Under the pieces are notes generated by a model. It was given only the letters and a program-made list of their open reading frames with translations, was not told where the DNA came from and searched no databases. From positions 861,533-896,166 of the forward strand of contig NJBG01000001.1 in assembly GCA_005222965.1 (NCBI GenBank): a DNA stretch of 34,634 nt, given 5' to 3'. This document shows positions 1-34,634 of the stretch, one piece after another. Position numbers and translations under genes: made by a program. This DNA comes from Candidatus Woesearchaeota archaeon B3_Woes. Lineage in GTDB: Archaea > Nanobdellota > Nanobdellia > Woesearchaeales > B3-WOES. Every line of letters starts with the position of its first letter. Within the stretch, counting starts at the first letter, position 1.

Positions 1-185
1 TAAATGGTGTAAAAGCAGATGTATTATCCTCATTAAGTGTAGGTGGAGAAGGAGATTTTGTTAGATACGCTCTAAACATACCTTTGAAAAGGAATATTGC
101 ATTTCGTTTAGAAGGACAACACAATAGAATAAATGGCAATCTAAAAAGCTCTTATGGTGGATTTGGAGTACAAGCTAAGTTTTAG
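1..185 (+). CDS. Partial CDS (3' end), hypothetical protein with a beta-barrel-like C-terminus
   Basis: Frame starting at base 3 is open from the window edge to TAG at 183-185, 2 nt before the next ATG. Hand translation: NGVKADVLSSLSVGGEGDFVRYALNIPLKRNIAFRLEGQHNRINGNLKSSYGGFGVQAKF. Not in the ORF track. Confidence 0.7.
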   Translation, partial: NGVKADVLSSLSVGGEGDFVRYALNIPLKRNIAFRLEGQHNRINGNLKSSYGGFGVQAKF

Positions 186-187
186 AG

Positions 188-1504
188 ATGAAAATCCAAT
201 TAATACACCCGCCTATAGATGAAGAATACAAAGGCCACGCAATCAAAGATTGGTTAATGGGCCCCCCAACAGGATTAGAATTAATAGCAAAAGCAACAGA
301 ATTGTTTGTTGAAGAAACAAACATAGAAGTGATTGATGGTAATAGACATTCCCTAGATACAATATTAAAAACAATAAGTGCAGACTTTGTTGGTATGAGC
401 TCTCAATATTCTAATTATCATAATGCTCTAAATATCTTAAGACAAGCAAAACTAAAAGGAGCAACTACTGTTATTGGTGGCCCTAACATAAATCATATTG
501 CAAAAAGAACACTTAGAAATAATCCTTTTATTGATTACGCTGTTGTAGGAGATGGAGAAGACTCTTTTAGTATGTTAGTTAAAGGAATTCCTTTTTCAGA
601 TATTCCTAATTTAGTATATAGAGAAAATAATAATATAAAAGAAAATCAAAAGATAAGCATTAGATTAGGTATGTTATTTGATTTAGAACATTTAGATTGG
701 AAAGTTTATGATAAAAATGATCAAGTTCCAATCTCCTCAATAAGAGGGTGTATTAAAGCACAGACAGATGGAAGATGTACTTTTTGTTCAATAGACAGTT
801 TATTAAGAGTCATGGCTCCTGAAAAAGTTTGGCAACAAATAGACATACTAAATAGAAAGTATGGTTTTAATTATTTCTTTGAAACAGGAGATTCTTTTGT
901 TGTAGGCAATTTCCCACAAAAACTACTTGAATCAAGACCAAATCATTTAAGTGAAATAAAATTCAGAATATATACTTCTCCAGATCAAATAACACCAGAA
1001 ATTGTAGAAGTGTTTAGAGAACTTAATGTTAAAAACCTACTTTTAGGAATAGAATCAGCTAATGATACTATTCTAGAGAAATCTGGAAAAGCTTATTCTA
1101 GACAAGATATTGATAATGCCTTAAATTTACTTTATGGAGCAGATATGGACCTTATTTTACCATTTATTTATGGATTACCAGGGGAATCTGAAAAAACACT
1201 AGAAAATAACTATCAATACGCAAAAGAAGTTGTAAAAAGACATCCTGGTATGTTTGTTTTAGCTAGCAAAGCAATACCTATGGTAGGATCAGAATTATTC
1301 ACAAATTTAATGAATAATACAACAATAAAATCTCAATATCAAGGGGATTTATTGAGAGACGATATCTTGGATTACCAACAACTAATCAAACTACAAACAA
1401 AGCATTTTACATCTGTGACTTATGAAAAAGTCTCAGAATACACTGAAAAAACAAGGAATCTTGTTGGAGAAACAAGAACACCATCATTTGGAGAATGGAA
1501 ATAA
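188..1504 (+). CDS. B12-binding-domain radical SAM protein
   Basis: N-terminal cobalamin-binding-like segment (LIHPP, PPTGL, VIGGPN, IDYAVVGDGE). Cys motif SIRGCIKAQTDGRCTFC. Later LGIESAND and FIYGLPGES motifs. Confidence 0.85.
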   Translation: MKIQLIHPPIDEEYKGHAIKDWLMGPPTGLELIAKATELFVEETNIEVIDGNRHSLDTILKTISADFVGMSSQYSNYHNALNILRQAKLKGATTVIGGPNINHIAKRTLRNNPFIDYAVVGDGEDSFSMLVKGIPFSDIPNLVYRENNNIKENQKISIRLGMLFDLEHLDWKVYDKNDQVPISSIRGCIKAQTDGRCTFCSIDSLLRVMAPEKVWQQIDILNRKYGFNYFFETGDSFVVGNFPQKLLESRPNHLSEIKFRIYTSPDQITPEIVEVFRELNVKNLLLGIESANDTILEKSGKAYSRQDIDNALNLLYGADMDLILPFIYGLPGESEKTLENNYQYAKEVVKRHPGMFVLASKAIPMVGSELFTNLMNNTTIKSQYQGDLLRDDILDYQQLIKLQTKHFTSVTYEKVSEYTEKTRNLVGETRTPSFGEWK

Positions 1505-1508
1505 TCCA

Positions 1509-2225
1509 TTAACCAACATAACTCAACTTCTTGGCATCAGCCATACCTTTTGCTTCTTCACCTTTCTTTAGAAGTCCTTTTAATTTCTCCTCGAATTTAG
1601 CTGCCTGTTCAAGTAAAGGATCTGGATTAACCTTTAATCCTAAATACTGGTCTAATACTTTTATAACCCTTGCAGCAGCTTTGCTATCTGGTAAATCAGT
1701 ATGTGTCTCTGCAAATATACAGCTTAGAGCAGGTTTCTCAACATTTAACAACAAAGCACCTGTAACACCCATTATAATTCCCTCTTTTAATGGATTTAAA
1801 CCGATTTTACTTAATTTCTTCTTAGCATTTACATTTTTAGAAAAATAAAATACTCTCTCAGCATCTGGTTTTGTTGCAGGACTTCCTACTCCTTCTAAAC
1901 TAATAATCTCTTTAGCTCCTAAATCTCTAGCTAATTTTTGGATTATATCTGATAACTTCCACTCTATTCCAGTAGAAGCAGTTACAGCATGAATAATAAC
2001 TAAATTATATTTTTTATTATAGAAAATTCCTAAAGGTTCAACAACATGGTCTTCATGAATAGCAACAACAGCTGGACTTTCATCCATTGTAATCTTCCCA
2101 ATCAACTCAACATCTAAATGATCTATAAGAAATTCAGTAGCAATTGTTCCAACCAAACCAAAACCAGGAAAACCTTCTATAATTATAGGATTCTTAGGCT
2201 TTTTTAAAAGCTTTATTTCCATCAA
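1509..2225 (-). CDS. PAC2-family archaeal proteasome assembly chaperone
   Basis: IIEGFPGFGLVGTIA, IISLEG, GIIMGVTGALL, PDSKAAA motifs and a C-terminal hydrophobic-Tyr-X-like tail (SYVG). GAGGTGA SD upstream. The start may be the second Met (2222). Confidence 0.88.
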   Translation of the reverse strand: MMEIKLLKKPKNPIIIEGFPGFGLVGTIATEFLIDHLDVELIGKITMDESPAVVAIHEDHVVEPLGIFYNKKYNLVIIHAVTASTGIEWKLSDIIQKLARDLGAKEIISLEGVGSPATKPDAERVFYFSKNVNAKKKLSKIGLNPLKEGIIMGVTGALLLNVEKPALSCIFAETHTDLPDSKAAARVIKVLDQYLGLKVNPDPLLEQAAKFEEKLKGLLKKGEEAKGMADAKKLSYVG

Positions 2226-2287
2226 ATCACCTCTTTAAAATTTAATGATTTTAATACTTTAAATATGTTTTGTTTTAAAAAATTGAA

Positions 2288-2417
2288 TCCCCGCTGCCGG
2301 AGTCGAACCAGCGATCCTTCGGTATTTGCTGTCTTATTGTCATCCTAACGCTTAATAGCAAAGTCAATAAGTGAATTTATCTACAGCCGAATGCTCTAGC
2401 CACTAAGCTAAGCGGGG
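2288..2417 (-). tRNA. tRNA-Tyr(GTA) with a 57-nt intron at about position 37/38 (intron 2324-2380)
   Basis: Minus strand folds as CCCCGCT/AGCGGGG acceptor stem with A73, D arm GCTT/GAGC, anticodon stem TTCGG/CCGAA with CT-GTA-G|intron|A, and T arm GCTGG-TTCGACT-CCGGC. Mature length 73 nt, no encoded CCA. C1:G72 and short variable loop are archaeal/eukaryotic type. Confidence 0.95.
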
Positions 2418-2442
2418 CTTAGTCATTAAGAAAAAATCTTCT

Positions 2443-2450
2443 TATTTAAA
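2443..2450 (-). promoter_or_regulatory. Putative TATA box of tRNA-Tyr
   Basis: TTTAAATA on the minus strand 25 nt upstream of the tRNA 5' end, overlapping the malic enzyme stop codon. Confidence 0.55.
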
Positions 2451-3600
2451 TATTATTGTTTTCCCAAGCCTCTTTAACAGCTTTAGATACTTTAGGAACA
2501 ATTTCCTTATTAGTAGCATAAGGCAATATTTCATCTGGTGTTGGATTTTCAATAACAGAAGCCAATGCTTTTGCAGCAGCTAACTTCATATCTTCAGTTA
2601 TCCTCTTAGCTCTTGCATCTAAAGCTCCTCTAAAAACTCCTGGAAATCCTAAAACATTATTAACCTGGTTTGGAAAATCACTTCTTCCAGTTGCAATAAC
2701 CTTTGCTCCTGCCTCTTTTGCATCATCAGGCATTATCTCTGGGTCAGGATTTGCCATTGCCATAACAATAGAATCTTTTGCCATTGAAGAAACCATCTCT
2801 TTACTAACCAAACCCTTAACAGAAACACCAATAAAAACATCAGATCCTTTAATTGCATCTGCTAAAGAACCTTTTATTTTTTCTTTATTTGTTAATAAAG
2901 CAATTTCTTCTTTATGTTTGTTTAAATCCCCTCTTTCTTCATATAAAATTCCTTTAGAATCACACAAAATAATATTAGTAGCACCATAATTCAATAACAT
3001 CTTAGCTACTGCAATTCCAGCAGCACCAGCACCACTAAAAACAATCTTAACTTCTTCAATTTTCTTATTAACAACTTTCAAAGCATTAATCAATCCAGCC
3101 AAAGAAACAATTGCTGTTCCATGCTGATCATCATGCATAACTGGAATTCCTAAATTCTGTAATTGAGCTTCAATTTCAAAACATTCAGGAGCTTTGAAAT
3201 CCTCTAGATTAATTCCCCCAAAAACAGGAGCAATATTTCTTATTGTCTCTATATTCTTCTGAACATCTTGTGATTCTAAACAAATAGGAAAAGCATCAAT
3301 ATTTCCAAACTCCTTGAATAAAATTGCTTTACCTTCCATAACAGGCAAAGCAGCCTCTGCACCTATATTTCCTAATCCCAAAACAGCACTTCCATCAGAA
3401 ATAACAGCAACAGAATTTCCTTTAAATGTATATTTGTAAACATCCTCTTTGTTTTTAGCAATATATCTACATGGCTCAGCAACACCAGGCGTATAAGCCA
3501 AAGACATATCTTTCTTATTCTTTAAAGGTAATTTAGATTTAATCTCTAATTTGCCTTTTAGTCTCTCATGTATTTCCAAAGATTCTTCTTGTATATTCAT
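2446..3600 (-). CDS. mae: NAD(P)-dependent malic enzyme (minimal, unfused)
   Basis: LAYTPGVAEPC, DGSAVLGLGNIG, LPVMEGKA, GGINLED, HDDQHGTAIV, GAGAAG, ANPDPEI, TGRSDFPNQVNNVLGFPG. Confidence 0.96.
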   Translation of the reverse strand: MNIQEESLEIHERLKGKLEIKSKLPLKNKKDMSLAYTPGVAEPCRYIAKNKEDVYKYTFKGNSVAVISDGSAVLGLGNIGAEAALPVMEGKAILFKEFGNIDAFPICLESQDVQKNIETIRNIAPVFGGINLEDFKAPECFEIEAQLQNLGIPVMHDDQHGTAIVSLAGLINALKVVNKKIEEVKIVFSGAGAAGIAVAKMLLNYGATNIILCDSKGILYEERGDLNKHKEEIALLTNKEKIKGSLADAIKGSDVFIGVSVKGLVSKEMVSSMAKDSIVMAMANPDPEIMPDDAKEAGAKVIATGRSDFPNQVNNVLGFPGVFRGALDARAKRITEDMKLAAAKALASVIENPTPDEILPYATNKEIVPKVSKAVKEAWENNNI

Positions 3601-4541
3601 TTTAGTGTTGTTATAGGTCTAGATTGAAGAATATAAATCTTATCATCTATAGCCCATTCAATATCCTGTGGATGTTTATAGTGTTGTTCAATCTTTAAAC
3701 CAATTTTAGTTAATTCTTTTAATTCTTTTTCAGATAAAACCCTTTCAGTAGGATTTTCAATAGATCTTTTTTCAACACCACCCTCTTTTTTCATAAATAT
3801 TCCCATTGATTTGTTGCTAATATTCTTTTCTTTTAGCTTTTCTGTGTTCTTATCAATTAAATAATAATCAGGAGTTACTTGCCCTGATACAACAGATTCT
3901 CCTAATCCAAATGATCCTTCAATTATGATTTCTTCTTTTGAATTTGTAACAACATTTGCAGTAAACAAAACCCCTGCCTTTTTACTGTCAACCATCTTTT
4001 GTACAACTACTGCAATCAAAACTTCATCATGCTTGAATTTATTAATATCTCTGTAATAAATTGCTCTTGAAGTAAATAATGATGCCCAGCATTTTTGTAC
4101 AGAATTAAGCAAATCTTCTTCTTTAACACTAAGATAAGTATCTTGCTGGCCTGCAAAAGAAGCTTCTGGTAAATCCTCTGCTGTTGCAGATGACCTAACA
4201 GCTACGAAACCTCTTAGATTTTTGTAATTTTCCATAATATCTTTTTTAATATCTTCAGGCATGTCTTCTACCATTATTATTGATCTTATTTCTTCAGAAG
4301 CCTTGTCCAGTTTTTCAGTATCTTCAATATCAACAATATCTAAAATATCCATAATTTTCTTTTTAATTGATTCTAAGAACTTCTCAAAAGCATAAGCACT
4401 AACCACAAATCCATCTGGAATTGGTGTAATACTAAATAATTCACCTAAAGAAGCTCCTTTTCCACCTACTAAAGGAATATCAGTTATAGAAACATCCTTA
4501 AACCATAAAATGTTTTTTTTATCAAAAGTCCCTTCTTCCAT
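3597..4541 (-). CDS. Stand-alone PEP synthase/dikinase N-terminal ATP-grasp domain protein
   Basis: VGGKGASLGEL, AVRSSATAEDLPEASFAGQQDTYL, CWASLF, GLGESVVSG, PQDIEWA. Ends exactly at the domain boundary (ILQSRPITTLK*) with an ATGA overlap into malic enzyme. No His domain and no pyruvate domain. Confidence 0.93.
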   Translation of the reverse strand: MEEGTFDKKNILWFKDVSITDIPLVGGKGASLGELFSITPIPDGFVVSAYAFEKFLESIKKKIMDILDIVDIEDTEKLDKASEEIRSIIMVEDMPEDIKKDIMENYKNLRGFVAVRSSATAEDLPEASFAGQQDTYLSVKEEDLLNSVQKCWASLFTSRAIYYRDINKFKHDEVLIAVVVQKMVDSKKAGVLFTANVVTNSKEEIIIEGSFGLGESVVSGQVTPDYYLIDKNTEKLKEKNISNKSMGIFMKKEGGVEKRSIENPTERVLSEKELKELTKIGLKIEQHYKHPQDIEWAIDDKIYILQSRPITTLK

Positions 4542-4560
4542 TCATTTGAGAAGATTTTAA

Positions 4561-5847
4561 TCATTTATTAATCTTTCTCACAATCCCTTTGTTTGCATCA
4601 ACTTCTACAAGATCATTATCTTTGAAAAACCCAGTTGCGTTATTTGCACCAACAATACAAGGAATCTTAAATTCTCTTGCGAAAATTGCTGTGTGACATA
4701 ACATACCTCCAATCTCAACAACCATTGCTTTTGTTTTACGCAGATAAGGTTCATACTGAACTAATGTTTCTGCTGCAACTAATATATTACCCTCTTTAAT
4801 TTTCTTGATATCTTCAAAACCCTTTACTACTTTAACTCTTCCTTTAACAATCCCAGGACAAGCAGGTCTCCCTTTTACAATATCTTTTTGCTCTTTTACT
4901 AATATAAACTCCCTTTTATATCTTTCAAACTCTTTTATAGTAAGATGCCTTATAACACCATCTTCTTTTATAACTCCTCTATGAGTAAATCTTGAATCTA
5001 AATTTTTTGGTATTTTTTTAGAAATCAAAGCATCATCCAATTCAAATGGTAAAAACACATCCCAATATTTTTCAGCTACTTTTATCCTTCTAAATATTTC
5101 AGAATAAAGGGGAAACATCCAATAAAAAGCATAATTATAAGCATCAATACGCTCAAATCTGAACCACATCAACTTTTGCATCTCTTTTACATACTCATTC
5201 TTACTGACTTTTATGATGATGGTTTTCTTAGCACTTTTCTTAATCTCTTTTAAATCATCTATAGTTAAGGGCTGGCCTCTTGTAAGATTCATATTATACC
5301 AAGCATACTCTTTTTCTAATTCTTTTATACTTTTTTTACTTTCTAATAAATCATCATTCATTCTTCCTGCAGAAACTCTTCGTATCGGTCTAATCTCATC
5401 AAATTTAATGTTTGGCACCTTTTTAATAATATCTTCTTCAACAATATCCCCAACAAAAAGTAGTGGAAAAAGAAAAGGAATACACACCCTTACTTTCTCT
5501 TCAAATTTCTCTTTTTCTTTTAATAATTCTTCATCACTAAGGTTTTTAAAATCATCATTTTTATGTTTATCAGCATACTGTTTTAAATCATTCATTCTTT
5601 TTAAACATTTTTTATTAAATTTTTTTAAGAATTTTTGAGGATTTTTTTTAATAAAATTCCCATATTTTTTATTATCTTTAACAGGGAAAAAAGACACATC
5701 ATTTACTGTAATCAAATCTCTTGATTCATAATCTAACCCCATGGCTTTTTTATGATATTCTTTATCTTCTCCTCTAAAATAAAGCCCATTAAAATATTCT
5801 CCATTAGGCCAACAGCCTTTTTTAATAAAATCTTTTGGATTAAACAT
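4561..5847 (-). CDS. Phospho-His swivel-domain protein, paralog 1
   Basis: C-terminal GGMLCHTAIFAREFKIPCIVG...LVEVDANKG, preceded by a divergent N-terminal region. Confidence 0.9.
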   Translation of the reverse strand: MFNPKDFIKKGCWPNGEYFNGLYFRGEDKEYHKKAMGLDYESRDLITVNDVSFFPVKDNKKYGNFIKKNPQKFLKKFNKKCLKRMNDLKQYADKHKNDDFKNLSDEELLKEKEKFEEKVRVCIPFLFPLLFVGDIVEEDIIKKVPNIKFDEIRPIRRVSAGRMNDDLLESKKSIKELEKEYAWYNMNLTRGQPLTIDDLKEIKKSAKKTIIIKVSKNEYVKEMQKLMWFRFERIDAYNYAFYWMFPLYSEIFRRIKVAEKYWDVFLPFELDDALISKKIPKNLDSRFTHRGVIKEDGVIRHLTIKEFERYKREFILVKEQKDIVKGRPACPGIVKGRVKVVKGFEDIKKIKEGNILVAAETLVQYEPYLRKTKAMVVEIGGMLCHTAIFAREFKIPCIVGANNATGFFKDNDLVEVDANKGIVRKINK

Positions 5848-7294
5848 TTTTTATAACCATAACAACTCCTTTATTTGCATCAACTTCAACATAATCTCCA
5901 TCTTTCAGAATTTTTGTAGCATTATCTGCACCAACAATACACGGAATCTTAAATTCCCTTGAAATTACTGCTGCATGTGAACAAATTCCACCTTCTACAG
6001 TAACAATTGCTCCTGCCTTCTCTATAATTGGCACCATTATTGGAGAGGTCATTGTTGTAACTAAAATTTCTCCTTTTTTAAATTTCTTAGTATCTTTAAT
6101 AAATTGCTTTAAATCTCTAACATTAACAATCTTGACTTTTCCTTTAACTTTTCCCATATTAGCAACTGTTCCTTTTATTTCTTTGTCTAGTTCTTCTTCA
6201 TCAAATTTAAGAAGTTTTTCTATGTATTTTTGCCCTTCTTCTCCTGAATAACGATACAACTTTCCATTAATGTTATGAAATATAAGACATTTCTTATGAT
6301 CTTCAATCTGTTTCTTAGTAAGTTTAGTTTTATTATCCAACAAATTATATATATCTTTGAAAGTATAAACTTTCATGAATTCTTTTAAATCCATATCAAC
6401 TCTTTTAGCCAAATCTTCTAATAAATGTAAACACATATATTCAGCTCCATTCCAAACATGCTTAAGCCTATATCTATCAAGAGCTACTCTTTGTAATCGC
6501 CTTGCTAATTGTTCAAGTTCATCACTCTTAAACAAATTATATATCTCTTGATGTTTTTTAGAAATTGAATCAAGATTCTCTTTTATTCTTCTTATTTCCA
6601 AATCTATTTCTTTATCACTTTTTTTATCTTCTATTTTATTTTTTAGAAATTCCATAATCTCTTTAAAATCATAAGTATTAACAAATAACGCAGGGTATTT
6701 TCTTGAGTATTCTATTAAATCTACTTCTGAATACTTTCTTTTCATTAATTCTAAGAAATCAATCCTCTCTTTCATTGTTTCATCCATCTCTTCTGGAGTC
6801 ATTAATGATATGAAAAAATCTTCCAAAATAGATTTGTCTTTGATCTTTTTTCTAAGAATCTCCTTTATCCTTTCTTCTATTGTATGGGTTGAAAATGAAG
6901 ATGAAACTGCAAAATATAAAAGACCCAATCTAACAAAGTTTTCATATTTCTTTACTATCTGTTTCAATTTAAGATTAGATAATTTAGATAGGTCCTTTTC
7001 CCTTATCCCCTCACAAAATATAAAAAAATTCTTTACATGACAATCTATCTGTTTGAATACCATTTGAGAAAATTCTTTATTTATGTATTTTTTACCTAAT
7101 CCTTCTAAACCTTTGATAGCATCTTCTGGCATATGATGTTCAAATACTCCATCATGTATTATAAACAAGGTTTCACTAACCTCAGAAGGAATCTCATTGC
7201 CATTTTCGCCTATAGTACTACATAATTGAGAAAGCATAGATTCAGTAAGCATGACAGATAATTTTCCTCCCCACATAAAAATATACTTTTTCAT
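5840..7294 (-). CDS. Phospho-His swivel-domain protein, paralog 2
   Basis: GGICSHAAVISREFKIPCIVG...VEVDANKG. 8-nt overlap with paralog 1. Confidence 0.9.
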   Translation of the reverse strand: MKKYIFMWGGKLSVMLTESMLSQLCSTIGENGNEIPSEVSETLFIIHDGVFEHHMPEDAIKGLEGLGKKYINKEFSQMVFKQIDCHVKNFFIFCEGIREKDLSKLSNLKLKQIVKKYENFVRLGLLYFAVSSSFSTHTIEERIKEILRKKIKDKSILEDFFISLMTPEEMDETMKERIDFLELMKRKYSEVDLIEYSRKYPALFVNTYDFKEIMEFLKNKIEDKKSDKEIDLEIRRIKENLDSISKKHQEIYNLFKSDELEQLARRLQRVALDRYRLKHVWNGAEYMCLHLLEDLAKRVDMDLKEFMKVYTFKDIYNLLDNKTKLTKKQIEDHKKCLIFHNINGKLYRYSGEEGQKYIEKLLKFDEEELDKEIKGTVANMGKVKGKVKIVNVRDLKQFIKDTKKFKKGEILVTTMTSPIMVPIIEKAGAIVTVEGGICSHAAVISREFKIPCIVGADNATKILKDGDYVEVDANKGVVMVIKNV

Positions 7295-7297
7295 TAA

Positions 7298-7326
7298 TAT
7301 AACTAGTTATAACATTCTTATATAAA
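7298..7326 (-). promoter_or_regulatory. Putative TATA box (7319-7326) and 14-bp palindrome (7298-7311) ahead of the paralog 2/paralog 1/ATP-grasp/malic enzyme run
   Basis: TTTATATA about 25 nt upstream of the ATG at 7294 (leaderless spacing). Perfect palindrome TATAACTAGTTATA lies between them. Confidence 0.55.
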
Positions 7327-7352
7327 TATTTTGAAAAAATAAAAAAATAGAA

Positions 7353-7970
7353 TTAAACTCCTAAAAGCTCATTAATTTTTTGAGGAACTTTCACTACTAT
7401 TTCTTCTATACTTCCTTGATATGCTTCTTTGCTTAATCCAAACGCATTAGAAATACCAAGAGGTTCAATAACCTTGGGTCTATACTCAGATTCACCATAG
7501 ATTCTATCAACTGCTTGATGATTAGAGTCAGCCATTGGGTATACTCCTAATGTATCAGGTCTTGCTATTGTTTGATCTTGTGTTTGTTTAATTTCTCCTT
7601 TTATACCTAACAAAGGTAAAATTTCAGAACGATATTGGTGTTCTTCTCTTACAAAAATACCTGAAGCTCTCTCATAAAAACCTTTTAAAGTATCTAACGC
7701 ACCTTTATCTACATCAGCTATAACATCACTAAGCAACTCATTTTCATCATAAGAATACATGCCTCTATCTTGTGCTATACCAATAACATGAAGCATAAAA
7801 TCAGTTGAAACCTCCCCTCTATTGATTGCATCTACATGAGAACCGCTTGATATGGCGTTATATTCATCTGCACCAATCTGTTTTAAATAATTACTAGCTA
7901 TAAGAGCTGCAACAGGTGATCTACCATGATTTGCAGTACATACAAACTCTATTTTATTTTGTTCTACCAT
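7353..7970 (-). CDS. Low-molecular-weight protein-tyrosine-phosphatase/ArsC-fold protein
   Basis: N-terminal P-loop FVCTANHGRSPVA (CX5RS), then SSG. GAGGT SD upstream. Confidence 0.8.
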   Translation of the reverse strand: MVEQNKIEFVCTANHGRSPVAALIASNYLKQIGADEYNAISSGSHVDAINRGEVSTDFMLHVIGIAQDRGMYSYDENELLSDVIADVDKGALDTLKGFYERASGIFVREEHQYRSEILPLLGIKGEIKQTQDQTIARPDTLGVYPMADSNHQAVDRIYGESEYRPKVIEPLGISNAFGLSKEAYQGSIEEIVVKVPQKINELLGV

Positions 7971-7980
7971 TTTTACCTCT

Positions 7981-8781
7981 TTATGCAGCTATTTTATAAG
8001 CAATATCTTTTTCAATTCTTCTTAAATCACTTAAATTATAACCTTTAACTTCTTCTTTAACATTAAGGTCCATTGATGGGTTTTCTGAATCTAAATTATA
8101 AATATTTCCTGTAAACATCTCGCCCATTCTTACAGCCTTATAATCATCATCAACTTCTACAATCTCTTTTATTGGATCAATCCCTAAACATTCTAAGGCT
8201 ATCATTGCTAAACCATCTATATTAGGCGCATGAGTAAAATGTGCTAATAAACTCTGTTCATGGCCTCTGTTTTGTTGAAGATATTCTATTCCATCAGCTA
8301 TTGATTTTATAAACTGACGTGTCCATTCACCCATAAATGGCAATCCTTCTTCTTGAGGTTTAAAAAAATGATCTCTATAAAGGTTTCTTACAAATTCATC
8401 TTGATTCACTTCATAATGCGGAATAATTTTTTGGTGATTCATATTTGCTCCATCATATCCCATCCCAATCTCTTTTCTTTGATCAATCTCTCTACCATTC
8501 AATAAATTAGCATCTTCTGTAAAATATAAAGCAGATTGTAATGCCCTTATATAATCAGAAGTCATAAATAAGGCACTATCAAATGGAGTATCTCCTAGAA
8601 CCTCTCTACCTTTTTCTCTTAATTCTTGTGCACCCTCTGGTGTTATGTATATAAAAGCTTTATCTTCAGGACTAGCTGGAGATGGTCTTGGAATGCCTCC
8701 CTCTCCTATATTTAAACCATGTTGTCCACTAAACTTTTTTCCATGCCTTGACACTATAATTTTTCCATCTTGTGAATCCAT
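7981..8781 (-). CDS. Histidine phosphatase superfamily protein
   Basis: SRHG motif near the N-terminus, TSDYIRALQSA, and a second His in FTHAPNI. Confidence 0.8.
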   Translation of the reverse strand: MDSQDGKIIVSRHGKKFSGQHGLNIGEGGIPRPSPASPEDKAFIYITPEGAQELREKGREVLGDTPFDSALFMTSDYIRALQSALYFTEDANLLNGREIDQRKEIGMGYDGANMNHQKIIPHYEVNQDEFVRNLYRDHFFKPQEEGLPFMGEWTRQFIKSIADGIEYLQQNRGHEQSLLAHFTHAPNIDGLAMIALECLGIDPIKEIVEVDDDYKAVRMGEMFTGNIYNLDSENPSMDLNVKEEVKGYNLSDLRRIEKDIAYKIAA

Positions 8782-8820
8782 TTTTTACTCCTTTATATAT
8801 TTACTACTTAATAGTGATAG

Positions 8821-8836
8821 TATTTAAACCTTTCGG
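8821..8836 (-). promoter_or_regulatory. BRE+TATA promoter of the two-phosphatase operon
   Basis: Minus strand CCGAAAGG-TTTAAATA. AGGAG SD just upstream of the ATG at 8781. Confidence 0.7.
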
Positions 8837-8858
8837 TTTTTACAACAATCCTAAAGAA

Positions 8859-10226
8859 CTAGTTAATCTTCTTAACAACACCTTTATCAGCATCAACCTC
8901 TACTAAATCATTATCTTTTAAAACATTTGTAGCAACTTTTGTGCCTATCACACAAGGAATGTTATATTCTCTACTAACAATTGCAGCATGACTTGTAATA
9001 CCGCCTTCATCTGTAATAACTGCTGCTGATATTATCATCTTTGGTGTAAAGTTTGGAAAAGTATACTTAGCAACAAATATATCCCCTTTTTTTATCTTTT
9101 TCAAATGATCAGAATGAGTTATTATTTTTACCCTTCCTTTTACTTTTCCTTTACACGCAGTCATACCTTCTAATGTTGTAATATTCTTTAGTTCTCCTTG
9201 AAGTCTGTCAAGTGTTTTATTAATTTCCCTCATATCATACATCATATCAACCATTCCTTTTTGAAAATAATATAATGCCTTGTTTGCACCCCTCAATTTT
9301 AACTCTTTTTTATCAGGGAATTTTCCCTTTTCCAAAACCCCCTTGGTTTCTTTCATTGTCAGATTTGTTACATCTTTTAGTGTTAATCCTTTTTCTAATG
9401 TAGTTAAATACCTAAAAAAACCTTTTAGATGGAATGTTGCTCTTTTCCATACATCAATACGTTCTGTTTTCATAAAAGCATAAGTATGAACAATTTCTGT
9501 TTTTAATCTCAATTTTTTATCTTTAATAGATTTCAAAAACTCTGAAAATTCTTTTTTAACTTCTTTGAATCTCTTGAATTGCTCTTCAATCTCTTCTTTA
9601 CTTATATTCTTTCTTTGACGCTCAAAGTATTCTTCTGTATACTCCTTATCATAACCACTATATATCTTAAGCCAACCCCACTTCTTTACAAGCTCTTTTG
9701 GAGAAAGTCTATGCAAGGCTCTTTGCATATTAATAAAGTCAATTGGTTTATCAAGCGCCATTACTAATTCTATTTTATCAGGAAAATTTTTCAGAACATC
9801 TTTTTCAGTAAAATGAATAACGGCCCACGCACTCCAAATATATTCACTATAATCACAAGATTCATCAACATAATCTAAGTAGTTCTTAAGAATTATTTTT
9901 TTATTATTTGTTTTTGTTGATTTAGATAATTTAATTGCTTTTTGAATTAATCTTTTTTTCCTTTTATCATAACTTAAAAAGTGTTTTTTCCAGTTCTTTT
10001 CCATATATCTTGCAAGTCTGGAAAGAGTCTCAAGTGATGATTTTTCCTCAATATAATAATCATAGATATTCTTATTTGGCATATCTATAAATCCTTTACA
10101 ACCACGATTAACCAACCACCAAATCCATGGTTCATCTCTTGAAATACACGTTTCTCTAGCAGCAAATCTAAAATAAGGGCTTTTTATTGCAATTTTTTTA
10201 ACATTATTAATTTTATATGGTTTCAT
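8859..10226 (-). CDS. Phospho-His swivel-domain protein, paralog 3
   Basis: TDEGGITSHAAIVSREYNIPCVIGTK...LVEVDADKG. Confidence 0.9.
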   Translation of the reverse strand: MKPYKINNVKKIAIKSPYFRFAARETCISRDEPWIWWLVNRGCKGFIDMPNKNIYDYYIEEKSSLETLSRLARYMEKNWKKHFLSYDKRKKRLIQKAIKLSKSTKTNNKKIILKNYLDYVDESCDYSEYIWSAWAVIHFTEKDVLKNFPDKIELVMALDKPIDFINMQRALHRLSPKELVKKWGWLKIYSGYDKEYTEEYFERQRKNISKEEIEEQFKRFKEVKKEFSEFLKSIKDKKLRLKTEIVHTYAFMKTERIDVWKRATFHLKGFFRYLTTLEKGLTLKDVTNLTMKETKGVLEKGKFPDKKELKLRGANKALYYFQKGMVDMMYDMREINKTLDRLQGELKNITTLEGMTACKGKVKGRVKIITHSDHLKKIKKGDIFVAKYTFPNFTPKMIISAAVITDEGGITSHAAIVSREYNIPCVIGTKVATNVLKDNDLVEVDADKGVVKKIN

Positions 10227-11680
10227 ATTTTCCTAACAACCCCTTTGTTTGCATCAACTTCTACCAAATCACCATCTTTAAAAACCTTGGTAGCTATCTT
10301 AGTACCAATTACACATGGCTTTTTCATTTCTCTGGAAACAACAGCCGCATGTGATGTAATACCTCCTTCATCTGTAACAATCGCACCACACTTACTCATA
10401 ACAATAACTAAATCAGGATTAGTTTCTTTACAAACAAGAACATTTCCTTTATCAACATTATCAATTTCTCTAGCATCAAAAACAATTCTAACCTTTCCTT
10501 TCACTTTCCCAGGGTAAGCACACATTCCATTAACTTTATTATAATCTAAAATTTTTTCTTTAGAACATTCCATCTTAATGATTTTTTGTGCTTCTTCTCC
10601 TTCATATTGATTATAAGAATTATTTAAAACCAAAATAACAAAACTATCTTTTCTAACTTTACCATTTTCTATAAATAATTTCTTATTTTTAATTAAAGCT
10701 TCAGATATTTCAATAGGAGTATAAAATTTAAGTATGGATAATGGTAATCCGACACGCTTTCCAATCTCTTTTAAAAGAGGAAATGCTTCATAAAAAGCCA
10801 AACTAAATATATTTGCTCGATACAATCGAACAAAAGCAGTTGCTCCAAGCAAATTAATAAGAATTTTAGTTTCTTCATCAAGTTGATTCATAAGATGTCT
10901 TTTCTCTTTTTCTCTTATTTTATGACATTCCTCTAATTCTTCTTTACGCTTGCGATAATCATAAAAATCCTTTAAATAACTTCTAAAAAGATTTAGAAAA
11001 AAATCAATATTCCAGACTTCTTTCTCAAAATTAAGAGGGATCCAGCAATATTTTTTAACATGCTTTTGTATTTTATTATGAATTTCAGGGAATTTTTTTA
11101 ACTCATCTTTAACCACCTTAACATCATTCAAAAAGAGATTCTTATATTTCAATTCAATCTCTTCAATAATCTCTAAGCGTTCTAATTCTTCTTTTGCTTC
11201 TAAACTCAATTCATCAGGAGAAGTTAAAATACCTAAATGTTGCGTATCCGTCAATTTTAGGAGTACGCTCTTCTGAATTTCTTCAAGAGGCATAATAATA
11301 GTCTCTCCTAACCGCGAATACTCTTTGCAAAACTGTTTAAACAAATCATTAATCTCCTGGTTTGTCAAATTATTATCGACTTTTTTTGAAATAGTCTTAA
11401 TATTATTAACAACATTATCACATATATTTTTACTTAGTTTTTTATATTGTTCAGCAAAATGTTTATCTTTAAGGCTTTTTCTTTTGACAACTTCACTAAA
11501 CTCATGTAGTTCAGAATATAAATAATGTATTCCTGTCTCACCTTTATCCCATGTCCAAAGCTGATTATGAACCCCTTTCCATTCTGGAAGTATAAAACTT
11601 GGTCCTTTCCGAATTCCTTCAATAACTAAATACTTAAGAAGAACATTGGCATCTCGTGTCAATAATCTTTTCCATTTCAT
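10223..11680 (-). CDS. Phospho-His swivel-domain protein, paralog 4 (start revised to 11680, 485 aa)
   Basis: TDEGGITSHAAVVSREMKKPCVIGTK. The ATG at 11680 (MKWKR) overlaps the TGA of the upstream remnant as ATGA, the same coupling used elsewhere in the array. Confidence 0.88.
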   Translation of the reverse strand: MKWKRLLTRDANVLLKYLVIEGIRKGPSFILPEWKGVHNQLWTWDKGETGIHYLYSELHEFSEVVKRKSLKDKHFAEQYKKLSKNICDNVVNNIKTISKKVDNNLTNQEINDLFKQFCKEYSRLGETIIMPLEEIQKSVLLKLTDTQHLGILTSPDELSLEAKEELERLEIIEEIELKYKNLFLNDVKVVKDELKKFPEIHNKIQKHVKKYCWIPLNFEKEVWNIDFFLNLFRSYLKDFYDYRKRKEELEECHKIREKEKRHLMNQLDEETKILINLLGATAFVRLYRANIFSLAFYEAFPLLKEIGKRVGLPLSILKFYTPIEISEALIKNKKLFIENGKVRKDSFVILVLNNSYNQYEGEEAQKIIKMECSKEKILDYNKVNGMCAYPGKVKGKVRIVFDAREIDNVDKGNVLVCKETNPDLVIVMSKCGAIVTDEGGITSHAAVVSREMKKPCVIGTKIATKVFKDGDLVEVDANKGVVRKI

Positions 11681-11729
11681 CTTATTTTTCTTACAACACC
11701 TTATTAGCATCTACTTCTACTAAATCATC
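11677..11729 (-). pseudogene. 3'-end remnant of a lost 13th swivel-domain paralog
   Basis: Reads GAT GAT TTA GTA GAA GTA GAT GCT AAT AAG (G)GT GTT GTA AGA AAA ATA AGA TGA = DDLVEVDANK-G-VVRKIR* with a 1-nt deletion. 11706-11727 is identical to 30487-30508 and 31911-31932. Confidence 0.85.
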
Positions 11730-12711
11730 ACGAGTTTACCTGCATTGCACAGCTTACAATCATATTTCTAACAGATTCCAAAGGCATTGTTCTTCCAAGT
11801 ATAACAACCGGCTTTACAAGACCTTTCAGAACTGTAAAATAAAAACTCATATCTGAAAACTGCCCTAAACCATGAGCAAAAATATTAGCAGCCATTAAAT
11901 TTGGAAATATTAATGTATTTGCTTCTCCTTTTAATGGAGAATCAGGACACTTACTTTTAGCAGCATCACTATTCATAGCAGCATCAACCTGTAATTCACC
12001 ATCTATAACTAAATCAGGCATTTCTTTTTTAACAATTTCAACTGCTTCTCTTATCGTTTCTAAAGCAGGACTATTTCCTCCACTACCTTTTGTTGAAAAA
12101 GACAACAAACCTACTTTAGGTTCTATACCAAACTCATTTACACAACTAACAGCGTTTAATGTTATTTGTGCCAAACCATCAGCATCTGGATCTATATTCA
12201 TGCTAAAATCACTACCAAAAATAACTCTATCATTTTTAACATCATTCATAATAGAAACTTCAGAAACAATTCTGCCTTTTTCTCTTAATATTTGCAAAGC
12301 AGGTCTCATAAGAGCAGCTGTAGATCTAATAGCAGAGCCAGCTACAGCATCTGCATGACCGCAATAGACATACATACACCCAAAATAATTCTCATCTTCA
12401 ATAAGTTTTTTAGCTTCATCTAATGTCATACCCTTATGTTTTCTAACCTCAACTAATTTTTCAGCTAATTCATCTTTTAATTCAGAATTCTTATAGTCAA
12501 CTACCTCTGCTTCACTAACATCAACACCAAATTCTTTTACCTTTTCCTCAATCTCTTTAGGATTTCCTAGTAAAACAATTTTAGCCAATTTATTTTTCAA
12601 AATATCTGCTGTTGATCTTAAACACCTTTCATCCCACCCTTCACAAATTAAAACCTTAGCAGGCTTTTTCTTTGCAACTTCTTCCATAATCCCTATTACA
12701 TCAACTTCCAT
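11728..12711 (-). CDS. Phosphate acetyl/butyryltransferase-fold protein (Pta-like, probably degenerate)
   Basis: EGWDER, LLSFSTKGSG, IDGELQVDAA, KCPDSPLKGEANTLIFPNL. The C-terminal catalytic motif is altered (ILGRTMPLES in place of DLSRGCSxxD). Confidence 0.85.
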   Translation of the reverse strand: MEVDVIGIMEEVAKKKPAKVLICEGWDERCLRSTADILKNKLAKIVLLGNPKEIEEKVKEFGVDVSEAEVVDYKNSELKDELAEKLVEVRKHKGMTLDEAKKLIEDENYFGCMYVYCGHADAVAGSAIRSTAALMRPALQILREKGRIVSEVSIMNDVKNDRVIFGSDFSMNIDPDADGLAQITLNAVSCVNEFGIEPKVGLLSFSTKGSGGNSPALETIREAVEIVKKEMPDLVIDGELQVDAAMNSDAAKSKCPDSPLKGEANTLIFPNLMAANIFAHGLGQFSDMSFYFTVLKGLVKPVVILGRTMPLESVRNMIVSCAMQVNS

Positions 12712-12723
12712 TTTAATCCCTCA

Positions 12724-14175
12724 TTATAATTTTTTTATTACCCCTTTATCAGCATCTACCTCTACTAAGTCACCATCCTTTAAAACTTTTGTGGCTATTT
12801 TAGTTCCAATTATACAAGGAATGTTTAATTCTCTTGAAACAATAGCAGCATGACAAGTTACTCCACCTTCATTTGTAACTACAGCTCCTGCTTTTTTCAT
12901 TAAGGAAGTATACTCTGGCCTAGTCATTGACGCAACTAATATATCACCTTTGTTAAACACCTTAACATTAGAAACATCAGGCACAACCCTAACAATCCCT
13001 TTAACTTTGCCTAAAGAAGCAGAAACACCAGGAATTTCTAAAACCTCTGATTTAACATCATCAACCTTATCTATAATATCATAAAATTTAAGAGCCTCAT
13101 CTCCACCAAAAACTTCATCATAACCAATATCAATTATATTAACACAACACTTTGTTCTTGATTTTAAACCAGAAACCTTTTTACCAGAAAGTATTTTATA
13201 AATTTCTTTTAAATTAGTATAACACAATTCTTCAAAACTATATCCTGTTTTTTTAGATATTACTTTAAGAAATTCAAGAACATAATAATCTCCCATCATA
13301 TTGCTCTTTTTTCTTAAATCCTGCAAAGTAGTTGCTTTATCAATAAGGTGCGCCAAAACTTTTTCTTCTTTTGTAAATTTTTTAGGAAGAATTTTATGTT
13401 TTTTCTCTAAGACTTTCTTCTCTTCCTCCAATACCTTAAGTTTGCTCTCAGGATTTTTAGATAAGTCCTCTTTTAATCTATCTAAAAAATAATCAACACC
13501 AAGTCTTATTCCATCTCTGTAATTATTTTTTAACCAATGATAATTATCAGCATGCTTTTTTAACTCTTCTTTGAAATCTTTTCCTTCTTTAGCCAATACT
13601 GCAATTTTAAGAAGATCTTTTTCCTCTTCTTTTACAAATGATATCTTTATTGGTGTAGAAATATCAATAAAATCCTTAATTCCTTTTTTACCATACTTTT
13701 TAATTATTTTAGGAATTACAAAATGCTCAGAATAAGTAGAAATATTATTAGCAGTTAAAGGAATCATCCATTCTTTGTGATATTTTTCAATAAATTCAAT
13801 ATATAATTCCTTAAGTTCAGTCAAAGATAATTTATCTAACTCTAAAGAATCGATTTTTTTACATATTTTATGATATTCTTTCTCATACCCTTTCCATTCA
13901 TCATACAAGCTATTATAATAACCAGGATTTTCTAATTCTTTTCTAAGAAATCTTTTTCCTAACTCAATCATTCTGTCTTCAGAAAAGATAATGGTTAAAT
14001 GCTTATTCTTTATCGCAAGACATGTTGTTAACCAGGATAAATCCATCTTATTTAATTCTTCTATTAGAGCTACTCCTGGAATATTGATGGTATGTAGAAC
14101 AGAAGGCATTCTTTCAACAATTAATGAATGTCCCTTAACTAACTTTTGAATCCTATCAATAGGCGAAATTGTCAT
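12724..14175 (-). CDS. Phospho-His swivel-domain protein, paralog 5
   Basis: MTRPEY...TNEGGVTCHAAIVSRELNIPCIIGTK. Confidence 0.9.
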   Translation of the reverse strand: MTISPIDRIQKLVKGHSLIVERMPSVLHTINIPGVALIEELNKMDLSWLTTCLAIKNKHLTIIFSEDRMIELGKRFLRKELENPGYYNSLYDEWKGYEKEYHKICKKIDSLELDKLSLTELKELYIEFIEKYHKEWMIPLTANNISTYSEHFVIPKIIKKYGKKGIKDFIDISTPIKISFVKEEEKDLLKIAVLAKEGKDFKEELKKHADNYHWLKNNYRDGIRLGVDYFLDRLKEDLSKNPESKLKVLEEEKKVLEKKHKILPKKFTKEEKVLAHLIDKATTLQDLRKKSNMMGDYYVLEFLKVISKKTGYSFEELCYTNLKEIYKILSGKKVSGLKSRTKCCVNIIDIGYDEVFGGDEALKFYDIIDKVDDVKSEVLEIPGVSASLGKVKGIVRVVPDVSNVKVFNKGDILVASMTRPEYTSLMKKAGAVVTNEGGVTCHAAIVSRELNIPCIIGTKIATKVLKDGDLVEVDADKGVIKKL

Positions 14176-14260
14176 CTTAGTCTACCATTAAAACTCTAAT
14201 AAGGTAATATTTCTTCCCTTATCTATAAATCTTTTTAATTTTTTCTTATATAATATAAAT
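14174..14260 (-). repeat. Diverged direct-repeat copy of the HAD gene 3' end (partner at 16378-16461)
   Basis: 14188-14259 translates on the minus strand to FILYKKKLKRFIDKGRNITLLEF*, versus FVLYKKKIKRFIDKKDITLLRF* at 16392-16460. ATCTTAGTCT is shared at 14174-14183 and 16378-16387. Confidence 0.85.
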
Positions 14261-14261
14261 A

Positions 14262-14269
14262 TTTATATA
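14262..14269 (+). promoter_or_regulatory. Putative TATA box for the acyltransferase/acyl-CoA ligase pair
   Basis: TTTATATA 22 nt upstream of the ATG at 14292, with no SD (leaderless spacing). Confidence 0.5.
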
Positions 14270-14291
14270 TAAGAACGCTAATATTTTTATT

Positions 14292-14825
14292 ATGAAAAAG
14301 AAGGAAGTAAAAAGTTTATTTAAAAATTTGCTTAATAGCAATGAAAAAATAATAAGTGTAAAATATGAAGGTAAAAAATCTGCAGCAAGCCAGTGGCATA
14401 GGCTAAAAAACGTATGGACTATGCTTTGGAGAGGTGGATCTGCAGAAATAATAAAAAAGCTTCCACCATGTAGATTTAAAAATTTCTTATATAGAAGAAT
14501 GGGCCTAAAGATAGGAAAAAATGTCTTAATATTCCCAAATATAGATCTAAGCCCTTCTTTAGGAGAATTAATTACATTAGAAGATAATGTTATTTTAGGT
14601 GTTGGATGTTCCCTTATTGTAGACGCATTAACACAAGATAAGATAACATTAGGTAAAGTTCATATAAAGAAAAACGCAGTTATTGGAGGAAAGTCTTTTG
14701 TTGGACTAGGAGTTACTGTAGGTGAAAATGCTATTGTTGCAAATTGTGCGTGTGTAACAAAAGATGTAGGGGATTATGAAGTGGTGGGGGGTGTGCCTGC
14801 AAAATTAATCAGAAAAAGAAAATAA
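14292..14825 (+). CDS. Hexapeptide-repeat (left-handed beta-helix) acyltransferase, YvoF-like
   Basis: KNFLYRRMGLKIGKNV, ITLEDNVILG, VTVGENAIV, VTKDV...VVGGVPAKLI. Confidence 0.85.
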   Translation: MKKKEVKSLFKNLLNSNEKIISVKYEGKKSAASQWHRLKNVWTMLWRGGSAEIIKKLPPCRFKNFLYRRMGLKIGKNVLIFPNIDLSPSLGELITLEDNVILGVGCSLIVDALTQDKITLGKVHIKKNAVIGGKSFVGLGVTVGENAIVANCACVTKDVGDYEVVGGVPAKLIRKRK

Positions 14826-14827
14826 AA

Positions 14828-16384
14828 ATGGAACACAAAACCCCCTGGAACAATATAGGAGATATGATAAAAGACCACGCAAAAAAATTTAAAGACAAAC
14901 CATACTTAATTTATTGCGAGGATAATTCAAAGATTTCTTTTGCTGAGTTTGATGAAATAACTAATAAAGTCGCAAATACTCTTCTTGACTTAGGTTTGAA
15001 AAAAGGAGAAAAAGTTTCAGCTATCTTACCAAACTCACTAGAACTTCTTTACGCAATGTTTGGAGCTTTTAAAATAGGGGCTGTTTTTAGTCCTATGAAT
15101 ATAAATCTATTAGCAGAAGAATATGAATATCTAATAAATGATTCTGGATCAAAAGTCGTGTTTGTTGATAGCAAAAACCTAATAAAAATTGAAAAGATAA
15201 GAAAAAACCTTAGTAGCTTAAAAGAAATAATCTCAATAGAAGAAAAAAATAGAACAAAAGGAATAAAATTATTTAAAGATGAAATTGAAAAATATTCATC
15301 TGAGTTAAAGTCTCAAAACATAACATTAAGTAGCGAAGCATTAATTATTTATTCATCTGGTACTACTGGCAAACCAAAAGGGGTTATTTTAACACATGAG
15401 AATCTGATTACATGTTCTATGAGTGTAGGAAGATTTCTTTCATTAAAAGAAAACACAATCTCTCTAGATTCTTTACCTCTATTTTTCATTGGAGGAATAA
15501 TGCCAACATTATTTACAACAACTTGTGTGGGTGGCACAGTTGTAATAAACAAAAAGTTTAGTAAAAGTCTCTTTTGGAAAAGAATTGAAGAATACAAGAT
15601 TAATTATACTTTATTGGTTCCTACCATGCTTTCTATTTTATTAAATCCACCTGAAGATATAAGCAAATATAACTTAAAATCATTAAAGTATATATTATCA
15701 TCAGCAGCACCATTGCCTGTAGAATTAATGAAAAAGTTTGAAAAAGAGTTTAATTTTAATATTTTTGAAGCATATGGTTTAACAGAAGATACAGCATGGG
15801 TAACAATGACCCCAATAGATCTGAAAAAAAGGAAACCAGGTTCAGTAGGAATTGCAATGGACATAAATGAAATAAAGATTGTTGATGATAATGATAAAGA
15901 AGTTCCTCTAAACTCAAAAGGAGAAGTTTTGGCAAAAGGGTCACAAATAATGAAATGTTACCATAATAAACCAGACCTAACAAAAGAAACGTTAAAAAAT
16001 GGTTGGCTTCATACAGGTGATATTGGTTATTTAGATAAAAACAATTACCTCTATATCATAGATAGGAAAAAAGATCTTATAATTAAAGGTGGAGAAAACA
16101 TTAGTCCTACTGAAATTGATGCAGTTTTATATAAACATCCAAATGTAGTAGATGCTGCTACAATAGGAATCCCTGATGAGATGTATGGAGAAGAGATTAA
16201 AGCTTTTGTAGTATTAAAGAAAGGAAAAAAAGCAACAGAAACAGAACTAATCGATTTCTGTCAAAAACATTTAGCTAAACATAAATGTCCAAAAAGCATA
16301 AGCTTTATAGATAAAATACCAAAAGGTCCTAGCGGAAAATTATTGAGAAGAGAATTAATAGAAAGGGATAAAGATAAATCTTAG
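14828..16384 (+). CDS. AMP-forming acyl-CoA ligase (long-chain-fatty-acid-CoA ligase family)
   Basis: YSSGTTGKPKG, AYGLTE, GWLHTGDIG, DRKKDLIIKGGENI, PKGPSGKLLR. Confidence 0.93.
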   Translation: MEHKTPWNNIGDMIKDHAKKFKDKPYLIYCEDNSKISFAEFDEITNKVANTLLDLGLKKGEKVSAILPNSLELLYAMFGAFKIGAVFSPMNINLLAEEYEYLINDSGSKVVFVDSKNLIKIEKIRKNLSSLKEIISIEEKNRTKGIKLFKDEIEKYSSELKSQNITLSSEALIIYSSGTTGKPKGVILTHENLITCSMSVGRFLSLKENTISLDSLPLFFIGGIMPTLFTTTCVGGTVVINKKFSKSLFWKRIEEYKINYTLLVPTMLSILLNPPEDISKYNLKSLKYILSSAAPLPVELMKKFEKEFNFNIFEAYGLTEDTAWVTMTPIDLKKRKPGSVGIAMDINEIKIVDDNDKEVPLNSKGEVLAKGSQIMKCYHNKPDLTKETLKNGWLHTGDIGYLDKNNYLYIIDRKKDLIIKGGENISPTEIDAVLYKHPNVVDAATIGIPDEMYGEEIKAFVVLKKGKKATETELIDFCQKHLAKHKCPKSISFIDKIPKGPSGKLLRRELIERDKDKS

Positions 16385-16391
16385 TCTTTTC

Positions 16392-17180
16392 TTAAAACCT
16401 TAATAAAGTTATATCCTTTTTATCTATAAATCTTTTTATTTTTTTCTTATATAATACAAATTTTAAATTTTCTAATTTTAACAAAGAAACATCATCATAA
16501 TCTTCTATAAACAATCCAACACTTTTTGGCTTAAACTTTTTAATAACTTCATCAGCAACTTTCTTTTTGTCTCTTCCATTCTTTACATTAAGCTCAAAAT
16601 CACTTATAATTCCATTATCAACAATGAATCTGTTTGACTTAACTAAGTTAATTCCCAAAATTTCTTTTACAGAATCACTATTAACAACAAAGTTTTGTGT
16701 TATTGCAACAACCTTCATCTTTGGATTTAATCTTTTCAAAGAATTATAAACACTTAAAACCTTTTTATTAATATTTTTCTCAATTACCTTTTTTGAAAGT
16801 TGATATTCTTCAGTTTTTATATGAAGAGAAACAACAGCACTAGCCCAAACCTTAATTATTTTTTCACAACAAATAATATTAAACAATCTATTATTGATTT
16901 TTCTTATAAAATTAAGAAAATGTAGATAAAAAGATATTTTAATAAGCTTAAAAAATTTCTTTGAATTACCTTTACTAAATCTAAATCTGAAAAAATTTAA
17001 AATTACGACTCTAAACACAATAAAAATAGAATTCCATGTAGTATACAACCTATTATCATTTAATCTTTTACCAAAAAAACCAGAAAGAGTTTCAAGAAAA
17101 ATCTTATTTCCTATAGCAACAGTACGATGATAAATAAATGTGTCATCAATATCAATGATAAGAAGATCTAATTTTTTCAT
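16392..17180 (-). CDS. HAD-superfamily hydrolase-like protein
   Basis: Motif I IIDIDDTF, motif II VVAITQN, Lys in GRDKKK, acidic motif IV EDYDD. Hydrophobic/basic insert after motif I. Confidence 0.65.
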   Translation of the reverse strand: MKKLDLLIIDIDDTFIYHRTVAIGNKIFLETLSGFFGKRLNDNRLYTTWNSIFIVFRVVILNFFRFRFSKGNSKKFFKLIKISFYLHFLNFIRKINNRLFNIICCEKIIKVWASAVVSLHIKTEEYQLSKKVIEKNINKKVLSVYNSLKRLNPKMKVVAITQNFVVNSDSVKEILGINLVKSNRFIVDNGIISDFELNVKNGRDKKKVADEVIKKFKPKSVGLFIEDYDDVSLLKLENLKFVLYKKKIKRFIDKKDITLLRF

Positions 17181-18190
17181 GCTGCATCTTTATAATATCT
17201 TGGTTGACCAGTTACCTCTTTTTTCAACACATTCTCTTTTCTTTTATATCTCCTATATCTTGGTTTGGATTGATTTTTAACCAAATCAACCAAAAGCTCA
17301 TTTATTCTAGGAGTTGCTCCACTCGTTCCAAAATGAGTTGAATCAGGACCTTCAACTACATAATGTTCTTCTGCATCTTTATCTGCAGCAATTTTTGGTG
17401 GAACCAATCCATCTTCTTTTCCAGAAATATTATAAGTAGAAATTTCTGGTTTTGTGCCTGATAGTTCTAAAGCCGTCCTTTGTCCCTTTTCATATCTTAT
17501 ATCTTCTTTACCTATCAAAGGCGCAAGAAGCCTCTGTCCTAAAGTTTGTGGTTTAAAACCAGTTGGAGTTGGTGCTATTGCATATGCTTTTTTAATTCCA
17601 TATTTTTTTATCCTTTTATCTCTTGCCATATATCTTACTCTATTCCCTCCACTACTATGTCCAATCATAATATCATTTCTATTTGGTATATCTTCCAATT
17701 TAGTATATCTATGAAGTTTCCTCATCTTTCTAAAACCCTTTTCAGCACCCTCTTTTTCTGATAAAAAATGATGCCCTTTGTGGAAAACAGGTCGATAACC
17801 CTCTTTTCTAAATTCTTTACCTAACTTATACATACTACCTCTAGTCATACCAAAACCAGGTGTAATATGAGCCATGGGCTCTTTGCTTCTTGGATTTTTC
17901 TTATAATGACTTTTTGTTTGACTATCTTGACGGTAAACAGAAAGATTGCCATAAGTATTAGCATGTATATTCCTTGCAATATTTTTAACATTTCTAACAC
18001 CAACCCTCATTCTTTTTCCTAATGGAGACCTTTCAGGCATAGCTCTTTTGTATGGTTCAGTTTCTGCTACTAATTGATCATATTCTCTCTGAACAATCTT
18101 ATGATCTCCTCTTTTAAGAGAATTATCTTTACCTTTTGTCGCTTTCCTAACCTTAGTCTCAAGACTTAGTAATACAATAAATCTAATCAT
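17177..18190 (-). CDS. Alpha/beta hydrolase (lipase/esterase-like), start uncertain
   Basis: Oxyanion-like TPGFG, nucleophile elbow IGHSSGG, Asp in EDGLVP, His in STHFG. The ATG at 18190 gives an 8-nt overlap with the upstream gene instead of 50 nt. Confidence 0.75.
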   Translation of the reverse strand: MIRFIVLLSLETKVRKATKGKDNSLKRGDHKIVQREYDQLVAETEPYKRAMPERSPLGKRMRVGVRNVKNIARNIHANTYGNLSVYRQDSQTKSHYKKNPRSKEPMAHITPGFGMTRGSMYKLGKEFRKEGYRPVFHKGHHFLSEKEGAEKGFRKMRKLHRYTKLEDIPNRNDIMIGHSSGGNRVRYMARDKRIKKYGIKKAYAIAPTPTGFKPQTLGQRLLAPLIGKEDIRYEKGQRTALELSGTKPEISTYNISGKEDGLVPPKIAADKDAEEHYVVEGPDSTHFGTSGATPRINELLVDLVKNQSKPRYRRYKRKENVLKKEVTGQPRYYKDAA

Positions 18191-19280
18191 TTTTTTTAAT
18201 AAATTTACCTGGAATTCCTCCCCAGACTTCATTAGCAGGAATCTCTTTTTGAAGCATTGTATATGGCTCTGTAACTACATTCTCACCTACTAATGTTCCT
18301 GCTGCTAAAAAAGTATCATGTTTTAGATGAGTTCCTTTCTTTACAAGTGTTTTTCCAAATATTGTCTGACTAATAGTATAGCTGTGCCCATCAAAATAGC
18401 AATGATCATCTACTCTTATATTATCCTCTAATGTAACATTGTCTCCATAAAGATGATCAAACACAACACCTTTACCAATTCTGCACTTTTTCCCAATTTT
18501 AACACCAACCATTCTTAATAAAAATGTTTTAAAAAAAGAATGATGCAATCTTCTTGTTATCTCAACCAATATTCCATTATAAAAAATCCTTAAGACATTT
18601 CTTGCCCTCCACCAATCATCTCCAGCATTAAGCCTTTTTCCATTATACTGCATCTTAAAGAACATCTTATCTGGATCTTTAAGAAATTCTTTAACATTTT
18701 TCTTAAAAGCTTTGTAATATTCTTTATAATTTCCATCAGACGGCTTGAAAAACTTATCAATCTCTTCATCTGTTAACTTTTTCAATAGTTTTGCAGGCTT
18801 TCCAACCCACAACTCTCCTTCTGGAATTGTTGTATCAAGAAATGAATTTATACTTAACATAGAATTTCTGCTAACCTTTCCGCCAGGTAATATGGTAGAC
18901 AACCCAGCCATCAATGTTCTTTCTTCTAAAACACACTTTCCTATAATAAGTGTATTCCCTTTTATCTGATGAGATTTAACAGTTGATTCTCCTCCTATCA
19001 AACTACCTTTTTTCAAATAAATCAATTCAGGAAAGTAAGGATCAAAATAAATATCATGAGGAACACAAACATCATGACCAACATTCATTCCAGCAGTCCT
19101 TAAAAAAAAAATCTTTAGATGGCTAGGAACTACCTTTTTCTGAATAGTTAGAATAAATTTGTTATATAACAACCTGCAAAAACATCTTTTATAATCATTT
19201 TTAGATTTTAATGGGACCTCTATTTTGTCCTTATCAGACTTTTGAAGCTCTTTAACAGCATTTTTTACATATTTTTTCAT
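18183..19280 (-). CDS. Tandem double hexapeptide-repeat acyltransferase, YvoF-like
   Basis: Two similar halves: KIFFLRTAGMNVG...FDPYFPELI...ELWVGKPAKLL and KTFLLRMVGVKIG...FDHLYGDNV...EVWGGIPGKFI. Confidence 0.82.
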   Translation of the reverse strand: MKKYVKNAVKELQKSDKDKIEVPLKSKNDYKRCFCRLLYNKFILTIQKKVVPSHLKIFFLRTAGMNVGHDVCVPHDIYFDPYFPELIYLKKGSLIGGESTVKSHQIKGNTLIIGKCVLEERTLMAGLSTILPGGKVSRNSMLSINSFLDTTIPEGELWVGKPAKLLKKLTDEEIDKFFKPSDGNYKEYYKAFKKNVKEFLKDPDKMFFKMQYNGKRLNAGDDWWRARNVLRIFYNGILVEITRRLHHSFFKTFLLRMVGVKIGKKCRIGKGVVFDHLYGDNVTLEDNIRVDDHCYFDGHSYTISQTIFGKTLVKKGTHLKHDTFLAAGTLVGENVVTEPYTMLQKEIPANEVWGGIPGKFIKKND

Positions 19281-19316
19281 TTTTACCCATATATATAAAA
19301 GGATATTATATTTATA

Positions 19317-20759
19317 TTATTTGTTGTTTTTTACCTTCTTAACAAATCCATCATCAGCATTTATCTCAATTAAATCTCCATCTTTTAGAATTTTTGTAGC
19401 ATGATTTGTCCCAACAACACAAGGAATATCTAATTCTCTTGAAATAATAGATGAATGGCTTGTAACACCACCTCTGTCCGTTACAATACCAGAAGCCTTT
19501 TTCATAATGCTAACAAAATCAGGAGTTGTATAAGCAGTCACAAGAATTTCTCCTTTCTGAAATTTTGAAAAATCTTTGTTTTCTACAATAACTCTTACTT
19601 TTGCCTTAACATGTCCAGGATTTCCACAAACACCATCTAATAAATCACCATCATGTTTCTTATCTAACACTTTCCTAACTTCTTTCTCTTCTTTTTTATC
19701 TAAAAACCATACACCAAATCCTTCTGCAAAATAAACAGATTTTTTATATCTGTCATCAAGAATCTTTTTATCAGCTTTATTTTCATTTAAAGCCTTTTCA
19801 ACCTCATTAGGAGTTAAATAATTAGCCTGTGTTAAACTTAAACCAATCCTTTTACCAATCTCCCTAATTAAAAACTGAACATGATAATGTGCTTTTGAAT
19901 AAAACTCTTTTTTCAAATCCATCAAAACCATACACTTTTGCGTTTCTAAACAAAGAGAAAAAGTTTCATCATCAATATTATACTCTTTTTTAGCTTTTAA
20001 TTGATCTTCTTTTAATTTAACACTATTCTCTTCAATTTCCATCAACCTTTTGTTAGGATCAATCCCATACTCCAAGATTACCTTTATTCTTTCTTCAAAA
20101 TCTTCTAAAGTCCACGCATCTCCATTATAATCAACAGGAACCCAATTATATTTTAAAATATGTTTCTTTAATCTACTCTTAGTATCCTTCTTTTCTTTAG
20201 CTAATGCAACAATTTCAAGCAAATCCTTTTCTTCTTTAGTTACAAAAGATTCTTTAGAAGGTATTGTCAATAAACTAAAAATTTTGTTTAACTTTTTCCT
20301 ATCTTTAACTATACTTAATAATATATTATTTAATTCTGGCTCAAGAAATTCTTTAAGTGTTTCTGCAGGACACTCACCATAAATAAAACTACCAACATAC
20401 TTCTGGTTATATTTCTTATATAAATCTAACAAATCCTTGTTAGATAATTTTGAATAATCTCTATCCAAACTTTTTGTGAACTTAAGAAACTCTTTTGAAA
20501 CCTCTCTAAATTTTTTGCTAAACTCATCTATAATCTTTGAATTTTTTTTAAATAATCTAAACATACCCTCTTTGCCTTTGTTCCAATATTTTTCTTCCAC
20601 AAAAGTATCCCAAACACCATCATCAATAAGAACGTAAATTCCTCTTAAATCTGTTTTAAGATATTTCTTATAGAATCTATCATAAGCAGGCAAAACCAAC
20701 AAAACAGGATAAGGACAAATATGCTTTTTGTAAACTCCAACAAAATTTTTCAAATTCAT
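19317..20759 (-). CDS. Phospho-His swivel-domain protein, paralog 6
   Basis: TDRGGVTSHSSIISRELDIPCVVGT. ATGA overlap with the upstream methyltransferase. Confidence 0.9.
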   Translation of the reverse strand: MNLKNFVGVYKKHICPYPVLLVLPAYDRFYKKYLKTDLRGIYVLIDDGVWDTFVEEKYWNKGKEGMFRLFKKNSKIIDEFSKKFREVSKEFLKFTKSLDRDYSKLSNKDLLDLYKKYNQKYVGSFIYGECPAETLKEFLEPELNNILLSIVKDRKKLNKIFSLLTIPSKESFVTKEEKDLLEIVALAKEKKDTKSRLKKHILKYNWVPVDYNGDAWTLEDFEERIKVILEYGIDPNKRLMEIEENSVKLKEDQLKAKKEYNIDDETFSLCLETQKCMVLMDLKKEFYSKAHYHVQFLIREIGKRIGLSLTQANYLTPNEVEKALNENKADKKILDDRYKKSVYFAEGFGVWFLDKKEEKEVRKVLDKKHDGDLLDGVCGNPGHVKAKVRVIVENKDFSKFQKGEILVTAYTTPDFVSIMKKASGIVTDRGGVTSHSSIISRELDIPCVVGTNHATKILKDGDLIEINADDGFVKKVKNNK

Positions 20760-21637
20760 CTTTTCCTCATCAAATAAATCTTAAAACTACTCCCTAACCC
20801 GTGTTTAGGAATTATTTTCTTCTTTATAACAAAATACTTTTTCAACTCTTTTTCAAATAATTTTGGAGGCATTATTGTCCACTCCTTATATACTGAACTA
20901 AAATAGGTTTCTTTACATATATCCATTATTGCTAGAGCAGTTTTACTAACAATGTCTTTTTTATTTTTTCGATTATTATAACCCTTTTGAAATTGTTTGG
21001 TAAAATGTCTTAAAGAAGCAACATAATTATTGTTAAGTGCACTAACTCTTAACATAAAATCTCCAACATAACCACAAGCCTCTATAATAGTCTTTTCTCC
21101 ACTAAGAACTTTCCTAGCCTGTTTTCTAAATTCTTCATCTAAATCAAGTTTTACTGGACATTTTTTTGGAATTGTGTCGTTCCTTGGAATAAATATTGCA
21201 TTATTTTTCATAACTCTCCTTACTTCACTAAAAAATTCATCCCACTTATCTTTAGGAAGATTTGCTATAGAACTATCTCCCATAACAACATCAACAGAAT
21301 TAGAATGAATTGGCATTTTAACCCAATCTGATTTGATAAATTTTTCATTCTTATTTGGAAAAGAAACAAGCTGAGACATTGCTTTGTAAATATAATCACT
21401 CTGATCAACGCAAAATACTTTTGAACCAAACAAGTTAGTACATAAATAACCCAAATCCCTATATTCAGGAGTACATCCTAAAATAACAATTCTTGTTTCT
21501 CCTTTTACTTTAATTAAATGGTCTTTTATATGCTTAAATAATATTAAACATACTTCTCTGTTTGGCCTTCCAGGAGCACCCATCTTTTTCCATGAGTCCA
21601 TAAATTTTTCCCATTGTTTTTTCTGAACACTTGCCAT
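20756..21637 (-). CDS. Class I SAM-dependent methyltransferase-like, paralog A
   Basis: PGRP...VILGCTPEYRD, CVD, SDW, VDVVMGD, EVRRVMKNNAIF. Confidence 0.78.
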   Translation of the reverse strand: MASVQKKQWEKFMDSWKKMGAPGRPNREVCLILFKHIKDHLIKVKGETRIVILGCTPEYRDLGYLCTNLFGSKVFCVDQSDYIYKAMSQLVSFPNKNEKFIKSDWVKMPIHSNSVDVVMGDSSIANLPKDKWDEFFSEVRRVMKNNAIFIPRNDTIPKKCPVKLDLDEEFRKQARKVLSGEKTIIEACGYVGDFMLRVSALNNNYVASLRHFTKQFQKGYNNRKNKKDIVSKTALAIMDICKETYFSSVYKEWTIMPPKLFEKELKKYFVIKKKIIPKHGLGSSFKIYLMRKR

Positions 21638-21660
21638 TATACACTTATCTAATAAGTGAA

Positions 21661-21707
21661 TATATATACTTTTCGGATATTAGTCGGGAAACAAAAAATA
21701 TTTAAAG
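21661..21707. promoter_or_regulatory. Divergent promoters between methyltransferases A and B
   Basis: Minus strand CCGAAAAG-TATATATA (21661-21676) 23 nt before the ATG at 21637. Plus strand TTTAAAG (21701-21707) 22 nt before the ATG at 21730. Confidence 0.6.
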
Positions 21708-21729
21708 TCAACTTAATTAAATTTAGTAA

Positions 21730-22587
21730 ATGAAAGGAAAACTCAAAAAGAATTATACAGATCCATGGAAAGAATATGCAAACAGATATGAAAAATTCTA
21801 TTGGGAACCTGGCAAACCAACAAAACAGGAAAAAAAGATTTTCTATAAATTTATTAAAGAAGCCTTAAAAAAGCGAAAAAAGACAAGAGCATTAATTCTT
21901 GGAGCAACACCATCTATTAGAGATGAATTAGCAAAATTTAATGTGGAAGTTACTCTAATAGACATTAACAAAAATATGATTAATGAAATGTCTAAATTAA
22001 CTACACACAAAAAGAAAGAGATTATTGTTAAAGGAAATTGGATTAATACCAAATTTCCAGACAACCACTTTGATATTGTAATGGGAGATCTAGTTTTAGG
22101 CAACCTTGATGCCAAACATCAACCAAAATTTCTCAAAGAAGTAAAAAGAATACTTAAACAAGAAGGATATTGGATACATAGGATGTTCTTTTTCCCACCT
22201 AATTGGAAGTTTGAATCAACAGAACAAGTTCTAAAGAAATTTTCAAAAATGAAGCACAATTATGATAGGAGCACAGAGCTTTTAGTATATCTTGTCTACA
22301 ATACATACAATAAAAAAACTCATGAAGTATATACAAGAGAAATAAAAAAAACATTAAAGAAATATTGGAAAAAAGACAAGTATATTTATCCAAATGATCC
22401 TAAAGTAGAAGAATTAATGAACGAAATGTATACTATGTACAAACCATTGAAAAAAACATGGTATACTGGAACTAAAAAAGAGGTTTTTTCAAGAATTTCT
22501 AAATTTTTTAAAATTATTAAAGAAGATTTTGCAAAAGATCATTATTTTGGCAGGAGTTTTATTATTATAGTTTGCAAACCAAAATAA
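21730..22587 (+). CDS. Class I SAM-dependent methyltransferase-like, paralog B
   Basis: PGKP...LILGATPSIRD, LID, GNW, FDIVMGD, EVKRILKQEGY. Confidence 0.8.
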   Translation: MKGKLKKNYTDPWKEYANRYEKFYWEPGKPTKQEKKIFYKFIKEALKKRKKTRALILGATPSIRDELAKFNVEVTLIDINKNMINEMSKLTTHKKKEIIVKGNWINTKFPDNHFDIVMGDLVLGNLDAKHQPKFLKEVKRILKQEGYWIHRMFFFPPNWKFESTEQVLKKFSKMKHNYDRSTELLVYLVYNTYNKKTHEVYTREIKKTLKKYWKKDKYIYPNDPKVEELMNEMYTMYKPLKKTWYTGTKKEVFSRISKFFKIIKEDFAKDHYFGRSFIIIVCKPK

Positions 22588-22592
22588 GAAAT

Positions 22593-23390
22593 TTATTTCT
22601 TTATTAAAACATATAAAGGCAATTTATTTTTCAAATGCTTTTCATTGCCATAAAATATTTCTTTTGTCTTAAAGAATTTAAAAAATTTCTTTTCAAGATC
22701 ACTCCTTAAAGGCATAAAAAATAAAAAATCTCTATTAAGAGACAAATTCTCGTAATCTTTTAGTTCTTTGTTACTAATAAGTTTCTTATTATACAAATTC
22801 AAAATCACTTTCCACGCATCTTTCAACATTGTATAATCTTTCCTAAAATCATAAGAAGCTAAAATCAGATTTCTTATAGTTCCACTACAAACACCAGATT
22901 TTGGATATTCTCTCCTATATTCTTTTATTGAATTATCTCCTGTATACTTTTCTCCTTTGTCTCTAAAATAAGTTCTTGTTATAAAATAACCATCATCTTT
23001 CAGCATCTTAGAAACATTTGAAAATAATTTATTGATATCTTTCTTTTTAAACATATTAACAATATTATCTGCTAAAATAATATCGAATTTCTCATCTAAT
23101 ACTGTTTTAAGCCAGTTTCCCTGAACAAATTTCTCTTTAGGCTTATTTTTAACCTCTCTATTTAGATATTGATAGTTTTTTTTGCTAAAATCAATTAAAG
23201 TAACAGACAGCTTGAGCTGTCCACACATATTCCTATACTCTGGTGTAGAACCTAAAATCAGAACTTTAGCATTTTTCCCTTTTGATTTTATATTTTTCTT
23301 AATAAATCTTAGATCAGAAATAGAAGGCCTTGCAGGGCTTTTGTAATACTTCCAGTGATAAACAAATTCATCGCTCCAGTCTTTTTTCAT
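22593..23390 (-). CDS. Class I SAM-dependent methyltransferase-like, paralog C
   Basis: PARPS...LILGSTPEYRN, LID, GNW, FDIILAD, MLKDDGYF. Confidence 0.8.
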   Translation of the reverse strand: MKKDWSDEFVYHWKYYKSPARPSISDLRFIKKNIKSKGKNAKVLILGSTPEYRNMCGQLKLSVTLIDFSKKNYQYLNREVKNKPKEKFVQGNWLKTVLDEKFDIILADNIVNMFKKKDINKLFSNVSKMLKDDGYFITRTYFRDKGEKYTGDNSIKEYRREYPKSGVCSGTIRNLILASYDFRKDYTMLKDAWKVILNLYNKKLISNKELKDYENLSLNRDFLFFMPLRSDLEKKFFKFFKTKEIFYGNEKHLKNKLPLYVLIKK

Positions 23391-24196
23391 TTTTTCATAA
23401 CATAAACAGGCACTTTATTTGTACCAACAGGTTTAGGAGTGATTATTCTAACTAATTTCATATACTTCTTGACTATTTTAGTTAGTTCTTTTTTCATTGG
23501 CAAATACAATACCAATGGTGTTGTTTCATAATCAAGCCCTAAAACAGAACTAAACTCTTTTTTAGTTATCTGACCTTTTTCATAAAGTCTTTTCATACCC
23601 AAATACTGTCCATTTAATGAACCATTCCCTCTATCATAAAAATTAGAAAGAAGATACTGATTCATATAATTTTTAAAACTTTTACCCTTGTATTTTGTTC
23701 TGTATATCCTAATAATCTTATCCATAGGAACAAGACTTTTTGATACTCTTACCCATGTTTTTGCAAGAAACAAACCATCATCTTTGAGTATATTTTTTAC
23801 ATTCCTTAAAATAATAGGTACATCACTTCCTTTAACCATATTTAATGAAGCTTCTGCAAAAACCAAATCAAACTTTTCATTTAATTTAAGTTTTATCCAA
23901 TCCTGAAGAATTAAAACATCTTTGCCTTTAACTTTTTTTAATAGTTTCAATGCCTCATTATTTTTTTTATTATAATCACAAACATAAACTGTTAATTTCT
24001 TTGAATTAACTAAGTCTCTAAACTCTGGTGTAGAACCTAAGATAAGAACCTTAACCTCTTTACCATATTGTTTTATCTTTTTTTCAAGAAATTCATTAAA
24101 AACTCTAAGATCGTCTTTAGAAGGCCTTATAGGTGGTCTGTAATTCTTCCACACTTGGGCCATTGTATTGGTCCATTTCTGTTTTTTTGAAGACAT
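23387..24196 (-). CDS. Class I SAM-dependent methyltransferase-like, paralog D
   Basis: PIRPS...LILGSTPEFRD, VCD, QDW, FDLVFAE, ILKDDGLF. Confidence 0.8.
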   Translation of the reverse strand: MSSKKQKWTNTMAQVWKNYRPPIRPSKDDLRVFNEFLEKKIKQYGKEVKVLILGSTPEFRDLVNSKKLTVYVCDYNKKNNEALKLLKKVKGKDVLILQDWIKLKLNEKFDLVFAEASLNMVKGSDVPIILRNVKNILKDDGLFLAKTWVRVSKSLVPMDKIIRIYRTKYKGKSFKNYMNQYLLSNFYDRGNGSLNGQYLGMKRLYEKGQITKKEFSSVLGLDYETTPLVLYLPMKKELTKIVKKYMKLVRIITPKPVGTNKVPVYVMKK

Positions 24197-24243
24197 CTCT
24201 ATAAGAACATAAAAATAACTATTTAAAATTATCTAAAAAGAAA

Positions 24244-25530
24244 TTATGCACTTTTTTGATAAACATGATCAAGTGCTTTATTCAAATATTTAATAACTTC
24301 ACCCGCTTCAGGTTCTCTACCTACAGCAAACCTAACAAAACCAGAACCCTGGTCTTTTTCTCCTATCAATAGATGTTGTCTTTCACCTAAACTAACCTTA
24401 TTTACTATGGCACCAGGATTATCTTGAATATAATGTTCAAAAGCAGCAACATTTGCTAATCTTTCCTCATCACTATTTCCCTTTAATGTAAAGTTTAGAA
24501 CAGCACCAGGAGCACCGTATCTTGTATTTAGTAATGTATCAGGTGTATAAGTAGCACTCTCAACATTCGGATGTTGACTTAAGAAATCATAAATTATAAT
24601 AGCATTATCAACATGTCTTTTCATGTTGTCTGGTAAACTTGGAATTCTATTATAGAATAATTTTGCAAGTTGTGAATTTGGCAATATATCTCCTTCTATT
24701 TTTTGTGTTAAACTTTTTATGAACTCAGCAGGACCAATAACTGCTCCACCCATTGTATCCCCTTCCCCACTCATATATTTAGTCATACTATGAATTACAA
24801 TATCTGCACCCTCTCTTAAAGGTTGAGATAAGAAAGGTGTTAAAAAAGTATTATCAGTAATAATTGGAACACCATACTCTCTTGCAACTTCATGAATCTT
24901 TCTAGTATCAGTATACTCTAACAAAGGATTAGTAATAGGTTCATAAAAAATTGCAATTATTTTATCTTTGTTATCTTCAAGAGCAGCCCTTACTTCATCA
25001 GGATTTGTAGTATCTATCTCAAGTGCAGGTTCTATTCCCATTTTTTGTGGTATTACTTCTTTAAGTAAAGGACCTGTATGGAAATAAACATCTTTTCCTC
25101 GTAAGAATCTTAACCCTGTCCTTGCTTCTTTTGAATAAGGCATTACTAATGCTTCTGCAACATTAGCTATAGCAGACATACCACAAGGAAAAGTAGTTGC
25201 TCCAACATGTTCTAATGGATTAATATCATATTCTTCAAGATATCCTGCTTCAGCCATAACTAATCTATGAGCCAAAGCGTCTTTTGCAGCACTACCTGCT
25301 CTATCATAATAATAAGGAAATTCTGATGGTTTTGATCCCCTCTCTAACATATCTATTACATCATTTATAGTCTTACCTTGAAGAGGGTAACTTATTCTTG
25401 ATGTATCAAATGTAGTTTGATCCCTAGAAATCCTTTCCTGAAAAACATTTGGATCAAGATCAAAAGACTCAGGCGTAATTAAATGATCTTCTTGAAATTG
25501 TCTCCATGCTTGATTAAACCAATCTACCAT
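24244..25530 (-). CDS. Cys/Met metabolism PLP-dependent enzyme (cystathionine gamma-synthase/methionine gamma-lyase family), divergent
   Basis: FPCGMSAI, FYEPITNP, DNTFLTP, PLP-lysine motif HSMTKYMSG, VSLG, VRFAVG. Confidence 0.88.
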   Translation of the reverse strand: MVDWFNQAWRQFQEDHLITPESFDLDPNVFQERISRDQTTFDTSRISYPLQGKTINDVIDMLERGSKPSEFPYYYDRAGSAAKDALAHRLVMAEAGYLEEYDINPLEHVGATTFPCGMSAIANVAEALVMPYSKEARTGLRFLRGKDVYFHTGPLLKEVIPQKMGIEPALEIDTTNPDEVRAALEDNKDKIIAIFYEPITNPLLEYTDTRKIHEVAREYGVPIITDNTFLTPFLSQPLREGADIVIHSMTKYMSGEGDTMGGAVIGPAEFIKSLTQKIEGDILPNSQLAKLFYNRIPSLPDNMKRHVDNAIIIYDFLSQHPNVESATYTPDTLLNTRYGAPGAVLNFTLKGNSDEERLANVAAFEHYIQDNPGAIVNKVSLGERQHLLIGEKDQGSGFVRFAVGREPEAGEVIKYLNKALDHVYQKSA

Positions 25531-25559
25531 TTTATGTATTATTATATAGAGATTTAGTC

Positions 25560-25575
25560 TTTATAAACCTTTCTA
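25560..25575 (-). promoter_or_regulatory. BRE+TATA promoter of the PLP enzyme gene
   Basis: Minus strand TAGAAAGG-TTTATAAA about 30 nt upstream of the ATG at 25530. Confidence 0.6.
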
Positions 25576-25600
25576 TTTTGTAACCACTCAAGAGTTACGA

Positions 25601-26449
25601 TTATTTCTTAACTTTAAGAAAATAGATAGGGAGAATGTCAGAATGATGAACTTTTTTGATCCTATTTGTATCTTTAATCAGAAAATAATCTTTTATCTTA
25701 CTCTTAAAATGTTTTTCTGATGACATGTAGCTTATCATGCTTTTTGCATGTGTAACTATATTTATGAAATCGGCTTTAGCCTTTCCACTTAACATTTTCC
25801 CAACAGGTTCTTCAACTTCAGCTAAAAAACTCCAATCAAATACTTTTGTTTTTTGATTATATTGTCTTTTTGCAAATTTAGTATACATACCAAACTTAAG
25901 AACCAATCCAAGAATAGTGCATTTTTTCCGCTTAAATTCTTTCACAAATTCTTCACATGATCTAATCTTTTTAAGAGGATAATCATAAATTATATGTCTT
26001 GTTATCAAATATCCATCTTTTTTCAGTAAACGATTAACAATTCTAAAAAGATCTCTCCATTTTTTAACAGGAACATTATTAAATGAAGCATCTCCCATAA
26101 CAACATCAAAGGAATTTAATTCTAGAGATTTATGCATCTCTAACCAATTACCAAGAACAGATACATTCTTCTTACTATCTTTATAATGCATAACATTCGT
26201 TAATAATGAGAGAAGTTTAGGACTACTATCAACACCAATTGTTTCAGAACCATGTTTTATTGCCAAATCTCTTAATTCAGGTGTTGCTCCTAAAACCAAT
26301 GTTCTAGTGTTTTTCTTATTTCCTATAGCAATCTTAAAGAATTTTTCATAAACTTTAATCTCTTCAGGAGATGGAGCAGAGGTTCCTTCCCCTCTTTTAG
26401 CTCTAGTTTTAATTATCTTTATATTTGACCATGTATTTCTAACTTTCAT
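25601..26449 (-). CDS. Class I SAM-dependent methyltransferase-like, paralog E
   Basis: LVLGATPELRD, GVD, GNW, FDVVMGDASF, LLKKDGYL. ATGA-coupled to paralog 7. Confidence 0.8.
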   Translation of the reverse strand: MKVRNTWSNIKIIKTRAKRGEGTSAPSPEEIKVYEKFFKIAIGNKKNTRTLVLGATPELRDLAIKHGSETIGVDSSPKLLSLLTNVMHYKDSKKNVSVLGNWLEMHKSLELNSFDVVMGDASFNNVPVKKWRDLFRIVNRLLKKDGYLITRHIIYDYPLKKIRSCEEFVKEFKRKKCTILGLVLKFGMYTKFAKRQYNQKTKVFDWSFLAEVEEPVGKMLSGKAKADFINIVTHAKSMISYMSSEKHFKSKIKDYFLIKDTNRIKKVHHSDILPIYFLKVKK

Positions 26450-27945
26450 TTTACTATCTTAACCCAACTATGGTTGGCATTAACCTCTACTAAGTCTCCA
26501 TCCTTTAAAACTTTTGTGGCTATCTTAGTACCAATTATGCATGGGATTCCTAATTCCCTTGAAACAATTGCAGCATGGCATGTAACTCCACCTTCATCTG
26601 TAACAATTGCTGATGCTTTTTTCATAGCAGGAATATAATCTGGTCTTGTCATTACAGCCACAATAATATCTCCTTTTTCAACCTTATTTATCTCTGTAGC
26701 ACTCTTCAAAATCTTAACCTTTCCAGTTGCTTTGCCCATTGAAGCTGTTAAGCCTCTAAAATCATCAACATCAGACAAATCAGTACTTCCTAGTATCTCA
26801 TTTTTAACATCATCAGCATCTTTACCATGTAAAGCCTCATGACCCTCTTTATCCCAGTAAAAAACACTATTATTTTTTCTTCCCTTTAATTCTTCTCTTG
26901 TAGGTTTTTTATTAAATATATTACCAACCTCTCTAGGACTCATATACTTAATTTCATCTAAAGGAATATCAACTCTTTTACCTATCTCATCTAATATCAA
27001 ACTAAAATAGTGTGTTGTCCAGAATGTTGCTTTTTTCCTTTCATCCTGCCAGTATGTAAAATCTTCAGAAATTTTTATCAAAACCTTTAGTTCATCACTA
27101 ATATTTAATAAATTCATAAGATCTTCTTTCTTTTTCCTATTTACCTTAGGAGTATCTTTAATTCTTTTTACTTCTTCTTCAATATTAAGATTAAGAGAAA
27201 AGATTTTATCTAATTCTTTTTCAAAGTGTTTAACATCCAAAACATAAGAATCAACGTAATTATTTCTTGTCCAAAAGAAATTCTTTTGATGTTCTTCTAA
27301 AAGTTTTGTTTTATCTCCACCTTTTTTAACATTTAATGCTACTTCTAAAAGCTCAACCTCTGCATCATTAATAAAAGACAGATGAACAGGAGCTGTTAAT
27401 GTTGAAAAAACATCTGTAAATCTTTTTTCATCCTTGATTTTAGAACTTTCATAAACCTCTTTTATTTTATCAGCAATCATTTCATCTGTTCCTAGAGCAA
27501 AACCATCAATAAGAGAGCTTGAACTGTTTCTATTCAAAGTAATTTGTGAAAATTCATTAGATAATTTTATTAATTCTTCATCACTTAACTTAGTTAGATC
27601 TATTTTACTAACTTCAATACACTTTTTATAGAATAAATCATTATCTCTTTCCCATTCTTCAATAAAATATGAACTAATATCCTGAATTTTTTTACTTTCA
27701 TTAATTATAGAAGTATAGACCTTTTCTATATCATCCATACAAATATACCAATCAGCCTTCCCTTCATCATAAAAACAGTAGTGAACACTAAAATCTCCAC
27801 CAAGCTTTCTTTTTTCATGAGTTTCTATTTCAGCTTCAGCAATAAAATGCATAAAACAAGGAGAACCATCAAATCTTTGGTGATACCATTTCTTTCCAAC
27901 CCAATCTTTTACTTTTCCCTTAGCATATCCTTCTATATACTTCAT
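26446..27945 (-). CDS. Phospho-His swivel-domain protein, paralog 7
   Basis: MTRPDY...TDEGGVTCHAAIVSRELGIPCIIGTK. Confidence 0.9.
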   Translation of the reverse strand: MKYIEGYAKGKVKDWVGKKWYHQRFDGSPCFMHFIAEAEIETHEKRKLGGDFSVHYCFYDEGKADWYICMDDIEKVYTSIINESKKIQDISSYFIEEWERDNDLFYKKCIEVSKIDLTKLSDEELIKLSNEFSQITLNRNSSSSLIDGFALGTDEMIADKIKEVYESSKIKDEKRFTDVFSTLTAPVHLSFINDAEVELLEVALNVKKGGDKTKLLEEHQKNFFWTRNNYVDSYVLDVKHFEKELDKIFSLNLNIEEEVKRIKDTPKVNRKKKEDLMNLLNISDELKVLIKISEDFTYWQDERKKATFWTTHYFSLILDEIGKRVDIPLDEIKYMSPREVGNIFNKKPTREELKGRKNNSVFYWDKEGHEALHGKDADDVKNEILGSTDLSDVDDFRGLTASMGKATGKVKILKSATEINKVEKGDIIVAVMTRPDYIPAMKKASAIVTDEGGVTCHAAIVSRELGIPCIIGTKIATKVLKDGDLVEVNANHSWVKIVK

Positions 27946-28976
27946 TTTAACTTTCTTACAATACCTTTATTTGCATCAACTTCAATTAAATCGCCGTCTT
28001 TTAAAACCTTTGTTGCAATCTTTGTACCTATGATACATGGTTTTTTCATCTCTCTGGAAATTATCGCTGCATGGGTTGTTTGTCCTCCTTCATTGGTTAC
28101 AATTGCCGAACATCTTCCAAGTATTGGAACATATAACACATTAGTCATGGATGCTACTATGACATCTCCTTTTTTGACCTTTGAAAAATCTTCTTTTGTC
28201 AACACTATCTTTGCTTCTCCTTTCGCAAATCCTTTGTTTGCAATAGTCCCTTTTAACTCTTTTGCCTCTGAATATGATTCTTCTTCAAATATCTCTTTCA
28301 TCTTTGCAAGCGCTTCATCACCTAACAGATATTTCTTTGTTTTCAAAGTGTAGAAATGGGCTTGATGTCTTTTCTTGACAATATCCATGTCTATTTCTTT
28401 ACACTGCAACAGATTTTTTATTTCTTCTAGAGACATTGATTCTACTAGTTCTTCTTTCAGATATTTTTTGAATTCTTTTGACAAGAACTCCCATAAGTCC
28501 ACCCAGTAAGATTTACTCTTGTATTTTGTGATGGTGCTTTTATAGTCTGGATGGTGATCTAGGAATTCATCATCCAATGAATAGCCAATAAATGCACATG
28601 ATATATAATACTTCCAGTATTCAGGCAAAATTTTCTGGATTTTCTCTATTATCGCAATAAGCTCTATTTTATTTGTTGGTTTGCTGCGTATTATACTACT
28701 TATTTGTTTGTCAGATTTTCCCACAATCTTGAACAGCGCCAAATATTTTGAAGGATTATTCCTAACTTTTTTCTTGACATTTTTTTTCAACAGATCAAAC
28801 TCTTCTTTGTTTCTGTAAAGTTCATTCACATTCTTTTTTGTGAAAAAGAATTTATCATCTATATCTTCTCCTAATAGTTCCATTAAGTTGGAGTATCCTA
28901 CTTCAATGCATTTATCATATACATAAAAAGCTATTTCTCTTGAGATATATTCATAATCATTTAGTTTTCTTTTCAT
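27942..28976 (-). CDS. Phospho-His swivel-domain protein, paralog 8 (short form)
   Basis: TNEGGQTTHAAIISREMKKPCIIGTK. 344 aa. Confidence 0.88.
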   Translation of the reverse strand: MKRKLNDYEYISREIAFYVYDKCIEVGYSNLMELLGEDIDDKFFFTKKNVNELYRNKEEFDLLKKNVKKKVRNNPSKYLALFKIVGKSDKQISSIIRSKPTNKIELIAIIEKIQKILPEYWKYYISCAFIGYSLDDEFLDHHPDYKSTITKYKSKSYWVDLWEFLSKEFKKYLKEELVESMSLEEIKNLLQCKEIDMDIVKKRHQAHFYTLKTKKYLLGDEALAKMKEIFEEESYSEAKELKGTIANKGFAKGEAKIVLTKEDFSKVKKGDVIVASMTNVLYVPILGRCSAIVTNEGGQTTHAAIISREMKKPCIIGTKIATKVLKDGDLIEVDANKGIVRKLK

Positions 28977-30460
28977 TTAATCTTCCTCACAATACCATGG
29001 TTAGCATTTACTTCAATTAAATCGCCATCTTTTAAAATTTTTGTGGCTATTTTAGTACCAATTACACATGGGATTCCTAATTCACGAGAAACAATAGCTG
29101 CATGACTAGTAATCCCACCTTCATCTGTTACAATAGCAACAGCCTTTTTCATAGCAGGAACACACTCAGGTCTTGTCATTGTTACAACCAACACCTCTCC
29201 TTTTTGAAATTTAGCCAAATCATCTTTTGTTTTACAAATCCTTACTATACCACTAACTTTGCCAGTAGATGCACACATTCCATGGATATCAGATTGAGCA
29301 GCTAAACTTTTATGATAACAATCCATAAACTTCTTAAAATCATCTTTTATATAGAATTCAGAAACTAATTTACCATCTTTCCTCTTCATATAAACTGCAT
29401 AATGTTTTATCCTTTCTTTACTCTCTTCCATATTAAAATTAGTTAACATTTTATAATCAATTTCATCAGGAGAATATCTTTTTAGAATATCTAAGGGAAT
29501 ATCAAACTTTTCACTAATCTCTTTCAATAATATATGCATGTAGTAAACACAACTCAACATATTCTTTTTCCTGTCATCCTGCCAATGAAGAACTTTTATC
29601 GAAAGATCAATCAAATCTATAATTTTACTATCAAAATTAAATTTTTGAATCAATTCTTTTCTTTTATTAATATTATTCTTATACCTTTGATTTTCCTCTT
29701 TTATCTGCTTATCAACATCAATATTATCTTTAATCATATTTTTTATTTCTTTTAGGTAATCTTCTTCTCTTAAACCATCACCATCAAAATAATTTAATTG
29801 GTTATAGAAATATTCCTTTCTATGAAATGATATTAATCCTAAAACATCTTCACCATTTTCCATCATCTTTATAATTTTCATTAAATCCAGATGTTCTTCA
29901 TTCATAAAAGAAGGTCGTTCAGGTTGTAATAAATCATTAAAAATTTCCCTGAATTTCTTATCATGCCTGTTAAGATTTAGTGATTTTTCCAACATTTCTT
30001 TTAACAAAGGCTCAACAACAAAAGGTATTGCTTCTACTAAATGACTCACACTTAGAAGTCTGTGGTAGGTTCCCCAAAATTTCTTATAAATATTAAGTAA
30101 ATCTTTATTATTAAGATTTTTAATATCTCCTTCATCTATCTCTAACATAATTTTTTGAGAATCTTTTACAAAAACATCATCTTTTTTTAATAAATCCTTT
30201 AAATAATTCTTATCTTTTTCATATCTCTTAAGAAAATTATTTCCAACATCTACTAAATCCTGTTCAAGATAACAATATTCTAAATAATCTTTGTTAAAAA
30301 TAAATAATTTTTCAGTATACCCATAACCAAGAACTTTGTGACAATCAACCATCGATGATACAGGACCATGAAAAATATAATTTAGACAGCTGTTAAATCC
30401 CTGTACATACCATTTCTTTTTAGCAATTTCCTGAAACCTTTTAGATAAATCTTCTTTCAT
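28973..30460 (-). CDS. Phospho-His swivel-domain protein, paralog 9
   Basis: TDEGGITSHAAIVSRELGIPCVIGTK. Confidence 0.9.
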   Translation of the reverse strand: MKEDLSKRFQEIAKKKWYVQGFNSCLNYIFHGPVSSMVDCHKVLGYGYTEKLFIFNKDYLEYCYLEQDLVDVGNNFLKRYEKDKNYLKDLLKKDDVFVKDSQKIMLEIDEGDIKNLNNKDLLNIYKKFWGTYHRLLSVSHLVEAIPFVVEPLLKEMLEKSLNLNRHDKKFREIFNDLLQPERPSFMNEEHLDLMKIIKMMENGEDVLGLISFHRKEYFYNQLNYFDGDGLREEDYLKEIKNMIKDNIDVDKQIKEENQRYKNNINKRKELIQKFNFDSKIIDLIDLSIKVLHWQDDRKKNMLSCVYYMHILLKEISEKFDIPLDILKRYSPDEIDYKMLTNFNMEESKERIKHYAVYMKRKDGKLVSEFYIKDDFKKFMDCYHKSLAAQSDIHGMCASTGKVSGIVRICKTKDDLAKFQKGEVLVVTMTRPECVPAMKKAVAIVTDEGGITSHAAIVSRELGIPCVIGTKIATKILKDGDLIEVNANHGIVRKIK

Positions 30461-31884
30461 TCTATCTTCCTAACAATACCATGATCAGCATCTACTTCTA
30501 CTAAATCACCATCCTTTAAAACCTTTGTAGCTACTTGAGTTCCAATAATACAAGGCTTACCTAACTCTCTAGAAACAATTGCAGCATGACTAGTAATCCC
30601 CCCTTCATTTGTGATTATAGCTGCTGCTTTTTTCATAATAGGAACAAATTCAGGTCTAGTCATATATGATACAAGTATATCTCCTTCTTCCATTTTTGAA
30701 AACTCATCTTGTTTCATAATAATCTTTACTCTTCCCTTAACAATTCCTTTATTTGCAATCTGCCCTTTTAGTTCTTTAAACTCCTGTTTAATCCTATCAT
30801 CATAAACCTTTTTTATTTCTTCAGCTTCATCACCATAAAAATATGCAGGATCATCTTTTCTGGAAAACAATGCACTTACCTTATGACCAATCTTTTTTAA
30901 TTCTTCCTCAGATATTGTAAATAATTTATCAGATTTGTTTATGAAAGGCAATTGTTCATAAAGTCTCCAATCAATATTCTTTCTTCTTGCTATTTCTTCT
31001 ACAAACCATCTTAATATAGCATCCCCTTTACAGTTTATTCTCTTCCTTACATCTCTCCTATGACCCAATGAAGACATTAACTTAAAGAATTTCAACACGT
31101 TTTTGGGCATATCATGATTTTCATAGATTTCTCTTTTCTTATTTGAAAGGTCTGAAAGCTTTTTTTCTATCTCTTTAAGATTCTTTTCAGGATCTTTTAT
31201 TTTTTCAAGTTTTTCTTTAAAATGCGATACGGGTTGTGTGTCTGCATGACCATAATTGTTCTTATACCAAAAAAATTTCTTTTGATGCCTCTCAAGACCT
31301 TCTTCAGAAAAATTGATTTTAAGCTTTAATAAAGATATTTCTTCTTCCTGTGCAAAAGAAGGAACATCAGGCATTAAAAGAGTCTTCACTTCATCATCTG
31401 TAAGCTTATTATTATACTCTTCATTTAGAAGATGGTTTATTATTTCCTCCCAATAAAGATCAAAAGAATCTATAAATATAAATGGTTTCCACGCTTCATC
31501 AAAACAATCGCAGAACTCTTCAAATACTTTTTTTAGTTCATCATCTGATAGAGATTTCAAATCAGGAAGACTATCAATAGCTTTATCAAGGTCTTTTTCA
31601 AGTTTATCATGGAGCTTTTCAAGTTTGTCTAAGAAAGAATCATCACTATTATTTTTATCTAAAATATATTTATACATCTTTTCAAGAGCGCCTTTATCCA
31701 AACCCATACAAAAATTGCCATCCTCTTCTATGATAATTAAATGTTCATATCCTTTTTCATGCATACTGAGGACACTTCTAACTGCTGTATATACAGGAAA
31801 AGAAATGTAAAATGGTTTTCCCTCTCCTCCCTGATCATACCATTCAGTTTCTTGAATTATTTTTTTAAAATCTTCTTTATTCAT
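30457..31884 (-). CDS. Phospho-His swivel-domain protein, paralog 10
   Basis: TNEGGITSHAAIVSRELGKPCIIGT. Confidence 0.9.
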   Translation of the reverse strand: MNKEDFKKIIQETEWYDQGGEGKPFYISFPVYTAVRSVLSMHEKGYEHLIIIEEDGNFCMGLDKGALEKMYKYILDKNNSDDSFLDKLEKLHDKLEKDLDKAIDSLPDLKSLSDDELKKVFEEFCDCFDEAWKPFIFIDSFDLYWEEIINHLLNEEYNNKLTDDEVKTLLMPDVPSFAQEEEISLLKLKINFSEEGLERHQKKFFWYKNNYGHADTQPVSHFKEKLEKIKDPEKNLKEIEKKLSDLSNKKREIYENHDMPKNVLKFFKLMSSLGHRRDVRKRINCKGDAILRWFVEEIARRKNIDWRLYEQLPFINKSDKLFTISEEELKKIGHKVSALFSRKDDPAYFYGDEAEEIKKVYDDRIKQEFKELKGQIANKGIVKGRVKIIMKQDEFSKMEEGDILVSYMTRPEFVPIMKKAAAIITNEGGITSHAAIVSRELGKPCIIGTQVATKVLKDGDLVEVDADHGIVRKIE

Positions 31885-33362
31885 TTTAACTTCCTAACAA
31901 CACCTTTCTCAGCATCTACTTCTACTAAATCACCATCTTTTAAAACTTTCAGAGCAATATTTGTACCAGTAACACAAGGTTTTCCTAACTCCCTTGAAAC
32001 AATAGCAGCATGGGATGTAATTCCACCATCGCTTGTAACAATTGCTGCTGCCTTTTTCATTAATCCAACATATTCTGGTCTTGTCATACCAGTAACTAAT
32101 ACATCTCCTTTTTTAAATTTTGAGAATTCTTCAACTGTATTCACAATTCTGACTTTACCAGTAGCTTTACCAGGAGAAGCACAAACACCCTTTATCTCAG
32201 AAATTTTATCAGGATCCTTCAAGCTCACAACTTTATCAAAATAATATTTTACTTTTTCTCCGTATATAGCCTCTAATTTATTCAAAGTATGAATAAGCAG
32301 AAAAGGTTTTTTTCTCTTTTCAACTTCAATAAGAAATTTTTCCTTATCTTTAACAAATTCTTCAACCTCTTTTATATCAAATAACATAATATCTTTAACA
32401 TCTAATTCATATCTTCTAGAAAACTCTTTTGCAAATCTTGTTTCATAATAAATAAACTTCAGAGCATTCTCTTTCCTTAATTCCTGCCAATAAGAAACAA
32501 ATACACTTAAATCTGATAAAGACCTTATTGTATTACTAAATCTATATTTATCCAATAACTCTTTCCTTATTTTTTTATTCTCTTTAGATAATTGTCTTTT
32601 CTTTTTCTCTAATTCATCTAAATCTTCTTTTAATAATTCTTTTATACCCTCAATCACCATACCAACAGAGTATCTATAACCATACCCCCAGTTCCCTTTA
32701 GCATAAAAATATTTATTAATATGCTTCTTAACAATATCTAATCTAACAAACTCTTCAGGATTATCTAATAAATCACTTCCTTTTATTTTTTTAGCTATAT
32801 CTATAAGCTCAATCTCAAAAAAATTCAAAAAAGAAGCCTTTTCAGGAGAAGTCAATGTAGAATATATTTTAGAAACATCTTTAATCTTTTCTTTTTTACA
32901 ATAATCTTCTAATTCTTTAATCATTCTCCTCTCTGAACTAAACATGATAGGGTCCATCATCATAGAAATTCGTCTTGATCTAATCAACTGTTGCCATATC
33001 CTATTGTGTTTATCCCATAATTCTTCTTCTGTTAATGATTTTAGATCAATTTTCATTAATTCATTAAACATTTGCTGATATTTAGCAGATTCCTTTTCAA
33101 ATTCAGAAAACCATCTATCAAACTCTTCTTTATTATTCATATAAACAGATAATATCTCTTCAAATAATCTATCCTGATCCTCAACTAAAGTGCACCACTT
33201 TGTTTCCCCATTTTTGTAAAAGTTTAATACAAACTTATATTGGTTTTTTAAAAAAGTAATTCCATCTGCCATGGCATGTGCAGCAAGACATATAAGCAAA
33301 GGACTAGCTTCTGCATGTTCTTCATACCACCCCTTATCAAAATTCTCTTCAATTAAACTCAT
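31881..33362 (-). CDS. Phospho-His swivel-domain protein, paralog 11
   Basis: TSDGGITSHAAIVSRELGKPCVTGT. Confidence 0.9.
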   Translation of the reverse strand: MSLIEENFDKGWYEEHAEASPLLICLAAHAMADGITFLKNQYKFVLNFYKNGETKWCTLVEDQDRLFEEILSVYMNNKEEFDRWFSEFEKESAKYQQMFNELMKIDLKSLTEEELWDKHNRIWQQLIRSRRISMMMDPIMFSSERRMIKELEDYCKKEKIKDVSKIYSTLTSPEKASFLNFFEIELIDIAKKIKGSDLLDNPEEFVRLDIVKKHINKYFYAKGNWGYGYRYSVGMVIEGIKELLKEDLDELEKKKRQLSKENKKIRKELLDKYRFSNTIRSLSDLSVFVSYWQELRKENALKFIYYETRFAKEFSRRYELDVKDIMLFDIKEVEEFVKDKEKFLIEVEKRKKPFLLIHTLNKLEAIYGEKVKYYFDKVVSLKDPDKISEIKGVCASPGKATGKVRIVNTVEEFSKFKKGDVLVTGMTRPEYVGLMKKAAAIVTSDGGITSHAAIVSRELGKPCVTGTNIALKVLKDGDLVEVDAEKGVVRKLK

Positions 33363-34634
33363 TTTATTTTCCTAACAACTCCTTCATCAGTGTCTACTTC
33401 TATTAATTCACCATTCTTTAATGCTTTTGTGGCAATTTTTGTGCCAACAATACAAGGAATTCCTAATTCCCTAGAAACAATAGCAGCATGTGAAGTCATA
33501 CCACCTTCATCTGTTATTATTGCTGAAGCCTTTCTCATAGCAATAACATAATCAGGAGAAGTCATTGGCGCAACTAATATTTCACCTTTCTCCATTCTAT
33601 CAATATGTTTAGGACTAAGAAGAATTCTTACCTTTCCTTTAACAACATTCTGTTTACCTTTACTAACAACCAACCCTTTAAACTCTTTTAAATTTTTATC
33701 AACATGAACCTCAAGATAAGGTTTAACAAGATCATTTGCTTTTTTACCAGCTAAATAATCTACATTTTTATTTTCATTATAATACATCATAAAACCTTTA
33801 TAACGTGATTTAGCATCTATCCTCTTATCATTTTCTAACAATTCAATAATTTCATAACCGCAATAATAACAAATTTCTTTAAATGAAATCTTTTTCCTTT
33901 TAGAAATCTCTTTCATAAAACAACTTATAATATGATTAGCTATAAAGATAAACTGCTTTCTAAAATCCTGCCACCAGACACAATAAGCAAGCTTTTTTGC
34001 TATATGAACAGTTTCATCATTAACATTATATTTTTTGATAATGGCTTTTTTCTTTTGTAATATTTTATCAACATAATTATTGATTTCATTAATTTTATTC
34101 TTAGCATCCTGCTTTGAAATTTTATCAAGCTCTTTCTTAAAGAAATTAACATCCAAAACCTTTGTAAAACCATAACTATTTCTTAACCAATAATATTTTT
34201 GCTGATGTTCTTTTAATTTCTCTTTATTATCTGATAATTTTATCTTCATAAATGCTAATTCTTCAGTCTGAAAAAAAGAAAGATTTTCAGGAGCACTAAG
34301 AGCTTCAAAAATTTCAATAAAATTAAACTTATCAAAATCTAATATCTTATTTTTTAATAATCTCTCTCCTCCCCAGTTGCTTAGCTCAGGCAGAATTCCA
34401 GTTAACCAAAAATTAAGATGCCCTTTTTCCCATTCAACAAAAAGATTTCTTAATTCACTATAGCTTAAATCAGAAAGACCTTTATTAACCCTAGCTTCAA
34501 ATTCTCTAAACTTATCTACACTAACCATCCAATCATCAAAAGCTTTTCTAAGAATTTTATCATCCAGAACATGTTTAACAAATAGTTTTTCTCCACTATC
34601 TCTTAGCTTTTCATAGTCTGCAATAAAAACAACC
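33359..34634 (-). CDS. Phospho-His swivel-domain protein, paralog 12 (5'-truncated by the window)
   Basis: TDEGGMTSHAAIVSRELGIPCIVGTK. The frame stays open past the Met at 34528 to the window edge (VVFIADYEKLRDSGEKLFVKHVLDDKILRKAFDDW-MVSV). Confidence 0.9.
   Translation of the reverse strand, partial: VVFIADYEKLRDSGEKLFVKHVLDDKILRKAFDDWMVSVDKFREFEARVNKGLSDLSYSELRNLFVEWEKGHLNFWLTGILPELSNWGGERLLKNKILDFDKFNFIEIFEALSAPENLSFFQTEELAFMKIKLSDNKEKLKEHQQKYYWLRNSYGFTKVLDVNFFKKELDKISKQDAKNKINEINNYVDKILQKKKAIIKKYNVNDETVHIAKKLAYCVWWQDFRKQFIFIANHIISCFMKEISKRKKISFKEICYYCGYEIIELLENDKRIDAKSRYKGFMMYYNENKNVDYLAGKKANDLVKPYLEVHVDKNLKEFKGLVVSKGKQNVVKGKVRILLSPKHIDRMEKGEILVAPMTSPDYVIAMRKASAIITDEGGMTSHAAIVSRELGIPCIVGTKIATKALKNGELIEVDTDEGVVRKIK

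Follow-up and report, generated by a model that had tools for sequence, protein, structure and literature searches.

The accessible sections of PMC12167813 describe HpeHI, CreHI and PpsAB as two-component RPH-like dikinases, in which the ATP-grasp subunit is split from a subunit with the acceptor domain and the swivel. Each has one ATP and one acceptor subunit, acts on phenolics and comes from free-living bacteria. According to the same sections, HpeH and HpeI do not associate stably, and HpeH alone moves phosphate between substrates. RPH consists of one chain and has one acceptor domain, in which the R666-E667 pair is essential for the second phosphotransfer by mutagenesis (PMC4844700, in its accessible part). 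PigC, RedH and HapC are also single chains with one substrate domain; there the phospho-His activates the substrate (PMC13534948, in its accessible part). In PEP synthase and PPDK the swivel is central and is followed by the PEP/pyruvate TIM barrel.

The window, that is, the whole analysed stretch of 34.6 kb from a contig of about 1.0 Mb of Candidatus Woesearchaeota archaeon B3_Woes, contains the same parts in another proportion. A Pfam scan of its 30 ORFs of at least 170 aa finds the C-terminal PEP-utilizers domain PF00391 in 12 ORFs (E 7e-21 to 2e-28), all on the minus strand (Table 1), and so many matches at such E-values within 34.6 kb exclude chance. No Pfam match occurs in the approximately 270-420 residues before PF00391 in any of the 12. 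A single ORF of the 30 carries PPDK_N only; it encodes the ATP-grasp protein G and lies at the downstream end of the array, 19 bp after the last paralog. The pyruvate-binding barrel, PF02896 (PEP-utilizers_C), is absent from all 30 ORFs. These counts refer to the window, and the genome may have another PPDK_N gene or a PEP-barrel gene outside it. Thus the first-pass annotation was right in reporting co-oriented paralogs with a catalytic His, one free ATP-grasp gene and no barrel. Seven paralog-paralog junctions are overlaps of 4-8 bp, which fits co-transcription. Since the last frame is open at the window end, the paralogs number at least 12. With an internal ATG as start, paralog 12 would have 389 aa.

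Table 1. Coordinates of the array genes and their companions, counted from the first letter of the window
Feature	Coordinates	Strand	Length	Remarks
ATP-grasp (PPDK_N-only) subunit G	3597..4541	-	314 aa	PF01326 E 1e-102, profile positions 2-312 of 328
Paralog 1	4561..5847	-	428 aa	predicted divergent helical N-region + His swivel; PF00391 residues 350-421, E 7e-21
Paralog 2	5840..7294	-	484 aa	N-region + His swivel; PF00391 E 7e-25; N-region HMM E 2e-99 (sequence itself in HMM)
LMWPc-like gene inside array	7353-7970	-		weak Pfam match, 23.1 vs cut-off 23.2 bits
His_Phos_1-like gene inside array	7981-8781	-		weak Pfam match, 19.5 vs cut-off 21.7 bits
Paralog 3	8859..10226	-	455 aa	PF00391 E 9e-24; N-region HMM match
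Paralog 4	10223..11710	-	495 aa	PF00391 E 2e-24; N-region HMM match
Phosphate acyltransferase (PTA_PTB)	11728..12711	-		PF01515 E 4.5e-84; embedded in array
Paralog 5	12724..14175	-	483 aa	PF00391 E 8e-27
Companion block, three genes	16392..19280	-		homologues in same order, adjoining PTA, e.g. L034 6101-9998
Protein with DIDDT motif	16392-17180	-	262 aa	homologues in 8/69 loci; motif by eye, lead only
Protein with GHSSG motif	17177-18232	-	351 aa	homologues in 8/69 loci; motif by eye, lead only
Double hexapeptide acyltransferase	18183-19280	-		homologues in 13/69 loci; Pfam Hexapep
Paralog 6	19317..20759	-	480 aa	PF00391 E 9e-26; motif GGVTSHSS
Paralog 7	26446..27945	-	499 aa	predicted RPH-like substrate-domain fold + swivel; best-characterised unit
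Paralog 8	27942..28976	-	344 aa	short; PF00391 E 2e-21
Paralog 9	28973..30460	-	495 aa	PF00391 E 9e-26
Paralog 10	30457..31884	-	475 aa	PF00391 E 1.5e-26
Paralog 11	31881..33362	-	493 aa	PF00391 E 1.3e-24
Paralog 12	33359..34633	-	at least 424 aa	frame open at window end; PF00391 E 2e-28

In the alignment of the 12 paralogs G380, G381, H385, R391 and E392 (paralog-1 numbering) are invariant, and the catalytic His sits near the C-terminus of each in the motif GGxT[S/C]H...RE. Identity to the first paralog is 21-27% over the whole length. The N-regions had been called highly divergent; the divergence is there (16-27% identity to paralog 7), yet the regions share the motifs P..SF..EE.DLL, H.KKY.W..NY and D.RK, and one HMM built from their columns recovers 12/12 paralogs. 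Judged from the sequences, they are clearly homologous to one another. Paralog 8 lacks about 130 N-terminal residues present in the others and is the only paralog with its best match inside the window. Paralog 5 is 52% identical over 482 aa to its best outside match, compared with 37% to the best one within the window. Orthologues of paralog 7 occur in DPANN archaea and CPR bacteria at 40-90% identity, those of paralog 9 in three loci (L027, L034 and L048) at about 50%, and one of paralog 12 in L037 at 64%. These comparisons identify the paralogs as ancient orthogroups conserved in archaea and bacteria, not a fast-evolving library; the set is common to DPANN and CPR, with exchange between them. 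The N-region profile collects 5,674 cluster representatives at E <=0.001, of which 938 reach E <=1e-30.

The proportion seen in the window recurs in a census of 69 related DPANN and CPR loci (fetched stretches). The median number of swivel genes per locus is 5, with at least two units in 51 loci, at least five in 36 and at least eight in 11, and of 290 swivel ORFs 288 share a single strand. Exactly one G-only gene occurs in each of 22 loci and none in the other 47; no locus has two. In 15 of the 22 this gene comes downstream of every unit, as it does in the window; in five it is upstream, and in two within the array. Hence, the count of PPDK_N-only versus swivel-only genes that the first-pass annotation had proposed comes out in its favour, and the one-to-many ratio is not a local accident. 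G, free or fused, was not found within the fetched stretch in 45 of the 69 loci. Nine or ten of these 45 contain lone or paired swivel genes with a free flank of at least 4-6 kb on both sides, so linkage to G is not obligatory.

Natural fusions repeat the ratio within single chains. A single ORF of 3312 aa (L030) comprises one PPDK_N and seven swivel domains, and another fusion (L046) one PPDK_N and two swivels. Among 15 long proteins of the family, eight combine a single PPDK_N with 2-6 swivels, and none has two PPDK_N. The 837-aa protein P0064 joins a relative of G (43% identical) to a relative of paralog 7 (58%, full length) in the order G, acceptor domain, swivel, which mirrors the domain order of RPH. 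Of the initial idea that one ATP subunit serves many specificity subunits, the ratio is thus borne out by loci and fusions, whereas the recently diversified, interchangeable library gives way to old orthogroups. Detoxification, scavenging and host interaction, the roles offered at first, are conjectural.

Other fusion partners and neighbours are for the most part metabolic enzymes. In P0244 a PTA is fused between swivel units, and PTA homologues are recurrent companions inside arrays (13/69 loci). In L006 a unit is fused to a cytidylyl/adenylyltransferase-like domain, and the paralog-7 orthologues of L012 and L014 have such a domain encoded directly upstream. Enzymes of this class act on X-phosphates, and the fusion and its neighbouring counterparts hint at small-molecule acceptors. 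Within the three-gene companion block Hexapep is the only Pfam match. The LMWPc-like and His_Phos_1-like genes have no NCBIfam match, and it is uncertain whether these two phosphatase-like genes (7353..8781) belong to the dikinase system.

We suggest that the array is a hub-and-spoke form of a two-component RPH-type small-molecule dikinase, a reading that we regard as fairly probable, in which phosphorylation in trans, an AMP + Pi stoichiometry and the nature of the acceptors are inferred. ATP would be bound by the single protein G. Each of the at least 12 paralogs would, by homology, possess its own phospho-carrier His on the swivel and its own helical acceptor domain with an RPH-like fold. 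The swivel of any paralog would dock transiently on G, where its His would attack the ATP beta-phosphate; the gamma-phosphate would be lost as Pi and AMP released. The phospho-His swivel would then return to its own N-domain and phosphorylate the acceptor bound in it. This transfer is modelled on the mechanism established for RPH (PMC4844700) and for PpsAB and HpeHI (PMC12167813), as far as the accessible sections describe it. Different paralogs would serve different acceptors, most likely small molecules, and the phosphorylated products may feed nucleotidyltransferases, the phosphate acyltransferase, acyltransferases and HAD phosphatases.

The subunit G itself raises another possibility. D293, E295, Q306, R308, K28 and R116 are invariant across 22 G-only proteins. 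Its best PDB sequence match is PEP synthase (8a8e, 2e-84), to whose N-termini it is nearer than to the ATP-grasp part of RPH (5hv6, 2.5e-65) or to the 387-aa chain 9goj (1e-53). NCBIfam ranks the families in the same way: PEP synthase 378 bits (cut-off 598), RPH NF041857 294 (cut-off 999) and PigC 240 (cut-off 1300). The stop of G overlaps the start of a malic enzyme gene by 4 bp, and malic enzyme makes pyruvate. G could then be the ATP-binding part of a PEP synthase split in two, with the swivel and pyruvate-barrel half encoded elsewhere and the 12 paralogs independent of G. The paralogs would take phosphate from another donor, or shuttle it between substrates as HpeH alone can (PMC12167813, accessible sections), and lone swivel genes without G within about 10 kb suit this arrangement. 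However, besides the absence of PF02896 from the window, the PEP-barrel probe across the 69 loci finds only two complete opposite-strand PEPS/PPDK genes (L066 and L011) and never a swivel and barrel half, and malic enzyme adjoins G in none of these loci. In addition, G is on the same strand as the swivel arrays in 22 loci and is fused to 2-7 N-region and swivel units in many proteins, as well as to a paralog-7 orthologue. We consider the split PEP synthase unlikely.

The hub-and-spoke dikinase predicts an acceptor domain in each paralog, and here the structural comparison points to RPH. The predicted model of paralog 7 (pLDDT 93.3, pTM 0.89) has RPH-Lm as its best six PDB matches (E 2.5e-13 to 8e-12; 5FBS, 5FBT, 5FBU and 5HV1 among the structures), with a TM-score on the query (TMq) of 0.39-0.57 over about 560 aligned columns. 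The match extends over the whole length, so the suggested check of the N-region fold against RPH turned out positive for this paralog. The other PDB matches of this model cover the swivel only (TMq ~0.2), and no PigC-type structure is among them. Paralog 1, the most divergent, gives a poor model (pLDDT 66.9), whose RPH matches at TMq 0.24-0.26 are no better than swivel-only ones. The N-region profile alone retrieves no RPH from the PDB by sequence, its best match being a spurious 67-aa chain at E 0.0015; in this respect the N-regions have no sequence-level match to any solved relative. The C-terminal ~110 aa, i.e. the swivel, are closest in sequence to PEP synthase/PPDK (8a8e, 2.3e-46).

In an HMM alignment Q-D-E-R-K (300-304) of paralog 7 is placed, in a stretch of low posterior confidence, on R666-E667-Y-P-K670 of RPH. 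At the same low confidence E667 is matched by D301 and K670 by R303, but R666 by Q300, i.e. the R666/E667/K670 motif appears partly kept. The corresponding acid-x-base-K motif is found in 8/12 paralogs in the alignment, with paralogs 1-4 deviating. From the one confident model and this low-confidence motif alignment we suggest that the acceptor domain is homologous in fold to the RPH rifampin-binding domain; for the other 11 paralogs the RPH-like fold is assigned through the homology of their N-regions to paralog 7.

Docking of G with paralog 7, the paralog used for this check, yields a median ipSAE of 0.36 (runs 0.36, 0.23 and 0.48) against 0.00 for the best of three controls, with a partner pLDDT of 85 and at least 75% of contacts agreeing between runs. 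In the benchmark the docking mark is reached by 116/157 solved complexes and 2/215 mismatched pairs, but the pairs that reach it at <=0.60 comprise only 18 of the 157 complexes along with both mismatches. The pass may also mirror likeness to RPH, since RPH was solved as one chain with both parts. The docking thus lends weak support to the predicted pairing of G and paralog 7.

Carrier proteins with ligand-binding domains might alternatively be sensors or phospho-relay regulators, which G would charge, the ligand in the N-domain gating phosphorylation and thereby the control of targets. CPR orthologues of paralog 7 with an N-terminal XRE-type HTH (P0085-P0118; L008, HTH_3 E 1e-15), a response-regulator receiver domain in one multi-unit protein (P0252) and TrmB-family regulators beside the arrays of six loci are in line with such a role. 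In the window, however, the Pfam scan finds a DNA-binding or output domain in 0/12 paralogs, and eight of them keep the motif tentatively aligned to the catalytic Arg-Glu...Lys of RPH. Metabolic enzymes (cytidylyltransferase-like, PTA, HAD and acyltransferases) predominate among fusion partners and neighbours, and the characterised relatives in the accessible sections of PMC4844700 and PMC12167813 are all enzymes. A sensory function appears quite improbable.

It is quite unlikely, too, that the units act like PigC, RedH and HapC, phospho-activating ligases in which a substrate oxygen is activated, a second substrate condenses and phosphate leaves: PigC and RedH share the architecture of G, helical domain and swivel, PigC is the only NCBIfam match of paralog 7 well beyond the swivel (residues 260-497, profile 633-881, E 1.2e-19), and acyltransferases, an acyl-CoA ligase and methyltransferases accompany the array as in natural-product clusters, but the PigC score of paralog 7 is 69.7 bits against a cut-off of 1300, its structural matches are RPH, and cluster contents vary between the 69 loci with no conserved biosynthetic core beyond PTA, acyltransferase and HAD.

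Identity with described enzymes was also considered. RPH is rejected, as the window genes are split and NF041857 scores lie far under the cut-off of 999 (294 bits for G, 62 for paralog 7); there is no sign of rifamycin as a substrate for the window proteins. PEP synthase/PPDK, whose ATP-grasp and swivel come nearest in sequence to G and the paralog C-termini, differs in that the window swivel is C-terminal behind a predicted helical domain, the genes are split and PF02896 is found in 0/30 ORFs; it is rejected on this absence and on 378 bits against 598. PigC/RedH is rejected on scores far below the cut-off (240 and 69.7 bits for G and paralog 7) and because the window has no pig/red genes. The hub-and-spoke dikinase instead corresponds in its parts to PpsAB, CreHI and HpeHI as described in the accessible sections of PMC12167813: a stand-alone ATP-grasp subunit, an acceptor domain (its fold here taken from the paralog 7 model) with a C-terminal His swivel, the His in GGxT[S/C]H, no PEP barrel, and two subunits expected to associate only transiently. 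The likeness to phenylphosphate synthase drawn at first thus applies. The split form is already published there; what is new is the one-to-many form, with one G and at least 12 acceptor subunits in an archaeon. Full-text literature searches found no description of such an arrangement, in agreement with the initial statement.

The metabolism of ultra-small DPANN and CPR organisms is minimal, and for most gene families specific to their lineages no role is known. The N-region family is large, with its genes set in long arrays and conserved in both archaea and bacteria. We tentatively propose that DPANN and CPR share a large hub-and-spoke phosphorylation system, in which one ATP-grasp hub charges at least 12 phospho-His carriers with their own acceptor pockets. 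It would occupy about 2% of a 1 Mb genome and may do the work of many conventional kinases by trapping scavenged metabolites or activating them, and the giant fusions of up to seven units would be its single-chain form. Candidates would be, for example, compounds that lead to NDP-activated head groups, acyl phosphates from which CoA esters are made, or cofactors.

In the PTS, Enzyme I and HPr feed many Enzyme II proteins. If true, the proposed system would represent a new way of organising kinases, with PTS-like logic but driven by ATP, and would provide candidate enzymes that spend two phosphoanhydride bonds to phosphorylate poor nucleophiles. The fusions and companions (PTA, LbH acyltransferase, HAD and nucleotidyltransferase) are starting points toward the substrates, and the system would offer a testable handle on how these symbionts capture and activate metabolites.

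The window has a G+C content of about 30% and from 2.4 to 34.6 kb is nearly full of minus-strand genes. The Pfam scan took in 30 ORFs, each of at least 170 aa. Twelve of them (paralogs 1–12) carry the C-terminal PEP-utilizers mobile (swivel) domain (PF00391, E-values 7e-21 to 2e-28), and no residue of the GG...H...RE motif varies among the 12, so that the catalytic His is kept throughout, as the first-pass annotation had stated. PPDK_N ATP-grasp (PF01326) is the sole domain of a single ORF, G (314 aa, E = 1e-102), and the PEP-utilizers_C barrel is found in 0 of the 30 ORFs. The G gene follows the last paralog downstream after a gap of 19 bp, and its stop and the malic enzyme start overlap. Thus, exactly one free ATP-grasp gene at the downstream end of the array and no pyruvate-binding barrel, both claimed earlier, hold within the window. 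By coordinates, seven paralog–paralog junctions are overlaps of 4–8 bp. Paralog 12 runs past the window end, therefore 12 paralogs is a minimum.

The ~270–420 residues ahead of the swivel (N-region) hold no domain recognisable by Pfam in any of the 12 paralogs. The N-regions had been described as highly divergent. Divergent they are, with 16–27% identity to paralog 7 across the N-regions alone and 21–27% to paralog 1 over the whole length in the alignment of 12, yet they are homologous to one another, as is evidenced by common motifs and mutual HMM detection.

The best PDB match of G is to the N-termini of PEP synthases (8a8e, 2e-84). With the full-length paralog profile, the match to PEP synthase is confined to the swivel, and the alignment with the rifampin phosphotransferase RPH-Lm extends from profile position 179 up to the end (E = 7e-30). 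The N-region profile alone finds neither RPH nor any other meaningful match in the sequence search of the PDB, hence the RPH extension beyond the swivel is non-significant on its own, and the long alignment rests mainly on the swivel. For one paralog the predicted structure settles the matter in favor of an RPH-like fold, as the first-pass annotation had expected. The model of paralog 7, built with 36 orthologues as alignment (pLDDT 93.3, pTM 0.89), has RPH-Lm as all six of its best PDB matches (E-values 2.5e-13 to 8e-12, TM-score on query 0.39–0.57, ~560 aligned columns); all other matches cover the swivel alone with TM-scores on query of ~0.2. The HMM alignment places Q300-D301-E302-R303-K304 of paralog 7 onto R666-E667-Y668-P669-K670 of RPH, where the second phosphotransfer is described to require R666 and E667, with K670 in the same hydrogen-bond network (PMC4844700). 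The acid-x-base-K motif is present in the alignment in paralogs 5–12 and deviant in paralogs 1–4. The model of paralog 1, the most divergent one, is of low confidence (pLDDT 66.9, only the 12 window paralogs as alignment); RPH comes first by E-value, with TM-scores no better than those of swivel-only matches. No NCBIfam model reaches its cut-off for G, paralog 1 or paralog 7.

In RPH, as described, one chain combines ATP-grasp, the rifampin-binding domain and the swivel, and its His shuttles ~49 Å between two active sites (PMC4844700). Dexter et al. 2025 (PMC12167813) reported a two-component form, HpeHI, in which HpeI provides the ATP-grasp and HpeH comprises an RPH-like acceptor domain and the swivel. 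CreHI and PpsAB are homologues; according to that report, the components form no stable complex and HpeH alone can pass the phosphate between substrates. The window genes have exactly the same parts, hence the split form is already known. It is the stoichiometry that differs, with one G and at least 12 acceptor subunits in the window. Full-text searches of openly available main texts and of two DPANN genomics papers gave no description of one-to-many arrays, which agrees with the earlier view of the architecture as undescribed.

Some close relatives of G, ~455–506 aa long, consist of PPDK_N and swivel only, without the helical domain and the barrel; one such protein is encoded on a contig of 102 kb. 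In a further relative of G, HAD is fused to PPDK_N. A PPDK-derived kinase of M. tuberculosis, described in a 2026 paper (PMC13400623), may be comparable.

Close relatives of the paralog 7 N-region number in the hundreds, occur in Nanoarchaeota, Woesearchaeota and Patescibacteria, and bear no more specific names than ‘phosphohistidine swiveling domain-containing protein’ or ‘PEP-utilizing enzyme’. When one genome was scanned for each GTDB species, 69 loci of DPANN archaea and CPR bacteria were obtained, with flanks of up to 10 kb to either side (L034 and L048 cover overlapping parts of the same contig), and the highest identity among the scanned relatives is 68%. The ORFs of these loci were scored with HMMs of the N-region, swivel and G. 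Swivel genes number up to 10 per locus with a median of 5, and 288 of the 290 swivel ORFs are on one strand. At least two N-region+swivel units occur in 51 loci, at least five in 36 and at least eight in 11. Exactly one G-only gene is present in 22 of the 69 loci and two in none, which is in favor of the earlier reading, for which a count in DPANN and CPR had been proposed. In 15 of the 22 loci the G-only gene follows all units downstream, which is also its place in the window; it lies upstream in 5 loci and within the array in 2. The probe for the PEP barrel returned only two complete PEPS/PPDK genes in the 69 loci, both on the opposite strand (L066 and L011). The fetched stretch holds no G in 45 loci, many of whose arrays run off it. 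In 9–10 of these 45, lone or paired swivel genes have a free flank of at least 4–6 kb to either side, hence the linkage to G is frequent, not universal and not obligatory. G-only proteins of ~310 aa are themselves very common, with at least 8,000 candidates in a word-index search; the best 120 of these are mostly PF01326-only and come from Woesearchaeota, Nanoarchaeota and Micrarchaeota.

It is the fusions that most strongly indicate that G would work together with the swivel proteins, one G serving several units. In L030, a Parcubacteria MAG, a single ORF of 3,312 codons (2–9940, plus strand, open at the locus start) encodes one PPDK_N and seven swivels; in L046 (1–3501) one PPDK_N is joined to two swivel domains, and three units are fused in L010 and in L048. 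The N-region profile, searched against a library of 1.84 billion protein representatives, matches 5,674 proteins at E ≤ 0.001 (4,180 at ≤ 1e-10, 938 at ≤ 1e-30). Two or more N-region stretches occur in 36 of the best 150 of the 5,674, a ranking by total score that favours multi-unit proteins. Exactly one PPDK_N with 2–6 swivels is found in 8 of the 15 long members scanned and two PPDK_N in 0 of the 15; PPDK_N is placed N-terminally, C-terminally or internally. In the fused protein P0064 (837 aa), residues 6–323 share 43% identity with G, and residues 336–835 share 58% with paralog 7. Giant single ORFs with one ATP-grasp and several units are also seen in P0243 and P0260 (2,648 aa).

Docking of G with the paralogs, proposed in the first-pass annotation, was done for paralog 7 and gives weak support for a contact. 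The predicted complex has an ipSAE of 0.36 against 0.00 for the best control, with no interface reported, a partner pLDDT of 85 and a contact agreement between runs of at least 75%. Of 157 solved complexes, 116 reach the docking mark, as do 2 of 215 mismatched pairs; only 18 of the 157 solved complexes, and both mismatches, pass at ≤ 0.60. A resemblance to single-chain RPH may lie behind the pass of G with paralog 7, to which we attach little weight, since both parts share one chain in the RPH structures.

Positions of window genes and of related features are collected in the table.

Features of the window and of related loci and proteins
Feature	Position or identifier	Strand	Remark
tRNA, 130 nt	2288–2417	-	Rfam 50.1 bits, full model 1–71; missed by ARAGORN
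Malic enzyme	2446–3600		without the PTA-like C-terminal domain of MaeB-type enzymes
G	3597–4541	-	PPDK_N
PTA_PTB (phosphate acyltransferase, PTA)	11728–12711		separate gene inside the array, 8 kb from malic enzyme
Hexapeptide acyltransferase and AMP-forming acyl-CoA ligase	14292–16384	+	pair interrupting the minus-strand array
Five paralogous SAM-methyltransferase genes around Cys/Met PLP enzyme	20756–26449		one on plus strand; block lies between two parts of the array
Conserved four-gene block inside arrays	window 16392–19280; L034 6101–9998; L041, L037, L067, L005, L010		double LbH acyltransferase, GHSSG-motif protein, DIDDT-motif protein, PTA
PPDK_N-type relatives of G	P0144, P0147, P0153, P0156, P0158, P0168, P0221

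The excess length of the 130-nt tRNA gene suggests an intron-containing, archaeal-type tRNA, which fits the PAC2 proteasome-chaperone gene beside it (1509–2225). Of the NCBIfam NADP-malic enzyme model, the malic enzyme gene matches one half and the PTA gene the other, and the PTA gene scores better as a true phosphotransacetylase. The acyl-CoA ligase falls into the NCBIfam long-chain-fatty-acid--CoA ligase subfamily (485.6 bits, cut-off 476). Among the 69 loci, several methyltransferases together with the Cys/Met PLP enzyme occur only in L002, and methyltransferase homologues alone in L056.

Recurrent non-family genes inside the arrays of the 69 loci are HAD hydrolases (13 loci), PTA_PTB (11–13 loci) and double hexapeptide acyltransferases (10–13 loci); TrmB regulators lie within arrays in 6 loci, and in P0244 PTA is fused between units. 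Homologues of the window genes 17177–18232 and 16392–17180 are found in 8 loci each, in the same order and adjoining PTA. The GHSSG and DIDDT companion proteins have no Pfam or NCBIfam match, and two phosphatase-like window proteins have no NCBIfam match. Lumazine synthase is seen in arrays L018, L027 and L063, an isochorismatase-family hydrolase in L010, L041 and L067, and aspartate/ornithine carbamoyltransferase-like genes in L027, L039 and L053.

A generic cytidylyl/adenylyltransferase-like domain, nearest to RfaE domain II and TagD and below the equivalog cut-offs, is fused to a unit in L006 (8061–9992); such a gene also lies immediately upstream of paralog 7 orthologues in L012 (205–633) and L014 (8020–8430). 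Enzymes of this class use X-phosphates as substrates, thus the context would fit the unit as a kinase making X-phosphate. Paralog 7 orthologues in CPR bear an N-terminal HTH_3 domain (XRE-type; whole proteins ~585 aa; L008 9755–11530, P0085–P0118), which hints at a DNA-binding or regulatory variant and keeps a regulatory reading alive. Thermodynamically, ordinary phosphate esters seem unlikely to drive the reverse reaction, ATP formation from AMP, Pi and X-P. Malic enzyme homologues are present in 0 of the 69 related loci, and a connection of G to pyruvate via the adjoining malic enzyme is therefore rejected.

The first-pass annotation had inferred from the array a library of variable, interchangeable subunits. 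A recent local burst of duplication is rejected, since 11 of the 12 paralogs have better BLASTP matches in the arrays of other genomes than within the window, the exception being the short paralog 8. The best outside matches reach 64% for paralog 12, 63–67% for paralog 7 and 52% for paralog 5, and the best in-window ones 29–37%. The FastTree built from 260 single-unit proteins interleaves archaeal with bacterial labels, which are taken from submitters’ titles and in some cases doubtful; it needs 52 label changes, at least 31 of which are forced by well-supported branches; the 34 rows of the paralog 7 clade include 18 bacterial and 15 archaeal ones. The paralogs are thus ancient, and a freshly variable library is not what the BLASTP matches and the tree point to.

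The reading of G as a shared ATP subunit is supported as a hypothesis by the predicted fold, synteny and fusions: one ATP subunit would serve many N-region+swivel subunits. It is refined in three points: the split form is known, the subunits are ancient and the linkage to G is not universal. Given the better outside matches and the interleaved tree labels, what the array carries are old and conserved specificities that DPANN and CPR have exchanged, rather than a rapidly diversifying library.

Follow-up and report, generated by a model that had tools for sequence, protein, structure and literature searches.

A 34,634-nucleotide stretch of the genome of Candidatus Woesearchaeota archaeon B3_Woes (hereafter the window) probably encodes a split, one-to-many dikinase of the rifampin phosphotransferase (RPH) type, similar to HpeHI and PpsAB, in which a single ATP-grasp subunit serves many acceptor modules organised as a conserved pathway core with accessory cassettes. 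A preliminary description of this DNA had pointed to exactly one free ATP-grasp gene and at least 12 catalytic-His paralogs. The one dedicated free ATP-grasp gene of the genome (3597-4541) indeed sits at the downstream end of the module array and faces 15 modules: 12 inside the window, a 13th immediately upstream of it, and two orphans elsewhere. All 12 window modules are minus-strand ORFs with PF00391 as their sole Pfam match, located C-terminally, and all carry GGxxxHx[A/S]xxxRE behind divergent N-terminal regions (pairwise identity 19-29%, compared with 39-66% for the swivel domains). Their reading frames are all intact and neighbours mostly overlap by 4 nt. Non-module genes break up the array, and several of them accompany it in other genomes too; the system occupies ~2% of the 1-Mb genome. 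The same genome encodes a 472-aa divergent protein with a partial PPDK_N and a weak swivel. None of the 15 modules has a strongly hydrophobic (membrane) stretch, the 19-residue hydropathy peaking at 0.91-1.74. The genes of the window discussed here are the following, where a module is an acceptor domain joined to a swivel with the catalytic His.

3597..4541, minus: free ATP-grasp (PPDK_N) subunit, 314 aa; PF01326 only, E 1e-102
4561..5847, minus: module, 428 aa; divergent, acid of the RPH R-E-x-x-K motif absent
5840..7294, minus: module, 484 aa; same acid absent
7353..7970, minus: LMW-PTP-like CX5R protein; Asn at the general-acid position
7981..8781, minus: histidine-phosphatase-like (RHG) protein
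8859..10226, minus: module, 455 aa; same acid absent
10223..11710, minus: module, 495 aa; same acid absent
11728..12711, minus: phosphotransacetylase-like (Pta-like) protein of a module-linked subfamily
12724..14175, minus: module, 483 aa; conserved class, 57% to genome G207
14292-14825, plus: single LbH acyltransferase-like protein, paired on the opposite strand with the next gene
14828-16384, plus: acyl-CoA ligase-like protein, the other member of that pair
16392..17180, minus: HAD-like protein, core-cassette conserved; DIDDT motif in the sequence, no Pfam HAD match
17177..18232, minus: alpha/beta-hydrolase, core-cassette conserved; GHSSG
18183..19280, minus: double LbH (hexapeptide) acyltransferase-like protein
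19317..20759, minus: module, 480 aa; conserved class, 43-44% to genome G127
20756-21637 minus, 21730-22587 plus, 22593-23390 minus, 23387-24196 minus, 25601-26449 minus: five paralogous SAM methyltransferases
24244-25530, minus: Cys/Met PLP enzyme
26446..27945, minus: module, 499 aa; conserved class, modelled structure of RPH fold
27942..28976, minus: short module, 344 aa, by Pfam
28973..30460, minus: module, 495 aa; conserved class, 44% to G207
30457..31884, minus: module, 475 aa; 37% to genome G236, R-D-x-R-K motif
31881..33362, minus: module, 493 aa, by Pfam
33359..34634, minus: module, 474 aa; conserved single-copy class, start 149 bases past the window end

The ATP-grasp subunit and the fold of the modules

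The 314-aa subunit matches RPH with E 1e-65 and keeps the ATP-site residues K28, R116, T135 and E295 (RPH K22, R117, T136 and E297). In trees from quick IQ-TREE and FastTree, the latter run after removal of 4/57 rows (a duplicate, a contig-end fragment and two long branches), it falls apart from the ATP-grasp of its own genome's PEP synthase (PEPS). The malic enzyme adjoining it has no homolog in the other loci compared.

Modelled at full length, module 26446 aligns with RPH 5HV1 at Z 18.1 (rmsd 5.6, 422 residues), and its N-terminal domain modelled alone aligns at Z 11.7 (rmsd 4.9, 313/391 residues) with the next match at 6.3; the top six Foldseek rows for that domain are all RPH, with E-values of just 0.01-0.08. 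Searched by sequence against the PDB, the N-terminal-domain profile gave no meaningful match and did not retrieve RPH. The N-terminal part of short module 27942, for which a homolog search returned a single relative besides itself, structurally resembles PPDK_N-fused and Rph_4th-bearing clusters. The RPH-type fold is modelled for 26446 and supported for 27942, and the remaining ten window modules align with them in one profile family. The swivel His is invariant in 153/153 modules from 27 genomes. Equivalents of RPH R666-E667-K670, a pairing that depends on a swivel-anchored alignment, are distributed among these as R/K in 88 (R/K/Q in 122), an acid in 85 and Lys in 88; acid and Lys are kept in 7/12 window modules.

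We consider a split PEP synthase, or a row of degenerate PEPS fragments, to be effectively refuted. PEP synthase is the closest solved structure for the ATP-grasp and the swivels, and its regulatory Thr is kept in 117/153 of the module swivels, but the window has no Pfam match to the pyruvate barrel (PF02896), in agreement with the preliminary description, and the single PF02896 match of the genome, which is 96% complete, lies inside an intact 797-aa PEP synthase. The RPH fold of the N-terminal domain, the intact frames and the mostly 4-nt overlaps argue in the same direction. The PDRP/PSRP regulatory kinase (PF03618) was absent from the genome search.

Complex prediction, also foreseen in the preliminary description, gave 0.39 for subunit plus module and 0.00 for the best control, with at least 74% contact agreement between runs and partner pLDDT of at least 86. 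The prediction weakly suggests a pairing of subunit and module. The mark used was reached by 116/157 solved pairs and 2/215 mismatched pairs, but its range at or below 0.60 holds just 18 solved pairs together with the two mismatched ones, and a similar arrangement, RPH, is already among the solved structures.

By analogy with RPH, HpeHI and PpsAB, the ATP-grasp subunit would bind ATP, meet the modules in transient encounters and hand the beta-phosphate in trans to the swivel His of whichever of the 15 it met, with AMP and Pi as the other products. From the swivel the phosphate would go on to a small-molecule acceptor bound by the RPH-fold N-terminal domain of that same module. The opposite direction, in which modules gather high-energy phosphate from host-derived donors and the shared ATP-grasp makes ATP from AMP and Pi, is very improbable: this reaction needs donors near the energy of PEP, acyl-phosphates and phosphoesters are by general thermodynamics insufficient, and fifteen specificities would be hard to account for. 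It draws some appeal from the lineages involved, which have no electron transport chain and for which a preprint leaves the direction of PEP synthase open (bioRxiv 10.64898/2026.05.13.725050), and from HpeH, which according to its description can by itself move phosphate off a phosphorylated substrate.

Distribution and age of the one-to-many layout

At least six swivel domains occur in 41/251 genomes of the order. A dedicated ATP-grasp is present in 38/40 such expanded genomes, drawn from 30 families, as a free gene in 29 and fused in 9, whereas 0/35 low-copy genomes have one of comparable similarity and length, counts that are not independent because the genomes are mutually related. Several relatives also encode single-chain fusions of one ATP-grasp with 2, 3, 4 or 8 modules, natural fusions of this kind including proteins of 1641 aa in G009 and 4201 aa in G150, and an ATP-grasp is fused to a 26446-class module as well (P0055). 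Together with the acceptor fold and the ATP-site residues, this co-occurrence and these fusions bear out the split architecture likened earlier to RPH and phenylphosphate synthase. Other arrangements exist. For G105 and G226, where 14 and 10 swivels were matched, the search turned up only the ATP-grasp of PEP synthase. The number of dedicated ATP-grasps rises to two in G071 and possibly in G148, and in G039 an ATP-grasp of shorter length stands in 1:1 pairs.

The preliminary description had imagined a diversified library of interchangeable subunits. Many divergent modules there are, but free diversification holds only in part. Five window modules have counterparts 43-62% identical in other families and are, to judge from these identities, old classes. 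The two classes tested, 26446 and 33359, are single-copy when searched genome-wide; class 33359 was found in 15/40 expanded genomes, and homologs of class 26446 occur in Nanoarchaeota and Patescibacteria, some of them XRE-HTH-fused or ATP-grasp-fused. Recent duplication or gene conversion was rejected, the paralogs sharing no near-identical DNA; C-terminal repeat families common to them are 61-74% identical. Swivels are barely more alike within genomes (0.525) than between them (0.510), which argues against strong concerted evolution. The conserved classes also travel with a constant group of genes other than kinases. We picture the modules instead as old enzymes of mostly fixed specificity.

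Linked genes and possible substrates

The gene order LbH-hydrolase-HAD-Pta-like recurs across families, and homologs of the double LbH protein were found in 19/40 expanded and 0/40 single-copy genomes. Class 33359 is present in 13/19 genomes with the Pta-like/LbH cassette and 2/21 without it, and class 26446 in 8/19 and 1/21, neither being universal among the 19 core genomes. The sharing of a module subset and fixed acyl-transfer and phosphatase-like genes by distant relatives points to an undescribed pathway. The opposite-strand pair 14292..16384 is flanked by a direct repeat (45 nt, 93%).

We infer two layers. The core would comprise modules of classes including 26446 and 33359, together with the Pta-like, LbH acyltransferase, alpha/beta-hydrolase and HAD-like genes, and would most likely phosphorylate, acylate and dephosphorylate a single class of compound, either a metabolite or a building block of the envelope, an assignment that is speculative. 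Tentatively, these genes might form a new multi-step biosynthetic or modification pathway of ultra-small archaea, in which several modules charged by one ATP-grasp, and in some genomes fused in chains of up to eight, act sequentially on one product, as on an assembly line powered by ATP-to-AMP activation.

A narrower proposal is that a module acts as a carboxylate dikinase in place of acetate kinase, making an acyl-phosphate that the Pta-like protein converts to acyl-CoA for use by the LbH enzymes. Acetate kinase was not found in the source genome, nor in 15/20 genomes with the module-linked Pta-like gene (5/25 with an ordinary Pta), and class 26446 directly adjoins the Pta-like gene in G207, G169 and G061. 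The Pta-like subfamily, however, has G-R (invariant, 16/16) in place of S309-R310 (M. thermophila numbering), where R310 is a catalytic residue, and has no conserved Asp at the D316 position. S309 and D316 are catalytic in Pta (PMC9706017). Measured against S309, R310 and D316, 11728-12711 would not count as a catalytic Pta, and the protein may either bind acyl-CoA without catalysis or carry out a different reaction. Class 26446 was moreover not found in 11/19 of these genomes, and the proposal accounts for one module only; we think it unlikely.

The preliminary description had named detoxification and scavenging as possible roles; in a pure library of this kind each module would trap or inactivate a different external small molecule beside incidental neighbours. 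HpeHI, with its sub-micromolar KM, is a proposed scavenger (PMC12167813); the acceptor domain alone makes up a very large family, with 5,468 clusters (50% identity, E up to 1e-10); 104/153 modules in a partial sample have no close counterpart; and TrmB-type genes flank many module cassettes. Set against this are the recurring gene order and the conserved single-copy classes that track the Pta-like/LbH cassette. As an account of the whole system we find it doubtful, and it is probably limited to the accessory layer.

That layer would consist of modules that trap or modify other small molecules and often have as neighbours a TrmB-type regulator and a phosphatase-like gene, of the CX5R or another kind. 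The CX5R subfamily of 7353..7970 was found only with expansions (12/40 module-expanded and 0/40 other genomes); a swivel gene lies within 1.5 kb at 15/15 of its loci, and a TrmB-like gene, identified by sequence resemblance, at 11/15. Homologs of the RHG protein directly adjoin system genes in 3 other genomes. Such linkage could also be expected of a protein kinase or PTS-like phosphorelay in which modules phosphorylate TrmB-type regulators or, as in EIIB, the CX5R cysteine, and phosphatases reset the signal. The EIIB and LMW-PTP folds are linked, 5/16 CX5R proteins, the window copy included, have Asn at the general-acid position, and XRE-HTH fusions occur among CPR homologs. We nevertheless hold this relay to be improbable: the characterised RPH-fold acceptor domains in the literature consulted all bind small molecules, TrmB-like genes are common as local regulators in these loci, and most expanded genomes (all but the 12/40 above) do without the CX5R gene.

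Homologs of the SAM methyltransferases and the Cys/Met PLP enzyme occur in the G127 module cluster; the methyltransferases were rejected as a regular component, with homologs in just 4/40 expanded genomes. Aromatic-catabolism genes were not seen among the window genes and 113 neighbouring ORFs scanned.

Comparison with known systems

Neither the chemistry of the enzymes nor their split into two subunits is new. The one-engine, many-acceptor organisation was not found described in the searchable literature, nor did term look-up in PMC8421398, PMC8204110 and bioRxiv 10.64898/2026.05.13.725050 return the module expansion. Databases label the genes of the system 'PEP-utilizing enzyme' or 'pyruvate, water dikinase', so that reconstructions of DPANN and CPR metabolism from gene content can readily overlook or misinterpret them. 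With a single cloned ATP-grasp subunit, many acceptor domains could be screened, and the conserved linked genes help to limit which substrates, and which uses of ATP by these host-dependent cells, need to be considered.

PEP synthase (PF01326, PF00391 and PF02896) is closest in sequence to the ATP-grasp and the swivels, through the archaeal PEPS 8A8E, but has the pyruvate barrel that the window system lacks. PigC, RedH and HapC have three domain types in common with the window system, with NCBIfam scores far below cut-off; they are single chains, and no prodiginine genes were seen here. They condense after phosphorylation.

RPH-Lm, the rifampin phosphotransferase (PDB 5FBS, 5FBU, 5HV1; PMC4844700), shares the acceptor-domain fold, alone and with the swivel, and the K, R, T and E of the ATP site. 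It is one chain with one acceptor domain, whereas the window has split genes, and identity is 12-17%. The modules have [Q/R/K]-D-x-R-K at the place of R666-E667-x-x-K670, the catalytic Arg often being Gln, and the NCBIfam RPH model NF041857 scores 294 and ~62 bits against a cut-off of 999; there is no reason to expect rifamycin specificity.

The nearest organisation is that of HpeHI (Rhodococcus), CreHI (Corynebacterium) and PpsAB (phenylphosphate synthase, Thauera), two-component small-molecule dikinases (PMC12167813) that, by their descriptions, likewise have a separate ATP-grasp subunit, an RPH-type acceptor subunit with C-terminal swivel His, and an identical His motif (T/SxxGGxxxH). HpeH is larger (~71 kDa, against modules of 343-499 aa) and carries Met where PEPS has its regulatory Thr, a residue that most modules keep, and the genes linked to these enzymes differ from those linked to the window modules. 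Where each of them is one H/I pair acting on phenols, one ATP-grasp here faces 15 modules.

Gene inventory and the ATP-grasp subunit

The 12 co-oriented, minus-strand swivel ORFs of the window (344-499 aa), called modules here, each have a C-terminal PF00391 domain as their sole Pfam match, and many genes of the array overlap by 4 nt. As the preliminary description held, the catalytic His is kept behind divergent N-termini: GGxxxHx[A/S]xxxRE is present in 12/12, with pairwise identities of 19-29% in the N-terminal region and 39-66% in the swivel. Equally borne out were a single free ATP-grasp gene and the lack of a pyruvate barrel in the window, the genome's one barrel residing in an intact PEP synthase (PEPS, 797 aa). 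The genes referred to by name are:

3597-4541, ATP-grasp subunit, 314 aa, PF01326 as sole Pfam match
7353-7970, CX5R protein
11728-12711, Pta-like protein
16392-17180, HAD-like protein
17177-18232, alpha/beta-hydrolase
18183-19280, double LbH acyltransferase
26446-27945, minus strand, module 26446
27942-28976, minus strand, short module 27942
33359 to >34634, minus strand, module 33359

The source genome (1.02 Mb, 96% complete) contains 17 PF00391 matches: the 12 window modules, a 13th module directly upstream of the window, two orphan modules elsewhere, PEPS, and a divergent 472-aa protein outside the window (G000:C1:973826-975244) with a partial PPDK_N and a weak swivel with His (TSHA), which counts as the third dikinase-like gene and is of a different type. 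Modules and ATP-grasp gene together take up 21.4 kb, 2.1% of the genome. Named homologs are for the most part from Woesearchaeota/Nanoarchaeota, with some from Patescibacteria, which suggests a Woesearchaeales-type DPANN archaeon as the source. On the opposite strand lies a B12-binding radical SAM gene (188-1504) with three further paralogs in the genome.

The ATP-grasp subunit retains K28, R116, T135 and E295, and in quick trees it clusters with other free and fused copies, apart from the genome's own PEPS. Its gene has a 4-nt overlap with a short malic enzyme gene (2446-3600), an adjacency not seen in the other loci compared; in hybrid malic enzymes the Pta-like domain is an acetyl-CoA sensor.

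One ATP-grasp, many modules across genomes

Across the order (251 genomes, including six unpublished with 1-4 matches; a count of 22 stands for at least 22), six or more swivel matches occur in 41 genomes including the source genome, hereafter expanded genomes, and ten or more in 25. With the window ATP-grasp as query, a dedicated ATP-grasp was found in 38 of the 40 other expanded genomes (29 free, 4 of them called by frame length alone, and 9 fused), whereas 35 low-copy genomes yielded no free copy comparable in identity and length; within this order, the count of ATP-grasp against swivel genes proposed earlier came out in favour of the split system. Two dedicated copies are present in G071 and possibly two in G148. 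In G105 and G226, which carry 10-14 swivel matches, the sole ATP-grasp found with this query lies in a shorter type of PEPS (~750-790 aa; L091, L092), whose ATP-grasp is nested among free subunits and might serve the modules of these two genomes; this type occurs in G071 as well (L093). Among low-copy genomes, 1:1 pairing with a shorter ATP-grasp occurs twice in G039, distant ATP-grasps occur in G017 and G034, and a short ATP-grasp frame in G013 extends off its contig and groups with PEPS. The free ATP-grasp of G131 (L090:4450-5877) is broken by a ~200-aa insertion, probably an intein.

Natural fusions are the strongest evidence for the one-to-many layout. ATP-grasp is fused to two modules in G148, to three in G009 and G076 (the latter within the visible contig) and to four in G053, G253 and G188; in G150 eight modules precede a C-terminal ATP-grasp in a chain of 4,201 aa, and P0055 joins ATP-grasp to a 26446-class module. 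Separately, a 2,815-aa chain in G008 (L015:7323-15767) has five modules and an extra N-terminal acceptor domain without ATP-grasp, the free ATP-grasp sitting on a different contig. An N-terminal-domain profile matches 56/301 phylum genomes (including unpublished G185) and, among clusters built at 50% identity, 5,468.

Module fold, acceptor motif and mechanism

Comparison of the module N-terminus with rifampin phosphotransferase (RPH), suggested in the preliminary description, returned RPH first among structural matches to the predicted model. The AlphaFold2 model of module 26446 (pLDDT 93) has RPH as top Foldseek match (TM 0.54) and aligns to RPH 319-867 in VIA-align (Z 18.1, rmsd 5.6, 422 residues). 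Because the swivel might drive this match, residues 1-391 were modelled alone; RPH 320-752 was again top (Z 11.7, rmsd 4.9, 313 residues; runner-up 6.3), and the best six Foldseek rows were all RPH, though with E 0.01-0.08. The N-terminal profile, searched without the swivel, did not find RPH, so the link of the acceptor domain to RPH is structural. Module 27942 is similar in structure to PPDK_N-fused and Rph_4th-bearing proteins modelled in the Atlas (TM 0.57-0.74).

In a swivel-anchored alignment, [Q/R/K]-D-x-R-K of the modules falls on RPH R666-E667-x-x-K670, residues required for the second transfer according to PMC4844700. In a set of 153 modules drawn from 27 genomes, the catalytic His is invariant, the acid of the motif occurs in 85/153 and the Lys in 88/153; among window modules the acid is absent in 4/12 and 1/12 is unaligned at the motif. 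At L111:65-1389 in G148, two small genes (102 aa and 340 aa) encode the swivel and the acceptor-like domain separately, and the Atlas includes 247-aa clusters consisting of the acceptor-like domain alone.

We consider a split, one-to-many dikinase architecture of RPH type probable. By analogy, the most likely scheme is charging in trans with an acceptor of its own for each module: the free ATP-grasp subunit would charge each module's His at the expense of ATP, with AMP and Pi released in the manner of RPH, PpsAB and HpeHI, and every charged module would phosphorylate its own small molecule. Rival schemes put a phosphorelay to proteins in place of small-molecule transfer, or run the reaction in reverse for ATP synthesis. 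Modelling of the ATP-grasp/module complex, also proposed earlier, weakly favours the pairing (0.39 vs 0.00 for the best control, contact agreement at least 74%, pLDDT at least 86), passes near 0.39 being often wrong and RPH being a solved look-alike. HpeH and HpeI formed no stable complex either, according to PMC12167813.

Linked genes, function and known systems

Gene linkage was compared between the 40 expanded genomes and 40 single-copy genomes with a minimum size of 1.1 Mb; since the genomes are related, the counts overstate independence. Double LbH homologs occur in 19/40 vs 0/40, and the best 19 Pta-like matches are exactly these genomes, the E-value gap between ranks 19 and 20 being small; in 17/19 the Pta-like gene shares a locus with module or ATP-grasp genes. 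A frequent order, matching the window, is LbH, alpha/beta-hydrolase, HAD-like, Pta-like, and the module cluster of G127 also has homologs of the window's PLP enzyme and of two of its methyltransferases. The 33359 class is found in 13/19 LbH/Pta-like genomes vs 2/21 other expanded genomes, and the 26446 class in 8/19 vs 1/21. CX5R homologs occur in 12/40 expanded vs 0/40 single-copy genomes, with a swivel gene within 1.5 kb at 15/15 loci and a TrmB-like gene at 11/15. Phosphatase families account for 14/113 ORFs beside system genes, some of these ORFs being spurious (9 HAD, 3 LMWPc, 1 His-phosphatase, 1 metallophosphoesterase), and P0221 is an ATP-grasp fused to a HAD domain.

Acetate kinase was not found in 15/20 genomes with module-linked Pta-like genes vs 5/25 with ordinary Pta, and a carboxylate dikinase in place of acetate kinase is a rival reading. 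In the Pta-like subfamily G-R replaces S309-R310 and the D316 equivalent is absent (M. thermophila numbering; PMC9706017).

Several further features lie in or near the cassette. An opposite-strand LbH and acyl-CoA ligase pair is framed by a 45-nt direct repeat (93% identical; 14219-14263 and 16420-16464), such as an insertion into the cassette might have left behind. Five paralogous SAM methyltransferases (20756-26449) share an ILG[AS/C]TPE motif, with no further paralog in the genome and homologs in 4/80 genomes searched. An unannotated family of 300-350 aa lies near the LbH/Pta-like cassette (L154:3266-4237, L156:9396-10412, L157:5582-6484, L158:7664-8716) in four genomes where the window-type hydrolase was not in view.

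The DIVERSIFYING library of the preliminary description survived in part. Five window modules are ~24% identical to one another, while their N-termini reach 43-62% identity with counterparts in other families; the 26446 and 33359 classes, searched genome-wide, are single-copy in every genome holding them. Near-identical DNA between paralogs was not found, and swivel homogenisation is slight. There is also a large variable tail, as 104/153 modules (a partial sample) have no close counterpart. Homologs of module 26446 (P0084-P0120) frequently have an N-terminal XRE helix-turn-helix, the named ones being Patescibacteria. Rather than a scavenging or detoxification library in pure form, we favour a conserved core pathway that would phosphorylate, acylate and dephosphorylate, accompanied by accessory cassettes that would trap or modify other molecules.

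Identity of the array with RPH was rejected, as was identity with PEP synthase, whose barrel is encoded separately. No account of the one-to-many expansion was found in the literature abstracts searched or in the passages of DPANN genomics papers looked up. Both structural criteria of the two-component dikinases HpeHI, CreHI and PpsAB apply to the array, which by analogy may work like them; their phenolic context was not seen at the array. The ORF array is a real feature and probably a one-to-many expansion of a known two-component dikinase type.
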